A stretch of 64,000 bases of DNA from Pseudomonadota bacterium. GTDB lineage: Bacteria; Pseudomonadota; Gammaproteobacteria; Burkholderiales; Chitinibacteraceae. Under the pieces are notes generated by a model, which saw only the letters and a list, made by a program, of their open reading frames with translations, had not been told where the DNA came from and searched no databases. Every line of letters starts with the position of its first letter. The first letter of the stretch is position 1. The position numbers were made by a program, and so were the translations under genes. Location of the stretch: positions 1,603 through 65,602 of the forward strand of contig JAPLQI010000110.1 of assembly GCA_026399755.1 (NCBI GenBank), given 5' to 3'. Positions 1 through 64,000 of the stretch are shown one piece after another.

Positions 1-196
1 AAGCGGGGCGGGGTTTCGGCCAGGGAGCGAGGAACGAGCCAATCCCGCCTGCCGCTGACTCGATTGTCCGCAGCGCAGGGGCCTTCGTGTTTCGTGGGGC
101 GGCCTTCTTTGGCTTCGTTTCTTGGCCGTTCAAGAAAGGAAGGCCCCCGCGGTGGCAACCGCTCCAAAATCAACGTGCCGAAGGCACTAAAAAAAA
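1..196 (+). mobile_element. MITE-like dispersed element, copy A (cut by window edge)
   Basis: Core matches copies at 5503, 7340, 20066, 40984, 41186 and 62393; ends in the GTGCC-GAA-GGCAC hairpin at 175-187. Confidence 0.85.
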
Positions 197-218
197 CGAT
201 TTAGATTTACACACAACA

Positions 219-270
219 TGCAACCCACCACTGTTGCACTACTCCCTCCCCACTGTTGCAAATTGCAACA
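219..270. promoter_or_regulatory. Candidate enhancer-binding-protein upstream activator sites
   Basis: Two palindromes, TGCAAC-N8-GTTGCA (219-238) and TGTTGCA-AAT-TGCAACA (254-270), about 155-200 bp upstream of a sigma54-type promoter. Confidence 0.5.
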
Positions 271-422
271 CCAGTAAGCAAATAAACGGAATGAAATATA
301 CCCTAAGTGCTTGTAAACAAGAAAAATAATGCCTCTAGTGTATCTCGCACTGCAATATACAAACTATTTACGCCAGCTTTCACTACGATTTCACCCATAT
401 TGCACCGCATCATCAAACTCGC

Positions 423-439
423 CCGGCACACTTTCTGCT
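423..439 (+). promoter_or_regulatory. sigma54 -24/-12 promoter
   Basis: CCGGCACACTTTCTGCT, with GG (425-426) and GC (437-438) at the canonical 12-nt offset, 50 nt before the ALDH start. Confidence 0.65.
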
Positions 440-488
440 GATACCCGTGTACGCGGGCAAAACGCCCCTCTACCTTCAGGAGATAAGC

Positions 489-2009
489 ATGAGTGCATTG
501 ATTCCAGGCCAGTATGGTTTTCCACTGCAATTAAAATCGCGCTACGCCAACTATATCAATGGCGAATGGCATGCACCGCTGGCTGGGCAATACTTTGAAA
601 ACATCAGCCCCATCACCGGCAAGGTGATTTGCGAAATCCCGCGCTCTGACGCTACTGATATCGAAATGGCGCTCGACGCCGCCCACGCAGCCAAAGGCGC
701 TTGGGGCAAAACATCGACCACCGAACGCGCCAATATCCTGAATAAAATTGCCGACCGTATCGAGGCCAATCTAGACATGTTGGCCACGGTAGAAACATGG
801 GATAACGGCAAGCCGATTCGTGAAACCCGCGCTGCTGATTTACCCTTAGCCATCGATCACTTCCGCTATTTTGCTGGGGCGATTCGGGCGCAGGAAGGCA
901 GCATTGGCCAAATCGATAACGATACCGTGGCCTATCATTTTCATGAGCCGCTAGGCGTGGTGGGGCAGATTATTCCGTGGAATTTCCCGCTGCTAATGGC
1001 AACATGGAAGCTGGCCCCAGCGCTGGCTGCCGGTAATTGCGTAGTACTCAAGCCTGCCGAACAAACACCGCTCAGCATTTTAGTGTTGATGGAAGTGATC
1101 GGCGATTTACTGCCCAAAGGCGTGCTCAATATCGTTAACGGCTTTGGCTTAGAGGCAGGCAAGCCACTGGCCTCCAGCTCGCGTATCGCCAAAATCGCCT
1201 TCACGGGCGAGACCACCACCGGCCGCTTAATCATGCAATATGCGGCGCAAAACCTGATTCCGGTGACGCTAGAGCTGGGTGGCAAATCGCCGAATATCTT
1301 TATGCCCGATGTGATGAAGCACGACGATGCTTTCTTTAATAAGGCCATCGAAGGCTTTGTGATGTTTGCGCTCAACCAAGGCGAAGTCTGCACCTGCCCT
1401 AGCCGCGCACTGATTCATGAATCCATTTATGACGCCTTTATGGACCGCGCACTGACTCGCGTAGCCGCGATTAAGCAAGGCAATCCGCTGGATGCCAGTA
1501 CCATGCTCGGCGCGCAATCGTCTATGGAGCAAATGGAGAAAATCAGCGCTTACTTAGATATCGGCAAGCAAGAAGGCGCAAAAGTATTGGCAGGCGGCGC
1601 ACGTGCAACGCTGGCGGGGGAATTAGCGGGCGGCTATTACATCCAGCCAACTGTTTTCCAAGGCCATAATAAGATGCGGATTTTCCAAGAAGAAATCTTC
1701 GGCCCCGTGGTTTCTGTGACCACCTTTAAAGACGAAAACGAAGCTTTAGAAATCGCCAACGATACGCTCTATGGCCTAGGTGCTGGCCTGTGGACGCGGG
1801 ACACGCATGCTGCTTATCGCATGGGCCGCGAAATTCAAGCGGGCCGAGTATGGACCAACTGCTACCACGCCTACCCCGCCCATGCGGCCTTCGGCGGTTA
1901 CAAGCAATCGGGCATAGGGCGTGAAAACCACAAAATGATGCTCGATCACTACCAGCAAACCAAAAACCTATTGGTGAGCTACAGCCCGGATGCTTTAGGG
2001 TTTTTCTAA
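489..2009 (+). CDS. aldB: NAD-dependent aldehyde dehydrogenase (AldB/ExaC/AcoD type)
   Basis: Motifs [16 protein letters not shown], catalytic Cys in [15 protein letters not shown]; start moved to ATG 489 behind the AGGAG RBS. Confidence 0.93.
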
Positions 2010-2056
2010 GCAAAGTGCTGCCTGAGTAAGATCAAGCAACTCAGCAACGAAACTAA

Positions 2057-2088
2057 CCCCTCCCCTTTTGGGGAGAGGTTGGGGAGAG
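2057..2088. repeat. CCCCTCCCC...GGGGAGAGG palindromic repeat
   Basis: CCCCTCCCCTTTTGGGGAGAGGTTGGGGAGAG; related tract at 20386-20420. Confidence 0.5.
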
Positions 2089-2094
2089 TGATTC

Positions 2095-2427
2095 ATGAAT
2101 ATGCAAGTTACCGCCACCCCAGCAGCACTTGCCTTAATTAAAACACTGGAAGCCAAGTATGGCCCCTTGATGTTTCATCAATCAGGCGGTTGTTGCGATG
2201 GCAGCTCGCCTATGTGCTTTCAGGCCGGGGAACTCATTATTGGTGACAGCGATGTACTGCTGGGTGAAATTGGCGGCATGCCTTTTTATATGGGCGCGGC
2301 ACAATTTACTTACTGGCAACATACTCAATTAATTATTGATGTAGTGGCAGGGCGAGGCGGAATGTTCTCTTTAGAGGGCGCAACAGGCTTACGCTTTTTA
2401 ACTCGCTCTAAATTTTGCCCCATATAA
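2095..2427 (+). CDS. DUF779 family protein
   Basis: HQSGGCCDGSSPMC motif; the family is typically found next to AldB-type ALDH genes. Confidence 0.88.
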   Translation: MNMQVTATPAALALIKTLEAKYGPLMFHQSGGCCDGSSPMCFQAGELIIGDSDVLLGEIGGMPFYMGAAQFTYWQHTQLIIDVVAGRGGMFSLEGATGLRFLTRSKFCPI

Positions 2428-2548
2428 TCAAATAAAAAATATTTACATACCTCAATATATTTTTATGAAAAAAGATAAATAACCTAAATCATAAAGCAAT
2501 TGCTAAAATATAAGGATTAATCATCACTCCCAATCACCGAGATTATCA

Positions 2549-3556
2549 ATGCTCTCCAATCTGCGCTTTTTTAGAAGCTCCTTCATCGTCACGGTGCTTG
2601 GTTTAGCCGCCGCCTACTGGTTAGGCGGCCCTAAGGCCATGTTTATTGCCGCCATTTTATCGGTATTAGAAGTGTCCCTTTCTTTTGATAATGCAGTTGT
2701 TAATGCAACTGTACTGAAAGACATGGATGCCGTTTGGCGCAAACGCTTTATGACTTGGGGTATGCTCATTGCCGTGTTTGGGATGCGCGTTATTTTTCCC
2801 GTACTGATTGTAGCCGTCATTGCACACCTCAGCCCTTGGGCTGCTTTAATGATGGCAGTCAGCCAGCCAGAACAATACGCCACCGCTTTAACCTCATCTC
2901 ATATCATGGTGGCAGGCTTTGGTGGTGCATTTTTAATGATGGTGTTTTTAAAGTTCTTTTTTGACCAAGATAAAGAGGTTCACTGGTTACATATTGTTGA
3001 ATCACCTTTGGTTAAAATGGGCAAAATGGGTGGAATTGAAATTGGCATTTGCCTTATTCTTGCCTACGTTTTTTCTACTCAACTTAATAATGCCGAACAG
3101 CTTAGTTTTATTTTAGCGTCTATTATCGGGATTGTGACTTATATTGTTGTTGATGGTTTGGGTTCATTATTAAGTAGTGAAGAAAACCATGGCCAAACAA
3201 CCGTAGTTAGAACAGGTTTCTCCGCATTTATGTATTTAGAAGTACTCGATGCAAGCTTTAGTTTTGATGGTGTAATTGGTGCATTTGCCCTATCAAATAA
3301 TATTTTCATTATTGCGATTGGTTTAGGTATTGGCGCGATGTTTGTTCGCTCACTCACCATTATGTTTGTTGAAAAAGAAACACTTGATCAATTTAGATAT
3401 CTGGAACACGGTGCATTTTATGCAATTGGTGCACTGGCCTTTATTATGTTTATTGGTACATTCCATGAAATCCCAGAAGTCATTACCGGCTTAATAGGTG
3501 CGGGCTTAATTGGTATTTCTTTACTTGCATCGCTGAATTACAATAAAAAAAATTAA
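2549..3556 (+). CDS. DUF475 / TerC-like integral membrane protein
   Basis: Multiple hydrophobic helices; LEVSLSFDNAVVNA and LDASFSFDGVIGAFA motifs. Confidence 0.88.
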   Translation: MLSNLRFFRSSFIVTVLGLAAAYWLGGPKAMFIAAILSVLEVSLSFDNAVVNATVLKDMDAVWRKRFMTWGMLIAVFGMRVIFPVLIVAVIAHLSPWAALMMAVSQPEQYATALTSSHIMVAGFGGAFLMMVFLKFFFDQDKEVHWLHIVESPLVKMGKMGGIEIGICLILAYVFSTQLNNAEQLSFILASIIGIVTYIVVDGLGSLLSSEENHGQTTVVRTGFSAFMYLEVLDASFSFDGVIGAFALSNNIFIIAIGLGIGAMFVRSLTIMFVEKETLDQFRYLEHGAFYAIGALAFIMFIGTFHEIPEVITGLIGAGLIGISLLASLNYNKKN

Positions 3557-3570
3557 TTAAAATAAAAACT

Positions 3571-3600
3571 AAAAAAGGCGATATTTATATCGCCTTTTTT
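3571..3600. terminator. Intrinsic terminator (symmetric)
   Basis: AAAAAAGGCGATAT-TT-ATATCGCCTTTTTT, 15 nt after the stop codon. Confidence 0.85.
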
Positions 3601-3801
3601 ATTGCTTACTATAAGACATCGCATCCACTTTTTAAGCATCATCACCAATAAATTTCAAAAAACTTACCAACAGCAAGAAAAAACTTTCAAAAAGCCGTAC
3701 AAAAAAACAATCCGCTTATCAGCTTACTTAAATAATTGGTTTTAAATAAATAAAAACAGTCGTACATTTCAAAGGTCATTCTGACCAAACAAGTGAATAT
3801 C

Positions 3802-5418
3802 ATGAAAGTTAAGAATAAGCTAATGTTGCTCTCAGGCAGCCTGATTAGTATTATTTTAATGCTTACTGCGCTTAGCCTGTCTTGCCTAGAAAGTGGCTCT
3901 AAAAACTTCCAAACCACGATTGCAGATCGGGTTATGCCATTAGTGCAGCTAAAAAGCGTCTCCGATATGTACGCCATTAATATCGTCGATACCGTACACA
4001 AAATCACCAATGGCAGCCTTAGCCCCGTAGCGGGCTTAGAGAATGTAAGGACGGCGCGAAAAACCATCCAAGAAGAATGGCAAATTTATAAAAACACCGA
4101 GCTCACCCCCGAAGAAAACAGGCTGGTGCAACTGGCCGATAAAAGTATGATTCCTGCCGCAACTAGCTTTGATCAACTCGAAAAATTATTAGAGAGCCGC
4201 AATTTTGGCGCGCTCAATGAATATGCCGCTACCACGCTTTACCAGAGCGTTGATCCTATTACCGATGCGGTAGATAAGCTCATTAAATTGCAGCTGAATG
4301 TGGCCAAAGATAATTTAGAAGCATTCAAACAAAGCCATCATCAAGCCATCTTAGGCGGCGCGCTATTTGTACTAATTGCTACCCTTTCAGGTATTTTTCT
4401 TACCATTTGGATCATCCGCTCCTTACTTAAGGACTTAGGTGGAGAGCCAAGCGATATGCGCTCTGCAGCCACACGGATCTCCGAAGGCGATTTGGCCTCG
4501 CCGGTGCATGTGCCCAGTAATATGCGAGATAGCTTGGCTGGCGCAATGGAATCGATGCGCACCCAATTATCTGCACTCGTAGAAAACATTCAAAACTCCT
4601 CCACTCAGCTTGCCACCGATGCGGCACAAACCCGCAGCAGCAGCCAAGAAGTACACGAATCAGCAGGGGAGCAAAGCGATGCCGCCGCCAGAATGGCTGC
4701 CGCTGTAGAAGAATTATCGACCGGCATGGCCCATCTAAAAGATTATTCAAGCTATGCCTATGAAGTAGCTAGCAACTCTGGTCTACAGGCAGAGCAAGGA
4801 GCGCAAGCCTTGGAGGAGCTCACCAAAGAGATGCAAATCGTCTCTGATAGCGCCCATATCGTCACCGATACCGTAAACAACCTTGAAGAACACAGCGCCA
4901 GCATTGGCCGAGTCGCTCGTGTGATTCAGGATATTGCCGAACAAACCAATCTACTCGCTCTGAACGCCGCCATTGAAGCAGCCCGAGCAGGCGAACAAGG
5001 CCGTGGCTTTGCTGTGGTAGCCGATGAAGTGCGCAAATTGGCCGAGCGCACCACCCAAGCCACTCGAGAAATCCAAGAGACGCTAGGCACCATCACCAGT
5101 ACCACTCACGATGCTGCGAGCAATATGCGTAACAGCCTAAGCCAAACCGAGCTGGCTTTGGAGCATGCCCATCGCAGCAGCGAAATGCTGGTGCTAATCA
5201 AAAAAAGTGCTGTAGAAACCAAAGATGCCATGGCCAAAATCACCGATGCCCTAGCCGAGCAAAACACCGCAGGCCAAGAGATCGCCGTGAATGTGCAATT
5301 AATTGCCGTGATGACCGAGCGCTCATTCTCTGCGTCTAAAGAAATCAATATCGCCGTGGACAATAACGCCCAGCTAGCGCAAACACTGAGGTTGGCGGCG
5401 GTACGGTTTAGTTGTTGA
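3802..5418 (+). CDS. Methyl-accepting chemotaxis protein (4HB-type periplasmic sensor, HAMP, MA domain)
   Basis: Two TM segments; [40 protein letters not shown] signature; start is 3793 (GTG) or 3802 (ATG). Confidence 0.93.
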
Positions 5419-5426
5419 AGGCGTTT

Positions 5427-5470
5427 ACAAACAACAATGGCCGCGAATATTCGCGGCCATTGTTGTTTGT
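5427..5470. repeat. Perfect 44-bp palindrome, probably a terminator between convergent genes
   Basis: ACAAACAACAATGGCCGCGAAT followed directly by its exact reverse complement. Confidence 0.8.
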
Positions 5471-5502
5471 AGGAGTGTTGAGTCACTGGGCGGGTACAAC
5501 CG

Positions 5503-5835
5503 CATTGTGCTAACCACAAGACAAAAAGACCTTCTGAGTGCCTTCGGCACGTTGTATTTTGGTGCGGGATCCCCGCGAAGTATTTGATTTCTGCTTCGCC
5601 AAGAAAGTAAGTAAAGAAGGCGACCCCACGAAACACGAAGGCCCCTTCGCTGCGGACAATCGAGTCGGCGGCGGTCGGGATTGGCTCGTTCCTCGCTCCC
5701 TGGCCGAAACCCCGCCCCGCTTGTTCCTCGCTACGGCGTTTTTCAAGGGGATTTTAAAAAGCCCTGTGCAAAGAGCGTGGTTGTTATGCTTTTTCGCTGT
5801 TTTCTAATGAAAAAACAATTTGCTTAGCTTGTATG
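5503..5835 (-). mobile_element. MITE-like element, copy B (near full length)
   Basis: Degenerate 17-bp terminal inverted repeats at 5503-5519 and 5819-5835; core 5538-5764; REP-core-like flanks. Confidence 0.85.
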
Positions 5836-5886
5836 TGGTGGAACCTGCCAAGCTTTGCCACAACCTGCTACAACCTGCTACAAAAA

Positions 5887-5908
5887 CGGTGGGTTTCACC
5901 CACCCTAC
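5887..5908 (-). repeat. GTAG-type REP
   Basis: Reverse complement is GTAGGGTGGGTGAAACCCACCG. Confidence 0.8.
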
Positions 5909-5964
5909 GGTAATTCAATGATTGCGCAGCAGGTCGCTCAATCAAAAAATGCTCCCGAAACGTC

Positions 5965-7161
5965 CTAATCCTTAGATCCCTTTTGAAACCTTAAACCAAA
6001 TCCAAATTTATCATTCACCTGCTCGTGTGCGCTTTTGCCGTTGGTTTGGGTAAAATATTCCACCAGTTTAGTCACTTGTAAATTGCCGCCAATGTTTTCA
6101 ATCATGGCAATCGCGCACATCGATGCATTGCTGCCATTATCTAGACGCACTTCCACTGGCGCTCTGCCAGGCACTTCGATGGTGACTACGCCATCGGTTG
6201 CGGCCCAGTTGGCTGCGCCTTCATAGATAAAAGTAAAAATAAGCAGCCGCTTAATCTGAGCAAATTGATCGCCATTAATAAAGATATTTTCCCCGCCTGC
6301 ATTATTGCCAGAACGATCATCGCCTTCTAGGTGCACAAAAGGCGGCTGTGTAAAGCTGCCCCAGCTATTACCCAAAGCTTGCACACCACCTGGCGTGCCG
6401 TCGGCCATTTGAAACAAGCAAGCTAAATCAAGATCAATCCGATTGCTGGATGCAGGTTTATTAATCAGCTTATTAAAAAAACCGCTTTTCTCAGGCTCGG
6501 CCAGCTGTGCCGATTGATTCCAGTTTAAATTAACCCGAATACGGCCAAAGCCACCGCTGGTGTTTTTCTCTAAGGAAACCTTATCACCACGTTTTTCCAG
6601 CGTAATTTTTGATAGAGAGATAGGCTTTGCTGCAGGTGCAGGTGCAGGTGCAGCAGATGTTTCTGCCTCAGTACCGCCAAAATGCTTGAGCAAAGCCGAT
6701 AAGCCACCATTAAAGCCCTGCCCCACCGCACCAAAACGCCATAAGCCATCTCGCCGGTATAGCTCACCAACAATCACCGCTTTTTCATCCTGAAAATCAG
6801 TGCCAGAGAATGCAAAAACGGCATCCCCTAAGCGCATAGAGCTGGCTCCTAATTGGCGCATCGCGCCATCGCCACTCACCGAAGCCGCAAAAACAAGTTT
6901 ATGAATGCTGTCTGGTAAACGAGCTAAATCGGTCATAAAACGGGCACTACTCGACCCCAACTCAAGCACCACAGCGTTATTTGGGCTGGCTTTCTGGTTA
7001 AAAAACACCATGTAGCGATCATCAGACAGCTGATCATTCGCATCCAAGCCAAAACAAGCGATATCCACATCCATACCCGCCATATTCAGCACCACAGGAA
7101 ACGATCCTGAGCAGCCCAAATCAGCCAACTTAGCCTTCTGTCCACGCGCAAAATTTGTCAT
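5965..7161 (-). CDS. terA: TerA-like protein (N-terminal TerD domain, Ala/Pro linker, C-terminal TerA-type domain)
   Basis: N-terminal GQGFNGGL TerD signature; C-terminal IDLDLACLF...VQALGN...GDDRSG. Confidence 0.8.
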   Translation of the reverse strand: MTNFARGQKAKLADLGCSGSFPVVLNMAGMDVDIACFGLDANDQLSDDRYMVFFNQKASPNNAVVLELGSSSARFMTDLARLPDSIHKLVFAASVSGDGAMRQLGASSMRLGDAVFAFSGTDFQDEKAVIVGELYRRDGLWRFGAVGQGFNGGLSALLKHFGGTEAETSAAPAPAPAAKPISLSKITLEKRGDKVSLEKNTSGGFGRIRVNLNWNQSAQLAEPEKSGFFNKLINKPASSNRIDLDLACLFQMADGTPGGVQALGNSWGSFTQPPFVHLEGDDRSGNNAGGENIFINGDQFAQIKRLLIFTFIYEGAANWAATDGVVTIEVPGRAPVEVRLDNGSNASMCAIAMIENIGGNLQVTKLVEYFTQTNGKSAHEQVNDKFGFGLRFQKGSKD

Positions 7162-7203
7162 GATTCTCGATCTTTAATGAATTAGTCAGTGATATAACGA
7201 AGA

Positions 7204-7260
7204 AAAGCCCAAATCTTGAAACACGGAGGACACAGAGAACACGGAGTTTCACGGAGAAAA
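7204..7260 (+). repeat. CACGGAG 9-mer family repeat
   Basis: CCCAAATCTTGAA followed by four CAC(G/A)GAG units; other copies at 18355, 18630, 31821, 31893, 40845. Confidence 0.85.
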
Positions 7261-7339
7261 CTATGAAATAAATAAAGCCCTATTCTTTAAGTTGTCAGCA
7301 TTCTCAAACCTGATAATCTGGGTTTTCATCACGGCTCGT

Positions 7340-7590
7340 AGCATGGGGCTTAAATCCCCCCTGAAGCCGCGACACGAGGAATAAGCGGGGCGGGGTTTCG
7401 GAAAAGGGCTAGCGAGGCAGCGAGCGAGCAGCCTTTTTCACCGAGCCGATTATCCGCAGTGAGGGGCCTTCGTGCTTTTGAGGTTGCGATTTTGCTTCCT
7501 TTCTTGGCCGTTCAAGAAAGGGACTCCCGCACCAAAATCAACGTGCCGAAGGTACTAATAAAAGCCTTTTTGACTTTGTTCAGCACCTAA
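7340..7590 (+). mobile_element. MITE-like element, copy C (degenerate)
   Basis: Diverged core; right terminal repeat TTTGTTCAGCACCTAA at 7575-7590 abuts a REP core. Confidence 0.75.
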
Positions 7591-7651
7591 GGGCTAAAAC
7601 CCGCGTATTTCTACATTAAAAAAGCAAATACGCGGGTTTCACCCGCCCTAC
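7591..7651. repeat. REP doublet (REPIN)
   Basis: AAACCCGCGTATTT...AAATACGCGGGTTTCACCCGCCCTAC. Confidence 0.85.
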
Positions 7652-7674
7652 AAATGCCCAAGGCGCAGCCCCCC

Positions 7675-8562
7675 TCACACCATCGAATGAATCCCAAACA
7701 CCCTTGCCTGCTCCAGTACCCCATGCGCCCAAGCGCGGTGGGTGGCTACTTCGCACATGGAATCGTGCATTCTAAATACGGCAGGGCTGGATTCATCGAT
7801 GATCCTCATCGCCACATCCACATCCCGATGCTGCACCCGATAGTGCTGCTCGATCAGCGCCACTTGGCTAGGGTGAATCGCGGTTTTGCCTATCATGCCG
7901 TGGGCCAAGTCTTCTTCTACTTCCAGAGCCAGCAGGCTTGGGTTATCTAAATGCTCAAAAACAGGCGCAGTCAGCACAAAGCCGTAAGGGCGAAAAATGG
8001 TCACCAGCTTTGAGATCACGGCCCCCAGCGGGGTTCGGTAAATTGTAAGATGCCGCGGCCTGCGAATGCCCAATAGCGCCAGCAAATCATTTCCACCAAT
8101 CCGCAGGGCCTGAATATGATCCCGCACGCCGGGGCGCTCTAGGCAAAGGCGTAGCTGCTTCATCTCGGCATCATCAAACACTTCCACCGTTTCTAGCGTG
8201 GGCATCAGCATAAATTGCGTTTTGCGGATCTGATTAAAGTAAGCGTCAAAATTATGCTGAGTAATTTTCGGCAGCACAAAGCCTGTCAGTTTTTCCACGC
8301 CAGGCATTTCTAGCACGCGCTTCAGCACTTCCGGGTTTCTAACCCGCACAAAACGCTCGGTTGTAGGCCGCTCAACCATCTGTTGCAAGACAAGCGATAG
8401 GCTAAACAGGGCGTAGCTCAGCTCGCTTTCTGCCACTGCGTCTTCGGTACAAAAAATCACTGAGCGCAGCTCACCCAGCAACTCGCCATCAGCAATCTGC
8501 AGCAAATCCTTGTGGGTGGCGGGCACGTAGAGCGATGCCCCCATAACTTTATGATTAGCCAT
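7675..8562 (-). CDS. HpcH/HpaI aldolase / citrate lyase beta-like protein (ter-associated)
   Basis: GASLYVPA, VIFCTEDAV, IGGNDL, GKTAIHPSQ; overlaps the upstream gene. Confidence 0.85.
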   Translation of the reverse strand: MANHKVMGASLYVPATHKDLLQIADGELLGELRSVIFCTEDAVAESELSYALFSLSLVLQQMVERPTTERFVRVRNPEVLKRVLEMPGVEKLTGFVLPKITQHNFDAYFNQIRKTQFMLMPTLETVEVFDDAEMKQLRLCLERPGVRDHIQALRIGGNDLLALLGIRRPRHLTIYRTPLGAVISKLVTIFRPYGFVLTAPVFEHLDNPSLLALEVEEDLAHGMIGKTAIHPSQVALIEQHYRVQHRDVDVAMRIIDESSPAVFRMHDSMCEVATHRAWAHGVLEQARVFGIHSMV

Positions 8563-9664
8563 CTAAAACACTCCCAATCAGTGATACCGCTTGATAAGGC
8601 AAGCCCGCGTCCACAATGAGCGGTACGTTTTTTTCTATTGCCAGTAGCTTTAAATGCGCCACATCGGCTACCGCCGGATCGCGCAAAATCAAGAGCCTTG
8701 GCACTCTGCGCAGCAACACACGGGTGGCTTCGCCTATACCTGGCTTGATCAGATTAACATCTTCAACACCGTACTGTTCTTGTGTTGCTTGCAAAAAATC
8801 AGCTGAAATCTGGGCCATTTTTACCCGATCAATCGGCAATGCTGCAGCTGGTACGCCATGCTGTTCCGCCAAGCGAGTCGCATCGGCGACCAAACCATCA
8901 GAAAACACTTGCGACTGATCTTGCGACTCAAACTCATCGTAATAAACGCAGCCATGAAAATCATCCGGCCCAATCGAATCATTCAGTACCGAGCGGCTAA
9001 CTAGGCCAGAAACGGTGGCGTTTAAGATGCTGGACGGGATCAGATAATCTTCTGCCGAGGCCGCGCACGCTGCCGTACCCGCTAGATCAGACAACACATA
9101 GAGCCCACTATCGATAGCGACACTATGCTGCAAATTAAACGCATTCACCGCCTGCTCCAGCACGCGTGAAATCACGCCCTTGCCGGTCCAGCCATCAATA
9201 AACACAATAGATTCCGGGCGATGCCCCTGCTGCAAAATATGCTGCAAGGCCACCGCATCAATGCCTCGATCACGAATAATCGACACCGAGTAATGCACTA
9301 CTTCCCGACCAAGCACACCTTGCAAAATATGCTTCAAAATCACGCCAACGGGTGTGCCTGCACGCACTAAGGAAACCAGCGTAATCGGCCCGCTACGTCT
9401 TGCGGCAATCAACGCCGCCAGCCTTAAGCAATCTCCTGCCATTTGCTGACGATTGGCCGCCAGTGCATCTTTAAAAACTTGCAAATAGCGAGGGGAAGGC
9501 AAGGACTCAGGAGACAGCATTTCACTGTAATGACGCGCGCCTGATTGAATCAAAAACTCTTTATTTGCCACATCAATAAACGGCTGTTGCGATAAGCGTT
9601 TAAGCAAAAAGCGCACATCATCCGGACGATAACTACCGCAAAAGCCGCGATTTCCAATATTCAT
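8555..9664 (-). CDS. StiP-like PRTase-fold protein with C-terminal PELOTA/L7Ae-like RNA-binding domain
   Basis: GSYRPDDVRFLLK, SLVRAGTP, FIDGWTGKG; C-terminal IKPGIGEATRVLLRRVP. Confidence 0.8.
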   Translation of the reverse strand: MNIGNRGFCGSYRPDDVRFLLKRLSQQPFIDVANKEFLIQSGARHYSEMLSPESLPSPRYLQVFKDALAANRQQMAGDCLRLAALIAARRSGPITLVSLVRAGTPVGVILKHILQGVLGREVVHYSVSIIRDRGIDAVALQHILQQGHRPESIVFIDGWTGKGVISRVLEQAVNAFNLQHSVAIDSGLYVLSDLAGTAACAASAEDYLIPSSILNATVSGLVSRSVLNDSIGPDDFHGCVYYDEFESQDQSQVFSDGLVADATRLAEQHGVPAAALPIDRVKMAQISADFLQATQEQYGVEDVNLIKPGIGEATRVLLRRVPRLLILRDPAVADVAHLKLLAIEKNVPLIVDAGLPYQAVSLIGSVLDG

Positions 9665-10413
9665 AAAGTGGCAACAGTCAGCTTGGCTAGCTGTGTGCCA
9701 TTTGGAATCAAGGCGTAATCACAGCTCGCCATAAAACGGGCATCCGATTGGCTATCGCCCATGCCGATGGTCATGATTTCACCGTGCTCTTTTTGCAGTA
9801 GTGAGCGCACATAGTCCACCGCGCGGGCCTTATTTAGTGTTTTTGGTAACACGGCTAAATTATTGCCATTGCGGTGAATAAAGAAATCTTTTCCCTCGCC
9901 CGCCACCCAAGGCGCAACGGCTTCACGCTCGATTTGCTCCAGATTGGCGTCAATTTTATCGGGGTCTTTAATCAGCGCATAAAATGGCGTATTGCAATCC
10001 TCAACCAAACGAGCGCGACCCTTTAAGCCGACTTTTTCGCAGTAGTTATCAATCACGCCCATCACCGCGTGCAAGCCAGGCAATGCCTGCTCCATATCCA
10101 CCCGCATCGCTTCCAGCCAAAACTCATCTACGCTGCCACAGGGCTTAAGCACCACGCCGCCATAATCAATGATGGAATAACTATTAAAAGGTAAATCTAC
10201 CCGACGCAAGGCATCTAGATTGCGCGCCGTGCTTGGAATCAGCGTCATGGATGCACTCATCATTTCAAAAAATGCACGCTGACGTGGCGTAGTGAATGAA
10301 ATAGCCACGCCGTCTTTCAGATAGCCGACCGGACGTAAATCCTCTACCCCAGCGCACTTACCTAGCGTTTGGAATAAGGTGTCGTCCAAATCAACGAACA
10401 GATATTTCTTCAA
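9661..10413 (-). CDS. HAD-superfamily phosphatase (ter-associated)
   Basis: Motif I DLDDT, STAR, K, GDSQSD; TTG start overlapping the upstream gene. Confidence 0.85.
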   Translation of the reverse strand: MKKYLFVDLDDTLFQTLGKCAGVEDLRPVGYLKDGVAISFTTPRQRAFFEMMSASMTLIPSTARNLDALRRVDLPFNSYSIIDYGGVVLKPCGSVDEFWLEAMRVDMEQALPGLHAVMGVIDNYCEKVGLKGRARLVEDCNTPFYALIKDPDKIDANLEQIEREAVAPWVAGEGKDFFIHRNGNNLAVLPKTLNKARAVDYVRSLLQKEHGEIMTIGMGDSQSDARFMASCDYALIPNGTQLAKLTVATL

Positions 10414-11560
10414 TATGATTCTCAGATAAAAAATGGAATAAACGGCCGCCTACGGCTTGTGCAGTGCTATACAGCGCTTCATTAGGCGGGGTTTCATGAC
10501 AAACTAATACATGATCGTACTGGCCGAGTGTGACGTTATAAATATAATTTTCGACCCCCTCGCCATAGTTATCCGAAAAGCTCAAGGCTTGGCTCACCGC
10601 ACCCCATGTCAGGATGGGTGAACGTGTGGTCGATTGCACCAGCACATCTACGCCCAATGCTTCTAGTGCACTACCCAGCAGAAAAGCCAGATGCATAAAC
10701 TCGCCCGTGCCTAAAACCAACACTCGCTCACCAGCCTTCATACTAGCGGCTAATTTTTGCGCCAAAGCATGGGGAGCCGCCAGCGCACGATTCAGCCCCA
10801 AGCGGCCAAAATCGCCATTTGCGCCACGATCAGCGTGCGCCTCAAACACCTGCGCCGCGCCACTGGGCGGCTGCAAGTTGCCAGCTGTAAACACATATTC
10901 ACCGCTTAAGCTGGCGGCAATTGATACAGGAATACCAAAGCGTTGCGATAGAGCCTCGTTCGCGTCCTTTCCCATAAAATTGGTAATGGTGGCGAGGTGG
11001 ACGTGCTCGATGAGGGGGTTCAGTACCCGACAGGCATTGCTTAAATTCAAAAAGGTATTGCCGGTACTGGCTTCATCGTCCACCAGCACGAGGGATTTAG
11101 CGCTTAGCAGCAGCGCTCGCAACTCGGCATCTTGTGGCATATGCAAAAACTGCCGTGGTGCATGGCTGTGTGCTTCGGCAAATTCAATAATCTCTGCCCC
11201 ACCAACGTGATAACGCGAGGTGTGTAAAAACAGCGCTTCTGTATCCGGATGAGCGTCTTTATAAGCCTCAAAAACCCCTTGCCCCAAGCCAATCGCCGTC
11301 TCAGCCATGGCGATAAACACCACCGGGCTGGGTAAATCGGCAGGGACTTGCTCGGCTAAATCCACATGGATTTTACGCATCAGCGAGGGGCGCACCGGCC
11401 AGTGCTTGCCCAGCACCTTGCTTAAAAAAAGAAACCCCCGCTTGGCATTGGCGCGCGCCGCAAAGCCCATCAGCTCGTCCACGCTAAATGCGCCCGCATC
11501 AACGGTGAGTTCCATCAGGCCAGTGGGTAATTCAACCTTAATCGTTTGCGGACTAGTCAT
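10391..11560 (-). CDS. Phosphoribosyltransferase domain protein with TRSP domain
   Basis: RANAKRGFLFLSKVLGKH, PRPP-loop LVDDEASTGNT, VQSTTRSP; TAATG coupling at 11560. Confidence 0.85.
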   Translation of the reverse strand: MTSPQTIKVELPTGLMELTVDAGAFSVDELMGFAARANAKRGFLFLSKVLGKHWPVRPSLMRKIHVDLAEQVPADLPSPVVFIAMAETAIGLGQGVFEAYKDAHPDTEALFLHTSRYHVGGAEIIEFAEAHSHAPRQFLHMPQDAELRALLLSAKSLVLVDDEASTGNTFLNLSNACRVLNPLIEHVHLATITNFMGKDANEALSQRFGIPVSIAASLSGEYVFTAGNLQPPSGAAQVFEAHADRGANGDFGRLGLNRALAAPHALAQKLAASMKAGERVLVLGTGEFMHLAFLLGSALEALGVDVLVQSTTRSPILTWGAVSQALSFSDNYGEGVENYIYNVTLGQYDHVLVCHETPPNEALYSTAQAVGGRLFHFLSENHIEEISVR

Positions 11561-12615
11561 TACAGCGCCGCGCATGATGCTTCAACTTCGGCATCGGCCA
11601 GCACGGCCGCACGGCCCAGCTCGGCAACCCGAATACCATGCCTCACTTCTGGAATATGCACCTTATCAAAACCGCGATCAAAGCCCGCCAAAGCGAGGTA
11701 AGGTAAATTAGCCCCTGCAAGGCAGGCCATGGCAATGCCGCCAGACATACGCGGATTAATTTCTAAGAGGCCAAGGCCGCCCGCTCTTTCTTTGAATTGC
11801 ACATTAAAATTGCCATTTAGGCCAAAGGTTTTAGCCAGCTGGCGCACGCTATCTAAAATATCGCTACGCATTTCAATCATCTGGCCACGGCCAGCTTGCT
11901 TCATTTTTTTGCGCGGCACGGCGCAAACCAAGCGGCCATTGTCGCCAACGCAATCCACGCTGTATTCATGGCCATCTAGATATTCCATGACAATCATGGT
12001 TTTAAACGTGCCCATTTCAGCAAAGCCACGACGCAAATCATCCAAGCCAATATGGTATTGCACGCCTTCTACCAATAGCTGCGCGCTGGAGCGCTCTTCT
12101 TCAATCACCGCAAAACCTAGGCCAAACACCGATTTGGCTGGCTTAATACAGAGCTTGGCATGATCTTGCTTAAGCGCTTGATAAGCCGCTTCAAACTGCT
12201 CGGCGGTTTCTACAACCCGAAACGCGGCCTGTGGCGTGAGCGGCAAATCAACCATTTGATAAAACGCTGCCTTATCGTGTATCAATTCCAGCATTTCAGT
12301 AGAGGCCACGGATAAAACACGCGTGCCCTGCTGCTCAAAGCGCTCACGCTCCGCACTGATTAATACGGCTTCCTTGCCGGGGATAAAAATCGTGATGGCG
12401 TGATCAAGACAAAATTGTAAGCACCATGCCAGATACGCTTCACCTTGCAGGCCGGAAGGCTCAACTGCATATTCGTGAGCCTCTTGAAACGATGCTGCAT
12501 ATGGATTGGTATGACTGGAGACGATGTGATAATCGCCCGCAAGATCGGCCTCGCGAATCAGGCTGATGGCTACGGCGACAGAGGAAAATGTTTTATTGAA
12601 CCAGACGTGCTGCAT
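11560..12615 (-). CDS. ATP-grasp domain protein
   Basis: VWFNKTFSS N-terminus, CIKPA, MEYLDGHEYSVD, LEINPRMSGG; start moved to ATG 12615. Confidence 0.87.
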   Translation of the reverse strand: MQHVWFNKTFSSVAVAISLIREADLAGDYHIVSSHTNPYAASFQEAHEYAVEPSGLQGEAYLAWCLQFCLDHAITIFIPGKEAVLISAERERFEQQGTRVLSVASTEMLELIHDKAAFYQMVDLPLTPQAAFRVVETAEQFEAAYQALKQDHAKLCIKPAKSVFGLGFAVIEEERSSAQLLVEGVQYHIGLDDLRRGFAEMGTFKTMIVMEYLDGHEYSVDCVGDNGRLVCAVPRKKMKQAGRGQMIEMRSDILDSVRQLAKTFGLNGNFNVQFKERAGGLGLLEINPRMSGGIAMACLAGANLPYLALAGFDRGFDKVHIPEVRHGIRVAELGRAAVLADAEVEASCAAL

Positions 12616-12853
12616 AGATGCCTTCAGGAAACGAGCCAACAATATGTCGGGCTAAATTCCTGACTAAAAAAGAGCCAGATTTATTCGTATCCAGAGCTTT
12701 CAATAGCGATTAGCCAAAAAACTCAAAAATAGCTCCTAAACAAATGGCGCTTTACCAGAGGCAATCAAACCCGACATACAACTAGCGCGGGGCTTATTTC
12801 CACAAGATTGCGGAAATAAGCCACCACGCGATAGAGAATTAAAATACTTATTT

Positions 12854-12937
12854 TTACAGGTGCAGCGTGATTTGTGGCCTCAGCTCATCAAAGGTACGGC
12901 TATTGCCAATTTCACCGATGGCGTGCATTTTCCACTC
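12854..12937 (-). repeat. Diverged tandem duplicate of the last 84 nt of terZ
   Basis: Aligns with 12944-13027 with 8 substitutions; period 90 nt. Confidence 0.95.
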
Positions 12938-12943
12938 CTCACA

Positions 12944-13525
12944 TTACAGGTGCGGTGTAATTTGCGGCATCAGTTCATCAAAGGTACGGCCATTACCAAT
13001 TTCACCGATGGCGTGCATTTTCCACTCATTATTATGACGATATAGCTTGGCCATAATTTGTGCATTGTGCGAGCCCAGTGCGGACAGGTTGAAACGAGCG
13101 ACTTCTTTATTGTCATTCGCGTTCAGGATACGGCAAGTGGCATTGGCAATTTGCGAGAAATTCTGACCAGTGAAGCTATTCACCGTGAAGACCAAGCTTT
13201 TAACGTTGGCAGGCACGCGGCTCAGATCAACCACAATTTGCTCATCATCGCCATCGCCTTCACCAGTGCGATTGTCACCAGTATGCGTTACCGAGCCATC
13301 TTTAGATTTCAGCTGGCGAAACCATACAGCATCAATTGGATGATTTTGCTCATCAAACAAGATGCAAGACGCATCTAAGTCGATATCAGGTGCGCTGCCG
13401 CCAAAGCCCAAGAAACCTTTAGACTTCACCGCATCCCAGGCAAGGCCCATGATGATTTTGCTTAATGTAACGCCAGCCTCTTTATCGAGGGAAATCTTTT
13501 GGCCTTTTTCTAGGTTAATCGCCAT
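12944..13525 (-). CDS. terZ: TerZ-type TerD-family protein
   Basis: KGFLGFGG insert, IDLDASC, GDNRTGEGDGDDE, FTVNSF; AAGGAG RBS before ATG 13525. Confidence 0.85.
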   Translation of the reverse strand: MAINLEKGQKISLDKEAGVTLSKIIMGLAWDAVKSKGFLGFGGSAPDIDLDASCILFDEQNHPIDAVWFRQLKSKDGSVTHTGDNRTGEGDGDDEQIVVDLSRVPANVKSLVFTVNSFTGQNFSQIANATCRILNANDNKEVARFNLSALGSHNAQIMAKLYRHNNEWKMHAIGEIGNGRTFDELMPQITPHL

Positions 13526-13550
13526 GCTGTACTCCTTGATGGTGGGTATT

Positions 13551-13775
13551 GTAGGGCGGGTAAAACCCGCCAATGAGGACATGAAATACTAGGAAAACGG
13601 CGGGTTTCACCCAAGCCTATCAACTTAGCCATATGCCATGACATGGCTACACCATGGTAAATATTGAATCATCATAGGGCGGGTGAAACCCGCGTATTTC
13701 TCAGCATTGCTCGCGGGTTTCACCCGCCCTACGAATAACGTTTTACTTACGTTGATAGGACTGGGGTTATCCGCC
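13551..13775. repeat. BIME-like REP mosaic (two REP doublets plus linkers)
   Basis: REP pairs at 13551-13620 and 13674-13732; linkers shared with 33976-34135 and 55772-55830. Confidence 0.85.
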
Positions 13776-13803
13776 AAACAAAGCCCGTTAAGTCAGTTTT
13801 AAT

Positions 13804-14514
13804 TTAAACGCCAGTCTTTTTCTTCAGCCACTCGGCAAAAGAATCTCGGCTTCTGGAGCAAATAAATACCTTACCTGTGCCGCTAAAGCGCAGCACGATG
13901 CCTTCGCCACTGGTTACGCTATTGACTAAATTGCCCAGCATACCGCCCAAGCCACCGCCGGTATTGCCTGTAGTCACGGAGATTTCGTATTGCAAATTAT
14001 TGTCCCAGCACACCACATGCGAGTTATCAATAATCACATCCTTACCTGGGGTGACATCCAGCTCAAACATCGAGCCAAAGCCCGACACCACCACCTGCCC
14101 TGTACCGGAGGTTTCCATAATAAAAAAACCACCAGACTGGGCAAATAATGCGTTACCAATACTTTGCGTGCGCACTTTCATTTCTGTGCCCGATGTTGCC
14201 GCAACAAAAGCGCCATCATTCAATAAATACTGTGTTTTGCCCACATCAACCACGCGTAAAGCACCTGGCAATGTTGGGGACAACAGGCAATCGCCTTCAC
14301 CCCTTACCGCCTCAATTTGCTGCTGAAAGAAAGACTCGCCATTAGCAAAGCGACGCATAATCGCCCCGCCTATGCCGCCATTCATGCTGCCTTTTAAATC
14401 CAGATTGGCTTCCATCATCACCATTGCATCAGATTCGCAATAGATCTTGTCACCCTTTTGTAAAGACACGTGCAAAAACGGATCAACATCACCGGTAGCA
14501 GTAAATACAGTCAT
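13804..14514 (-). CDS. AIM24 (TIGR00266-like) family protein
   Basis: ESDAMVMM, GESFF, GGFFIMETSGTG, IDNSHVVCW. Confidence 0.85.
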   Translation of the reverse strand: MTVFTATGDVDPFLHVSLQKGDKIYCESDAMVMMEANLDLKGSMNGGIGGAIMRRFANGESFFQQQIEAVRGEGDCLLSPTLPGALRVVDVGKTQYLLNDGAFVAATSGTEMKVRTQSIGNALFAQSGGFFIMETSGTGQVVVSGFGSMFELDVTPGKDVIIDNSHVVCWDNNLQYEISVTTGNTGGGLGGMLGNLVNSVTSGEGIVLRFSGTGKVFICSRSRDSFAEWLKKKTGV

Positions 14515-14555
14515 TGTGCAGTAACACCTTTAATTAGTTTTTTGCTTTACACATA

Positions 14556-15857
14556 TTAAATAAGGCCATGTTGCGCAGCCAGCTTGAGCCAGCCTGGGTA
14601 TTCCGTCATCAGTAGGTCATACAGCGCAGCATCTGAATGCTCATCAGGGGAGCTCAGTGAGAAATAATCGGCATTATCAATCAAGCGCCCTGGTAAATCA
14701 TCAAGGCTTTCCAAAAAAGGGAAATCAGAGTCGGAAAACGCTAATAAGCGTTTACTCTTGGATTTTCTGCCCTTACCAATCCCCATAAATTGCCAGAAAA
14801 TCGGCTCTTTACTCGACCAGCGCAATTGCTTTTCGGTGAGGGTTTGATCTGAGGTAGATCCATCAGTTACAAACATCACATACACCGGCTGGCTGGCTTT
14901 ACTCAGCCCTTGGCATTCGCCACCGGCGTTTTCTGGAAAGTAAAATTTGCGTATCGCCTCCATCGCACGCCCGTAGCGCGTATCGCCTTCTAAGGGGTGG
15001 CGCTGGATAATCTGTTGGATATAACCATGGAAATTGGCTAATTCCATAGGTGCTGGCTGATGGACTTTTTCGCCAAATAAAAACACATCAATCGCACCGT
15101 CATCATCAAACTGGCAGGCCAATGCAAGGATGCGCTCTGCAAAAGATTGTACTAGCCCCTTTTTATATAGGGCACTCATTGAGCCAGAAATATCAAGGCA
15201 TAAACAGACTCTGGCGCGATGGCGCTCTAAGCCTGCTTTTTGCAGCGATACGCCCGCAGCCTTATGTAAATTGACCAGTTGCGGCGCGACGCTCGCTATT
15301 TTTTTCTCTAAAGATACCTTTGCTGCCGGTAGCGGATCGTCTGCCACACTGCCGCCAAAATGGGTAACTAAGGCATCTAAGCCACCATCAAAGCCTTGGC
15401 CAACGGCCATAAAACGCCAATCACCTTCTTTGCGATAAAACTCGCCCAGCATTAAGGCGCGCTCGGCGGAAAAATCAGCGCCTAAAAAAGAAAAGCGGGC
15501 ATGTTCACGCTCCCCTTCAGTAATTCTTAAATAACCTGAGCGCAAAAGCGACATCGTTCCGCCCTCGCTCGCACTCACAGCCACAACGACACGCTCAATA
15601 CTGCGGGGTAATTTTTCGAGCTGGAAAGCAAAACCTGTCGCATCACCCTGCACATTGCATACTTCAACCCCGCCACAGGGGGTGCGGGTTTGATTAAAAA
15701 ACGTCATATAACGATCGTCAGATAATTTGCCAGCCGAATCAAGCCCAAAGCAGGCAAAGTCGACTGGCAAACCTTCCGCAAGCAAACCCACTTGAAAAGA
15801 CCCCGCCGGAATCACTTCTCGAATATTCAGGCGCTGGCCCTTTGCAAGTAGAGTCAT
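14556..15857 (-). CDS. TerD domain plus vWA (TerF-like) protein
   Basis: N-terminal TerD fold (GQGFDGGL); vWA MIDAS LDISGSM and FVTDG; IFWQFMGIG. Confidence 0.87.
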   Translation of the reverse strand: MTLLAKGQRLNIREVIPAGSFQVGLLAEGLPVDFACFGLDSAGKLSDDRYMTFFNQTRTPCGGVEVCNVQGDATGFAFQLEKLPRSIERVVVAVSASEGGTMSLLRSGYLRITEGEREHARFSFLGADFSAERALMLGEFYRKEGDWRFMAVGQGFDGGLDALVTHFGGSVADDPLPAAKVSLEKKIASVAPQLVNLHKAAGVSLQKAGLERHRARVCLCLDISGSMSALYKKGLVQSFAERILALACQFDDDGAIDVFLFGEKVHQPAPMELANFHGYIQQIIQRHPLEGDTRYGRAMEAIRKFYFPENAGGECQGLSKASQPVYVMFVTDGSTSDQTLTEKQLRWSSKEPIFWQFMGIGKGRKSKSKRLLAFSDSDFPFLESLDDLPGRLIDNADYFSLSSPDEHSDAALYDLLMTEYPGWLKLAAQHGLI

Positions 15858-15870
15858 AGTGCGAACCTTA

Positions 15871-16446
15871 TTAAGCGCTAATACCGAAAGAACGTGCTAA
15901 GGGGCCTAAGCCACCTGCAAAGCCTTGGCCTACCGCTTTGAATTTCCACTCTGCGCCAGCACGGTAGATTTCACCGAAGATCATGGCTGTTTCTGTTGAG
16001 CTGTCTTCTGATAAATCATAACGTGCGATTTCTTTATCGCCATTGGCATCAAGGCAGCGGATATACGCTTTGCCTACCATACCAAAGTTTTGCTTACGTG
16101 CTTCGGCATCATGAATCGTCACGCCAACGGTGATTTTTTCGATGTCCGCAGGCACTAAAGCCAAATCAATCACAATTTTTTCATCGTCGCCATCGCCTTG
16201 GCCGCTGGTGTTGTCACCCGCGTGGGTTACTGAGCCATCGGTTGATTTCAAGTTATTGTAAAAAATGAAATCTGAATCAGCGCGAACCTTGCCATCTGCT
16301 TTCAACAGAAAAGCACTGCCGTCCAAATCGAAGGCCGAACCATCGGTAGCGCGTGGATCCCAACCTAGACCAAGTACCAACTTTTTGAGGGAAGGCGCTT
16401 CTTTACTTAAATTGACGTTACCGCCTTTTTGTAGACTAATAGCCAT
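15871..16446 (-). CDS. TerD/TerE family protein
   Basis: [28 protein letters not shown]. Confidence 0.92.
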
Positions 16447-16814
16447 GAACGATATTCCTTTAAAAAATGAACGATACGCCTTACGATTAAACGGCGACTA
16501 TCTTACAAAAAACACACATCAAACAAAACAATACCAAGAAAACTATCCGCCGAGTGTCTTCCACTCAGGCCGAAATGATCAAAGTTATACCTGCACACGA
16601 TGAAGCTTTATAGGTTTGTTCACTCTCGCTCGTTTTCAAGCGAAGCAAGAGAAGTAATTATATTTATTAAAAATTTCTTGCACCTATTATCAGCAATATC
16701 AGCTGCATAATCGGAGCAATATTCAGCTTAAAATGCCATCTGCTTACAGAAGACAGGACAAATACATAAAAGTTTCACACAGCACTATTTTTTATCATCG
16801 CTGTTCAAACCGAT

Positions 16815-18314
16815 CTACATGCCCGCCTCGCCCACCATCTGCACCACCACTAACCTGCCACCCTCGCACTTATCGAGCAAAATTTGCTGCCCGTCTTTCA
16901 AGGCCAATTTACCGCCAATAGCCACGGTTTGCTTAGTCGCCACATCCATTAAATCGGGCAGACCCACATTAAAAATCCACCACACATTGCGATAGAAAAT
17001 AAAGTAGGCCACGCGTTGCTGTTGATCCTCGGTCAGCTTTTCATTCGAGGCCAGCAAATAATTGGCGTGCCACGGATAAAGCGATTGCCCTTCCCACACC
17101 ATTAAGCGGTGGTTATCAGGCCGAAACTGCCCCTCTTGGCGGGATGAATACAGATTAAGCACCGGCAGCTGGCCGTGATAAGCCGAGCCACAAAACGGGC
17201 AAGCGGGCTGGGTGGAGTTATCAAACACAAACCATTTTTGCTCGCAGCGGCAAGGCAGTGCTAGATCTATGGTTTTAAGCAGTGCCGTTTCCCAATCATT
17301 GGCCGATGGGCGCTTAGTCGGCTGATGCAGCCCGTCAACAAAAGCTTGCTTAAACAGCGGCGCCAGATAAGGCCCGGTCAGAGTGTAAGGTAACTTACTA
17401 GCATCGGCCCACGGCAGCTCTGTCGGCTTGGCGTCATTCAGATTAATGCGATTGCTTGAATCGCTAGGATGCTCAATAAACAGCGCACGCTCGCCCATAG
17501 CAAGCGCTTCGTCACGCTGCTCATCATTCATATCGTGTACTTTGCCGCCGCGCAGAGGGTGGCGATACAGCAAATACATATAGATCAGCACGGCCAGCGC
17601 ATGCTGGTCTGTTTCGCGGCGTGGCAAATTGCGCTGCGGATCGCCCTTGGCTAAATGGCTGGTGCTCACTACTTCGGGCGCAATAAAATCAGGCGTGCCC
17701 ACCACATCCGGCGGATAGCGGCCCGGCACCACTAGGCCATCCACATCAATCACGCAGGCAAAACCACCGGATGGATCGACCAGCACGTTTTTATACGACA
17801 AATCAGAATGCGCAAGCCCTGCCATATGCATACGGCGCACCGCACGGGCAATCAACACGCAGATTTTTAAATGGCTAAGCCAATCGCCCAGCTCGCGCTG
17901 ATCGACAAAACGCTGGCGTAAATTGGCGGCAGCAAACCACTTGCCTTCCTTTTCCTTACCCTTGATCTCGAGCATGTCGTGGTTTTTGGAGCCAAATTCA
18001 AAGAAAAAATGCGCAGGATAAGTTGGAGCAATCAGCCCGTGTCGCCCCTCGTACTCTAAAAGCGCCGTTGGCCAGCAAAATAGGTTTTTCCAGTAATCGC
18101 CGCCCGCCTGATTAAAAATCCCCTCGCGGTATTTGCCGATAATCATCTGCAAACGCTCAAGCGCCTGAGCGTCCTGTTGCTTCTTATAAAACGCCACCAC
18201 ATAAGATTTATCCGGCGAAAAATACACCTCTTTCATCGCCCCAGAAGCAATCATCTCATCCACAAACTCAACGAGCTGCCCATCCAATGTGCGGCACTGA
18301 ATCACCTTCGCCAT
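16815..18314 (-). CDS. TerY-associated Ser/Thr kinase-like protein with Zn-ribbon and C-terminal domain
   Basis: HSDLSYKN catalytic loop, DVDG, GTPDFIAPE, C-x-C...CPFCG; AGGAG RBS before ATG 18314 (the ORF-track start lies in a repeat). Confidence 0.87.
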   Translation of the reverse strand: MAKVIQCRTLDGQLVEFVDEMIASGAMKEVYFSPDKSYVVAFYKKQQDAQALERLQMIIGKYREGIFNQAGGDYWKNLFCWPTALLEYEGRHGLIAPTYPAHFFFEFGSKNHDMLEIKGKEKEGKWFAAANLRQRFVDQRELGDWLSHLKICVLIARAVRRMHMAGLAHSDLSYKNVLVDPSGGFACVIDVDGLVVPGRYPPDVVGTPDFIAPEVVSTSHLAKGDPQRNLPRRETDQHALAVLIYMYLLYRHPLRGGKVHDMNDEQRDEALAMGERALFIEHPSDSSNRINLNDAKPTELPWADASKLPYTLTGPYLAPLFKQAFVDGLHQPTKRPSANDWETALLKTIDLALPCRCEQKWFVFDNSTQPACPFCGSAYHGQLPVLNLYSSRQEGQFRPDNHRLMVWEGQSLYPWHANYLLASNEKLTEDQQQRVAYFIFYRNVWWIFNVGLPDLMDVATKQTVAIGGKLALKDGQQILLDKCEGGRLVVVQMVGEAGM

Positions 18315-18354
18315 ACCTAACTCCTGATTGCCTGCTGCAAATAAAATTGTGAAG

Positions 18355-18688
18355 AAGCCCAAATCTTGAGATCTAAAACCCAAATCTTGAACCACGGAGT
18401 TTGGGAGGACACGGAGGGCCACGGAGAAAACCTTTAGGGGGTATCACTAAAGAAAAAAACATAACAAAAAGATGTTTTTCATAGGGTGTGCAAGTCGCTT
18501 TTCTTGCGCACCGCCCTTTTGCGCTCCGACTGCGTCGTTGTACACCCTATAAAAACTGATTCGTTCCATGACAAAAGTGAATCGCGCATGAACGCGTGGG
18601 CATAAAAACCTACCCACCCTACATTACTAGGTTTTCTCCGTGAAACTCCGTGTTCTCTGGGACCGAAGAGGTTCAAGATTTGGGTTTT
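18355..18688. repeat. Nested repeat composite: inverted CACGGAG pair enclosing GTAG-type REPs
   Basis: Outer arms 18355-18430 and 18630-18688; inner (A/G)TAGGGTG-type REPs at 18481-18622. Confidence 0.8.
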
Positions 18689-18703
18689 AGCAGATACCCC
18701 AAC

Positions 18704-19984
18704 TCAAGCCCAAAGCAGCGCCATGCTTCGGTCATCATGGTGGCCGGGGACGAAAAAACCCATCCAATCCAGCAGGCTTTGCTCTGGATTATCCGCGGCA
18801 AGGCAAGGGGCGATTTCGTTCCAGAGGGCGTCCCATTTATCGCCAGTGGCTAGGCCTTTATCTGTTTCAAACTTGGGATCAGAAATACCATCACTCATCA
18901 AAATCACCGCCGAAATATCGGTATAACGGCCGATTTTCACCCGCTGAGCAAAGCGATCAGAAGCTAAGGCAGCACGGTCTAAAAAGCGGGTTTGGCCTGC
19001 AAATTCACCGCTATCGGGCAGGCCCATCAGCCGCACTTTGCCTTGCGGCCCATAGGCGGCAATCGCGCCATCGCCCATCCAAAATGTGGCTACAAAGAGC
19101 TGCGTGCCTTCCCGCTTTACAGCCGCAGCTAATAAAGTTGTAGCGTAATCCTTGGCATCCCCCTGCTGTAATGCCGCAGCCTGCTCTATGGCATCCACCG
19201 CCAAAGCCGCGGCATCGTAAAACAGAGAATGAAACTGCCTACCGATTTGCCCGCTAATGGATTCGGGATCAGCATCCCAGCCTTGCAGCGCATGATGAAT
19301 GCTGATTCCAAGATCCCCTTTTAATGCCGCCAGCAAATGCTCACCCGCAGTTTCTACCGCCAGCTTTGAACCATAGCGGGAATACTTGGCACTGCCTGCA
19401 CCATCGGCGACCAGCAGCACACTCCAGCCTGATGCCGCATCATGCTGCACAAAAAAATCATCATCCCTGAACAGGCCAGCATGCTCGTGCGAGCGTCCAC
19501 GGCGGCTGGCGGCGGCAATCTTTAAATCACCCGCATTGAGTGCCCGTGCTGCGCTATGTGGCTTGGGATACACAGCGTCACTGGCTGGCTCATTGATCTG
19601 CCACAGGCTGCGCGGATCAGGATTCACCAGCAGCACGCATTGGCCTATATGCCATTGCAAGCCATCCTCCGACCACTGAAAGGTGATGAGATGATCACCA
19701 GCCACTGCGGGCAGCCCCTGTAATTCTCCTTCCTCGCTCAAAGTCAGCGTCAAAGCAGCAGGCAGGCTAATCTCTTTAAACTGCAAGGCCCGACCATTGG
19801 CCGCCACTTCACGCAACTTGCCGCAATAAACCTGCCCCGCCTTGGCATTAGGCGCTTGAAAAACCACTTTGGGGCTAAGCGGCTGGCGTGCCACCGTGCC
19901 AGCAGGCGGTATTGCACCGGGTTTATTGGATAAATGAATAGGCGAGGATTCAGGCGGGGAATTTGAATCGGAAGGAAGATGCAT
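18704..19984 (-). CDS. PP2C-family phosphatase with N-terminal Ig-like segment
   Basis: RGRSH, REDD-like RDDD, VADGAGSA, MGDG, MSDG, DDRS; start uncertain (19984 chosen because the 20113 and 20068 starts lie in the repeat). Confidence 0.82.
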   Translation of the reverse strand: MHLPSDSNSPPESSPIHLSNKPGAIPPAGTVARQPLSPKVVFQAPNAKAGQVYCGKLREVAANGRALQFKEISLPAALTLTLSEEGELQGLPAVAGDHLITFQWSEDGLQWHIGQCVLLVNPDPRSLWQINEPASDAVYPKPHSAARALNAGDLKIAAASRRGRSHEHAGLFRDDDFFVQHDAASGWSVLLVADGAGSAKYSRYGSKLAVETAGEHLLAALKGDLGISIHHALQGWDADPESISGQIGRQFHSLFYDAAALAVDAIEQAAALQQGDAKDYATTLLAAAVKREGTQLFVATFWMGDGAIAAYGPQGKVRLMGLPDSGEFAGQTRFLDRAALASDRFAQRVKIGRYTDISAVILMSDGISDPKFETDKGLATGDKWDALWNEIAPCLAADNPEQSLLDWMGFFVPGHHDDRSMALLWA

Positions 19985-20065
19985 AGCAGTCTCATGTGTT
20001 CCCCGTGGAAGAGTCAGTAGCGGGGAGGTGTCATTTATAAGCAGTGGGCCTTGGGTTGCCCCCTC

Positions 20066-20379
20066 CATACGTACTAAGCAAAGTCTAAAAGATCTTTTTA
20101 GTGCCTTCGGCACGTTGATTTAGGTGCGGGCGTCCCGCGGGACCTTCCTTTCTTGTGTGGCCAAGAAACGAAGCCAAAGAAGGCCACCCCACGAAACACG
20201 AAGGCCCCTACGCTGCGGACAATCGAGTCGGCGGCAGGCGGGATTGGCTCGCTGCCTCGCTCCCTGGCCGAAACCCCGCCCCGCTTGTTTCAAGGGGAGA
20301 TTTAAGCCCCGTGTTGAGAGCGTAGTCGTCATCTTTTTTCTTTGTTTGCTACTCAGAATAAAATTGCTTAATACACATG
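20066..20379 (-). mobile_element. MITE-like element, copy D with target-duplication-like flanks
   Basis: Terminal repeats 20066-20082 and 20363-20379; flanks GGGTTGCCCCCTC (20053-20065) and GGGTTACCCCCTC (20380-20392). Confidence 0.85.
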
Positions 20380-20432
20380 GGGTTACCCCCTCTCCCAAAC
20401 TCCCCCCAGATGACAAGGGACTTTAAAAGCAA

Positions 20433-21476
20433 TCACCCTCTCCCACGCCCTACATCAAAGCCATCCTCGTCCCCAGAGCAACTAAACGAGACTAATTTTT
20501 TGCACCAAGGGCAAAAGCCTTCTTCTGGGCCGTTGATGCACATGAGTTTTCCACAGCCGCAGGCGGCAAAGGCGGTGAAGTTGCCGCAGTGCGGGCAGCC
20601 AGGAGTGCCCATTAAGTCTGCGCTGTTTACCTTTAGATCCATGGCCCGCGGATCAGACCAGATAAAATAATCTTCTTCTAGCGGATAGCAGCCAGCGATC
20701 TCAAAGCGCGTAACTTGCAGCTTAAAATCTTGGGTCGCTACGTTTTGAATCGCTCGGTCATACTTCATCAGATAGGGTTTGCGGGTCTTTTGACAACGCC
20801 CTACCAAGGTGATGCAGGCTTCATCGGCTTGTTTGGAAGGTGGATTTTTGAAAATACGCATCAGGCTGGCGTCGATATTAGCCAGAGATTGTGCATCGCT
20901 CTCGCCCACGCTTTTACTTTGCGCCACCACGGAAGCCGTTACCCAGTTGATAAACTTTTTGAAATCGCCTTCCTGCGTGTCTTCAAACATCATGGCGTTG
21001 TCGGTTAGCCTGCGCAGCGTTTCAAAATCGACCGACTGGCCCAAACCCACCGCAATCAGCGTGGCTTTTTTGGCGTATTTAGCATTCCAGCGATCAATGG
21101 CCGTGTTGGGATTATCCGTTGGGCGACCATCGGTAAAGAGATAGACAATCGGCTTCCAATCCCCTTTGCGATCAGGCGTGGTTTTGACCACGACGCTATC
21201 TAACTCAGCCATCAGCGTTTCTAAAGCCACGCCCAAGCTGGTTCCTCCGCCAAGCGGCAATTTGGGCGGGTAAAAAGAAACCAGCTCAACCAAGGGAGCA
21301 ATGGTTTTGGCCACGCCCGCAAAAGCAATCACCGAGATATAAACAGTTTCTAGGGCGTGAGGATCGGTTCTGAGCGCACGAACAATGGCTTGCAAGCCAT
21401 CTTCCATTTTTTGCAGGCTGTCGCCCACCATCGATTCGGAACAATCCAAAACAAAAAACACCGGCAATCTGCGCAT
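20433..21476 (-). CDS. terY: TerY vWA protein with C-terminal Cys-rich metal-binding (TerY-C) domain
   Basis: MRRLPVFFVLDCSESM, FTDG, CPHCG...CGCG...C...CPWC. Confidence 0.9.
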   Translation of the reverse strand: MRRLPVFFVLDCSESMVGDSLQKMEDGLQAIVRALRTDPHALETVYISVIAFAGVAKTIAPLVELVSFYPPKLPLGGGTSLGVALETLMAELDSVVVKTTPDRKGDWKPIVYLFTDGRPTDNPNTAIDRWNAKYAKKATLIAVGLGQSVDFETLRRLTDNAMMFEDTQEGDFKKFINWVTASVVAQSKSVGESDAQSLANIDASLMRIFKNPPSKQADEACITLVGRCQKTRKPYLMKYDRAIQNVATQDFKLQVTRFEIAGCYPLEEDYFIWSDPRAMDLKVNSADLMGTPGCPHCGNFTAFAACGCGKLMCINGPEEGFCPWCKKLVSFSCSGDEDGFDVGRGRG

Positions 21477-21518
21477 GGTTTTGCTCTTTTAATAACAGGC
21501 CTTACTTCGAGATATATC

Positions 21519-21577
21519 GTAGGGCGGGTGAAACCCGCGTATTTTTCAGCAGTGCTCGCGGGTTGCACCCGCCCTAC
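21519..21577. repeat. REP doublet (REPIN)
   Basis: GTAGGGCGGGTGAAACCCGCG...CGCGGGTTGCACCCGCCCTAC. Confidence 0.9.
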
Positions 21578-21581
21578 AACA

Positions 21582-22220
21582 TTACAGAACCAAATGAATT
21601 TCTGGTGGCGGAGGCGGCAAAGCCACGTCGTTAGCGACGCCCGCGCTGCTGCTGCCTACGGCGACACTGGCGGAAACCCATTTAAAAAATCCTGAAAACG
21701 CCGAGGCATCCAAGGTGTCTAGCGTGACGACACGATCAGTCAGTTCCAGCAAATATTCTTGCTTGGCCTTAGGGCCTGCGGCGCAAGCAATAATGGCCCC
21801 AAACTGACACTGCTTAATCGCTGGGATTGCTTGCCTATAAGCATGCAGATCAGACGGGCTGCCATCGGTCATTAAAAACATCAGCGGCCGCCAGTCGCCT
21901 TTTTCATCCTCACTACTCTTTTGCACATCACGCTCTAGGCACTCAAGCAGCAGCTCCAATGCCGCCCCCATAAAGGTGGCTCCGGCATTCGGGGAACTCA
22001 CATCATGCAGCTGCACATCAGCCAGCGGCGTTAAAGGCAGGTATTCGCGCGCCTCTAAATCAAAAGTAATAATTGATAGCGCCACGCTTTCTAAAGCATA
22101 AGGATCTTGCCGAAGTGCGCTGAGCATGGCTTGCAAGCCCACATTCACCGAATGAATGGGCTCGCCACGCATGGAGCCTGAGGTATCAAGAAGGATGTAA
22201 ACGGGAAGGCGTCTGCTCAT
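21582..22220 (-). CDS. terY: TerY vWA protein
   Basis: RRLPVYILLDTSGSM, DPYALESV, GDWRPLMFLMTDG. Confidence 0.9.
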   Translation of the reverse strand: MSRRLPVYILLDTSGSMRGEPIHSVNVGLQAMLSALRQDPYALESVALSIITFDLEAREYLPLTPLADVQLHDVSSPNAGATFMGAALELLLECLERDVQKSSEDEKGDWRPLMFLMTDGSPSDLHAYRQAIPAIKQCQFGAIIACAAGPKAKQEYLLELTDRVVTLDTLDASAFSGFFKWVSASVAVGSSSAGVANDVALPPPPPEIHLVL

Positions 22221-22247
22221 GATTTTCTCTTAAAGGAAGCGCTGTAA

Positions 22248-22310
22248 CATCATCCCCGAGTTGTAGGGGATCCAGTAAAAATACTGGGGTCCACGCAATG
22301 CGGGAAGGAC
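22248..22310. repeat. CGTC/dRS3-like repeat, degenerate pair
   Basis: ATCCCC-N8-GGGGAT (22252-22271) followed by a decayed second unit ending GCGGGAAGGAC. Confidence 0.6.
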
Positions 22311-22334
22311 TGAACCGAATCAATCAGCGCATCC

Positions 22335-22976
22335 TCAACTGTATTGTTTTAACCACTCAACAAATGAATCTGATTGAGATGGTGCGCCAATTGCATTGAA
22401 TTTCCACCCACCATCTTCACGAATCAATTCTGCAAACAACATGGAACGGCAGTTTTCATACTGAGCACCACCGGATAAATCAAAGCGCACCATTTCTTGG
22501 CCTTTGCCATCTTCGGCACGGATAAAAGCATTTTGCACTTTGCCAAAGCTTTGACCATTTTCGGCTGCATTATAAATTTGCACCACAAATACGACTTTTG
22601 CATATTGTTCCGGCAAATCATTCAGTCTAGCGATCACCTGCTCGTCGTCCCCCTCTCCCACTCCGGTGCGATTGTCCCCGGTCATCCAAATTTGGCCGGA
22701 ATGATGGCGCATAGAATTAAAAAAGATAATATCGCCGCCCACCAAGGTAGAACGCCCCCCTTCGGTACCGCCAAAATTCTGCACCTTGCCATCAGCACCA
22801 CAGAGAAACGCGATCACATCTAAATCGTATTCTTCTTCTTTTTTGCCAAATAAGCCGCCCAAAAACCCCTTTTTTTCCTCCCGAATATCCCAGCCTAGGC
22901 CAATAGTTACCATAGAGAGGTCGTTCTCATTTTTTTTGAGACTGATACCTTGACCTTTTTTCAGAGACAGAGCCAT
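22335..22976 (-). CDS. TerD family protein (TerZ-like insert)
   Basis: GLGWD, KKGFLGGLFG, GDNRTGVGEGDDE. Confidence 0.9.
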   Translation of the reverse strand: MALSLKKGQGISLKKNENDLSMVTIGLGWDIREEKKGFLGGLFGKKEEEYDLDVIAFLCGADGKVQNFGGTEGGRSTLVGGDIIFFNSMRHHSGQIWMTGDNRTGVGEGDDEQVIARLNDLPEQYAKVVFVVQIYNAAENGQSFGKVQNAFIRAEDGKGQEMVRFDLSGGAQYENCRSMLFAELIREDGGWKFNAIGAPSQSDSFVEWLKQYS

Positions 22977-23094
22977 AGAAATTCCTTACAAAGAGCCATT
23001 AACAGGAGGAGAAATACCGAAGAAATAGGCGGCTTGGCTTAAAAGATTTGTTAACTTAACAAAGCAAATCCAAGTAAGCTAAGCCTATGGCGGT

Positions 23095-23673
23095 TTAGCT
23101 TGCAGAAATACCAAACTGTGCACAAAGAGGGCCAAGGCCGCCTGCAAAGCCCTGACCTACTGCTTTGAATTTCCACTCGGCATTATGGCGGTACACTTCA
23201 CCAAAAATCATAGCCGTTTCGGTGCTGTAATCTTCGGATAAATCAAAGCGTACGATTTCTACATTGTTATCCAGATTCACCACGCGCATAAACGCGTCTT
23301 TCACCTGACCAAAGTTTTGCTTGCGTGCCTCAGCATCATGAATGGTGACGCACACGGCTACTCGCATAATCTCTGCAGGCACATTTTCTAAATTGATTTT
23401 TAGCGCTTCATCATCACCGTCGCCAGCACCTGTACGATTGTCGCCAGTGTGCTCAACAGAGCCGCAGCTCGATTTTAATTGGTTGTAAAAAATGAAATCT
23501 GCATCGCCACGTACTTTGCCATTTTCCCCAAGCAAAAAGGCCGTTGCATCTAAGTCAAAAGCCGCGCCATCAGTAGAACGCGCATCCCAACCCAAGCCCA
23601 ACAAAATTGATTTAAGACCTGGCTCTGTTTTAGATAAAGAAAGATTGCCGCCTTTGTTTAATGAAATAGCCAT
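23095..23673 (-). CDS. terD: Tellurium resistance/stress protein TerD
   Basis: [24 protein letters not shown], ends CAQFGISAS; AAAGGA RBS. Confidence 0.9.
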
Positions 23674-23913
23674 TTTTAATCCTTTCTAGTTTAATAAGTA
23701 ACGACTTGATAGAGAAAATCACTGAGACAGATCGACATTAAATCACGCTGCCCCCTGCCTAAGTAAGAAGGAGCCCGATGCCAAAGAGTTCCATTCCACA
23801 GCCTATTCATTCAATACTGCCAACTGCATATTCAATCGTCAATATTTTTACAATAACTGAAATAATAACTAGGGATTATTAACAATAAAAATTACTTCAA
23901 AAGATTAAAAATT

Positions 23914-24810
23914 CTAGTTGAACTGTAAAGTTTGTTCTAAATGATCCAAGAATACCCTTGTTTTAGCCGGCATCAGCCGCCGCTCAGGAAAAACCGCCCA
24001 AGCAGGCACAGCAGGCAAACACCATTCAGGCAAGATGCGCACCAGTTTTCCTTCTTGTAGGTAGGGCTTGGCAAAAGATTCCGTCACCGCTAGCACACCC
24101 AAGCCCTGACACGCCAAGCGCACCAAGAGCTGAGGAGAATTGATACTGAATTTAGCCACCGGCTGAAAATGATGCAGGGTTTTTCCACGTTGCAAAGCCC
24201 AAGGTACAGCACCACCCTGACGGCTAAGTACAGCCAGCGTATCGTGCGCTGCAAGTTGCTCAGGATGTTCGGGCAAACCTCGCAGGGCAATATATTGCGG
24301 CGAGGCATAGAGGCCCGAGCCAAACAAAGCCAGCCGCCGCGCAGAGAGATGAGCATCGCTAGGCAGCTCTCCAATTCTGATCGCCAAATCAAAGCTTTCG
24401 CCCAAGATATCCACCCGACGCGGGGAGAGATCAATTTCTAGCCTAATGAGCGGATAGCGCTGGCTAAAATCAACAAAGAAATCATCCATCGCCCAGCCCC
24501 CCATATCTCCAGGCAAAGAAATTCGCAGCAAGCCGCTTGGCTCTGCCTGCCTGTGCTCAACCAAGGCCACCGCCGCATCCACTTCGCAGGCTATTTGCTG
24601 AGCATGATCCAGCACATGCTGGCCAAACTCGGTAAGCATCAGCTTGCGTGTGCTGCGGGTTAACAGCCGCTCACCCAGTGCCGTTTCCATATTGGCAATT
24701 CGGCGCGACACGGTTGATTTAGGCAGCCCCATGCGCTCGGCTGCGCGGCTAAAGCTGCCGCACTCAACCACTCTGGCAAACAACACTAAATCATTAGCTT
24801 CGATTTTCAT
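23914..24810 (-). CDS. LysR-family regulator
   Basis: N-terminal HTH (GSFSRAAERMGLPKSTVSRRI), RSTRKLMLT; divergent from azoR-pirin. Confidence 0.93.
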   Translation of the reverse strand: MKIEANDLVLFARVVECGSFSRAAERMGLPKSTVSRRIANMETALGERLLTRSTRKLMLTEFGQHVLDHAQQIACEVDAAVALVEHRQAEPSGLLRISLPGDMGGWAMDDFFVDFSQRYPLIRLEIDLSPRRVDILGESFDLAIRIGELPSDAHLSARRLALFGSGLYASPQYIALRGLPEHPEQLAAHDTLAVLSRQGGAVPWALQRGKTLHHFQPVAKFSINSPQLLVRLACQGLGVLAVTESFAKPYLQEGKLVRILPEWCLPAVPAWAVFPERRLMPAKTRVFLDHLEQTLQFN

Positions 24811-24827
24811 TATTCAGGCCCTAAGCC

Positions 24828-24849
24828 ATTGTTCCATCAATGGAACAAT
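24828..24849. promoter_or_regulatory. Probable LysR recognition site
   Basis: Perfect 9-bp inverted repeat ATTGTTCCA-TCAA-TGGAACAAT in the divergent promoter. Confidence 0.7.
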
Positions 24850-24929
24850 ACTATCCATTTTATGGACTTCTGCCCATTTATAGACGGAGTTACATTAGCG
24901 TCATTCCAACGCATTGCAGAGATCAAGCC

Positions 24930-25529
24930 ATGAACATCTTACAAATCAACTCCAGCGCACGTAGCAACGGTGCTTTTTCTACCCAACTGGCCAATGTACT
25001 GGCCGAAAAACTACTCGCAGGCAATGCAGGCTCGAAACTGGTTTTACGTGATTTGGCCATCAACCCACATCCGGTACTGGATGAAGCCACTTTAGGCGCT
25101 TTGATGACCGCCGCTGAAGTGCGCAGCCCAGAGCAAGCCGCCAGCGTTGCCCGTAGCGACGCCTTGATCGCTGAAGTGCAAGCGGCAGACAGCATCATCA
25201 TCGCCGCACCTATGTATAACTTTGGCATTACCGCCCAGCTTAAAAACTGGATAGACGCCATTGCCCGCGCTGGTGTCACCTTTAAATACGGCGCGAATGG
25301 CCCAGAAGGCTTGCTAACAGGCAAGCACGTGTATGTAGTCCTCACCCGTGGCGGTGTGCATCGCGGCACAGCCGGTGACACCATCGCCGACTATATGCGC
25401 ACCGTTTTAGGCTTTTTAGGCATGAGCCGCGTGGAGTTTATCTACGCCGAAGGCCTGAACATGGGCGATGAAATGCAAAGCAAAGGCATCAGCCAAGCCC
25501 ACAGCGAAATCGAACTGGCGATGGCTTGA
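24930..25529 (+). CDS. azoR: FMN-dependent NADH:quinone oxidoreductase / azoreductase
   Basis: PMYNFG, LKNWID, TRGG; start moved to ATG 24930. Confidence 0.9.
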
Positions 25530-25532
25530 AAA

Positions 25533-25689
25533 GTTCTGTAGACACAGAGAACACAGAGTTAAAAAGCAGAAAATCGTAGGGTGCAATAAGTCTGAGGCTT
25601 TATCCAGACGCATTGCGCCGTATGTGTGCAAACCACCATACGGCGTAATGCAGCCAAGCAAAAAACGCCTGGCTTTATTAGCGCCCTAC
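25533..25689. repeat. Partial CACAGAG repeat plus GTAGGGTGCAAT-type REP pair
   Basis: GACACAGAGAACACAGAG, then GTAGGGTGCAATAAG...GCGCCCTAC. Confidence 0.65.
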
Positions 25690-25739
25690 GAAAAAAGACT
25701 TGGGTTTTGTTTGCACAGTTAAATCAATGGAGATACACC

Positions 25740-26597
25740 ATGAGCACCGAACTTGTAACTCGTCCACGCACTTTGGAAAGAAAAGTACAGGGTCGCCCAG
25801 TGATGGAAGGTGCTGGGGTCAAAATTAACCGTGCGCTGACCCAATCTTTGCAACAAAGACTAGACCCATTTTTAATGCTAGACGCCTTTAAAAGCGACGA
25901 TCCTCAAGACTATCTGGCAGGTTTTCCAGAGCACCCGCACCGAGGCTTTGAAACCGTCACCTATATGATTGCTGGCAAAATGCGCCACAAAGACAGCGCA
26001 GGCCACGAAGGCCTGCTGGAAAACGGCGGCGTGCAATGGATGAGCGCTGCCAGTGGCGTGGTGCACTCCGAAATGCCCGAGCAGGAAAACGGCAGGATGG
26101 AAGGCTTTCAGCTGTGGCTAAACCTGCCCGCTAAGGACAAAATGAGCGCGCCTTGGTATCGGGATTTTAAAACCGTGCCCAGCGTGGTAACAGACGCCGG
26201 TGTAGCCGTGCATGTGATCGCAGGCCAAAGCCACGGCACGCATGGCCTCGTGGAAAAAGCCGCCACCCAAGCGCTGTATTTAGATTTACACCTGCCCGCA
26301 GGCAGTGAATTTACCCAAGCGATTCCTGCTGGGCACAATGCATTTATCTATATTTATCGCGGCGATGTAGAGATTGAAGGCTCTGCGGTAGCCAGCGAGC
26401 AACTGGCCATTTTTGCCAACGAAGAGAGCAGCGACGGCATTCGCATCCAAAGCCCTGCCGCCAGCCGTGTGCTGGTGTTTGCAGGCCAACCACTGAAAGA
26501 GCCCATCGTGCAATACGGCCCGTTTGTGATGAACTCGCAGACAGAAATTTCGCAGGCGGTGGCTGATTTCAGGGCGGGAAAGTTGGGGGCTTTGTAA
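25740..26597 (+). CDS. Pirin family protein
   Basis: DPFLMLD, HPHRGFETVTY, GVVHSE, FQLW; GGAG RBS before ATG 25740. Confidence 0.93.
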   Translation: MSTELVTRPRTLERKVQGRPVMEGAGVKINRALTQSLQQRLDPFLMLDAFKSDDPQDYLAGFPEHPHRGFETVTYMIAGKMRHKDSAGHEGLLENGGVQWMSAASGVVHSEMPEQENGRMEGFQLWLNLPAKDKMSAPWYRDFKTVPSVVTDAGVAVHVIAGQSHGTHGLVEKAATQALYLDLHLPAGSEFTQAIPAGHNAFIYIYRGDVEIEGSAVASEQLAIFANEESSDGIRIQSPAASRVLVFAGQPLKEPIVQYGPFVMNSQTEISQAVADFRAGKLGAL

Positions 26598-26692
26598 AAC
26601 GGTTTGCTACAACGCAAAATATGATTAACTTTCAAGATAGCTGCTAACTAAAATAAGATAGATCAGCATGTGTACAGGCGCATGCTGATTTT

Positions 26693-27241
26693 TTATTGGT
26701 GACGCTCATTACTCACTACTAGCAACATTTGTGCCTGTATCTCTCCCACGCTGCGGGTGCGATGCGGGATGAGCGCATTAAAATACAATGAATCCCCTGC
26801 ACTAAGTTGTACCGTTTCAGTTGGAAACTCAATCTCCACCACGCCTTGGTGAACAAATAAAAACTCTTCCCCTTCATGCTCCACAAAAGCCGAATCCGCA
26901 AAATCTTCTGGCGGATAGAGCATAAAAGGCATCAGCTTCTTAGCCGCCATTGCCAAAGCAAAGCTCTCGTACGCACGGCGTTGCCCCAGCGCCGGATCAC
27001 CCAAACTGCCCCGCTCATCTGCCCGTGTAATACAAACTAATTCCCGGTTATTGATGGCAGAAAATAACTGCTCCACATCGACATTCAGTGCTTTAGATAA
27101 TTTCAAGGCTACCGCAATCGATGGCACGCACACGCCCCGCTCTACTTTAGATAAATAACTTTTAGTCAGCCCCGCTTTCTCTGCCAATGCTTCTAAAGTC
27201 CAGCCGCCCTGCTTCCTGAGTAACTTCAGTCTGATATTCAT
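26693..27241 (-). CDS. XRE-cupin transcriptional regulator (ErfA-like)
   Basis: HTH TLEALAEKAGLTKSYLSKVERG; cupin HEGEEF...GDSLYFNALIPH. Confidence 0.9.
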   Translation of the reverse strand: MNIRLKLLRKQGGWTLEALAEKAGLTKSYLSKVERGVCVPSIAVALKLSKALNVDVEQLFSAINNRELVCITRADERGSLGDPALGQRRAYESFALAMAAKKLMPFMLYPPEDFADSAFVEHEGEEFLFVHQGVVEIEFPTETVQLSAGDSLYFNALIPHRTRSVGEIQAQMLLVVSNERHQ

Positions 27242-27281
27242 AAGTAAATAGTTACATTCTCAAAAAAATCTATTTTAACAT

Positions 27282-27316
27282 ATGACACAAGTGTCTTATT
27301 ATAAACGCCGTGTCAT
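27282..27316. promoter_or_regulatory. Probable operator of the XRE-cupin regulator
   Basis: ATGACAC-AA-GTGTCTT palindrome plus a further GTGTCAT half-site at 27310-27316. Confidence 0.6.
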
Positions 27317-27342
27317 TCAGCACATTACCGCTAGGAGGATCT

Positions 27343-28125
27343 ATGTCAAGCACCTTGCACTTATCTAAAACCGAACTTATCCATATTGCTCAGCAACGCT
27401 TAGATGCGGCAATCATCGATCACCCTTGGAGCGAACGGGAAAAGATCGCTTTAAGCTGCCGCATTTTATTTGACCAAGGCCATGATTCAGGCTTGGCTGG
27501 GCAAATCAGCTGCCGTGCAGAGCAAGAAAACACCTTTTACACTCAGCAATTAGGCTTAGGCTTTGATGAAATAACTCAATCTAACCTGATTCATGTAAAT
27601 CATGATCTGGAAGTCATCAGCGGTAGCGGCATCCCCAATCCGGCAAACCGTTTTCACACTTGGATTTACCGGGAACACCCAGAAGTAAATTGCATTATTC
27701 ATACCCACCCACTCTATGTTGCCGCCCTATCGATGCTGGAGCAGCCGCTGATTATTTCGCACATGGATACCTGCCCGCTCTATAACGATTGCGCCTTTCT
27801 GCCGCAATGGCCGGGTGTACCGGTAGGCAATAGTGAGGGTGAAATTATTTCTCAGGCACTTGGCAATAAACGCGCCATTCTGCTGGCCCACCACGGCCAG
27901 CTGGTAGTGGGCACAACAGTCGAAGAAGCCTGCTATTTAGCCATCCTGATCGAGCGAGCCGCAAAATTACAATTACTCGCCATGGCGGCCGGAGAGGTCA
28001 AACCTCTGCCACCGCAATTAGCAAATGAGGCTCATGACTGGATCTCTACAAAAAAACGTAACTCCGTCAACTTTGATTATTACGCCCGGCGTGCAATCAA
28101 TATGCACCCAAATTGCCTGCTTTGA
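27343..28125 (+). CDS. Class II aldolase/adducin family protein
   Basis: FH...HTH Zn ligands, LAHHG; AGGAGG RBS before ATG 27343. Confidence 0.88.
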   Translation: MSSTLHLSKTELIHIAQQRLDAAIIDHPWSEREKIALSCRILFDQGHDSGLAGQISCRAEQENTFYTQQLGLGFDEITQSNLIHVNHDLEVISGSGIPNPANRFHTWIYREHPEVNCIIHTHPLYVAALSMLEQPLIISHMDTCPLYNDCAFLPQWPGVPVGNSEGEIISQALGNKRAILLAHHGQLVVGTTVEEACYLAILIERAAKLQLLAMAAGEVKPLPPQLANEAHDWISTKKRNSVNFDYYARRAINMHPNCLL

Positions 28126-28167
28126 CTCACAAAGCAAATGACCGTATTTAATATTGGATAACAAATT

Positions 28168-29049
28168 ATGAAACCACTCTTTCACGGCATTATCGCCTAT
28201 CCGGTCACGCCCTTTGCTGAGCACGATGGCAGTGTCGACCTAGCACAACTCACCAAGCTCATCGACAAATTAATTAACGATGGTGTACATGCTATTGCGC
28301 CACTGGGCAGCACTGGTGAGAGCGCATATCTGTCTGATGAAGAATGGGATGCCGTGACCAGCGCCTCCATCAGCGCCGTAGACAAACGCGTACCCATCAT
28401 CGTCGGCATTTCTGACTTAACCACCAAAAACGCGATCCGCCGCGCCAAATATGCCGAGCAAGCCGGTGCTGATGCAGTCATGGTTTTACCCGTCTCCTAC
28501 TGGAAACTCAGTGAAGAAGAAATCATCCGTCACTATTCCAGTATCGGAGCCGCACTCAGTATTCCCATCATGCTCTACAACAATCCAGCCACCAGCGGAA
28601 TCGACTTATCGCCTGAGCTGATTGTGCGCATCAGTAAAGCGGTGAGCAATGTGACCATGGTGAAAGAAAGTACCGGCGATATTCAGCGCATGCATCGCCT
28701 GAATCAATTAAGCAATGGCAGCCTGCCATTTTATAACGGCAGCAACACCTTGGCACTCGCCGCATTAAGTGCAGGGGCAACAGGCTGGTGCACCGCTACC
28801 CCCAACCTGAATGCGGCACTGCCGCTGGCTTTATACAATGCCATCAGCACTGGCGATTTAGCGGCTGCTCGCCAGCACTTTTTCAAACAATTGCCGTTAC
28901 TGCAATTCATCATGAAAGGAGGCTTACCGACCACCATCAAAGCAGGTTTACGCTTACAAGGCTTTGATGCAGGCATACCACGCGCGCCATTGCTGCCACT
29001 TGGGGAAAAAGGCAACGATGAACTACAAATCATCCTGAACGGCATTTAA
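28168..29049 (+). CDS. Dihydrodipicolinate synthase-like (NAL superfamily) aldolase
   Basis: GSTGE, YNNP, Schiff-base VKES. Confidence 0.9.
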   Translation: MKPLFHGIIAYPVTPFAEHDGSVDLAQLTKLIDKLINDGVHAIAPLGSTGESAYLSDEEWDAVTSASISAVDKRVPIIVGISDLTTKNAIRRAKYAEQAGADAVMVLPVSYWKLSEEEIIRHYSSIGAALSIPIMLYNNPATSGIDLSPELIVRISKAVSNVTMVKESTGDIQRMHRLNQLSNGSLPFYNGSNTLALAALSAGATGWCTATPNLNAALPLALYNAISTGDLAAARQHFFKQLPLLQFIMKGGLPTTIKAGLRLQGFDAGIPRAPLLPLGEKGNDELQIILNGI

Positions 29050-29200
29050 CCCGCAGCAAGGACAAATAGGCATCAGCTCTTTCATACGCAACTTAAAGTG
29101 AATGTAAGAGCTGCCCTCGCTCACTGATCAGCCCCAACCAGAGCTGATCACCAAGCACCTGAGCGCCTGCCCTCTTAGCGTTAAAGTGAGTTCCCCCAAG

Positions 29201-29656
29201 CTAACTCCCCCCCATCGCGTCAGCAATACTCGATGTATATCCATTACGCTGAGCGGGCAGCTCAGACGAATATTCAACAAACTCAAACTGAATATCCTCC
29301 CCAAGCATAAAATACGCGCTGTCTCGATACTGATCACTCCCTCCCGCGTGATCGAGCATAAAGCCTGCGTTTTCTAAGTTTTGCATCGTGTCTTTTAAAG
29401 ACGGCACCGCAAAGCCCAGATGCTTCACGCCGACCAGATGTGTTTTCCAACCCGGCGCCTCCCCTATTCCACCACTTTGCAGGGCAATATAGGCAAAATC
29501 ATCGCCGATATGCAGCCAATCGATTTCCGCGCCAAACCAATCCATTTTTCCCCTACCACGGATTTTCCAGTGCGGAATCGCCGTTTGTATAAAACGCACG
29601 GCCCGATCCAGATCGCTCACCGTGATATTTGCATGCTCTAGATACGCTTGTTTCAT
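29201..29656 (-). CDS. VOC (glyoxalase/bleomycin-resistance) family protein
   Basis: LEHANITV, KHLGFAV, FEFVEY; start at ATG 29656. Confidence 0.82.
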   Translation of the reverse strand: MKQAYLEHANITVSDLDRAVRFIQTAIPHWKIRGRGKMDWFGAEIDWLHIGDDFAYIALQSGGIGEAPGWKTHLVGVKHLGFAVPSLKDTMQNLENAGFMLDHAGGSDQYRDSAYFMLGEDIQFEFVEYSSELPAQRNGYTSSIADAMGGS

Positions 29657-29689
29657 GATCTCCACTCCTTAAGATTTAAATGCCATGCC

Positions 29690-29720
29690 ACTATGCAAGT
29701 TAAAGTAAACTTTAAGTCAA
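29690..29720 (-). promoter_or_regulatory. MerR-type (SoxR) promoter with 19-bp spacer
   Basis: Minus strand TTGACT-19 nt-CATAGT with the dyad TAAAGT-TT-ACTTTA in the spacer, pointing at the VOC gene. Confidence 0.8.
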
Positions 29721-29741
29721 GCGTGTTCAGGAGCTTTTTTC

Positions 29742-30206
29742 ATGACTACTTTGATTTCAATCGGCACTCTGGCTAAACGCTCTGGGGTAAAAGCCAGCGC
29801 ACTGCGTTTTTATGAAAGCAAGGGCTTAATCAGCAGTGTTCGCAGTAGCGGGCAAACTCGGCAATTCCCAAGAGAAGTGCTGCGCAGAGTGGCCTTTATT
29901 CGCGTTGCGAAAAATGTGGGCCTAAGCCTTGAAGAAATATCAGCCGCACTGGCCTCCCTGCCCCAACAAAGAACGCCAACGCCTGAGGACTGGGCACAAC
30001 TGTCGCAATCTTGGCGGCCCATGCTGCAAGCAAAGATAGACGCACTACGCGCACTTCAAACGCAATTGGATTCGTGCATAGGCTGTGGCTGTTTATCACT
30101 ACAAAAATGCAGCCTATATAACAGCGACGACCAAGCCCGCCATCTGGGATCTGGGCCACGGTTTTTAATGGGAGATAGCGCAGCAGATTTAGTTTTGAAG
30201 GAATAG
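29742..30206 (+). CDS. soxR: Redox-sensitive activator SoxR
   Basis: MerR HTH plus [2Fe-2S] motif CIGCGCLSLQKC. Confidence 0.95.
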   Translation: MTTLISIGTLAKRSGVKASALRFYESKGLISSVRSSGQTRQFPREVLRRVAFIRVAKNVGLSLEEISAALASLPQQRTPTPEDWAQLSQSWRPMLQAKIDALRALQTQLDSCIGCGCLSLQKCSLYNSDDQARHLGSGPRFLMGDSAADLVLKE

Positions 30207-30214
30207 AGGCCTTT

Positions 30215-30670
30215 TTAGCAAGCGGATAACACTTTGTTTTTTAACATTTCCAGCAAATTTTCCGGAAAAACAATCTCGTCTGTCATCGCGATTTCCTCAG
30301 GCGTCCACCAGCGGTGTTGCTTCATCACTTCCATTTCTAAAGCACTCCAAGCCGCGCGGTCAGGAGCAACTTTACTCATTCGCACAATAAAATAGCGCTC
30401 ATCCGAAATCACAGATTCGCCATCTGGTAATTTCATTATAAATTCCTGGCGGGCAATTTCCTCGCTAATTGAGTAATTGTGCTGACCAATTTCTTCAGCA
30501 AACTCCCGCGCAGCAGCTTCTGCAAAACTCTCATTATCTTCAACACCCCCTCCAGGCGTGGCCCAGTAGGACTTTCCAGCCAAAGCCCCCTTTGTGAATA
30601 CAAAGTGAAATAATAAAATATGGTTTTCTGGTGACAACACCAGTAAACGTGCAGATGGGCGACACCGCAT
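30215..30670 (-). CDS. Nudix hydrolase
   Basis: Nudix box GGGVEDNESFAEAAAREFAEEIG. Confidence 0.88.
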   Translation of the reverse strand: MRCRPSARLLVLSPENHILLFHFVFTKGALAGKSYWATPGGGVEDNESFAEAAAREFAEEIGQHNYSISEEIARQEFIMKLPDGESVISDERYFIVRMSKVAPDRAAWSALEMEVMKQHRWWTPEEIAMTDEIVFPENLLEMLKNKVLSAC

Positions 30671-30943
30671 AGAGTAAATCCAAATAATGTAATGTTAATT
30701 AACTCAATTAAATGAAGATTAAACAGGCAATTGAGGCTGTAATTATGCGTTTAGCCCCCGTATTCCATTCAAATATCTTTATCCTCAGAGCAATCATAAA
30801 ACGAATCACTCCAAACAAAACACGTATCACATCCTCAGACTTAAACCCCTCGCTGGCAAATCCGCCCAATTTACATTTCACCTCAGCACGCCAGGCTACA
30901 AAACCCGCTAAAATAGCGGCCTTTCTTTGCACAAAGCGCTTCG

Positions 30944-31750
30944 ATGAACCGCACGGCCTTACTTATTCCTCACTTTAATAATCCACAGGGCCTTGCTGCG
31001 TCTTTGGCGTCTGTGGGTAAGCACGAGCAAATAGATGCTTTTATCGTTGATGATGGCAGTAGCAGGCAGCGCATCGATGAGGGAGCTTGTGCAAAAGCTT
31101 GGCAGGCGGATGGAGAGTTGCATTTTATTTATTTGCCGCAAAATCAAGGTATTGAGCACGCACTCAATACGGGGCTGCAAGCGATTCTTGAGGCGGAGTA
31201 TGAATATATTGCCCGCTTGGATTGCGATGATTTGTGCGCGCCGGATCGCTTTGCTAAGCAAATAGCTTTTTTAGATAGCCACCCGGATGTGTATTTATTA
31301 GGTAGCGCGGTGACATTTTTTGATGCCAGCGGCGATCGTTTTACGATTAATCAGCCGCAGACGCACAATGAAATCCTACGGCAAATGCACGACGACAATG
31401 CCTTTACCCATCCCACGGTAATGTTTAGAACCGCCGGAGTAAAAGAGCTGGGGCTTTACCCGACTGACTGCAAAGCCGCAGAAGACTTTGCGTATTTTTG
31501 GCGCTTTGTAGCGCATTATCAAACGGCCAACTTGGCCGAGGTGCTAACCCGCAGCGAGTACAACGACGCAGGCATCTCCATGAGCCGCCGCCGCCAACAG
31601 CAAGCAATGCGAATCAAGCTGCTATGGCGCTACTTCGATTACTCACCACGATCCCTCATAAAAATAAGCAAAGCCAGCCTATCCTTCGCCCTACCGGTCA
31701 GCTTCACCCGTAAAATAAAACGCCTGCTGGGGATGGGGAAGTGGGATTGA
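30944..31750 (+). CDS. Glycosyltransferase family 2 (paralog 1)
   Basis: VDDGS, ARLDCDD, AEDF; 268 aa. Confidence 0.88.
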   Translation: MNRTALLIPHFNNPQGLAASLASVGKHEQIDAFIVDDGSSRQRIDEGACAKAWQADGELHFIYLPQNQGIEHALNTGLQAILEAEYEYIARLDCDDLCAPDRFAKQIAFLDSHPDVYLLGSAVTFFDASGDRFTINQPQTHNEILRQMHDDNAFTHPTVMFRTAGVKELGLYPTDCKAAEDFAYFWRFVAHYQTANLAEVLTRSEYNDAGISMSRRRQQQAMRIKLLWRYFDYSPRSLIKISKASLSFALPVSFTRKIKRLLGMGKWD

Positions 31751-31772
31751 TTGATGTGGCGAGTCGGTATTT

Positions 31773-31950
31773 TATAGGGTGTACAACAACGCAGTTGTTG
31801 CGCACCGAGATTCCTAAACAAAAACCCAAATCTTAAACCACGGAGGAAAGGGAGAACACGGAGGGTCACGGAGAAAAACACAAGGAAAGCAAGGTTTTCT
31901 CCGTGAAACTCCGTGTTCTCTGTGCCCTCCGTGTTTCAAGATTTGGGTTT
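31773..31950. repeat. GTAG-type REP plus inverted CACGGAG doublet
   Basis: REP 31773-31806; arms 31821-31878 and 31893-31950 are reverse complements. Confidence 0.85.
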
Positions 31951-32004
31951 TATCCCCCACACACATTTAAACGCGAAGCTGCACTCGCAAAAACAGAAGC
32001 ACAC

Positions 32005-32811
32005 ATGACACGCCTTATTTTACTGATACCGCATTTTAATAATCCTGCCGGGCTGATTAAGTCTTTAACCTCCATCGGCCCCAACGAGCAATGTGATGTG
32101 CTGGTAGTGGATGATGGCAGCACGCGTGCGCCGATTGATCATTCGGCGGCCAGAAATGCATTTCAGGCTCAGGGCGAGCTGCGGTTTTTAAACCTGCCGG
32201 TCAATCGTGGCATTGAACATGCGCTTAATTCTGGCCTTGCGTGGATTACCTCCCGTGACTACGAGCTGATTGCCCGCCTAGATTGCGGTGATGAAAACCT
32301 GCCAGATCGCTTAGCCAAGCAGGTCGCTTTCTTAGATAAGCACCCCAATGTGATGCTAGTCGGCGGTGCGGCTAGCTTTGTTGATCAAGCTGGGGCCGAG
32401 CACTTTGTGCTGCGTCACCCAAGCGATCATGCGGCCATTGCCCAGACGATGCGTAATAACTCGGCCTTTATTCATCCGGCGGTGATGTTCAGAACAGCCG
32501 CATTAGCCAGCACCGGCCCCTATCCGCTGGATATGCCTGCCGCAGAAGACTATGCGCTGTTTAGCGAATTCACCCGCCAGTTTAAAGTAGCCAACCTGCC
32601 CGATGTGCTGATCCGCTACGAGCTAGACCCCAGCGGTATTTCACTGAGTAAACGCCGCCAGCAGCTTAAATCCCGCATGGCGGTGCAAAAAAAATACAGC
32701 GATGGCAGCGTTGCCGCCCTAATCGGCATGGCCAGAACGCAGCTCTTACTCTTGCTGCCCTACTCTCTGGTGTTTAAGCTCAAATCAAAATTAAGAGCAC
32801 CAAAAGCATGA
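32005..32811 (+). CDS. Glycosyltransferase family 2 (paralog 2)
   Basis: VDDGS, ARLDCGD, AEDY; ATG 32005 gives 268 aa (the ORF-track start lies in a repeat). Confidence 0.88.
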   Translation: MTRLILLIPHFNNPAGLIKSLTSIGPNEQCDVLVVDDGSTRAPIDHSAARNAFQAQGELRFLNLPVNRGIEHALNSGLAWITSRDYELIARLDCGDENLPDRLAKQVAFLDKHPNVMLVGGAASFVDQAGAEHFVLRHPSDHAAIAQTMRNNSAFIHPAVMFRTAALASTGPYPLDMPAAEDYALFSEFTRQFKVANLPDVLIRYELDPSGISLSKRRQQLKSRMAVQKKYSDGSVAALIGMARTQLLLLLPYSLVFKLKSKLRAPKA

Positions 32812-33911
32812 GCCTGATTCCCGTAAAACGCGCCGCTAAAATTGTGCATATTGTTGAGGCCTTTGGCGCTGGCACGCTGTCTATGGTGTCGGCAATGGCC
32901 AATGCGCAGGCCAAAGACGGCCATAGCGTCACCATTATTCATTCGGTAAGAGAAGAAACGCCGGACAACTGGCGAGCGCTATTTGTCGATGCCATCCGTT
33001 TTATTCAGCTGCCTATGGTTCGCGCCATTAACCCCGTCGCCGACTGGCGTGCTGGGCGGGCGCTTTACCACTGGCTGCGTGAACTAAAGCCCGAAGTGGT
33101 GCATATGCACTCATCCAAAGCCGGTGCGCTGGGGCGAATTGTCAGTTTATTTATTCGCGGCAAAGCTGCGCCACGGTGGTTTTTCTCGCCGCATGGTTTG
33201 TCATTTTTGCAGCGGGCTGAAGGGCGTTTAAAAAATACGATTTTCTTGACGGTAGAAAAAATTCTCTCAGAAATCCCGACTACCTTTATCGCCTGCTCAC
33301 CTTCCGAAGGCGCAGAAATCCGCAGCCATCTCAGCAGCAATGTAGTGGTGGTGAATAATGCGGTCGATCTGGCGGCAATTCATCCCGCCAAAGGTAATCA
33401 AGATATCGTGCGCATTGGCACCGTGGGCCGAGTTACCCTTGCCCGCAATCCCGAGCTATTTGCAAGCATCGCCAGCCAAATGGCCCAGCCCGGTATCGAG
33501 TTTGTGTGGATAGGTGGCGGCGATGTGGCGTCAGAAAAAAACCTAAAAAACGCTAATGTAAAACTCAGCGGCTGGGTAGATCGCAGCCAAGCTTTAGAGC
33601 AGCTGGCAAGCTTGGATATTTATATCCAAACCTCACGCTGGGAAGGCCTGCCTGTCGCCGTCATCGAAGCCATGGCCGCTGGCCTGCCAGTATTAGCGAC
33701 CAATGTGGTGGGCAATAAAGATTTGGTAATAGATGGCGAAAATGGCTATCTGTGTGAAAACAGCAGCGACTTTGTAAAACATCTGAATACGCTGATTGAA
33801 GACCTCAGCGCACGCAAGCAGCTTGGCGCACAGGCAAGGCTGTTTGCTGAAGAGAATTACTCGCTGGATAAGATGATGACGAATCTTTATAAGGCTTATG
33901 GACTATCTTAG
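32808..33911 (+). CDS. Glycosyltransferase family 4
   Basis: HMHSSKAG; SRWEGLPVAVIEAMAAG. Confidence 0.9.
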   Translation: MSLIPVKRAAKIVHIVEAFGAGTLSMVSAMANAQAKDGHSVTIIHSVREETPDNWRALFVDAIRFIQLPMVRAINPVADWRAGRALYHWLRELKPEVVHMHSSKAGALGRIVSLFIRGKAAPRWFFSPHGLSFLQRAEGRLKNTIFLTVEKILSEIPTTFIACSPSEGAEIRSHLSSNVVVVNNAVDLAAIHPAKGNQDIVRIGTVGRVTLARNPELFASIASQMAQPGIEFVWIGGGDVASEKNLKNANVKLSGWVDRSQALEQLASLDIYIQTSRWEGLPVAVIEAMAAGLPVLATNVVGNKDLVIDGENGYLCENSSDFVKHLNTLIEDLSARKQLGAQARLFAEENYSLDKMMTNLYKAYGLS

Positions 33912-34135
33912 GGCGGTTGCAACCCGCCGAGCTTTGCTATGAAATCCGAAAAACGGCGGGTTGCACCCGCCCTACGATGATTCAATGCTTGTTGATTGTG
34001 TGGTAACTCCATGACATTTAGCTAAGCCGATTGGATTGGGGTGAAACCTGCGTACTTTTGAGCATTGCTCGCGGGTTGCACCCGCCCTACGAATACCGTT
34101 TCTCTTAAGTGAATAGGATTGGATGTTACCCGTCC
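33908..34135. repeat. BIME-like REP mosaic
   Basis: REP pairs 33908-33975 and 34038-34090 with linkers shared with the 13.6 kb and 55.8 kb arrays. Confidence 0.85.
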
Positions 34136-34174
34136 TCTGTTCTACCGATCTTTTGCTTGAAAATCAGGAAGAAA

Positions 34175-35629
34175 ATGAATAAGCATTTACAAGCCGAAAG
34201 GGCTAAGCCTTTGTTGGCACTGGCCGATTTTGCTGCGCTTACCGCGTCATTTTGTGCGGCGTTGGCCATGCTGAGCTTTTTCCGCCATCAAAGAATTGGT
34301 GGCGATTTTGCCGCTTGGTGGTGGTGGGAAGGCTCGCAACAAAGTACTGCCTTTCTGTTTTTGGCCGTGCTCACCGTGGGCAACTTTTGGTGGCGTGGCC
34401 ATTACAGCCTGCGCCTGCCGTTTTGGGATGAGCTGCTGGAAATCCTGCGCGCCCTGCTCTTAGCGGCATTATTAAACGGTATGTTAGTACTGCTGGGTAA
34501 ATTCACGGTATCGCGCTTTTTATGGCCAATGTCTTGGAGCTTGGCGCTGCTGCTCTTGCCACTACTGCGCTCGCAAATGAAAAACTGGCTGCTGTCTAAA
34601 ACGCTGTGGCAACTACCAACGGTGATTATCGGAGCCAGTAGCAATGCCATCGACGCCTGCCGTGCCATGCATAGCGAGCGCCAGCTAGGGTTTGAAGTAC
34701 AGGCTTTTTTATCGATTAATAAGAACGATCCTGCCGAGCTATCGATTGATGGCAAGACCCGGCCAGTGATTCAGCTCGATGAGGCGGGACTTTTATCATG
34801 GTTGGATCTTAATGGCCGCCCCCATGTGGTGGTGGCAGTGGATGAAGACGAGCTGCGCCGTCTTGGCCCGCAAATTGAGCTGCTTTCGCTTAAATATAAA
34901 GATATGCACATCATCCCGCCGATTGCTGGCTTACCGCTGTTTGGCGTGGTGCCCCACCATTTCTTTAGCCATGAAGTGCTGTTGCTGCGGGTGCGCAATA
35001 ATCTGTCCGTTAAATCGCTGACCACATTAAAACGCGCTTTCGATTTATTTGGTGCCAGCGTGGGCCTGCTTTTGCTCTCGCCACTGCTGGCCTATGTGGC
35101 GATTCAGATTAAACGCCAAGGCGGCCCCGGCAGCATCTTTTTTGGCCATGTGCGCGTCGGTATTAACGGCAAGCCGTTTAAATGCTGGAAATTCCGCACC
35201 ATGGTTTCCAATAGCCAAGAAGTGCTAGAAAAACTACTCGCCAGCAGCAGCGAGGCCCGTGCCGAGTGGGATAAAGACTTTAAGCTTAAAAATGATCCAC
35301 GCATCACACCGATAGGCGAGTTTTTAAGAAAAACTAGCCTCGATGAAATCCCGCAGCTGTGGAATGTGATCAAGGGCGAAATGAGCTTAGTCGGCCCGCG
35401 CCCTATTATTACTGCCGAGCTAGAGCGCTATGGCGATTACGTTGATTTCTACTTAGAAGCACGCCCTGGCCTGACTGGTCTGTGGCAGGTATCGGGCCGC
35501 AACGACACCACTTATGCCGAACGCGTGGCACTGGATGCCTGGTATGTAAAAAACTGGAATCTTTGGTACGACGTAGCAATTGTCTGCAAAACAATCAAAA
35601 CCGTGGCAACTGGGCGCGGGGCTTATTAA
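34175..35629 (+). CDS. wbaP: Undecaprenyl-phosphate hexose-1-phosphate transferase (WbaP type)
   Basis: KRAFD, KFRTM, DPRIT, SLDEIPQLWNV, MSLVGPRP; four N-terminal TM helices. Confidence 0.9.
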   Translation: MNKHLQAERAKPLLALADFAALTASFCAALAMLSFFRHQRIGGDFAAWWWWEGSQQSTAFLFLAVLTVGNFWWRGHYSLRLPFWDELLEILRALLLAALLNGMLVLLGKFTVSRFLWPMSWSLALLLLPLLRSQMKNWLLSKTLWQLPTVIIGASSNAIDACRAMHSERQLGFEVQAFLSINKNDPAELSIDGKTRPVIQLDEAGLLSWLDLNGRPHVVVAVDEDELRRLGPQIELLSLKYKDMHIIPPIAGLPLFGVVPHHFFSHEVLLLRVRNNLSVKSLTTLKRAFDLFGASVGLLLLSPLLAYVAIQIKRQGGPGSIFFGHVRVGINGKPFKCWKFRTMVSNSQEVLEKLLASSSEARAEWDKDFKLKNDPRITPIGEFLRKTSLDEIPQLWNVIKGEMSLVGPRPIITAELERYGDYVDFYLEARPGLTGLWQVSGRNDTTYAERVALDAWYVKNWNLWYDVAIVCKTIKTVATGRGAY

Positions 35630-35679
35630 ATAAATGAGGGCGTACTTTAAGTACGCCCCAATCAACGAAGCACACCTTC

Positions 35680-36222
35680 CTACATCTTAAATCCATACCT
35701 CAGCACAATAAAATCTGCCCCGTAATTCGGCGTTTTGATATCGGCATTAGAATGATGTTGGTAAAACAGGGTTAGATCTTGCGCCATCTGATCGCCAAAA
35801 CGAACCCCAGCCCCAAATTGCTCACCAAATTGTAATGCGGTACTAAATGGGCCGCGCTTTGCGTAATCAGTACGGGAAAACACATGTACCCCTACTCCTG
35901 CTTCCACAAACAGCTGCAGCCCTTCTTCAAGAGGCGCCCATTCATAGCGCAACTCAGGTGTAATAAATAATTCACCGGTCACACGATCATCGCCATGCCA
36001 AACACCCACGCCCACGTCTAAACCTGTGCTTAATTTACCCACTTTGGTTTCATACCACGACCAAGGCAAATCCGTCCTCCATGCCACTCGAAACAACTTA
36101 TGCCTATCGACATGATCTGGCTGCATGCCTTGTCCTGCACTAATTTGCCACTCATATGCATCCGCACTCGATGCGGCTAGCAAAATGCACATTGAGCAAA
36201 ACCGGAAGATCGATGTCAGCAT
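35680..36222 (-). CDS. pagL: Lipid A 3-O-deacylase PagL / acyloxyacyl hydrolase family
   Basis: Signal peptide, HHSNADIKTPNYG motif, aromatic C-terminus; AAGGAG RBS. Confidence 0.8.
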   Translation of the reverse strand: MLTSIFRFCSMCILLAASSADAYEWQISAGQGMQPDHVDRHKLFRVAWRTDLPWSWYETKVGKLSTGLDVGVGVWHGDDRVTGELFITPELRYEWAPLEEGLQLFVEAGVGVHVFSRTDYAKRGPFSTALQFGEQFGAGVRFGDQMAQDLTLFYQHHSNADIKTPNYGADFIVLRYGFKM

Positions 36223-36376
36223 GGCGAGGCTCCTTATCGGTGGCGTCTTTACAATATAGACATAGCAATCCTTTTATATTTTTCTAGCTGACGTTATCCT
36301 CAGAAGAAATTAAACGCTTTTCCCCAATACGGGATTAAGAAGCTCCGTGCAAAGCACATCACTTTTTAGGAATACC

Positions 36377-37693
36377 ATGCAAGCCGATGAGTTCGTCCAG
36401 TCATTTCGCCTGGCCGCCCCTTATATTCACGCCTTTCGTGATCGCACTTTTGTCATTGCCTTAGGTGGTGAAGTGGTTCGAGATGGCAAATTTGCCACCA
36501 TTACCCATGACATCAATTTGCTGACCAGCCTAGGCGTTCGTTTGGTGGTGGTGCATGGTGCGCGGCCACAAATTGAAGCCCGCACCGCAGAGCGCGGCTT
36601 AGAAACGCGCTACCATCATGGCTTACGCGTAACCGACGCTCAAACTTTGGAATGTGTTATTCAGGCTGTCGGGCAAGTCAGAGTTGAAATCGAATCATGG
36701 TTATCGATGGGCTTGGCCAACTCGCCCATGGCCAATGCCGATATCCGTGTTTCTGCGGGTAATTTTATTACGGCTCAGCCTATGGGTATTCGTGATGGTT
36801 TAGATCTGATGTATACCGGCGAAGTACGCAAGGTGGATACCACCGCGATCCGCTATCGCCTCGATGATGGCGAGCTGGTCTTGCTCTCCACCCTTGGCTA
36901 TTCGCCAACGGGTGAAGTTTTCAACGTGCCGCTCGAAGACGTCGCCACCAGCGCCGCTATTGCCTTGCGCGCCGATAAGCTGATTTTCTTATTAGGCCAG
37001 CAGGGCGTGGAAGATCTAGCAGGTCAGCTATTAACCGAGCTGACCGCCTTGCAAGCCGAGCAGCTGCTCAGCAGCCATCCCCATCCGCATGAAGACATTC
37101 GTCTCTATTTGCCATGCGCCATCAAAGCAGTCAGAAATGGCGTGGCACGGGCTCATTTAGTCAGCCATCATGTCGATGGGGCCTTGCTCAAAGAGCTATT
37201 TACTCACGATGGTATAGGCACCATGGTTTCCCGCGATTCGCTAGAAACCATGCGCGAAGCCACGATTGATGATGTCGGGGGTGTATTGGCACTGATCGAG
37301 CCACTGGAAGACGATGGGGTTTTAGTGAAGCGCGGACGGGAATTACTCGAGCGCGAAATTCATCGCTATTCCGTATTAGAGCACGATAGCAAAATTGTCG
37401 GCTGCGTGGCCATGTATCCCTTCCCAAAAAGCCATATGGCAGAAATGGCTTGTTTGGTGATTCATCCCGACTATCGTGATGCCAATCGTGGCGAGCAATT
37501 ACTTAAACATATTGAACAGCACGCCAGAAGCTTGGGGGTGCGAGAATTATTTGTGCTGACGACTCGCACCGCGCATTGGTTTGTAGAGCGAGGCTTTGCC
37601 TTAGCGACGGTAGATGCCTTACCGATAGAAAGAAAACAGCTCTACAATTATCAAAGAAGATCGAAAGTATTTATTAAGCAACTACGCAACTGA
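36377..37693 (+). CDS. argA: Amino-acid N-acetyltransferase
   Basis: APYIHAFRDRTFV, VHGARPQI, C-terminal GNAT domain, YNYQRRSKV. Confidence 0.95.
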   Translation: MQADEFVQSFRLAAPYIHAFRDRTFVIALGGEVVRDGKFATITHDINLLTSLGVRLVVVHGARPQIEARTAERGLETRYHHGLRVTDAQTLECVIQAVGQVRVEIESWLSMGLANSPMANADIRVSAGNFITAQPMGIRDGLDLMYTGEVRKVDTTAIRYRLDDGELVLLSTLGYSPTGEVFNVPLEDVATSAAIALRADKLIFLLGQQGVEDLAGQLLTELTALQAEQLLSSHPHPHEDIRLYLPCAIKAVRNGVARAHLVSHHVDGALLKELFTHDGIGTMVSRDSLETMREATIDDVGGVLALIEPLEDDGVLVKRGRELLEREIHRYSVLEHDSKIVGCVAMYPFPKSHMAEMACLVIHPDYRDANRGEQLLKHIEQHARSLGVRELFVLTTRTAHWFVERGFALATVDALPIERKQLYNYQRRSKVFIKQLRN

Positions 37694-37756
37694 AATAAAA
37701 AATTAGCAATATAAATACACGGCATTTCAATTACTCATTATTATTGCTGATGTAAC

Positions 37757-37793
37757 ACTGCCGAAAGCAGGCAAGGAGTATGCTTTCGGCAGT
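37757..37793 (+). terminator. Stem-loop downstream of argA
   Basis: 13-bp perfect stem ACTGCCGAAAGCA / TGCTTTCGGCAGT. Confidence 0.55.
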
Positions 37794-38008
37794 ATTAAAT
37801 ATGATTACGATACTTTAGGGGCGCTCTGATTAAACATGGTCATCTCTGAATGTTTTTATCGAAGATCCAGTGTAATTGCTATATTTCCAGCGGCTTAGGG
37901 AAATAAGCCAACTGAATAAATCAGCGTTTTCTAAGTATAAAAACAAGCAGTCAAGTGGTTGAGGCGACTTGGCCTATAAAATAAATGATCATTTCTAGAC
38001 AGGTTTGC

Positions 38009-40834
38009 ATGGCATCGCTTCCGTTTTTTAATTCGCTTCGTACACGGTTAATCGTGGCTAGCACGCTGGTGCAATGTACGATTTTAGCCATCCTTTTACT
38101 CAACACATCGAGAATCTGGTCGGAGATGGCCACCCACGCCACTGAAGTGCGCGTTCAAGAATTATCTCGGCTATTAAATGCGGCCTTTGCAACCCCCTTA
38201 TCCTCAGGCAACCAAGCTCAGGCCGCTGATTTATTAGAAGGAATTCGCACCGCCGAAGGCATTGATTACATTATTTTACTCAATAATAAAAAACAAATTA
38301 TCGCTGCAAGGGGCTGGGATATTGCCCATCCGCTACCCCCAGTAGCTAAATTATCCCTAGAAAACAATCTGCCTACGCTTATCCATGCAGCAACGCCCAT
38401 TGAATTTGCGGGTGAGCCTTATGGCGAATTGCGCTTTGGGATTTCTACAGAGATTATGCGCGGCGGTGTTAACCAACTGCTGATGCAAAATGCCATCACC
38501 ATGGGGGTAGGCATTTTACTTTCAGCCCTAATGATGGGGCTGCTGGGGATGTGGCTCACCCGCCATCTATACCGCCTTATCAAAGCGGCAGAAAATGCGG
38601 CGCATGGCCACTACGACCCCATCGCAAGCAATGATGGCAGCGATGAGATTAGTGAATTAACGCGCCGCTTTAATGAAATGGCCAGCCTAATCAAAAAGCG
38701 CGTCGATTCATTAGTGATGAATGAAGAAAAATTCCACACCATTGCCAACTACACCCATAGCACCGAGCTATGGCTATCCCCGGATGAAGGCAAGCTAGTA
38801 TGGATTAATGATTCGGTGACGCGGCTTTCTGGCTATTCGGTGAATGAATGCATGTTGTTAGGCGATTTTCCGCTATCGCTCACCATGCCGGAAGAACGTG
38901 CCCGCGTCACCGAAACACTCAAACAAGCGCTTGAGCAGCGCAGCGTGATCCAAGATTTTGAATTTAGAGCCGTTCGCCGCGATGGCCAGCCCTTCTGGGC
39001 ATCTGTTTCATGGCAGCCCATATACGACTCGCTCAATAATTACTTAGGCCTGCGAGCCAGTATTCGCAATAACAGCGAATTAAAAGAAGACCGGCTCTCT
39101 TTGCGCAAAGCCGTCATCGAATTACGCCAAATCCAATCCCTAGGGCAAAGCTATTTATCCCGCGCCGAATCAGAACGCGCCCGCCTCACTGCCCTGCTAT
39201 CGGCGATGCGCTTTGGCGTATTGTTTGTGGATAACGAAAACCGTGTGGTTTTCCACAATCCCGCTTTCTGTGATTTATGGGGCCTTGCCCCAAGCAATCA
39301 ACTGCCAGGCAAACCCATAGGCCAGATTCTACAAATCGCAGAAAACCGCCCTGCGCTTGGCGATATTATTGCCAACTACCTCGAAGAGCTGGCGCTATCG
39401 GACGATAAAGTTGATTTTGGCGAACTCAGCATGAACGATGGCCGCATCATTACCCAACATGGTTTTAGGGTATTAGATAGCCAAGGCACGGCCAATGGCC
39501 GCATGTGGATTTACGAAGATGTCACACAGCAACGTGAAATTTCTGCCCATATGATCAAGCTCGCCGAACGGGATGCGCTGACTGGCCTATATAACCGCCA
39601 TCGCTTTCAGCAGGAGCTGGACCGCATGGTGTCTGAGGCCGATCGCAAACAAAGCGCCATGGCCTTGGTGTTCTTTGATCTGGACGAGTTTAAGCACGTC
39701 AACGACACCTTTGGCCACGGCGTAGGTGACGATTTACTCAAAAGCATCGCCAAAACCATAGGCACCCAAGTGCGCCGCCACGAAGTATTTTCACGCCTTG
39801 GCGGTGATGAATTTGCGATTTTAGTGCCCGATTGCAATGAATTTGAAGTCAGCAAACTGGCCGAGCGCATTGTCAGCTCAATCTCGCAGATTCCGTTCAC
39901 GGTAGAAGGCCATGTATTGCGCCCTTCTTCATCGGTAGGCGTGGCCTTGTTTCCTAATCACGCCAGCAACTCGCTAGAGCTAGTTGCCCATGCCGATTCG
40001 GCCATGTATCAAGCCAAATCGGCGGGTAAATCCACTTGGCGTATGTATCGCCAAGACGCCGACCCATCCCGATCGGCCATTACCCGCCTTTCTTGGAAAG
40101 ACCGAATTACCGAGGCATTAGAGAACAATGGTTTAGAGCTGCATTTCCAAGGGATTTACTATCCCAAGACGCGCAAACTAGCCCACTTAGAAGCCTTGGT
40201 GCGGATGAAAGATCCGCAAAAACCAGAGACAATCATCATGCCAGGGATGTTTATTCCCCATGCCGAAAAAACCGGCAAGATTATTGATATTGATCGCTGG
40301 GTGATACGCACCACCATTGAGTTACTCGGCCAAAAAGCCAATATCCCATCGATTGCCATTAACATCTCTGGCCGTTCTTTTGACGAGCCTGATATGCCGG
40401 ATTACATCAGCCAGCAGCTCAAACTCCATAAAGTAAATCCAGCCAGATTATTAGTTGAATTAACCGAAACAGCTGCCGTTTCAGATATTCGCGATGCAGA
40501 GCGCTTTATTGATGCCCTGCGCGCCACCGGCTGCACCGTCTGCCTTGATGACTTTGGTACAGGCTTTGCATCCTTTGCCTATCTAAAACAACTCAAAGCC
40601 GACGTGCTTAAAATTGACGGCTTCTTTATTAAAGACTTAATCAGCGATCACGACAGCCAAGTCTTTGTGCGCGGCATGGTAAGCATGGCGCATGAAATGG
40701 GCAAAACAACCATTGCCGAGTTTGTAGAAAACGAAGCCATTTTTAATATGCTGATCGAGCTGGGAATTGACCAAGTTCAGGGCTATTACCTTGATAAGCC
40801 GATGAAAGATCATCCGGGATTGAATATTATTTAA
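38009..40834 (+). CDS. Membrane HAMP-PAS-PAS-GGDEF-EAL c-di-GMP enzyme
   Basis: RLGGDEF, EALVRM and DDFGTG all intact; start 37985 or 38009. Confidence 0.92.
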   Translation: MASLPFFNSLRTRLIVASTLVQCTILAILLLNTSRIWSEMATHATEVRVQELSRLLNAAFATPLSSGNQAQAADLLEGIRTAEGIDYIILLNNKKQIIAARGWDIAHPLPPVAKLSLENNLPTLIHAATPIEFAGEPYGELRFGISTEIMRGGVNQLLMQNAITMGVGILLSALMMGLLGMWLTRHLYRLIKAAENAAHGHYDPIASNDGSDEISELTRRFNEMASLIKKRVDSLVMNEEKFHTIANYTHSTELWLSPDEGKLVWINDSVTRLSGYSVNECMLLGDFPLSLTMPEERARVTETLKQALEQRSVIQDFEFRAVRRDGQPFWASVSWQPIYDSLNNYLGLRASIRNNSELKEDRLSLRKAVIELRQIQSLGQSYLSRAESERARLTALLSAMRFGVLFVDNENRVVFHNPAFCDLWGLAPSNQLPGKPIGQILQIAENRPALGDIIANYLEELALSDDKVDFGELSMNDGRIITQHGFRVLDSQGTANGRMWIYEDVTQQREISAHMIKLAERDALTGLYNRHRFQQELDRMVSEADRKQSAMALVFFDLDEFKHVNDTFGHGVGDDLLKSIAKTIGTQVRRHEVFSRLGGDEFAILVPDCNEFEVSKLAERIVSSISQIPFTVEGHVLRPSSSVGVALFPNHASNSLELVAHADSAMYQAKSAGKSTWRMYRQDADPSRSAITRLSWKDRITEALENNGLELHFQGIYYPKTRKLAHLEALVRMKDPQKPETIIMPGMFIPHAEKTGKIIDIDRWVIRTTIELLGQKANIPSIAINISGRSFDEPDMPDYISQQLKLHKVNPARLLVELTETAAVSDIRDAERFIDALRATGCTVCLDDFGTGFASFAYLKQLKADVLKIDGFFIKDLISDHDSQVFVRGMVSMAHEMGKTTIAEFVENEAIFNMLIELGIDQVQGYYLDKPMKDHPGLNII

Positions 40835-40844
40835 CTGATGATAT

Positions 40845-40900
40845 AAACCCAAATCTTGAACCACGGAGTTCACAGAGAACACGGAGTTTCACGGAGAAAA
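40845..40900 (+). repeat. CACGGAG 9-mer family repeat
   Basis: Near-identical to 7204-7260. Confidence 0.85.
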
Positions 40901-40983
40901 ACAAGGCTTAAATTAAGTTGTTTTCTAGATTTTAAGTATTTAAAAAAACCAGCTATTAGAATTCGTATCGCAGCTCGTTGCAC

Positions 40984-41185
40984 GGGGCTTAAATTCCCCC
41001 TTGAAACACGCCGGAGTGAGGAACAAGCGGGGCGGGGGATCGCTTGGTAGCGAGGCAGCCGAGCCAATCCCGCCCGCCGCCGACTCGATTGTCCGTAGCG
41101 CAGGGGCCTTCGTGTTTCGTGGGGTAGCCTTCTTTGCTTACTTTCTTGGCGAAGCAAGAAAGTGAGGCCCACGCGGGAGATTCCC
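40984..41185 (+). mobile_element. MITE-like element, copy E (truncated)
   Basis: Core lacking the terminal hairpin, directly followed by copy F. Confidence 0.8.
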
Positions 41186-41490
41186 CATACGCGCTAACCA
41201 AATTGGTTTTCATTAGCAAACAGCGAAAAAGCATAACAACCACTCTCTTTGCATGGGGCTTTTTAAAGTCCCCTTGAAACACGCCGGAGCGAGGAACAAG
41301 CGGGGCGGGGTTTCGGCAAGGGAGCGAGGCACGAGCCAATCCCGCCCGCCGCCGACTCGATTGTCCGCAGCGAAGGAGCCTTCGTGTTTCGTGGGGTCGC
41401 CTTCTTTGGCTTCGTTTCTTGGCGAAGCAAGAAAGGAAGGCCCCGCGGTGGCTACCGCTCCAAAATCAACGTGCCGAAGGCGCTAAAAAG
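41186..41490 (+). mobile_element. MITE-like element, copy F
   Basis: Left terminal repeat CATACGCGCTAACCAAA (41186-41202), linker, full core ending GTGCCGAAGGCGC. Confidence 0.85.
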
Positions 41491-41513
41491 ACTCCCAAAA
41501 AAGGAATAACCCC

Positions 41514-42128
41514 ATGAGCATGACTATCTGGCTAACCTTTATTGCCACTACCTTTTTTATTTCCGCCACGCCCGGCCCTAATATGCTGCTGATGCTATCG
41601 CACGGCACACGTTATGGCTGGCAGGCGACGCTGGCTACCATGAGTGGGGCACTTATAGGATTGGCCTTATTGTTTGCGCTATCGGCCTTTGGCATGGCGA
41701 CTATCCTAGCCACTTCCGCCACGCTGTTTTTGATGTTTAAATTAGCCGGTGCGGTGTATTTAATTTATTTGGGCTGGCAATGTTTTAAAGCGGGGAGCAA
41801 TTTAGAAATGCCCAATTCCTCCGCCGACTCGGCAGCAAGGCGCTTTCGTTTGGGATTAACCGTGGCGCTATCTAATCCCAAGGCGATTTTATTTGCCGGA
41901 GCTTTCTTGCCGCAATTTATCAACACATCGCAACCACAAGCGGGACAATGGGCTATTTTGCTGGGCAGCTTTTTTATCATCGAAGCAGGCTGGCAAGTTG
42001 CCTACGCGGCTGGCGGCGCAAGGCTAGGTAACTGGCTACAAGGCCCGAATCGTATCAAGCGCTTTAACCAAGGCTGCGGCGCGGCTTTCTTTACCGTGGG
42101 TGGATTACTGGCAGTAGCGCAGCGCTGA
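41514..42128 (+). CDS. LysE/RhtB family exporter
   Basis: TPGPNMLL, GAVYLIYLG, LSNPKAILF. Confidence 0.92.
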   Translation: MSMTIWLTFIATTFFISATPGPNMLLMLSHGTRYGWQATLATMSGALIGLALLFALSAFGMATILATSATLFLMFKLAGAVYLIYLGWQCFKAGSNLEMPNSSADSAARRFRLGLTVALSNPKAILFAGAFLPQFINTSQPQAGQWAILLGSFFIIEAGWQVAYAAGGARLGNWLQGPNRIKRFNQGCGAAFFTVGGLLAVAQR

Positions 42129-42130
42129 TT

Positions 42131-42210
42131 GGGAGTCGGGAGTCGGGAAATTTAGCCTCATCCCCAAGCAAAGCAATTATCTACTCCCTACTCACCACTC
42201 CCTACTTCCC
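42131..42210. repeat. Inverted heptamer (GGGAGTC / CTACTCC) short tandem repeats
   Basis: GGGAGTC x2 plus GGGAAAT at 42131-42151; CTACTCC-like x4 at 42181-42210. Confidence 0.7.
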
Positions 42211-42218
42211 CAAAAAAA

Positions 42219-44078
42219 TCAAACCCCGTAGCGCTCGCTCACTACCCGCTCAAAATCGGCAAACATTTGCGCGTCTGATTGCGTGTTGTCTGCCAATAAT
42301 TCAGCTCCGTGCACGATACGAATATGCGCATCCAGATTCTTTAGTGGAGATTCTGGATAAACACGGCTGGCTGCCGCATTAATCTGCGCCTGTGCATCGG
42401 CCCATGCAGCTTCTACGGTTTGATTGCAGGAATCGGCTAAATACTTAGCATTAAATGCTTCACCAGTCAGGCTGATCAAGGTGGCGTTGTGGTTAATGCT
42501 ATTGCCTGTAGACCAGTAATGCTTAGCCAGCAATGGGCCAATTGCTGGGTTATCGGTTAAATAGCCGTATTCACGCTCAAAGAATGCGCGGGTCTGATAA
42601 ACCGCCATATTGGCCAGTAAATAACCATGATAAGCCGCTGCCGATTCCTGATTTAATAGATGAGGAATCGCCAACAACGGCCTCCCTGCCTGCTCAAAGC
42701 CCAAGATTTGCATTTCAAATTTACGGGCCAGCGCCAGAGCATTCTCAGCAGTCAGATCGCTATCACTGAGCAGATACAAGGCGCGCTCAAAATAAGGCAC
42801 CACCAAAATATTGCGCTCATTGAGTGCAGCAAAGGGCTGCGTTTTTTCGATACGCGCTTTAATCAAGGCATCCGGCACGGCCTCGCCAGCGGCGTTTTTT
42901 GCATAGCGTTTTAGCCAATCTGCATCATCGAGCAAGCTATCGCAGAACATCGATTGGGTTTCGGCATAAGCCATCGAAGTCGGTGCGAATTCTTGCGAGA
43001 AACAAGGTGAATTCTGCGTCACATTGGCAAAGTGTGCCGCATGGCCACCTTCATGGAACAGAGTATTAATCGCCCTTGCACCACTGCCCACCTGATCGGG
43101 CTTAGCATCGGCTGTAAAGTTAATCTGCCCCGCTACCCAGCGGCCATCCGCTTCAAAGAAAGATGGAATTGGGCCGTGGCAAAAACCATTTTGATACTTG
43201 CCCTTACGTTCTAGTAAATCCAGCTGCATGGTCGCGCCACGGTAGCTAATACCTAGCTTGCGAAAGCTTTCTACCCAGCGCTCAAGCCCTTTCGCAAAAG
43301 GAAGATAAGGGTCCAGCTGGCGGGCGACATCGCCGCTTACGGTGTAGCGGAAATTCCATGGCAGTAGCGCGTTTTTTCCATGCTGCTGTGCTAGCTCCTG
43401 TAAACCACGCTGATTGGCCTCACGAGTGCGCAGCTCAAAATCATCCAGAATGGCGAATAATTCTTCGACCGACATTTGTTCATTTTTGCGCACTTTATAC
43501 GCAAAATAATCAGGAAAACCCTGAGCGCGAGCAAAGGCATTGCGCTGCTTAACAATGTCTAAAAAGCCGTTTTCCAGCACCCAATGCTCAAGGGCAGCCA
43601 TTGCATCAAAGGAGCTTTTACGCGCATCCTCTGAGGGATTAGTCGCCATATTGGTCGACAACATGCCTTGGGTGGCTTCTTCGCGCTCGCCTTTTTCATT
43701 GATATGCGTTTGCACATAATCGCGCTTTTTAGCAAATAAAGCGGCTTCCTGAGCAATTAACTGGCTCATTAAAGTGCGCGCTTCATCACTATCAATGATA
43801 TTGCTTTCAAAAAGTGCCAACCAGCCTTGCAGGCCATGCTTAAGCTCCGCAGCTTCCTCCGTATCCAAACGCGCTAGCGCATCGCGCACTTCGGCAAGCT
43901 TCACCGGATCAGAAATAAAGTTTTTATAAGCTTCTTCTGCCTTGGCAAAGCCATCATGGTCGTCAGAAACGGCCATATAGGTATCCCAAAACAAATCTTC
44001 TTTGGTTTTATGAATGGCAAGATAATCGCGGTTGAGTGCTACAAATAGCTGACGTGCTGCTTCCAAGATGCTCTCCAA
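42219..44078 (-). CDS. M3-family oligopeptidase
   Basis: HExxH (FHEGGH) plus AETQS; TTG start at 44078 or 44066. Confidence 0.85.
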   Translation of the reverse strand: MESILEAARQLFVALNRDYLAIHKTKEDLFWDTYMAVSDDHDGFAKAEEAYKNFISDPVKLAEVRDALARLDTEEAAELKHGLQGWLALFESNIIDSDEARTLMSQLIAQEAALFAKKRDYVQTHINEKGEREEATQGMLSTNMATNPSEDARKSSFDAMAALEHWVLENGFLDIVKQRNAFARAQGFPDYFAYKVRKNEQMSVEELFAILDDFELRTREANQRGLQELAQQHGKNALLPWNFRYTVSGDVARQLDPYLPFAKGLERWVESFRKLGISYRGATMQLDLLERKGKYQNGFCHGPIPSFFEADGRWVAGQINFTADAKPDQVGSGARAINTLFHEGGHAAHFANVTQNSPCFSQEFAPTSMAYAETQSMFCDSLLDDADWLKRYAKNAAGEAVPDALIKARIEKTQPFAALNERNILVVPYFERALYLLSDSDLTAENALALARKFEMQILGFEQAGRPLLAIPHLLNQESAAAYHGYLLANMAVYQTRAFFEREYGYLTDNPAIGPLLAKHYWSTGNSINHNATLISLTGEAFNAKYLADSCNQTVEAAWADAQAQINAAASRVYPESPLKNLDAHIRIVHGAELLADNTQSDAQMFADFERVVSERYGV

Positions 44079-44191
44079 TGTTTTATATAAGTTGGCTGAT
44101 GCCTTATGCCAAGTAAATTACATGAAGCAGAATAAGTGTGCAAATTTACTATTTTCAACGGCATTTAATTGCAGTCCTTCGCAACACTCTA

Positions 44192-44842
44192 TCATTTTCC
44201 TGCATACAGCCATCGCCCGCGCTTAGCAATATCAGCCAATTTAGTGATGCTTAAATCAACCACTCCGGCTCCATAGCTGCGCGGATTAATCCAAACTGTT
44301 TTCATCCCTAGGCGCTTAGCCGTTTTTAAATTCGCCAAGGTGTCTTCCACCAAAATGCAGCGCCGTGGGTCGAGTTGAAAACGCGCTAATAAGCTGCGAT
44401 AAGCCGCAATCTGCGGCTTGGGAATCAGATCAACATCTTCCACGCTCACCACGCCACTGAAGCAATCGTCTATCCCCAACGCTAGCAGCATGGCGATCGC
44501 GTAATGACGTGGGCCATTGGTAAAGAGCAACTTCTCACCCGGTAAGCTTCGAATCGCCACAGACAGCCCTGGCATCGGGTGAACCACAGTCAATAGCTCG
44601 CTCAAGGGATGTGACATCAGCAAGAAATGCCGTGGATCGATGTGGGTATGGTGACGACGCAAGCCCAATAGGGTGGCACCATAACGCAGCCAGTAATCTT
44701 TGCGTAAAGCCGTTGCAGCCAACTCGCTAAGCTGTAGATGCTGCGATAAATAGCTTGTCATCGCCCGATTAATCACCGGAAAGGCATGCAAATCAGCATT
44801 ATGTAGGGTGTTATCGAGATCAAAAATCCAGACAGGTTTCAT
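44192..44842 (-). CDS. Pyrimidine 5'-nucleotidase-like HAD hydrolase
   Basis: WIFDLDNTL, FTNG, KP, VEDT; start at ATG 44842. Confidence 0.85.
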   Translation of the reverse strand: MKPVWIFDLDNTLHNADLHAFPVINRAMTSYLSQHLQLSELAATALRKDYWLRYGATLLGLRRHHTHIDPRHFLLMSHPLSELLTVVHPMPGLSVAIRSLPGEKLLFTNGPRHYAIAMLLALGIDDCFSGVVSVEDVDLIPKPQIAAYRSLLARFQLDPRRCILVEDTLANLKTAKRLGMKTVWINPRSYGAGVVDLSITKLADIAKRGRWLYAGK

Positions 44843-44894
44843 TATTTTGCGCAAAAAAAAGACCAGCACTGCTGGTCTGTGGATCGTGAATCGC

Positions 44895-45326
44895 TCAGGA
44901 GTGGATATATTGCTCTAGCTGGGCAATCGTAAATTTTTGCTCGTCGATTTTTTCTCGAACTAAATCGCCAATCGACAACACGCCCAGCACTTTATCGCCG
45001 TCTACAACCGGCAAGTGGCGAATACGTTTTTCGCTCATGATGGCCATGCATTCATCAATCGTGGCCGCCGGAGGGACACAGAGTAATTTACGCGTCATGA
45101 TTTCGGAAACCGGAGTTCCGGCCGAAGTTTTACCTAGCAAAATCACTTTTCTTGCGTAATCTCGTTCAGAAAAAATACCTACTAAACGATCTTCTTCCAT
45201 CACGAGCAGCGCACCAATGTTTTTTTCGGCGAGAACTTGTAAGGCTTGATAAACAGAAGCTTGGGGGCTAACTGATAAAATACTATCTATGGCTTTCTCT
45301 GCAAGCAGCTGCTGTGCTGTTTTCAT
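44895..45326 (-). CDS. Tandem CBS domain protein
   Basis: GIFSERDYARK, IRHLPV, SIGDLV; GGAG RBS before ATG 45326. Confidence 0.9.
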   Translation of the reverse strand: MKTAQQLLAEKAIDSILSVSPQASVYQALQVLAEKNIGALLVMEEDRLVGIFSERDYARKVILLGKTSAGTPVSEIMTRKLLCVPPAATIDECMAIMSEKRIRHLPVVDGDKVLGVLSIGDLVREKIDEQKFTIAQLEQYIHS

Positions 45327-45498
45327 GCGGTCATCTCCCGATGGTCTGAGTTTTAACTTTAGTAGGCAAAACGCAACATGCAAGGAAGACGTAGATTACT
45401 TTTCAGAAAAAAACAAGCGCAACAAGCATAAAACCCAGCCCAGTGCTGCTAGAAGGAAACGCTCTCGTAGGCACTCAGGCTGGGTTTATCTGCAAAAC

Positions 45499-46377
<879 letters not shown>

Positions 46378-46506
46378 TTATCCAAAAACAAGATAGGGGT
46401 TGGGCAGAATTCTAACAGTCTCAAGCCTGCTCGCGCTTTATTTTTGACAAAAATAGACAGCATCCCAATAATAAATGAATATTTATTTATTAACTGCAGG
46501 TTCACC

Positions 46507-47142
46507 ATGTTATGCAAACGCTGGGCTCGCCGTAAAGAAGCGCGCCCGCAAGAGATTTTAGAAGCCGCACTCGGGCTATTTGTGAGCAAGGGCTATGCCG
46601 CCACCAAAATGACCGACATTGCCAAGGCAGCTGGGGTGACTTGTGGTACGCCATATATTTATTTTGCGGGCAAGGAGGAGATTTTTGAGGCGGTAATGCG
46701 TGAAATATTATTACCTCAGCTTACTCTTGGCCATGAGTTGCTTGCAAGTTTCCAGGGAAGCTCAGCTGATTTATTACGTATTATGCTAAAAACATGGTGG
46801 CAGGCGATGGGTGAAAACCAATTGTCTGCCTTTCCCAAGTTGATGATTACGGAAGGCAGCAACTTCCCCCAAATTGCGAAAATTTATCAAGAAGAATTTG
46901 TCACCCCTGGTAATAAAATACTGCGCCATATTTTGGAGCGCGGTATCGCCAGCGGCGAATTCAGAGTGGCCGATCTTGATTACGCCATTGAAGTAATTTC
47001 TGCACCAATTATTGTCGCCATGTTAATGAAGCACTCACTAATCAACTGCCTACCTGAAACTTTAGACCCTGAAAGATTCCTCAATACCACACTTGATCTC
47101 CTCCTTAATGGTCTCTTGGCCGCCCCACAGGACAAAGTCTGA
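46507..47142 (+). CDS. TetR-family regulator
   Basis: HTH KGYAATKMTDIAKAAGVTCGTPYIYF; TGATG coupling to the next gene. Confidence 0.9.
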   Translation: MLCKRWARRKEARPQEILEAALGLFVSKGYAATKMTDIAKAAGVTCGTPYIYFAGKEEIFEAVMREILLPQLTLGHELLASFQGSSADLLRIMLKTWWQAMGENQLSAFPKLMITEGSNFPQIAKIYQEEFVTPGNKILRHILERGIASGEFRVADLDYAIEVISAPIIVAMLMKHSLINCLPETLDPERFLNTTLDLLLNGLLAAPQDKV

Positions 47143-48224
47143 TGAACAAAACGACCTCCTTACTGCTGATTTCAGTAGCACTCCTTGCTGCTTGCAAGGA
47201 AGAAGCCAAGCCAGTTGATGAAGCTCGGCCAGTGCGCACTGTGACGCTGGCATCCGGTACAGCCAGCCAGCACGCCGAATTCTCTGGCGAGCTACATGCC
47301 CGCCAAGAAAGCGCCTTAGGCTTTCGTATTCCAGGCAAGTTGATTAGCCGCTTAGTCGATATCGGCGCAGAAGTTAAAACCGGCACGCCACTGGCCCGCA
47401 TCGATGCGCAGGATATGACGCTCAACGCAGCGGCGGCCAAGGCGCAAACAGAATCGGCGCAAAGCCAGCTGGATCAACTCAAGCTTGATCTCTCTCGCTC
47501 ACAAGAATTACTGGCTAAAAAGTTTGTCAGCCAAGCCGAGGTTGATCGCAAGCAAAGCGCCGTGATTTCGGGGCAAAAGCAAGTAACACAAGCCCATGCG
47601 CAGCAGCAGGTGGCACAAAATCAAGCAGGCTATACCACCCTATTTGCCACCAGCGATGGCGTAATCACCGCCACGCTGGCTGAGCCTGGCCAAGTATTAG
47701 CCGCAGGCCAGCCCGTGGTGCAGCTGGCTAAAGCAGGTGAAATTGAAGTTTTTGTTGATTTGCCAGAAGCGCGCAGTGGCGATTTAAAACTCGGCCAAAA
47801 GACTGAAATCAGCTTTTGGGCACTACCAGGCCAAACATTCAGCGGCAAGGTGCGAGAAGTATCCCCAGCAGCCGATCCAGTGAGCCGCACTTACCGCGCT
47901 AAGGTGACCCTCGAAAAGCCCAATACTGAAATCAAGCTGGGGATGAGCGCCACCGTGCGTATTAGTAATACCAGCAGTAGCAACAGCGCCACTTTGCCGC
48001 TTACCGCGATTTACGGCAGCGGCAAGGGGCAGCGCGTCTGGTTGGTCGATAGCAACAAACGCGTTAAGAGTGTGCCCATTACAGCCCAAATTGATATACA
48101 AAATCAGCATGGTGAACAGGTGCAGGTCAGTGGGCTTAAAGCAGGCGATATTGTGGTAACTGCGGGTGTCCATCTTTTACGGGAAGGGCAAGCAGTGAAG
48201 TTACTGCCTGCTCAAGGGGAATAA
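47142..48224 (+). CDS. RND efflux membrane fusion lipoprotein
   Basis: Lipobox LAAC, FRIPGK, ADPVSRTY. Confidence 0.92.
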   Translation: MNKTTSLLLISVALLAACKEEAKPVDEARPVRTVTLASGTASQHAEFSGELHARQESALGFRIPGKLISRLVDIGAEVKTGTPLARIDAQDMTLNAAAAKAQTESAQSQLDQLKLDLSRSQELLAKKFVSQAEVDRKQSAVISGQKQVTQAHAQQQVAQNQAGYTTLFATSDGVITATLAEPGQVLAAGQPVVQLAKAGEIEVFVDLPEARSGDLKLGQKTEISFWALPGQTFSGKVREVSPAADPVSRTYRAKVTLEKPNTEIKLGMSATVRISNTSSSNSATLPLTAIYGSGKGQRVWLVDSNKRVKSVPITAQIDIQNQHGEQVQVSGLKAGDIVVTAGVHLLREGQAVKLLPAQGE

Positions 48225-48227
48225 CGC

Positions 48228-51200
48228 ATGTTGCCGCAAAGCAAACCAGAACAAGCCAAGCAAGGCTTTAACTTATCGGCTTGGGCACTTACCCATCAAT
48301 CCCTCGTTCTCTACCTAATGGTGGTGCTCTCGCTGGCGGGGCTGCTTTCTTATACCAAGCTTGGCATGAAGGAAGACCCAGAATTTACCTTTGGTGCCAT
48401 GGTCGTGCGTAGCTTTTGGCCTGGCGCCAGCGCTCCCGAGATGGAGCAGCAGGTGACCGATAAGCTAGAAGAAGCCTTACAAGGTATTGCCTATATCGAT
48501 TACACCAAGAGCTATTCCAGAAGTGGTGAGTCGCTTATTACCGTGATGCTGCGGGAAGATCAGAAAAAGAATATCTCGGATGCGTGGTATCAAGTTAGAA
48601 AGCGCATTAATGATGCCAAGGGCAAGCTGCCGCCCGGGATCGCTGGGCCATTTTTTAATGATGAATTTGGCGATACTTACGGCAATCTCTATGCATTTAC
48701 CAGCGATGGCTTTAGCTACCCTGATCTCAAAAAACAAATTGAGCTGGTCCGTACCGAATTACTGCGCATTCCTGATATCAACAAAGTCATTTTGATTGGC
48801 CAGCAAGATGAAAAAATCTATGTGGAATACTCCAACGCCAAGCTAGCCAGCCTCGGTATTTCAGCCTTTCAAATAAATAAAATCATTGCCGCCACCAATA
48901 CCATCACCCCTGCGGGCGTAGTTGAGGGCAAGGATGAACATATTTATTTGCGCGTAACCGGCGGCTTTAATGCGGTAGAACATCTGCGCCAATTACCCCT
49001 TACCGTAGCCGGTAAAACCTTCTTACTTGGCGATATAGCCCAGGTATTTCGAGCCACCATCGACCCGCCACAAACCAAGATGCGTTATCAAGGCCAAGAT
49101 GCCGTTGGGCTGGGCATCTCAATGCGTAAAGGCGGTGACGTCATCAGAATGGGGCAACAGGTCGATGCTTCATTAGCAGAAATTAAGAAAAACCTCCCCA
49201 TTGGCGTCGAAATCAACACGATTTCTGACCAGCCTGCCGTGGTCAAAAACGCCATTAATATCTTTATGAAGTCCTTGCTAGAAGCCGTGGTGATTGTGCT
49301 TGCGGTGAGCTTTTTAAGCTTGGGCTGGCGTACCGGGATTGTGGTGGCTTTGTCCATTCCACTCGTACTGCTGATGACCTTTTTAGGCATGAGTATTTTT
49401 GGTCTAGAGTTGCAGCGTATTTCGCTAGGCGCACTGGTGATTGCACTTGGGCTATTGGTGGACGACGCGATTATTGCAGTAGAAATGATGGCGCTTAAAT
49501 TAGAGCAGGGTTGGAGCCGCTTTGATGCCGCCACCTTTGCCTATACCTCCACCGCTTTTCCTATGTTAACCGGCACGCTGATTACCGCCGCAGGCTTTCT
49601 ACCGGTGGGCCTCGCCAAATCAGATGCGGGTGAATACACCTTCTCGATCTTTGCCGTGATCGGTATAGCGCTGGTACTGTCGTGGATTGTGGCCGTGGTA
49701 TTTACCCCCTATATGGGCTACCACCTGCTGTCAGAAACACCGCGCCACGAAGAGCACGATATTTACCAAGGCGGCTTTTACGCACGTTTCCGTAAGCTGG
49801 TTACTTGGTGCGTGACCTGGCGTAAAACCGTGATTGCAGCGACTCTAGGCGCGTTTCTACTTGCGGTAGCGGCCTTTGCCCTCGTCATCCCGCAACAATT
49901 CTTCCCAGCCTCGGCTAGGCCCGAGCTCATGGTCGATATGTGGCTGCCCTACACCGCCTCGTATGAAGCCACCGAGCGTGAAGTCAAACGCATGGAAGCG
50001 ATCGCAATCAAAGACCCCGATGTAGCGCATGTCACTAGCTATATCGGCGTGGGCTCGCCTCGCTATTACTTACCGCTTGACGAGCAAATGCCTAACTTAA
50101 ACTTTGGTCAACTTACCGTGATGACCAAGAACGAGAAGGTGCGTGAAAACGTCTACAAGCGTCTTACCCAACAATTTGCCAATGACTTCCCGCTAGTGCG
50201 TGGCCGTGTAACTCGGCTAGAGAACGGCCCACCCGTTGGCTACCCAGTGCAATTTCGGATTAGCGGCGTGGACCCTCTTGAGCTAAAACGCATCGCCACC
50301 CAAGTGGCCGAGGTCATGCGCCAAAACCCAGATACTCGCGAAGTGCATACCGATTGGGGTGAAAAAGTAAAAGTGATTCGTCTGCTCACCAAGCAAGACC
50401 GCTTACGCCAGCTAGGGCTGTCTTCGCAAGAGCTAGCCAATTACTTGCAAATGGCCGTGTCAGGCATTACGGCCACGCAATATCGTGAAGCCGATCAGAG
50501 CATTGATGTGATCACACGCCTCACGGAAAATGAGCGAACTCGTCTCGATTTTCTGAAAGATTTGCGTGTACCACTGCCATCGGGTCAATTTGTTCCTCTA
50601 TCCCAGCTGGCAACCTTGCAGCTAGAGAGCGAAGAAAGCCTGATCTGGCGACGTAATCGGGTCGCCACGCTCACGGTGCGTGCCGATGTGGTCCAAGGCA
50701 AGCAAGCGCCCGACGTGAGCAATGCGCTGCAAGCAAAGATCCTTAAAATAGAAGCAACACTTCCTCCGGGCTATCACATTGCAACAGGGGGCGCGGTAGA
50801 ATCAGCAGCCAAAGGGCAAGAATCGATTAATAAGGTCATGCCGCTGATGTTGCTTGTGGTGATGACCTTATTAATGCTGCAGCTGCAAAGCATCCAAAGG
50901 ATGATTATGGTGCTCTTGACTGCGCCACTCGGCTTAATCGGCGTGGCAATGTCCTTACTGCTATTTCAAGTGCCATTTGGCTTTGTGGCCATGTTGGGTG
51001 TCATCGCGCTTTCAGGCATGATCATGCGCAATTCAGTCATCCTGATGGATCAGATCGAACAAGACCGCAGAGCTGGCGACGATGCATGGACCGCCGTAAT
51101 TGAATCGGCAGTGAGGCGCTTTCGGCCGATTATGCTGACCGCTGCCGCCGCCATTTTGGCGATGATCCCGCTGACGCGTGACACCTTCTGGGGGCCAATG

Positions 51201-51317
51201 GCGATTGCGATTATGGGCGGCTTATTTGTGGCGACTGTTTTAACACTCTTATTTTTACCAGCCCTCTACGCCGCTTGGTTCAGGCTCAGCCCGCCGAAGA
51301 GTGAAAAGAGTACATAA
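48228..51317 (+). CDS. RND efflux permease (MexK-like)
   Basis: FNLSAWAL, GLLVDDAII, RFRPIMLT; 1029 aa. Confidence 0.94.
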   Translation: MLPQSKPEQAKQGFNLSAWALTHQSLVLYLMVVLSLAGLLSYTKLGMKEDPEFTFGAMVVRSFWPGASAPEMEQQVTDKLEEALQGIAYIDYTKSYSRSGESLITVMLREDQKKNISDAWYQVRKRINDAKGKLPPGIAGPFFNDEFGDTYGNLYAFTSDGFSYPDLKKQIELVRTELLRIPDINKVILIGQQDEKIYVEYSNAKLASLGISAFQINKIIAATNTITPAGVVEGKDEHIYLRVTGGFNAVEHLRQLPLTVAGKTFLLGDIAQVFRATIDPPQTKMRYQGQDAVGLGISMRKGGDVIRMGQQVDASLAEIKKNLPIGVEINTISDQPAVVKNAINIFMKSLLEAVVIVLAVSFLSLGWRTGIVVALSIPLVLLMTFLGMSIFGLELQRISLGALVIALGLLVDDAIIAVEMMALKLEQGWSRFDAATFAYTSTAFPMLTGTLITAAGFLPVGLAKSDAGEYTFSIFAVIGIALVLSWIVAVVFTPYMGYHLLSETPRHEEHDIYQGGFYARFRKLVTWCVTWRKTVIAATLGAFLLAVAAFALVIPQQFFPASARPELMVDMWLPYTASYEATEREVKRMEAIAIKDPDVAHVTSYIGVGSPRYYLPLDEQMPNLNFGQLTVMTKNEKVRENVYKRLTQQFANDFPLVRGRVTRLENGPPVGYPVQFRISGVDPLELKRIATQVAEVMRQNPDTREVHTDWGEKVKVIRLLTKQDRLRQLGLSSQELANYLQMAVSGITATQYREADQSIDVITRLTENERTRLDFLKDLRVPLPSGQFVPLSQLATLQLESEESLIWRRNRVATLTVRADVVQGKQAPDVSNALQAKILKIEATLPPGYHIATGGAVESAAKGQESINKVMPLMLLVVMTLLMLQLQSIQRMIMVLLTAPLGLIGVAMSLLLFQVPFGFVAMLGVIALSGMIMRNSVILMDQIEQDRRAGDDAWTAVIESAVRRFRPIMLTAAAAILAMIPLTRDTFWGPMAIAIMGGLFVATVLTLLFLPALYAAWFRLSPPKSEKST

Positions 51318-51490
51318 ATTATACGAAATTACGACAATTTAAAAAAAAGGATGGGGGATATTAGTTTAGCGATAACAAACCCCCATCACTAAGGCAAAAA
51401 AGAAACCTCTATTTCTGGGGAATAATTTCCTCAGAATAGGTTTTCTTACCTAGACAAACTCTTTAATACGCCGAGATACCCGAGAAACGA

Positions 51491-52822
51491 ATGATGAAAA
51501 AAACTTTAATTGCACTCAGTATTACCTTCCTTTCCCAACCACTATTTGCTGCAGATTTACTGCAATCTTGGCAAGCCGCACAAAAATATGACGCTAACTT
51601 TGCAGCCGCAAGAGCAGGCCTCGATGCAGGTCGCGAAAAAACCGAACAGGGTAAAGCCTTATTACTGCCGCATATTTCCCTATCAGGAAACGCCAATCGA
51701 AGTATGGTTGACAATAGTGCGGGCAGAAATAGCAGCAGCTTTAACTACGATAAAAATGGCAATAGCTATGGCTATGAGCTAAAGCTCGCCCAACCCATTT
51801 ACCGCGCCGAAGCTTTTGCCGGTGCGGACCAGTTAAAAAAACAAACCGAACAAGCCGAAGTGATTTTTCGGGTGGCAGAGCAAGATTTAATTCTGCGCGT
51901 GGCTAAAGCATATTTCGAAGTTTTAGGCAGTGAAGAAAAAGTAAAACAAACCACGGCGCAAAAAGAAGCGGTTGCCCAGCAACTGGCACAAGCTAAAAAA
52001 TCGTTTGAAGTTGGCGTGTCCACGATTACCGATACCGATGAGGCACAAGCTCGATTTGATGCCATCGTTTCTGCGGAAATTGCCGCACATAATGATATGG
52101 CCATTAAACGTAATGCCTATGAGCTACTCACCCAGCTCAATCCAACCCAGCTCAGCCCAATTAGCAATCGCCAACAACCTACACCGCCGCAGCCCAATGA
52201 TATGGGCGCTTGGCTGCAGCGGAGTGAAACAGGTAGCCTCGTGATTGCAGGCCAGCAATTAGGCTTAGATATTGCCAGCCGTGAAATTGATAAATACCGT
52301 TTAGAAAGTTCCCCAACATTAGATTTAGTTGCAGGTTATGGCGATACATGGAAATCAGCTGGCATATCTTCATCGGGTGGATTAGATCGCGCAGGCTCAG
52401 GGCAAATTGGTTTGCAATTATCAATTCCTTTGTATACAGGCGGAGATCGTTCTTCCAAATTACGTGAAGCCATCGCAAAAAAAGAACAACAACGCCAAAC
52501 AGTAGAAGCCAGTCGCCGAGATACCACGCAATTCACCAAACAAGCTTTTTTAGGCGTGAGTTCAGGAGCAGCGCAAATTGTGGCTTTACAGCAAGCGCTT
52601 AAATCGAGTGAATCATCATTAGCATCAACTAAATTAGGCAGAGAAGTTGGAGTGCGTACCACTATTGATGTACTTAATGCCGAACAAACTTATTTCTCCA
52701 CTCGTTATGACCTTACCGTAGCGCGCTACACCTATTTGTATGCGCGCCTACAATTAGCTGCAACCAGCGGAGAATTGTCTGAAAAAGATCTAAATTCAGT
52801 AAATCTTTGGCTAGGTAATTAA
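51491..52822 (+). CDS. tolC: TolC-family outer membrane channel
   Basis: Signal peptide, FEVGVSTITD, GVRTTIDVLNAEQ. Confidence 0.9.
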   Translation: MMKKTLIALSITFLSQPLFAADLLQSWQAAQKYDANFAAARAGLDAGREKTEQGKALLLPHISLSGNANRSMVDNSAGRNSSSFNYDKNGNSYGYELKLAQPIYRAEAFAGADQLKKQTEQAEVIFRVAEQDLILRVAKAYFEVLGSEEKVKQTTAQKEAVAQQLAQAKKSFEVGVSTITDTDEAQARFDAIVSAEIAAHNDMAIKRNAYELLTQLNPTQLSPISNRQQPTPPQPNDMGAWLQRSETGSLVIAGQQLGLDIASREIDKYRLESSPTLDLVAGYGDTWKSAGISSSGGLDRAGSGQIGLQLSIPLYTGGDRSSKLREAIAKKEQQRQTVEASRRDTTQFTKQAFLGVSSGAAQIVALQQALKSSESSLASTKLGREVGVRTTIDVLNAEQTYFSTRYDLTVARYTYLYARLQLAATSGELSEKDLNSVNLWLGN

Positions 52823-52902
52823 GAAAGCTTGAATTGTTGAGAATAGATATCCATAATCCGTTCGGTGGAGTACCCCAATTCAAAGACCCAAGGAGAATTA
52901 CC

Positions 52903-53232
52903 ATGATTGATCTTTCCCCACTAAGCTATAGTGACCTGATTGAACTGCGCAAGAACTTAGAAGTTGAAATTGTTCGTCGTAAAGAATCAGAAAAGCAAAA
53001 CCTGATTGCTGAACTGCAAAATCTAGTTGCTGCTAAAGGCTTCTCATTGTCTGATGTTTTAGGCACAAGCAGCGACAAGAAAGCGGCTAAAAAAGCAGCT
53101 TCTACTGCTAAAGCACAATTCCGCAATCCTGCTGATGCTGACCAAACTTGGACTGGCCGTGGCCGTAAGCCACAATGGGCAATTGAATTCCTGGCAACAG
53201 GTCGTTCATTAGAAGAATTGCGCATCGCCTAA
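52903..53232 (+). CDS. hns: H-NS family nucleoid protein
   Basis: TWTGRGRKPQW DNA-binding motif; AAGGAG RBS before ATG 52903. Confidence 0.9.
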   Translation: MIDLSPLSYSDLIELRKNLEVEIVRRKESEKQNLIAELQNLVAAKGFSLSDVLGTSSDKKAAKKAASTAKAQFRNPADADQTWTGRGRKPQWAIEFLATGRSLEELRIA

Positions 53233-53412
53233 TCAATATTGCTTTTATGAAATGACGAATAGACTCGTAGTGCCTTGATCTATAAGAACTCTTATGACAA
53301 TAGTAAATTAGCCTATAGACTAATTTCTGTTGTCAAAGAGCTTTTAAAAAGAAAAAGAAACCGCAAATATCCGTAGAATTTTATAAAATATTGATGCCGT
53401 TGCATGTAAGGC

Positions 53413-53442
53413 CAAACAAGGCAGCTTAGGCTGCCTTGTTTG
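53413..53442. other. Perfect 13-bp stem-loop upstream of uvrD
   Basis: CAAACAAGGCAGC-TTAG-GCTGCCTTGTTTG. Confidence 0.6.
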
Positions 53443-53486
53443 TATTCAGCTGTACAATCCCCCTTCTTTACCTGTGAACCCTTGCC

Positions 53487-55613
53487 ATGTCGCACCCCCT
53501 CACCGCCAATCTCAATCCAGAACAAGCTGCAGCCGTTGAATTACCGCCGGAACACGCGCTCATCTTGGCCGGTGCAGGCAGCGGCAAGACCAGTGTGCTC
53601 ACCACCCGTATTGCTTGGCTTTTATCCACGGGGCAATGCAGCCCAGCGGGCTTATTGTCGGTGACCTTTACGAATAAAGCAGCCAAAGAAATGCTGGTCC
53701 GAATTACCTCCATGATGCCGCTTAATCCACGAGGCTTATGGGTTGGCACATTTCACGGCTTATGCAATCGAATGCTCCGTTTGCATTGGCGCGATGCCGG
53801 CTTACCTGAAACTTTTGCAATATTAGATTCTGCCGAGCAGCTTTCCGCAGTAAAGCGAATATTGAAAGCATTAAATATAGATGATGAAAAATATCCGGCA
53901 AAAGTAGTCCAACAATTTATTAATGGCCATAAAGAAAATGGCCGACGCGCAGGTGATGTAGACGCTTGGGATGATTATTCGCGCATGCTACGATTAATTT
54001 ATGAGGAATATGAGAAACAATGCCAACGGGAAGGTGTAGCTGATTTCTCTGAATTATTACTACGCTGTTACGAATTGCTTTCTAAAAACGAATCTTTACG
54101 TGAACACTATCAAAGCCGTTTCCGTCACATATTAGTCGATGAATTTCAAGATACGAATAAGCTGCAATATGCTTGGTTAAAACTTTTAGCTGGCAGCAAT
54201 AATGCGCTATTTGCTGTGGGTGATGACGATCAATCCATTTACGCATTCCGTGGTGCAAATGTCGGCAATATGCACGATTTCCAAACTGATTTCGCTGTGA
54301 AGCATGTGATTCGTTTAGAGCAAAATTACCGCTCGCAAGGCAATATTTTAGATGCCGCGAATGCCGTTATTGCCAACAACCGTAACCGCTTAGGTAAAGA
54401 ATTATGGACCAGCGAGCCAGCTGGCGAGCCAATTCGCGTATTTGAAGCCGCTACCGATTTTGAAGAAGCCGCTTTTATTGTAGAAGAAGCACAAACCCTA
54501 ATCAGAGAAGGCAATCGCGCCAATGACATTGCCATTCTTTATCGTGCCAATGCTCAATCGCGAGTAATTGAACATGCCTTATTTACCGCTGGCGTGCCTT
54601 ATCGCGTTTATGGTGGTTTACGCTTTTTTGAACGCCAAGAAATTAAACATTCTTTAGCTTATTTGCGCTTAATTGCTAATCCTGGCGATGACAATGCCCT
54701 GCTGCGCGTCATCAACTTCCCAACGCGTGGCATCGGCGCACGCACCATCGAAAGCATTCAAGAAACGGCTCGCAACGCAGGCACCCCCCTATGGCAAGCT
54801 GCTTGCTCAGGTGGTGCGGGTCGCGGGGCGGCTGCCGTTAAGAAATTTGCCGAAATCATCGAAAACATGCGCTCCCAAGCCACCGGCCTAGCCATGCCCG
54901 AGCTGGTCGATATGATGCTCGATCTATCTGGCCTACGTGCCCATTATCAAGCAGACAAAGAAGGCGAGGAGCGCCTTGCCAACTTGGGCGAGCTGATTAA
55001 TGCCGCCACCAACTTTGTGCAAGAAGATGAAAACAACCTTATCGCCTTCTTATCCCACGCCAGCCTTGAAGCGGGGGATCACCAAGCCGGTGCGCATGAT
55101 GAAGCATTGCAGCTGATGACCGTACATGCCTCTAAAGGCCTAGAGTTTCATGCGGTGTTTTTATGTGGCCTTGAAGAAGGCCTGTTCCCTCACGACAACA
55201 GTATGAACGATGCCAGCGCGGTGGAAGAAGAACGCCGCCTGATGTATGTGGCGATTACACGTGCTCGCCGCCGCCTTTACATCACGCTTGCGCAAAGCCG
55301 TATGCTGCATGGGCAAACACGCTACGCCGTGGCGAGCCGCTTTATGCAAGAAATCCCACAACAGCTATTAAAATTCCTTAATCGTGGCTACGCCCCACAG
55401 GGCTACTCCGGTCCGGCCACCCTCGCCAGCAAGATCAAAGCCCCTACACCAGAACACGGCTTAGCCATCGGCATGAATGTAGAGCATCCTAAGTTTGGTC
55501 AGGGTGTGGTCACCGATCATGAAGGGGGAGCGAGCGGCAATGTGCAGGTGAATTTTGCGACCGCAGGATCAAAATGGCTGGCCGTGGCTTATGCCAAATT
55601 GAAAGTTCTTTAA
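53487..55613 (+). CDS. uvrD: DNA helicase II
   Basis: AGAGSGKT, FTNKAA, DEFQD, VGDDDQSIY, EERRLMYVAITRA. Confidence 0.95.
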   Translation: MSHPLTANLNPEQAAAVELPPEHALILAGAGSGKTSVLTTRIAWLLSTGQCSPAGLLSVTFTNKAAKEMLVRITSMMPLNPRGLWVGTFHGLCNRMLRLHWRDAGLPETFAILDSAEQLSAVKRILKALNIDDEKYPAKVVQQFINGHKENGRRAGDVDAWDDYSRMLRLIYEEYEKQCQREGVADFSELLLRCYELLSKNESLREHYQSRFRHILVDEFQDTNKLQYAWLKLLAGSNNALFAVGDDDQSIYAFRGANVGNMHDFQTDFAVKHVIRLEQNYRSQGNILDAANAVIANNRNRLGKELWTSEPAGEPIRVFEAATDFEEAAFIVEEAQTLIREGNRANDIAILYRANAQSRVIEHALFTAGVPYRVYGGLRFFERQEIKHSLAYLRLIANPGDDNALLRVINFPTRGIGARTIESIQETARNAGTPLWQAACSGGAGRGAAAVKKFAEIIENMRSQATGLAMPELVDMMLDLSGLRAHYQADKEGEERLANLGELINAATNFVQEDENNLIAFLSHASLEAGDHQAGAHDEALQLMTVHASKGLEFHAVFLCGLEEGLFPHDNSMNDASAVEEERRLMYVAITRARRRLYITLAQSRMLHGQTRYAVASRFMQEIPQQLLKFLNRGYAPQGYSGPATLASKIKAPTPEHGLAIGMNVEHPKFGQGVVTDHEGGASGNVQVNFATAGSKWLAVAYAKLKVL

Positions 55614-55689
55614 AGATCAGGGCAAACGCTAAGTAAATTCGCGCTCAGCGCGTGATATGGGCAAAATGCTTGTCTAGTGCTGTTCCAAT

Positions 55690-55832
55690 CCTATCAACAG
55701 ATAGCGAAATGTTTTTTGTAGGGCGGGTGTAAGCCGAGAGCAATAAAATACGCGGGTTGCACCCGCCCTACGATGATTCAATGCTTGTCATTGCGTGGCA
55801 ACAACATGACATATAGCTAAATTGATAGGATG
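55690..55832. repeat. REP doublet with BIME-like linkers
   Basis: REP pair 55718-55771; downstream linker GATGATTCAATGCTTGT shared with 33976. Confidence 0.85.
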
Positions 55833-55887
55833 GCTGCTGTTCCTCCCACGCAATACGTTTTTCAATGGACAATTAAGTCTTAAAACT

Positions 55888-57573
55888 ATGGCTGAAAAAC
55901 CAAGCGCCTTCTCGGTCATCTCCTCTGCCACCGCCAAGCGTAAAGCGGCCAATGGCATTCCCGATGTATCCACCCTGCGTGTCTTGGTGATTGACCCTGT
56001 TGCCGAAATACGCCGCACCGTGGGTATGATTTTAGGCCAATACGGCACCAGCCATATTGATCACGCCAGCAATAGCACAGAAGCCTTGGCCAGCATGAAG
56101 AAGCTCAAATATGAGCTGATCCTCTGCGAATATGATTTAGGCAAAGGCCAAGATGGGCTATTTTTGTTTGATGAAGCACGGCGTCTTGATTTACTCAAAG
56201 CCTCATGTATTTTTATCGTGATCACCGCAGAGCGAGGCGCGCAAAAAGTGCTAGGGGCAGCAGAGCAATCTCCCGATGCCATTCTGCTTAAGCCCTTTAC
56301 AGGGGAAATGCTGCACAGCCGCATTCTTGCTACTTTGCAAAGAAAAATACGCTTTAAATTAGTTGATGAAGCCATCATGGCCCACGATTTTTTAAATGCC
56401 ATTCAACTCTGTAGCAAGGCTGCCAATACTAGCGCGGAATACGCGATTGATTTTTTACGCCTCAAAATTCATCTATTGCTACGCATCGGTAATTGGACGC
56501 AGGTGCGTGATCAATGTCGGCAACTTTTGGTTGAGCAAGAATTACCTTGGGCGAAAATGGCTCTGGGCAAAGCCTTATATCAATTGAAGAGCTATTCAGA
56601 AGCCATGACGGTATTTAAAGCCATCATTAACGAGCATGCACACGCCCTAGAAGCCTACGACTGGCTAGCCCAAGTCCAACAGGCGATGGGTGACGACGTG
56701 GCCGCACAGGCAACGCTACAACGCGCCATTAGCAAATCGCCTTTTGTCGTCACAAGGCAGCGCCAGCTCGGCAATGTCGCTTTAAAAAGCGGCGATCTAG
56801 CCACAGCAGAAAGCGCTATGCTCGAAACAGTACGTATCGCTCGCCATTCTTTTTTGCGCAACCCAGCGGACTATGGCCAGCTGGCTGATGTGCAAATTAG
56901 CCGAGGCAATGTAGCGGCAGCACGGCTGACCGTCGATGAAATTCGCAAAGACTTTAAAGACCCGCAAGTCGATGTCTTAGCGGACGCCCTTGATGCTGAT
57001 ATTTATATGCACACGGGTGAAATCGAAAAAGCACAGAGCCAGCTCAAGACCGCGCTTGGACAGCTAGTCCAGCTCGCCCTGCCCCCTTCGGCAACGGTAG
57101 GCCTGGCACTCGCCAAGGCCTGCTTTAACCAGCAACAAGGGGCACTGGCTGAGATCGTGGTGCGTAATCTACTTAAAAATAGCCATGACGATTTAGCTTT
57201 GGCCGCAAAAATCACTACTCTCTATCGCCAACAAGGCCATGAGGCGCAAGCTGAGCAGCTCATTCAAGAAAACAGCGCCAGCATCGTTGCCTTAAATAAT
57301 GAAGCCGTCAAACTGGCCCGTAGTGGCGATCTAGCCGGTGCAGCAGAGCGCTTTATTCGTGCCGCAACCGATATGCCCAGCAATGTGCAAGTGCTACTTA
57401 ACACCGTCAATGCCCTGCTGGCGTATACCAATCAGCATGGCTGGCACCAAGAATGGATGCAGCTCAGTAATGATTATCTGCTACGCATCCATGAATTAGA
57501 TCCGGTAAACGGCCGTGGTTTGCAATTACAGGAGTTTTTTCGTAAAACAAAGCAGCGCTATGGCATAAGCTAG
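55888..57573 (+). CDS. Response regulator receiver plus TPR repeat protein
   Basis: Receiver-like VLVID...LCEYDLG...TAE...KP, followed by helical TPR-like repeats. Confidence 0.8.
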   Translation: MAEKPSAFSVISSATAKRKAANGIPDVSTLRVLVIDPVAEIRRTVGMILGQYGTSHIDHASNSTEALASMKKLKYELILCEYDLGKGQDGLFLFDEARRLDLLKASCIFIVITAERGAQKVLGAAEQSPDAILLKPFTGEMLHSRILATLQRKIRFKLVDEAIMAHDFLNAIQLCSKAANTSAEYAIDFLRLKIHLLLRIGNWTQVRDQCRQLLVEQELPWAKMALGKALYQLKSYSEAMTVFKAIINEHAHALEAYDWLAQVQQAMGDDVAAQATLQRAISKSPFVVTRQRQLGNVALKSGDLATAESAMLETVRIARHSFLRNPADYGQLADVQISRGNVAAARLTVDEIRKDFKDPQVDVLADALDADIYMHTGEIEKAQSQLKTALGQLVQLALPPSATVGLALAKACFNQQQGALAEIVVRNLLKNSHDDLALAAKITTLYRQQGHEAQAEQLIQENSASIVALNNEAVKLARSGDLAGAAERFIRAATDMPSNVQVLLNTVNALLAYTNQHGWHQEWMQLSNDYLLRIHELDPVNGRGLQLQEFFRKTKQRYGIS

Positions 57574-57689
57574 ATGGAATCAATCATCAGCGAAAATCAA
57601 AATGCAACTCTACAATAAGAGAGAAGCAAGAGCCGTCGCTGGGCTTGAGCCCACGCTAGACAGAGTTGATATCAACGAGGAATAAAACC

Positions 57690-57989
57690 ATGCAAACCAG
57701 CACCAAAATTGATGATCACAAAGGCCGCATTATGCTCAATGGCAACTTTACGTTTGAATCGCATCGCGAATTCAAACAAGCCACGACAGCCGCTCTAGAA
57801 ACACCAGGCCTCACCGAGCTTGAAATGGATTTTAGCGCCGTCGATTATATGGATTCAGCCGCCTTAGGCATGTTGTTACTCCTTAACGAGCGAGCCAATG
57901 GCCGTAAAGTAACTTTGATCAACTGTCGAGGTACCGTTAAAGCGGTTTTAGAAATCGCTAACTTTGGCAAAATTTTTGAAATAAAATAA
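57690..57989 (+). CDS. STAS domain (anti-anti-sigma-like) protein
   Basis: DFSAVDYMDSAALGML with phosphorylatable Ser; GAGG RBS. Confidence 0.9.
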   Translation: MQTSTKIDDHKGRIMLNGNFTFESHREFKQATTAALETPGLTELEMDFSAVDYMDSAALGMLLLLNERANGRKVTLINCRGTVKAVLEIANFGKIFEIK

Positions 57990-57997
57990 AAAAATCC

Positions 57998-58037
57998 AAA
58001 AAAAAGGCAGCATATCTAAAATATGATGCCTTTTTTT
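57998..58037. terminator. Bidirectional intrinsic terminator
   Basis: A-tract GGCAGCATAT...ATATGATGCC T-tract between convergent genes. Confidence 0.75.
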
Positions 58038-58049
58038 AAAAGCAATCAA

Positions 58050-59114
58050 TTAAATTTTTTCTAGCTCTGTTCCACCACGCACCCAACTCCCCAGCAAAGC
58101 ATAACAAATGGCAAGTAAGGTAGGCCCTAAAAAGACGCCTAATAAACCAAACGCCAAAGCGCCACCCAATACGCCAAATAAAATCAAAATAAAGGGCAGA
58201 TCACTTTCTTTACCAATAAAGAGCGGCTTCACTACATTATCTGCCGTGCCCACCACCAAGATCATCCAGAGCGCTAGGAAAATAGCCCAACCTGTATGGC
58301 CTTGATAATAAAGCCAAGCCGCTGCTGGCAAGCCAATAAGCCCTGGGCCACCTGGCAATATAGAAAGAAAGCAACTTGCAAAGCCCAAGGTTAATGAATT
58401 AGGCACACCCGCAATAAAGAAACTAAACCAAGCTAACAACCCTTGCACTAAAGCCGTCCCCAAAAAGCCATAAACGACGCCTCTTACCGTGCCAGTAGCC
58501 ACATTTAATAGCGATTCAGCTTTATCTCCTGCAATACGTCGCATCATCCCCTTTAACCACAAAGCCGCACTTTCACCATGTAGATAAAAGAAAAAAGCCA
58601 CCATTAAGCTTAAAGCCAATAATAAAAACCCGCCGCCAACAATACCGCCAAAACGCAGTAAACCCGATGCAATAGGGCCGCTTAAGCCACGTATCCGCTC
58701 CAATAAGGCAGGATCGCCTTGGCCTAGCTTTAGCCAAAAACCATTAATCCACTCGCCCAAATAAGGAAAGGTGCTGATCCAAGCAGGCAAAACAGGCCAT
58801 CCCACTTGAAATTGGTGGCTCACCGTTTTAATTAAGGAACCGGCTTGGCTGGCAAATTCAAACCCCGCCATCAAAAGGGGTAAAACCAAGAAGGTGAGTA
58901 AGCCGCTAATTAATAGAAGTGCACCAACAAAACGGCTACCTCTACAAAGCTTCACAATCCATTGATAGGGCTTCCAAGTGGTGTAGACCAAAATGGCAGC
59001 CCAAATAACAGAAGCTAAAAATGGGGCCATAATCATTAAGCCCAACCAAATCAAAGCCCCCATCGCCAGAATTGCGGCGAGAGGTTCGATTAAATCAGAA
59101 CTACGTATACGCAT
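58050..59114 (-). CDS. AI-2E (PerM) family transporter
   Basis: Multiple TM helices, DNVVKP, GVFLGP. Confidence 0.88.
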   Translation of the reverse strand: MRIRSSDLIEPLAAILAMGALIWLGLMIMAPFLASVIWAAILVYTTWKPYQWIVKLCRGSRFVGALLLISGLLTFLVLPLLMAGFEFASQAGSLIKTVSHQFQVGWPVLPAWISTFPYLGEWINGFWLKLGQGDPALLERIRGLSGPIASGLLRFGGIVGGGFLLLALSLMVAFFFYLHGESAALWLKGMMRRIAGDKAESLLNVATGTVRGVVYGFLGTALVQGLLAWFSFFIAGVPNSLTLGFASCFLSILPGGPGLIGLPAAAWLYYQGHTGWAIFLALWMILVVGTADNVVKPLFIGKESDLPFILILFGVLGGALAFGLLGVFLGPTLLAICYALLGSWVRGGTELEKI

Positions 59115-59355
59115 ATTTACTCGCCTTTAACCTCCCAAATGGGCGTTGTTAGCATACCCGTAAAAATAGTAATTGACCGCTATAAATTACCTAGAATAAG
59201 GGTGTTTTTAACTATTTTAATCGCTATCAGAATATTCTTACCGAAAAGATAAGACCTTCATCACAAAGCATTTTTCAATATAAGCATACGACATAAACTC
59301 ATTAAGCTAAGTAAGCCCAACTCCCACCAAAAAATAGCTGATAGCAAAATGTAAC

Positions 59356-59658
59356 TTAGTCATGATAAAGATAAGAAAAATCTTTGGATTGGGCAATTAA
59401 TCCAGAAACAATCACGGCCGCCTCATTGCGACCAGCGATAGAATTAATTGCTTCATCACATTCTTCTAATGCAGCATGAACGTCACAAGCTAAATGAAAC
59501 AAGATTGTTTTTTCCTTCAAAGGCGCCATCGGCAGATAATAGTTAATTTCATCAACAATATGATCAGCTAGCTCATTAGAATATTGCGCGGGAGATGACA
59601 AAATACGCTCATATAAACGCACGCCGATCACACCAAGTGCAAGCAGCTGGGTGGGCAT
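59356..59658 (-). CDS. Hypothetical 100-aa protein
   Basis: AGGAG RBS before ATG 59658; open frame; no family recognised. Confidence 0.7.
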   Translation of the reverse strand: MPTQLLALGVIGVRLYERILSSPAQYSNELADHIVDEINYYLPMAPLKEKTILFHLACDVHAALEECDEAINSIAGRNEAAVIVSGLIAQSKDFSYLYHD

Positions 59659-59750
59659 GATGTAACTCCTATTCAATAAGTATTAATCCACTTTAGCCCC
59701 ATCTAAACTGATCACTCACACCTCCCGTCGGATGGCAATTCAGTAGAGAT

Positions 59751-59770
59751 CCAAACATATAGATGTTTGG
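59751..59770. promoter_or_regulatory. Candidate operator
   Basis: Perfect inverted repeat CCAAACAT-ATAG-ATGTTTGG upstream of the hypothetical gene. Confidence 0.45.
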
Positions 59771-59933
59771 TCTATTCAGCACAAAAAAACACAAAATAAT
59801 ATAAATATTGGCATATTAAAACAACAATAAAACATTTGTTGATACAAAAACTTAATCGTGGCGGCTGTCGTAAATTTTCACAGCAAAGCCGATTAGCGAG
59901 TCATTCTAAGCAACTAGAGCATTTCACATTAGC

Positions 59934-60998
59934 TCAGCGTTTTTTCTCATACCACGGCTTGCTACGATTAACGATATTGACGACGAGCAGCATCACCGGC
60001 ACTTCAATCAGCACACCCACCACCGTTGCCAAAACAGCACCGGAGTGAAAGCCAAATAAGCTAATCGCTGCGGCCACCGCTAATTCAAAAAAGTTGGATG
60101 CGCCAATCAAGGCCGAAGGGCCTGCGATATTGTGCTTTTCACCCACAGCACGGTTAAGCAAATAGGCAAGGCCTGAGTTAAAAAACACTTGGATTAAAAT
60201 CGGTACGGCCAATAGAGCGATAATTAAAGGCTGTTTCAAAATCGCCTCGCCTTGAAAGGCAAACAACAGCACTAAGGTGGCGAGTAATGCCGTAATCGAC
60301 CATGGCCCAATTTTGGACATCGCCGCATCAAATACCGCTTGGCCTTTGCTTAATAAAGATTTGCGCAAGATTTGCGCGATGATTACTGGAATCACAATAT
60401 ATAAAACCACCGAAGTAATCAGCGTATCCCACGGTACAATAATTGCCGACATCCCGAGTAAAAACGACACCAGCGGTGCAAAAGCCACCACCATAATGGC
60501 GTCGTTTAAGGCCACTTGTGACAGCGTAAATAAGGGATCGCCCTTGGTGAGCTTGCTCCAAACAAACACCATCGCAGTGCAGGGTGCGGCTGCAAGTAAA
60601 ATTAATCCGGCAATATAGCTATCAATTTGCTCGGCAGGTAAATAAGGGGCAAACCATTGCCGAATAAATAGCCATGCCAAAAACGCCATCGAAAACGGCT
60701 TAACCAACCAATTAATAAACAGTGTTACGCCAATGCCACGGAGATGTTTACTCACCTCGCCAAGGGCTGAAAAATCCACCTTGATCAGCATCGGGATGAT
60801 CATAATCCAGATCAACAGCCCCACAGGCAGGTTCACTTTGGCGACTTCCATGCTGCCAATGGCCTGAAATACCGCTGGCCAATACTGGCCTAGGCCGATC
60901 CCCAGCAAAATACACGCAAAGACCCAGAGCGTGAGGTAGCGCTCAAATACGCTCATCGATGCACTGGGTGCGCGGCTGACTTCACATTGAACAGACAC
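59934..60998 (-). CDS. acr3: Acr3-family arsenite efflux transporter
   Basis: FERYLTLWV, AAPCTAMVFVW, SNFFELAVA, GVLIEVPVML; GAGGA RBS before GTG 60998. Confidence 0.93.
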   Translation of the reverse strand: MSVQCEVSRAPSASMSVFERYLTLWVFACILLGIGLGQYWPAVFQAIGSMEVAKVNLPVGLLIWIMIIPMLIKVDFSALGEVSKHLRGIGVTLFINWLVKPFSMAFLAWLFIRQWFAPYLPAEQIDSYIAGLILLAAAPCTAMVFVWSKLTKGDPLFTLSQVALNDAIMVVAFAPLVSFLLGMSAIIVPWDTLITSVVLYIVIPVIIAQILRKSLLSKGQAVFDAAMSKIGPWSITALLATLVLLFAFQGEAILKQPLIIALLAVPILIQVFFNSGLAYLLNRAVGEKHNIAGPSALIGASNFFELAVAAAISLFGFHSGAVLATVVGVLIEVPVMLLVVNIVNRSKPWYEKKR

Positions 60999-61141
60999 GG
61001 GTTTTCTTCCTCTAAGTAACACAGTTTTGGGCTAACCCTTTAAGACTGGCCCAATGATGGCGATGCATGCGTCTTAGATCTGCACGCGAGGTCGGGCGTT
61101 AAATCGGGCAATCACAGTCGTCACTATTTTTATAAATTTCG

Positions 61142-61173
61142 ACTATACAATAACATTTGAAATATTGTATAGT
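61142..61173. promoter_or_regulatory. Candidate ArsR-type operator in the divergent acr3/gap promoter
   Basis: Perfect 11-bp inverted repeat ACTATACAATA-N10-TATTGTATAGT. Confidence 0.55.
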
Positions 61174-61289
61174 TATTCTTACCAGATCAGAAATCAAAGC
61201 CTGTACGGAAAAAAGCACCGGCAAATTCAACCTCTTAATATTTGTACCGGCAAGCTGCGCTTCGATGAAATGAGTCAAAAGGAAGAAAA

Positions 61290-62300
61290 ATGAGTATCAA
61301 AGTAGGTATTAACGGCTTTGGCCGCATCGGCCGTTTAACGCTGCGCGCAGCTTGGGGCTGGCCTGATATTGAGTTTGTGCAGATCAACGATCCGGCTGGC
61401 GACGCGGCCACCTTGGCGCATTTGCTTAACTTTGATTCGGTACACGGCCGCTTTGCGCATAATGCTGAAGCGATCAATGATGAAATTGTGATTGGCGAGC
61501 AGCGGATTAAAGTCAGCCACAATAAGGCGATTGGCGACACCAATTGGTCGGGCTGCGATGTGGTGATCGAAGCATCGGGCAAGATGCGTAAAGTGGAATT
61601 GCTACAAGCCTATCTGGATCAAGGTGTTAAACGCGTGGTGGTCACTGCACCCGTTAAGGAAGCAGGTGTTTTGAATGTGGTAGTAGGAGTGAATGATCAT
61701 CTTTATGATCCAGCCCAGCACCACATTGTGACTGCCGCCAGCTGCACCACCAATTGCTTGGCCCCCGTGGTAAAAGTGATTCACGAGCAGATCGGCATCC
61801 GTCACGGCAGCATGACCACCATTCATGATCTAACCAATACCCAAACCATTATCGACGCGCCGCACAAAGATCTGCGCCGCGCCCGTTCTTGCGGCACCAG
61901 TCTGATCCCCACTTCAACCGGATCGGCCACCGCCATTACTGAGATTTTCCCCGAGCTTAAAGGCCGCTTAAACGGCCATGCTGTGCGCGTGCCTTTAACC
62001 AACGCATCGCTCACCGATTGTGTATTCGAGCTAGAACGCGCCACCACCGTTGAGGAAGTCAACGGCCTGCTTAAAGCCGCATCCGAGACTTACCTGAAAG
62101 ATATTTTGGGCTATGAAGAGCGCCCACTGGTATCGATCGACTACCGAGGCGACGCGCGCTCATCCATCATCGACGCGCTCTCCACCATGGTGATCAACGG
62201 CACGCAGCTCAAGCTCTACGCTTGGTACGACAATGAATGGGGCTATGTGAATCGCACGGCAGAGTTGGTGAGGCTGGTTGGGCAAGATTTGTCCGTATGA
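61290..62300 (+). CDS. gap: ArsJ-associated glyceraldehyde-3-phosphate dehydrogenase
   Basis: [24 protein letters not shown]; directly upstream of arsJ. Confidence 0.93.
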
Positions 62301-62308
62301 ACAAGCTG

Positions 62309-62815
62309 TGTCTATTAGGCGAGCGGGCTCACTCGGTGTACATCAAGTTATGCGTTGCAAATATTGAATCATCGTAAGGCGGGTGAAACACTATATGCGC
62401 TAACCAAAGTCAAAAAGACCTTTTTAGTGCCTTCGGCACGTTGCTTTTGGGCGGTTAGCCACCGCGGGGCCTTCCTTTCTTGCTTCGCCAAGAAACGAAG
62501 CCAAAGAAGGCGACCCCACGAAACACGAAAGCCCCTGCGCTGCGGACAATCGAGTCGGCGGCGGGCGGGATTGGCTCGTTCCTCGCTCCCTGGACTTTAA
62601 AGCCCTATGCAGAGTGCGTAGTCATTACGTTTTTCGCTGTTTGCTAATGAAAAAGCAATTTGGTTAGCACGTATGGGTTTAACCCGCCGAGTTCATCATT
62701 TTGCACCAAAGCTCGGCGGGTTTAACCCGCCCTACAAAAGATGCAATACATACCATTGTATTTAACTTAATACCTATAGGCACAGACGTGCCCACCCGAC
62801 TCTTTTGGACCGCTC
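62309..62815. repeat. Composite of REP linkers, MITE copy G and a REP doublet between gap and arsJ
   Basis: REP 62374-62390, element 62393-62675, REP doublet 62671-62735, decayed REP near 62777-62797. Confidence 0.8.
62393..62675 (-). mobile_element. MITE-like element, copy G (internal deletion)
   Basis: Terminal repeats ATATGCGCTAACCAAA (62393-62408) and TTTGGTTAGCACGTAT (62659-62674), 14 of 16 matching. Confidence 0.85.
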
Positions 62816-64000
62816 ATGCTCTCCCCGCAAATCCGCCAATATCTGATCATCACCTGTAATTACTGGGCCTTCACCCTCACCGATGGGGCGCTGCGGATGT
62901 TGGTGGTTTTGCATTTTCATCAGCTTGGATTTTCACCACTCAGCCTCGCCATGTTGTTTTTGTTTTACGAGATTTTTGGTGTGATCACCAATTTGATCGG
63001 GGGCTGGTTGGGCGCTCGTATTGGCTTAAATAAAACCATGAATATCGGCCTTGGCCTGCAAGTGATTGCCCTCTTGGCACTCACCGTTCCCACGGCCATG
63101 CTCACCGTGCCTTGGGTGATGGCGGCGCAAGCCCTATCAGGGATCGCCAAAGATTTGAATAAAATGAGCGCCAAAAGCAGCATTAAATCGCTGGTGCCCG
63201 CAGGCGCAGAAGGCAAGCTTTATCGATGGGTAGCGCTATTAACTGGCTCTAAAAATGCACTAAAAGGCGTGGGATTTTTTCTAGGTGGGGTCTTGCTTAC
63301 CCTGCTTGGCTTTCGCTTTGCTGTGGCGCTAATGGCGGGATTATTGCTTTTGATATGGCTGGCCAGTGTAATTACGCTTAAGCAAGACTTGGGTAGGGCA
63401 AAAAATAAACCTAAGTTCAGCGAAATCTTTTCGAAGAGCGCGTCGGTAAATGTTTTATCCGCAGCGCGGTTATTTTTATTTGGCGCACGCGATGTATGGT
63501 TTGTGGTGGCACTACCGGTTTTTTTATCGCAAACACTGAGCTGGAATCCCCATGATGTTGGCTCATTCTTTGCGGCATGGGTGATTGCCTATGGGGTGGT
63601 GCAATCTCTTGCGCCCTATTTAACAGGTAAAAAAGCGGGCCAAGTGCCCGATGGAAAAAGCGCTTTTATCTGGGCTTTACCGCTAGCTTGTGTACCCGCA
63701 GCTATCGCAATCGCCATGAGCTACGGGCAAAACTTGCAGGCTATTATTATTGGCGGTTTACTCTTATTTGGCGTTTTATTTGCCATTAATTCATCGCTAC
63801 ATAGCTATTTAATTGTCAGCTACGCCAAAGACGATGGCGCGTCGCTCGATGTCGGCTTTTACTATATGAGTAATGCCATGGGGCGCTTACTGGGCACGGT
63901 ATTATCTGGCTGGGTATTTCAGCTTGCGGGCCTTGCGGCTTGCTTGTGGATATCAGCGGTATTTATCGCCATCGCCTCGCTTATTTCTACCGCCTTACCA
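62816..64000 (+). CDS. arsJ: Organoarsenical efflux MFS transporter ArsJ (runs off the window; missing from the ORF track)
   Basis: Hand translation: MLSPQIRQYLIITCNYWAFTLTDGALRMLVVLHFH...AKDLNKMSAKS...TGSKNALKG; last codons read SLISTALP in the same frame. Confidence 0.92.
   Translation, partial: MLSPQIRQYLIITCNYWAFTLTDGALRMLVVLHFHQLGFSPLSLAMLFLFYEIFGVITNLIGGWLGARIGLNKTMNIGLGLQVIALLALTVPTAMLTVPWVMAAQALSGIAKDLNKMSAKSSIKSLVPAGAEGKLYRWVALLTGSKNALKGVGFFLGGVLLTLLGFRFAVALMAGLLLLIWLASVITLKQDLGRAKNKPKFSEIFSKSASVNVLSAARLFLFGARDVWFVVALPVFLSQTLSWNPHDVGSFFAAWVIAYGVVQSLAPYLTGKKAGQVPDGKSAFIWALPLACVPAAIAIAMSYGQNLQAIIIGGLLLFGVLFAINSSLHSYLIVSYAKDDGASLDVGFYYMSNAMGRLLGTVLSGWVFQLAGLAACLWISAVFIAIASLISTALP

Follow-up and report, generated by a model that had tools for sequence, protein, structure and literature searches.

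The published target of IS186 is GGGG(N6/N7)CCCC. The published target of IS231A, GGGNNNNNCCC, has the form GGG(N)5CCC, and its insertion is accompanied by an 11-bp duplication. Non-autonomous units named MIC231 are bounded by IS231 ends, have unrelated content and are moved in trans. Members of the IS231 subgroup share the end signature CAT-------AA--TAA and have 10-12-bp direct repeats (De Palmenaer 2008); the subgroup was reported to be almost restricted to Firmicutes. All copies of ISRm22, an IS4-family element of Sinorhizobium meliloti, lie at the symmetry axis of a REP, and the non-matching flanking repeats of some copies were ascribed to inter-copy recombination (Tobes & Pareja 2006). 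ISPpu9/10, ISPa11 and ISRm19 belong to the IS110 family and lack inverted ends, and ISPsy8 is an IS3-family element with 3-bp repeats. Elements of the IS110 type, including IS621, have no terminal inverted repeats, produce a 0-2-bp duplication and use a DEDD transposase with a guide RNA, and IS1397 belongs to the IS3 family, with 3-bp repeats. Transcripts of the Correia/NEMIS (Neisseria), ERIC, RUP/BOX and QMITE2 repeats take up stable folds and can influence termination, processing or mRNA stability. The first-pass annotation of the DNA studied here had named IS1397 and IS621 as precedents for its repeats, but the apt precedent proved to be the IS186/IS421/IS231 group of the IS4 family, with its targets GGGG(N6/7)CCCC and GGG(N)5CCC.

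The repeat family and its copies

The window, that is, the whole 64-kb stretch of DNA that was analyzed, contains seven copies of one repeat, every one of them between ORFs. A 28-nt core pattern occurred at exactly these seven places in the window, and 0 times in 100 shuffles. All seven copies had already been reported at or near the positions found here, although two of them (7340-7590 and 40984-41185) had been drawn somewhat short. A profile search of about 730 kb of Iodobacter DNA gave 131 copies, with a median length of 333 bp (5-95%: 314-343) and no gene in any copy. A genome scan matched at least 90 stretches in at least six genomes; the count in related genomes that had been proposed as a check thus gave many copies genus-wide. 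Metagenome depth over the core was about 50-60 times the single-copy depth, which points to some 50-60 copies in each genome.

The repeat had been described as non-autonomous, and this held: no ORF was conserved, the longest ORFs gave zero Pfam hits, the longest open frame varied in strand from copy to copy, and the lengths of the modules differed by 1-2 nt, so that any reading frame is broken. In Rfam 15, no family was at or above the gathering threshold anywhere in the whole window, and a search at E up to 10 of the region 40850-41600 gave chance-level hits only. The element was also absent from a 2024 MITE review and from the Iodobacter papers examined, in agreement with the earlier statement that it was not a recognised family. 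The repeats of Iodobacter, a freshwater bacterium, form a genuine family of non-coding mobile elements (MITEs) about 330 bp long, apparently new to the literature.

Copy c1 (1-220, minus strand) is cut by the window start and spans profile positions 9-223; it was matched by nhmmer at 214-1 (228 bits), and was part of the seven-copy alignment. Its left end, CATGTTGTGTGTAAATC, lies at about 220-204 and is degenerate. The other six copies were profile matches. Copy c2 (5503-5835, plus strand) is full length (333 bp), with degenerate ends, CATTGTGCTAACCACAA on the left (5503-5519) and TTTGCTTAGCTTGTATG on the right (5819-5835), and REP-like flanks, GGGCGGGTACAACC and TGGTGGAACCTGCC. Copy c3 (7265-7591, minus strand) represents the variant in which no right end can be recognised; on that side it adjoins a 57-nt CACGGAG repeat (7204-7261), and its degenerate left end, CTTAGGTGCTGAACAAA, stands beside a REP half. 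Only c4 and c7 have both ends well kept in the window. Copy c4 (20066-20379, plus strand) has the ends CATACGTACTAAGCAAA (20066-20082) and ATTGCTTAATACACATG (20363-20379) and a 17-nt internal deletion. Its target duplications, both on the plus strand, are GGGTTGCCCCCTC at 20053-20065, which includes GGG-N5-CCC, and GGGTTACCCCCTC at 20380-20392; they are identical at 12 of 13 positions, as had been reported. Copy c7 (62392-62675, plus strand) is 284 bp long owing to an internal deletion, with the ends TATATGCGCTAACCAAA (62392-62408) and TTTGGTTAGCACGTATG (62659-62675), and splits a REP into GGCGGGTGAAACAC on the left and GGTTTAACCCGCC on the right.

Copies c5 and c6 are nested. Copy c5 (40911-41185, minus strand) is truncated at profile position 63, which is exactly its own hairpin GGGAGATTCCC (41175-41185), the GGG-N5-CCC site of the c6 insertion; its right side adjoins a CACGGAG repeat (40845-40905), with no recognisable right end. 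Copy c6 (41186-41493, minus strand) lies inside c5, and its right end, CATACGCGCTAACCAAA (plus-strand reading, 41186-41202), adjoins the c5 hairpin, while its left end is deleted shortly before the start of a LysE-family gene at 41514. Nesting of the same kind was found on plasmid pl1, and copies of the MITE were carried by an I. fluviatilis plasmid. The nested copies and those on plasmids speak for mobility in the past. At some sites the presence of the MITE differs between Iodobacter species, and many copies stand at orthologous sites in different species. At species-level 'empty' sites the whole intergenic region differs at the available species distances, and the assembly of metagenome contigs stops at the repeats; neither source gave a clean filled/empty pair.

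Ends, target site and candidate partner IS

The 17-bp terminal inverted repeats were observed directly in 27 copies with both ends, which gave the consensus CATRYGCGCTAASCAAA and bore out the one proposed earlier. Among 105 interior copies, these 27 had both ends and 25 more had one end; about half of the copies were without recognisable ends, and 28 of the 105 were joined to another repeat. The copies that have lost one or both ends (about half) are probably old and immobile.

The flanking direct duplication, also read directly from the copies, was 11 bp long, GGGT-NNN-ACCC, and makes up the centre of the hairpin of the local REP. The mini-palindrome repeats previously described at the REP centre were present in the flanks, and their length was refined to these 11 bp. 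Among the 27 copies with both ends, the two duplications were identical at 11/11 positions in six, at 10/11 in three and at 9/11 in two. Units could be recognised on either side of 13 copies, and in every one of these the asymmetric loop had the same polarity left and right; a duplication therefore fits, and a pair of inverted REPs does not. The view of the element as REP-targeted was right in that the duplication is the REP centre, but sites other than REPs were hit at the same motif, namely the c4 target (GGGTTGCCCCC) and the element's own hairpin (window 41175-41185, and plasmid pl1). These sites indicate that the element is specific for the GGG-N5-CCC motif and not for REPs themselves, and REP targeting would follow from the preference of the IS186/IS421 group for G-run/C-run palindromes.

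The search for an IS with matching ends that had been suggested was successful. A metagenome scan for CCC plus the end sequence found ten elements of 1.36-1.41 kb bounded by the identical 17 bp of the MITE in inverted orientation. The three of these that were scanned all encoded proteins of 370-376 aa, which matched Pfam DDE_Tnp_1 and, with 149-154 bits against a cutoff of 115 bits, NCBIfam NF033592 'IS4 family transposase'. The combination of the same ends with an IS4 transposase was observed directly in an Iodobacter-like host: one such IS (L117) is surrounded by the same REP doublets as those at 13681-13781 of the window, and a protein 97% identical to its transposase is named 'IS4 family transposase [Iodobacter sp.]'. 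The locus of that protein, in the Iodobacter sp. assembly GCA_025352645.1, contains a 1377-bp IS with CATGTGCGCTAACCAAA at each end.

The sequence common to the MITE and five of the ISs was limited to the 17-19 terminal bp, with no subterminal homology, so that the pairing is drawn from the ends and the target. With no subterminal or internal homology, the MITE did not qualify as a plain deletion product of these ISs, and by its sequence it is of the cassette type. In metagenome runs containing the window organism, the interiors of the two Iodobacter-like ISs had essentially no depth; the window strain may lack a partner IS or may use a more distant one. Several full-length IS copies had mirror-image flanks rather than direct ones, which a simple 11-bp duplication does not explain.

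Taken together, the repeat is very probably a MITE whose ends match an IS4-family (IS186/IS421-like) IS and which inserts into GGG-N5-CCC palindromes such as REP centres. It would be a short non-coding transposable element for which the transposase is supplied from elsewhere. An IS4-family transposase, which is of the DDE type and acts by cut-and-paste in the studied family members, would bind both MITE ends; insertion would take place at GGG-N5-CCC palindromes, where the two strands would be cut 11 bp apart, and repair would duplicate the 11 bp between the cuts. We infer from the shared ends and target that the MITE is moved by this IS4 transposase and, by analogy, that the mechanism is that of the studied IS4-family members. 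The commonest such sequence in Iodobacter is the centre of the REP stem-loop, GTAGGGC[GGGTGAAACCC]GCC, so that most intact copies split a REP, and the element's own hairpin, GCGGGAATCCCCCGC, is a further GGG-N5-CCC site, giving nested copies. Blocks of the core are exchanged among copies, probably via gene conversion, while its base-paired fold is kept.

Core structure and alternative explanations

The 250-nt core is non-coding, unrelated to the IS and reshuffled in blocks between copies. The fold proposed for it, which was derived from the very sequences used to score it, has 12 helices and 66 pairs, is 91.6% paired and shows compensatory changes in 23 of the 66 pairs. The core might have a function as a structured RNA, or as a DNA structure used by the host, and be under selection, with the inverted-repeat ends as a mere vehicle; a module that stabilises, processes or terminates transcripts would be an example. 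We consider this unlikely but worth weighing, and it is compatible with the MITE reading. Helix cells changed on both sides numbered 287, against 95 ± 10 in shuffles, and the covariation score was 0.134, against 0.03-0.05 for slid partners. Covariation extended to long-range pairs (198/321, AU 47 and GC 40; 222/303, CG 71 and UA 23) and to a pair between a loop and downstream sequence (153/188, CG 51 and UA 34). However, related copies reshuffled in blocks can mimic covariation, and template switching in palindromes can yield complementary arms without selection. The fold was about equally good on either strand, and G-U cells in helices (119) were about equal to A-C cells (160), which gives no hint of a transcribed strand. 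A GTGCC-TTCG-GGCAC hairpin that hardly varies and is followed by a T-rich tail had a terminator-like score, the MITE ran counter to flanking tandem genes more often than along with them (38:19), and it avoided divergent intergenic regions (6/82), all of which would suit such a function, but the core had no Rfam match. Metatranscriptome contigs covered 20094-20289; this RNA coverage was low and had no strand information, and DNA carry-over or read-through could explain it.

The same block exchange of cores between copies could also mean that the copies were spread by duplication or recombination of intergenic mosaics made up of REPs, CACGGAG repeats and the core, with the ends and duplications as by-products. 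The large share of copies without recognisable ends or joined to another repeat, and the many copies at orthologous sites in different species, are in line with this. It is nevertheless very unlikely, because many unrelated loci have perfect 11-bp duplications lying precisely at the CAT/ATG boundaries, the ends are the same as those of transposase-bearing ISs, nesting occurs at a site of the target motif and the copy length is uniform. In another reading, the element would be REPIN-like, or would travel as a passenger between REPs, and a RAYT (REP-associated tyrosine transposase) would move it instead of a DDE transposase. In line with this are the local REP, a GTAG plus palindrome of the form typical of RAYT-associated REPs, the frequency of REP doublets and a 234-aa Y1_Tnp protein encoded beside MITE copies on an Iodobacter plasmid. 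We regard such an origin as extremely unlikely: the flanking REP pieces come from one REP, cut in two and with 11 bp directly duplicated, and are not two inverted REPs, the MITE's own inverted ends are identical to those of the IS4-family ISs, and the MITE is also found at non-REP sites. The class of REPINs and RAYT-mobilised elements, with two inverted REPs as ends and no target duplication, was rejected for the MITE. An IS110-type REP-targeting element (IS621, ISPpu9/10) was ruled out by the 17-bp inverted ends, the 11-bp duplication and the DDE IS4 partner.

Comparison with known elements

The nearest named relative is E. coli IS421 (IS186-like), the ends of which, CATAAGCGCTAACTTAA, are identical to the MITE consensus at 14 of 17 positions. 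The duplication of IS421 is 11 bp inside GGGG-N7-CCCC, and that of the MITE is 11 bp in GGG-N5-CCC. The candidate partner ISs (1.36-1.41 kb) and IS186/IS421 (1339 bp) each have a single DDE transposase, and the partner transposase is about 34% identical to that of IS421. In contrast to IS186/IS421, the Iodobacter MITE is without a transposase and is 330 bp long. No description of MITE derivatives of IS186 was met in the papers examined.

The MITE ends match the IS231-subgroup signature at 7 of 8 positions, and the GGG(N)5CCC target and 11-bp duplication of IS231A are the same as those of the MITE. However, IS231A and MIC231 belong to another host phylum (Bacillus cereus group) and have no sequence relation to the MITE past the end signature, and MIC231 carries genes whereas the core of the Iodobacter MITE is non-coding. 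ISRm22 differs in that it is autonomous, with 6-bp repeats reported, and belongs to subgroup IS4Sa.

Correia/NEMIS, ERIC, RUP/BOX and QMITE2 are, like the Iodobacter MITE, short, intergenic and multi-copy with inverted ends. They mainly form one long hairpin from inverted halves, whereas the Iodobacter element has short ends and a multi-helix 250-nt core with alternative modules; they have no sequence similarity to it, and their duplication is 2-9 bp instead of 11 bp. REPINs occupy the same genomes and intergenic niches, and the MITE is embedded in REPs and REP doublets. However, a REPIN is made of an inverted pair of REPs and has neither further ends nor a target duplication, whereas at the MITE one REP is split and 11 bp are duplicated. 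The MITE is thus a known kind of element, and it is unusual only in its conserved, mosaic and highly structured core.

Copies, anatomy and distribution of the element

The first-pass annotation had counted seven related copies of the element in the window, and this count was confirmed in three ways. Repeat finding in both orientations linked 1-168, 5504-5835, 7355-7604, 20067-20251, 40997-41172, 41207-41490 and 62393-62675; about 300 nt could be aligned across all seven copies; and the 28-nt core pattern ACGAARGCYCCTN{2,3}CTRCGGAYAATCG matched exactly these seven copies and nothing in 100 shuffles. All seven were located between ORFs, next to ordinary chromosomal genes encoding an aldehyde dehydrogenase, a chemoreceptor, a GGDEF/EAL protein, a LysE-family exporter and GAPDH.

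In an intact copy, CATRYGCGCTAASCAAA was followed by a short linker and a hairpin; after these came the core (about 250 nt), a second linker (about 55 nt, TTTTTCGCTGTTTGCTAATGAAAAA...) and the inverted end TTTGSTTAGCGCRYATG. The hairpin near the left end, GTGCC-TTCG-GGCAC, was nearly invariant in intact copies. Among 105 interior copies, 27 retained both ends, 25 retained one and 53 retained neither; 28 of these 53 copies without recognisable ends ran on their right side into the 57-nt arm of the CACGGAG repeat (AAACCCAAATCTTGAAACACGGAGG..CACGGAGTTTCACGGAGAAAA, with three CACGGAG motifs). In the window this arm was found at 7204-7261, 18631-18688 and 40845-40905, and at 31821-31951 two inverted arms formed a palindromic unit of 131 bp. 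The window copies at 20066-20379 (+) and 62392-62675 (+) had both ends, the copy at 5503-5835 (+) had degenerate ends, and those at 7265-7591 (-) and 40911-41185 (-) lacked recognisable ends and were of the CACGGAG type. The copy at 41186-41493 (-) was nested, being inserted in that at 40911-41185.

The core gave no Pfam hits, and its module lengths varied by 1-2 nt between copies. A protein-coding core was ruled out on these two grounds, in agreement with the earlier statement that no ORF is conserved. In an IMG/VR viral contig that came from an isolate genome, a region predicted as prophage terminated in 78 nt of the element's truncated right end (L096:831-908), where the element was cut by, or bordered, another mobile region.

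The scan of species-representative genomes gave at least 90 stretches, and among the matches listed every one was in Iodobacter (I. violaceini, I. arcticus, sp. BJB302 and sp. CM08) or in two MAGs; the contigs of these MAGs showed synteny with Iodobacter loci, at about 80-94% identity. Over genes, the window itself shared 84-90% identity with Iodobacter loci. A profile made from 84 copies detected 131 copies in about 730 kb, with a median length of 333 bp and an insert in none. In four freshwater metagenomes holding the window organism, the core depth reported by the assembler was 50-60 times that of the flanking genes, and plasmid pl1 of I. fluviatilis PCH194 also carried copies. Besides such a wider copy count, the first-pass annotation had proposed a comparison with Rfam; no match to the element was obtained at gathering thresholds or at E up to 10, and no prior description was found in the literature searched.

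Target site and candidate partner insertion sequence

The flanks of the 27 two-ended copies were then compared. The 11 bp outside CAT.../...ATG were direct repeats of the form GGGT-NNN-ACCC, identical at 11 of 11 positions in six copies, 10 of 11 in three and 9 of 11 in two. The local REP, a palindromic intergenic repeat, reads GTAGGGCGGGTGAAACCCGCC; the left flank comprised its 5' part through ACCC and the right flank resumed at GGGT, which indicates that one REP was split and its central 11 bp were duplicated. The REP stem is palindromic and its orientation is visible only in the 3-nt loop. By our reading of the flank table, loop polarity was equal on both sides in 13 of 13 informative copies (chance about 1 in 8000), so an inverted pair of REPs is excluded as the source of the flanks. 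Both orientations of the element with respect to the REP were seen. Two non-REP sites had the same motif. The copy at 20066-20379 was inserted at GGGTTGCCCCC, with a 13-bp repeat matching at 12 positions, and the hairpin of the element itself, GCGGGAATCCCCCGC, was the other: it was the entry point of the nested copy, where 41175-41185 reads GGGAGATTCCC, and on plasmid pl1 one copy had entered another at the same hairpin. The imperfect direct repeats of a REP centre described in the first-pass annotation held up. RAYT/REPIN and IS110 readings of the element were rejected on flank geometry and ends.

Orthologous loci of different Iodobacter species gave no clean empty site, since the element was present in both or the intergenic region was replaced wholesale; in four metagenomes searched over 20 kb of the window, contigs stopped at the repeats and the joints were repeat artefacts. 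Mobility of the element is suggested by the flanking duplications, by nested and plasmid-borne copies and by differences between species.

IS231A has a published 11-bp duplication at GGG(N)5CCC, and within the IS4 family the IS231 subgroup is characterised by ends of the form CAT-------AA--TAA and by 10-12-bp repeats. The end of the element agreed with this signature at 7 of 8 positions; from the duplication and the ends, an IS4-family partner was predicted. A scan of metagenomes for CCC plus the end returned 37 contigs, ten of which contained elements of 1.36-1.41 kb with the same 17 bp inverted at both sides. The ORFs of three such ISs (370-376 aa) matched NCBIfam NF033592, 'IS4 family transposase', above cutoff, as well as Pfam DDE_Tnp_1. 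Four ISs compared pairwise were 57-80% identical in DNA and 49-69% in protein, and the G+C content of the IS-bearing contigs ranged from 46 to 60%. In the metagenome contig L117 (46% G+C), the IS was located amid REP doublets resembling window 13681-13781, and its transposase was 97% identical to a protein named 'IS4 family transposase [Iodobacter sp.]'. The locus of that protein in GCA_025352645.1 contained a 1377-bp IS with CATGTGCGCTAACCAAA at both ends, located in a REP doublet and 96% identical to the L117 IS. Transposases about 60% identical to that of L117 were named from Pseudomonas, Rhodoferax and Serratia. The IS with matching ends that the first-pass annotation had suggested looking for was thus found.

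Among the named elements of the plasmid collection IS421 came nearest, with 34% identity; its copy on E. coli pEntYN10 was bounded by CATAAGCGCTAACTTAAGGGTTG and had duplicated 11 bp, GGAATATCTCC, within GGGG-N7-CCCC. IS186 is a close relative of IS421. The target preference of IS186 is GGGG(N6/N7)CCCC, and ISRm22 is a precedent for REP targeting in the IS4 family. The element is a MITE whose ends are those of an IS186/IS421-like element of the IS4 family, and it prefers REPs because this group targets GGG-N5-CCC. The earlier interpretation of a REP-targeted, non-autonomous element stands on the ends, the duplication and the candidate IS4 partner with the same ends. As the MITE and the ISs shared only the terminal 17-19 bp, the MITE is a cassette set between IS ends rather than a deletion derivative of the ISs seen.

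In the window-organism runs (X1, X2, X3 and X6), compared with L117:850-2340 and L135:520-2040 at 85-90% likeness, the IS interiors had no depth and the REP flanks were deep; the MITE-rich window population seems to be without a partner IS of the L117 or L135 type. Extra matches to the end sequence in the Iodobacter loci analysed were only chance matches in genes, and in viral contigs a single truncated copy of the element was recovered besides chance matches.

Mirror-image flanks and neighbouring repeats

Full-length IS4-family ISs at L117:903-2279, L135:575-1984, L129:542-1904 and L138:2926-4302 had mirror-image flanks, not direct duplications: perfect inverted repeats of 17-21 bp continued the ends, with the REP loop flipped. 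Such flanks were also found around a small MITE with the same ends (L132:1565-1752) and in some copies of the second MITE family. The IS copies of L119 and L134 had normal duplications of 10-11 bp. Recombination between copies in oppositely oriented REPs may account for the mirror-image flanks, and the same explanation has been proposed for ISRm22; they may also have arisen by normal insertion followed by hairpin-stimulated deletion, or by insertion into an extruded REP-doublet hairpin. At L135 the flanks, GTAGGGCGGGTGAAACCC|IS|GGGTTTCACCCGCCCTAC, were the outer parts of one REP doublet with the centre missing, and the L117 and L138 ISs were located between two REP doublets, each without its IS-proximal 7 nt.

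The REP family GTAGGGCGGGTGAAACCCGC(C/G) was found in the window at 5882-5925, 7625-7668, 13681-13764, 21526-21609, 33949-33992, 34039-34122 and 55745-55788, often as inverted, REPIN-like doublets with a spacer of 17-26 nt. A second REP type, GTAGGGTGGGTTAGGCC...GGCCGTAACCCACC, was present in related loci. The second MITE family, unrelated in sequence and with the same 17-bp ends, was detected in metagenome contigs of 55-63% G+C (L101, L104, L111, L113, L120, L121, L124, L126, L128, L132, L133 and L137), including some IS-bearing contigs of 57-60% G+C. Its complete copies were about 95-285 bp, most of them 188-285 bp. The element of this family is a long palindrome, CATATGCGCTAACCAAACGTGTATTCGGAG...CCCTCCCTTTCAAGGGGAGGG..., likewise inserted in REPs of the GTAGGGCGGGTGCAACCC type.

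Plasmid pl1 of PCH194 encoded, at L092:5004-5708 and L093:15797-16501, a protein of 234 aa in which an IS200-like Y1 transposase domain was weakly matched (46.8 bits). In size and type the protein fits what would be expected for a REP-associated tyrosine transposase. The gene occurred twice, in a duplicated segment with a hipA toxin gene and element copies. In the window, two 84-nt direct repeats (12854-12937 and 12944-13027), 90 nt apart and 90% identical, overlapped the end of ORF 12944-13582 (-), and 15902-16130 and 23129-23357 were paralogous gene segments with 77% identity.

Core structure and implications

RNAalifold returned almost no structure for the raw 96-sequence alignment and a closed multi-helix fold for the trimmed alignment. 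Once a loop-to-downstream pairing was included, 91.6% of the cells in the 96-copy alignment were paired, and 23 of 66 pairs were changed on both sides. Two-sided changes were seen in 287 cells (95 ± 10 in shuffles) and the covariation score was 0.134 (0.03-0.05 with slid partners), values obtained from related copies with a structure derived from those same copies. Whole hairpins occurred in alternative versions, each self-complementary and unrelated to the other, for example GTCAATTC/GAATTGAC and AAAAGG/CCTTTT. In copies at an orthologous site (L006 and L039) the ends were 96% identical but the cores only 68%, which argues that blocks were exchanged between copies; both block exchange and palindrome-directed template switching are able to mimic covariation. 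The numbers of G-U (119) and A-C (160) were similar and both strands folded about equally well, so that these counts and the fold energy did not favour either strand as the transcribed one.

The forward strand contained a terminator-like hairpin, GTGCCTTCGGCAC, with a T-rich tail; window 5538-5550 and 20101-20113 are examples. Among the 105 copies of the window and L002-L091, the element in tandem gene contexts was antisense in 38 cases and sense in 19. Divergent, promoter-bearing spacers were avoided (6 of 82 classified copies). In metatranscriptome contigs, part of the copy at 20066-20379 was covered at low depth. We interpret these hints as the tolerance effects that intergenic repeats typically show; a selected function is possible and, in our judgement, improbable. 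Only tentatively, and as an unlikely reading, do we put forward the core as a selected multi-helix RNA or DNA module (with 12 helices, perhaps a pseudoknot, and hairpin variants that can replace one another), packaged between IS186-like ends, spread in Iodobacter intergenic regions, made both uniform and combinatorially diverse by gene conversion, and affecting termination or stability of neighbouring transcripts according to its orientation. If true, the core would be a mobile module with a regulatory or structural role.

The conserved, covarying and block-shuffled core and the mirror-image flanks of full-length ISs in REP doublets are the two features that would lift the element above the routine. 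The element family breaks up Iodobacter assemblies and yields spurious 100-aa ORFs, so that masking is advised in annotation, and it is a potential strain-typing marker. ISs with these ends gave rise to two or more MITE families that are unrelated to each other. The IS186-like elements, described chiefly in E. coli, have same-end relatives in Iodobacter and in the metagenome contigs of 46-60% G+C. REP targeting also has a mechanistic reason, as the centre of the REP hairpin is the GGG-N5-CCC palindrome favoured by IS186/IS231-type transposases, and the old target studies of IS231A and IS186 are thereby linked to the literature on REP targeting.

What the first reader, a model, noticed from the sequence alone, without database searches (positions are those of the whole stretch)
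16815..22220. Expanded TerY-phosphorylation module: two vWA proteins, PP2C and kinase
Seen: TerY, TerY with a Cys-rich domain, PP2C and a kinase with DVDG in place of DFG, a Zn-ribbon and an extra C-terminal domain. Known: three-gene TerY-P systems give anti-phage protection (Gao et al. 2020, from memory). Inference: a four-component variant wired to TerD sensors and the metabolite operon, possibly a defence circuit with an unknown kinase substrate.
Basis: partly seen in the sequence, partly recalled or inferred. Interest (0 to 1): 0.62.

Follow-up and report, generated by a model that had tools for sequence, protein, structure and literature searches.

The report
Standard ter-cluster TerY kinase-phosphatase module
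The four flagged genes are real and intact, but they are the ordinary kinase/phosphatase/vWA block found beside tellurite-resistance (ter) genes in thousands of plasmids and genomes, here with one vWA gene fewer than usual, so this is not a new expanded variant.

Summary
Observation confirmed. On the minus strand lie TerY (vWA, 22220-21582), TerY with a TerY_C domain (21476-20433), a PP2C phosphatase and a Ser/Thr kinase with DVDG, a Zn-ribbon and an extra C-terminal domain.

Two starts need correcting. PP2C starts at ATG 19984 (426 aa) and the kinase at ATG 18314 (499 aa). The large gaps before these two genes hold dispersed genomic repeats, not coding sequence.

The reading "expanded four-component variant" is not supported.
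- The order terX-vWA-vWA/TerY_C-PP2C-kinase is the canonical ter-linked TerY-P block.
- The kinase has full-length 62-74% identical homologues in more than 2,196 plasmids (IncHI2-type and others).
- Of 64 genomic loci with enough upstream sequence, 43 carry TerY-TerX-TerY-TerY_C-PP2C-kinase. That is one more vWA gene than here.

PADLOC models do not recognise any of the four proteins as a defence system. The Gao-type TerY-P is reported to carry an OB-fold kinase, not Zn-ribbon plus FHA-like.

New details:
- The kinase tail folds like an FHA domain.
- PP2C carries an Ig-like N-domain.
- The conserved lysine sits in the Gly-loop.
- All four genes are under strong purifying selection (dN/dS 0.01-0.12).

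Verdict: an ordinary member of a known but mechanistically unsolved system. Low interest.

The parts
23095..23673 (-). TerD-family gene, probable first gene of the unit
   Evidence: Pfam TerD 7.5e-86. Syntenic in six congeners.
22335..22976 (-). TerX-like TerD-family gene
   Evidence: Pfam TerD 5.5e-51. 70-78% identical to the terX-position gene of the E. coli IncHI2 plasmid and Polaromonas plasmid loci.
21582..22220 (-). TerY, a vWA protein (212 aa) with intact MIDAS motif DTSGS
   Evidence: Pfam VWA 5.8e-09. MIDAS at residue 12. dN/dS 0.01-0.03.
20433..21476 (-). TerY vWA plus TerY_C Cys-rich metal-binding domain (347 aa)
   Evidence: Pfam VWA 1.4e-13 and TerY_C 2e-57. MIDAS DCSES and 11 Cys in residues 218-347. 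dN/dS about 0.03.
20052..20394 (.). Copy of a dispersed genomic repeat (about 320 nt) in the TerY_C-to-PP2C gap
   Evidence: At least 40 copies at 79-95% identity in the own genome. 90% match to an Iodobacter fluviatilis plasmid. Gap length varies from 245 to 469 nt among congeners. No Rfam match.
18704..19984 (-). PP2C phosphatase (426 aa), true start ATG 19984
   Evidence: Pfam PP2C_2 2.6e-43. The MHLPSD start is conserved and stops lie upstream in six congeners. Motifs RRGRSHEH, DDDF, VADGAGS, SDGISD and HHDDRS are present. dN/dS 0.10-0.12.
19619..19867 (-). Ig-like beta-sandwich domain N-terminal to the PP2C core
   Evidence: AF2 model of residues 31-167 has mean pLDDT 87.3. Foldseek PDB hits are Ig-like, Rib, SraP, cadherin and PKD domains, best E 3.9e-4. 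No Pfam hit.
18373..18690 (.). MITE-like composite repeat with 21-nt perfect terminal inverted repeats, in the PP2C-to-kinase gap
   Evidence: Inverted repeats. 72 matching places in the own genome. Empty site in two congeners, where the gap is 51-53 nt, and different interiors in others.
16815..18314 (-). Soluble Ser/Thr kinase (499 aa), true start ATG 18314 behind an AGGAG
   Evidence: Pfam Pkinase 9.6e-09. H169-S-D171, N176, D190 and D192 are invariant in 80/80 relatives. K28 is invariant, but the beta3 position 44 is not. No TM segment. Collinear over its full length with plasmid homologues.
17190..17252 (-). Zinc ribbon of the kinase (C355, C357, C372, C375)
   Evidence: The four Cys are invariant in 33 diverse relatives. 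The first knuckle is 3 residues shorter than in most relatives.
16830..17174 (-). FHA-like beta-sandwich at the kinase C-terminus
   Evidence: AF2 model mean pLDDT 80.7, and over 88 across most of this part. All top 50 Foldseek PDB hits are FHA domains, best E 2.9e-3, prob about 1.0, target TM up to 0.64. Not detected by sequence.
7675..16446 (-). Downstream ter genes, given as context
   Evidence: In order: TerD, TerF (TerD+vWA), AIM24, TerZ-like, ATP-grasp, PRTase-TRSP, HAD, StiP-PELOTA and C-C bond lyase (Pfam).

Best explanation
This is the canonical ter-associated TerY-phosphorylation (TerY-P) module in an Iodobacter chromosome. It is a cytoplasmic reversible-phosphorylation switch encoded with the TerD/TerZ/TerF calcium- or metal-binding proteins and the ter 'nucleoside-like metabolite' operon.

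Shown here:
- Two MIDAS-bearing vWA proteins, one with the Cys-rich TerY_C domain.
- A PP2C phosphatase with an Ig-like N-domain.
- A soluble Ser/Thr kinase with all catalytic-loop and metal-binding residues conserved, followed by a zinc ribbon and an FHA-like domain.
- All four genes are intact, under strong purifying selection, and in the gene order seen across many phyla.

Inferred mechanism:
- A stress signal (metal, Ca2+ or envelope/phage-type stress sensed through TerD and TerY_C) shifts the kinase/PP2C balance.
- The kinase phosphorylates itself and/or the TerY vWA proteins.
- The FHA-like domain and the MIDAS sites read acidic or phospho-sites to assemble or release a TerY-TerD complex.
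- That complex gates the output of the ter system.

The substrate and the output remain unknown. The two large intergenic gaps are later insertions of mobile repeats and not part of the system.
For: Domain calls.

Same gene order in annotated records:
- E. coli IncHI2 plasmid: vWA, TerD-family, vWA, TerY-C, PP2C, kinase.
- Polaromonas pPNAP04.

Spread of the kinase:
- Full-length hits at 60-80% identity in more than 2,196 plasmids.
- More than 4,641 protein clusters.
- At least 489 genomic loci across Pseudomonadota, Campylobacterota, Bacteroidota and Acidobacteriota.

Gene context in related loci:
- 57 of 64 loci carry at least two vWA genes plus PP2C directly upstream of the kinase.
- 49 of 50 loci have TerD-family neighbours.

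Function and conservation:
- Catalytic residues are invariant in 80/80 relatives.
- dN/dS is 0.01-0.12 against three congeners.
- The cluster is syntenic in 7 congeners.

Folds: FHA-like and Ig-like.

Literature:
- The TerY-P triad is vWA + PP2C + STK-ZnR and is hypothesised to be a metal-sensing phosphorylation switch (PMC11090510, citing Anantharaman 2012).
- A vWA/PP2C/kinase triad, YegL-PphC-YegI, is enzymatically active in E. coli (bioRxiv 10.1101/819920).
Against: - No experiment on this or any ter-linked kinase/PP2C pair was found in the searchable literature. The substrate, signal and output are inference only.
- The FHA assignment rests on a predicted model with modest Foldseek scores (E about 3e-3, rmsd 5-6 A).
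- I could not verify that canonical pThr-binding residues are retained.
- Repeat insertions of 340-390 nt between the genes could uncouple transcription of PP2C and the kinase in this strain.
- No RNA data exist to check this. Only DNA metagenome runs hold the locus.
Confidence: 0.88

Rival explanations
1. It is a stand-alone anti-phage defence system of the Gao 2020 TerY-P type. The ter genes would only be neighbours.
For: - It has the same three enzymatic or adaptor domain types.
- TerY-P-like modules were shown to defend against phage (PMC11090510, citing Gao 2020).
- The R478 ter cluster has a historic phage-inhibition phenotype, and a terC deletion lowered phage resistance in Klebsiella (PMC12054061, citing Whelan 1995).
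Against: - PADLOC-DB 2.0.0 gives no hit for either vWA protein or the PP2C, even at E<=10. The kinase gets only generic kinase hits (PD-T4-6, mad6, MkoA).
- The defence version is described with an OB-fold kinase tail. This one has a Zn-ribbon plus an FHA-like fold.
- This kinase subfamily is ter-linked in 49 of 50 loci.
- It is syntenic and slowly evolving within the genus. It is not in a variable defence island.
- The transposon insertions reported to affect phage inhibition mapped to terZ, terC, terD and terA, not to this block (PMC12054061).
Confidence: 0.08
2. It is a genuinely new, expanded four-component variant of TerY-P.
For: - There are two vWA genes instead of the one in the 'triad' definition.
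- The kinase has an extra C-terminal domain.
Against: - Two or three vWA genes are the rule in ter-linked loci. 57 of 64 loci have at least two, and 43 of 64 have three around terX.
- The kinase tail, the DVDG motif and the Zn-ribbon are collinear and conserved in all relatives.
- Thousands of annotated plasmids carry the same block.
Confidence: 0.02
3. The module is decaying in this strain. Mobile repeats inserted between TerY_C, PP2C and the kinase would have broken the operon.
For: - Two repeat insertions lie inside the unit.
- PP2C lacks the roughly 100-130 aa N-terminal extension seen in the E. coli and Polaromonas homologues.
Against: - All ORFs are intact and the kinase keeps its own AGGAG ribosome-binding site.
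- dN/dS is 0.01-0.12.
- The short PP2C start is shared by all six congeners examined, including those without the repeats. It is therefore a lineage trait, not damage.
- Repeats sit only in non-coding gaps. The same was found for another locus of this genome (earlier finding e1-5206947).
Confidence: 0.04

Closest known systems
terW-terY-terX-terY-terY_C-PP2C-kinase block of IncHI2 (R478-type) plasmids and enterobacterial ter islands
   Same: - Same order from terX onward.
- Proteins 59-70% identical: TerX 70%, TerY 69%, TerY_C 59%, kinase 62% over 494 of 499 residues.
- Same kinase architecture, including DVDG, Zn-ribbon and C-terminal domain.
- The same biosynthetic operon lies nearby.
   Different: - The window lacks the first vWA gene and terW, and has a TerD gene in their place.
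- PP2C lacks the N-terminal roughly 100-130 aa extension.
- Genes are spaced by 100-450 nt, with two repeat insertions, instead of abutting or overlapping.
- The location is chromosomal, in Iodobacter.
TerY-P triad as defined by Anantharaman, Iyer and Aravind 2012 (as summarised in PMC11090510 and PMC4978471)
   Same: - A TerY-like vWA protein, a PP2C and a Ser/Thr kinase with a C-terminal zinc ribbon.
- Association with Ter proteins.
- A TerY_C metal-binding domain, which has its own Pfam family PF15616.
   Different: - Nothing essential differs.
- The FHA-like fold after the zinc ribbon and the Ig-like domain before the PP2C core are not mentioned in the summaries I could read.
Gao et al. 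2020 TerY-P anti-phage system
   Same: vWA + PP2C + kinase gene trio.
   Different: - The kinase tail there is reported as an OB fold (PMC11090510). Here it is a Zn-ribbon plus an FHA-like fold.
- No PADLOC model matches.
- This module is embedded in a ter cluster rather than standing alone.
E. coli YegL-PphC-YegI (vWA, PP2C, Ser/Thr kinase)
   Same: - Adjacent vWA, PP2C-like phosphatase and eukaryote-like kinase genes.
- Kinase and phosphatase activity is shown biochemically for that trio (bioRxiv 10.1101/819920 and 10.1101/303594).
   Different: - YegI is a 646-aa double-pass membrane protein. The window's kinase has no hydrophobic segment (max Kyte-Doolittle 19-residue mean 1.37).
- The window's kinase carries a Zn-ribbon and an FHA-like tail.
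- The yeg locus has no Ter neighbours, by the papers' description.

Membership tests
Ter-associated TerY-P module (Anantharaman 2012 sense) | TerY-like vWA protein with a MIDAS motif | tested here: met
   Two such genes. Pfam VWA 5.8e-09 and 1.4e-13. DTSGS and DCSES motifs.
Ter-associated TerY-P module (Anantharaman 2012 sense) | PP2C-family phosphatase adjacent | tested here: met
   PP2C_2 2.6e-43. Acidic metal-binding motifs are present.
Ter-associated TerY-P module (Anantharaman 2012 sense) | Ser/Thr kinase fused to a C-terminal zinc ribbon | tested here: met
   Pkinase hit. The catalytic loop is invariant. The four Cys are invariant in 33 relatives.
Ter-associated TerY-P module (Anantharaman 2012 sense) | Gene-neighbourhood link to TerD-family or ter genes | tested here: met
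   TerD genes lie on both sides and the biosynthetic operon lies downstream. 49 of 50 related loci have the same link.
Ter-associated TerY-P module (Anantharaman 2012 sense) | Orthology to the R478/IncHI2 block (same order, collinear proteins) | tested here: met
Gao 2020 TerY-P defence system | Match to the defence-system profile models | tested here: not met
   - PADLOC-DB 2.0.0 gives no family for either vWA protein or the PP2C at E<=10.
- The kinase gets only generic kinase models.
- Caveat: that PADLOC-DB holds TerY-P models at all is from memory, not verified here.
Gao 2020 TerY-P defence system | Kinase fused to a C-terminal OB fold (per PMC11090510) | tested here: not met
   The C-terminal 159 residues model as a Zn-ribbon plus a beta-sandwich. 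Its top 50 PDB matches are all FHA domains.
Gao 2020 TerY-P defence system | Protection against phage when expressed alone | not testable with these tools
   Needs a plaque assay.
YegL-PphC-YegI type triad | Membrane-anchored kinase (two TM helices) | tested here: not met
   No 19-residue window has mean hydropathy above 1.37 in the kinase.
FHA domain (for the kinase tail) | FHA beta-sandwich fold | tested here: met
   - Foldseek finds only FHA domains among the top 50 hits, prob about 1.0, target TM up to 0.64.
- Scores are modest (E about 3e-3, rmsd 5-6 A), so the fold match is of moderate strength.
FHA domain (for the kinase tail) | Canonical phosphothreonine-binding residues (Arg, Ser, His, Asn of FHA loops) | tested here: inconclusive
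   - Invariant Q70-S71, W75-H76 and N109 (alignment A4 numbering) loosely resemble the G-R, S-x-x-H and N signatures, but Gln replaces Arg.
- No structural alignment could be inspected.
- No Pfam or PDB sequence hit.

The most novel reading that the evidence does not exclude
The ter-linked TerY-P block is the regulatory switch behind the old, unexplained phage-inhibition and colicin-protection phenotypes of ter clusters. It would work through an undescribed phospho-docking mechanism.

- An atypical kinase uses a lysine in the Gly-rich loop instead of the beta3 strand, as WNK kinases do.
- It phosphorylates the TerY vWA proteins.
- Its own C-terminal FHA-like domain then captures the phospho-site.
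- This assembles a TerY/TerY_C/TerD complex that turns on production or release of the ter metabolite.
Probability: 0.15. Interest if true: 0.5.

Novelty: already known. Interest (0 to 1): 0.14.

Why it matters
The finding adds another orthologue of a very widespread module whose mechanism has still not been worked out. It does not reveal a new kind of system.

The useful results are practical:
- Two- and three-vWA forms with PP2C and kinase should not be flagged as 'expanded' TerY-P. They are the norm beside ter genes.
- The ter-linked kinase family has no solved structure.
- Three of its features are not mentioned in the literature I could read: an invariant Gly-loop lysine, an FHA-like tail, and an Ig-like domain on its PP2C partner. 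These give concrete handles for anyone who wants to test how ter clusters signal.

Tried and rejected
- **Wrong-frame artefact.** My first tblastn of PP2C used a start one base off (19985). It still 'matched' congeners at 64-70%, because tblastn matched the same wrong frame. With the right frame, identity is 85-89%. The apparent fast evolution of PP2C was therefore an artefact, although its dN/dS is still the highest of the block.
- **PP2C N-terminus cut off by the repeat insertion.** Rejected. All six congeners examined start at the same ATG, including those with short gaps.
- **Structured RNA in the gaps.** Rfam found nothing at E<=1.
- **Promoters and terminators.** The scan gave fewer promoter-like sites than the shuffles and no more terminator-like sites than the shuffles.
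- **Kinase-to-TerD gap (16447-16814).** It holds no repeat.
- **Near-identical DNA elsewhere.** None in E. coli genomes. In plasmids, only the repeat matched.
- **Sequence-level detection of the kinase tail and the PP2C N-domain.** Nothing was found.
- **Anantharaman 2012.** It could not be opened by PMC id, DOI or PMID. Its content is cited only through later papers.
- **Transcription evidence.** Only DNA metagenome runs hold the locus.


Full report
**What is there**

On the minus strand the window carries one co-directional ter cluster.

| Coordinates | Gene | Pfam evidence |
|---|---|---|
| 23673-23095 | TerD | TerD 7.5e-86 |
| 22976-22335 | TerX-like TerD-family | TerD 5.5e-51 |
| 22220-21582 | vWA protein (TerY) | VWA 5.8e-09 |
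| 21476-20433 | vWA protein with TerY_C | VWA 1.4e-13, TerY_C 2e-57 |
| ORF 20113-18704 | PP2C phosphatase | PP2C_2 2.6e-43 |
| ORF 18422-16815 | protein kinase | Pkinase 9.6e-09 |
| 16446-15871 | TerD | TerD 4.4e-83 |
| 15857-14556 | TerF-like TerD+vWA | vWA-TerF-like 9.9e-54, TerD 7e-30 |
| 14514-13804 | AIM24 | AIM24 2.4e-56 |
| 13582-12944 | TerZ-like | TerD 9.2e-54 |

The five-enzyme ter biosynthetic operon follows at 12642-7675.

- The kinase has HSDLSYKN, DVDG and a four-Cys zinc ribbon, with about 120 residues beyond it.
- Both vWA proteins have intact MIDAS motifs, and the TerY_C part has 11 Cys.
- None of the proteins has a transmembrane-like segment.

**Corrections to the gene models**

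The longest ORFs of PP2C and the kinase start at GTG codons inside repeat DNA.
- In six other species of the genus, the PP2C frame is closed by stop codons just upstream of a conserved MHLPSD start. This puts the start at window ATG 19984 (426 aa).
- The kinase aligns from its first residue, MAKV, with plasmid homologues. It has an AGGAG seven bases upstream of ATG 18314, giving 499 aa.

This leaves gaps of 448 nt and 389 nt.
- Both gaps are filled by dispersed repeats of this genome, with at least 40 scored copies of one and 72 matching places for the other.
- The gap between PP2C and the kinase holds a MITE-like element with 21-nt perfect terminal inverted repeats.
- Two congeners have the empty site (a 51-53 nt gap). 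Others carry the same termini with different interiors.
- The gap after the kinase has no repeat.
- Nothing in these gaps matches Rfam.

**Is it an expanded variant?**

No.
- The kinase has full-length homologues at 60-80% identity in more than 2,196 plasmid records, mostly from Klebsiella, Escherichia, Salmonella and Enterobacter.
- In an E. coli IncHI2 plasmid the annotated order is terW, vWA, TerD-family, vWA, TerY-C protein, PP2C, kinase. Polaromonas plasmid pPNAP04 has the same order.
- A scan of one genome per species found at least 489 loci in several phyla.
- Of 64 loci with at least 6.5 kb upstream, 43 read TerY-TerX-TerY-TerY_C-PP2C-kinase. About ten read TerY-TerY-TerY_C-PP2C-kinase. 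Only about five have the window's TerX-TerY-TerY_C-PP2C-kinase.
- The window therefore has one vWA gene fewer than the common form.
- Among 50 loci of at least 20 kb, all have PP2C and TerY_C, 49 have TerD-family genes, and 28 have at least three of the biosynthetic genes within 10 kb.

The literature already describes this.
- It writes the block as 'terY-CYXYW-ZABCDEF' (PMC12054061).
- It describes the TerY-P triad as a vWA protein, a PP2C and a kinase fused to a zinc ribbon, proposed to be a metal-sensing phosphorylation switch (PMC11090510, citing Anantharaman et al. 2012; also PMC4978471).

**Host and inheritance**

- The nearest kinase is 96% identical and named from Iodobacter arcticus.
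- The kinase is present in 8 of 12 genomes of the genus, counting the window's own, and absent from 29 other genomes of the family and order.
- The whole cluster is syntenic in the six congeners examined, at 85-99% protein identity.
- dN/dS against three congeners is 0.01-0.03 for the vWA and TerD-family genes, 0.06-0.07 for the kinase and 0.10-0.12 for PP2C.
- The genes are maintained by selection and are not decaying.

**Anatomy beyond the known annotations**

The kinase tail:
- I modelled residues 341-499 with an alignment of 33 diverse relatives. Mean pLDDT was 80.7, and above 88 over most of the last 110 residues.
- All top 50 PDB matches are FHA domains, with best E 2.9e-3, probability about 1 and target TM up to 0.64.
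- Sequence methods do not see this domain.
- Whether it still binds phosphothreonine is open. The invariant Q-S, W-H and N residues only loosely recall the FHA signature.

The PP2C N-terminal region:
- The conserved region before the PP2C core models as an Ig-like sandwich, with mean pLDDT 87.3.
- PDB hits are Rib, SraP, cadherin and PKD domains, best E 3.9e-4.

The kinase active site, in 80 relatives:
- His169-Ser-Asp171, Asn176, Asp190 and Asp192 are invariant.
- The usual beta3 lysine position is K/R/S/H.
- Lys28 in the Gly-rich loop (G-x-M-K-D-V) is invariant. From general knowledge of WNK kinases, this suggests a displaced catalytic lysine. That is an inference I could not test.
- No member of the family has a solved structure. 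The best PDB sequence hit is 2.5e-05, to the Rad53 kinase core only.

**Defence system or not**

- PADLOC-DB 2.0.0 gave no hit for either vWA protein or the PP2C, even at E<=10. The kinase got only generic kinase hits.
- The defence-proven TerY-P of Gao et al. is described as having an OB-fold on the kinase instead of the zinc ribbon (PMC11090510).
- Membership in that defence family is therefore not met on the two features I could test.
- A defence-related role for the whole ter cluster is not excluded. The R478 ter cluster was reported to inhibit phage, and a Klebsiella terC mutant lost some phage resistance (PMC12054061, citing Whelan 1995). Those effects mapped to terZ, terA, terC and terD, not to this block.

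**Most likely mechanism**

Shown:
- The composition of the module.
- Conserved catalytic residues.
- Tight linkage to ter genes.
- Purifying selection.

Inferred:
- The kinase and PP2C set the phosphorylation state of the kinase itself and/or the TerY proteins.
- The MIDAS sites and the FHA-like domain read acidic or phospho-sites.
- TerY_C and TerD supply metal or Ca2+ input.
- The assembled complex modulates the ter response.

A comparable vWA/PP2C/kinase trio in E. coli (YegL-PphC-YegI) has demonstrated kinase and phosphatase activities, but its substrate is also unknown (bioRxiv 10.1101/819920).

**Verdict**

This is an ordinary, slightly reduced orthologue of a known and very common module. 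Interest is low. The FHA-like tail, the Gly-loop lysine and the repeat insertions are minor additions.

Noticed in passing
window 18373-18690: A MITE-like element with 21-nt perfect terminal inverted repeats (CTAAAACCCAAATCTTGAACC) sits between PP2C and the kinase. The same termini enclose different interiors in four congeners, and the site is empty in two. It looks like a nested, recurrently hit insertion site.
   Followed up: partly
window 20052-20394: A copy of an approximately 320-nt dispersed repeat. The own genome has at least 40 copies at 79-95% identity, including others in this window near contig C75 positions 1476-1810 and 42583-43093. It is also 90% identical to a stretch of an Iodobacter fluviatilis plasmid. 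No Rfam match.
   Followed up: partly
window 18231-18233 (kinase Lys28) and 18183-18185 (Lys44): In 80 relatives the Gly-loop lysine (G-x-M-K-D-V) is invariant, while the usual beta3 'VAxK' lysine position is K/R/S/H. This suggests a WNK-like displaced catalytic lysine in the whole ter-linked kinase family.
   Followed up: partly
window 18704-19984 versus L001:12338-13975 and L002:10174-11904: The Iodobacter PP2C proteins lack the poorly conserved 100-130 aa N-terminal extension present in the E. coli IncHI2 and Polaromonas homologues. The conserved part begins at the Ig-like domain.
   Followed up: yes
window 14556-15857; L016-L018: The TerF-like gene (TerD+vWA) between TerD and AIM24 is present in the window and three congeners. 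It is missing from that position in three others, which have only a distant copy elsewhere in the 20-kb stretch.
   Followed up: no
window 2549-7161: A methyl-accepting chemotaxis protein gene (3793-5418, + strand) lies between a TerC/DUF475 membrane protein gene (2549-3556) and a 398-aa TerD-domain gene (7161-5965) at the distal end of the ter cluster. No TerB gene was seen among the ORFs I scanned.
   Followed up: no
window 17238-17252: The first zinc-ribbon knuckle of this kinase is C-R-C. This is three residues shorter than the C-x4-C of nearly all relatives outside the genus.
   Followed up: no
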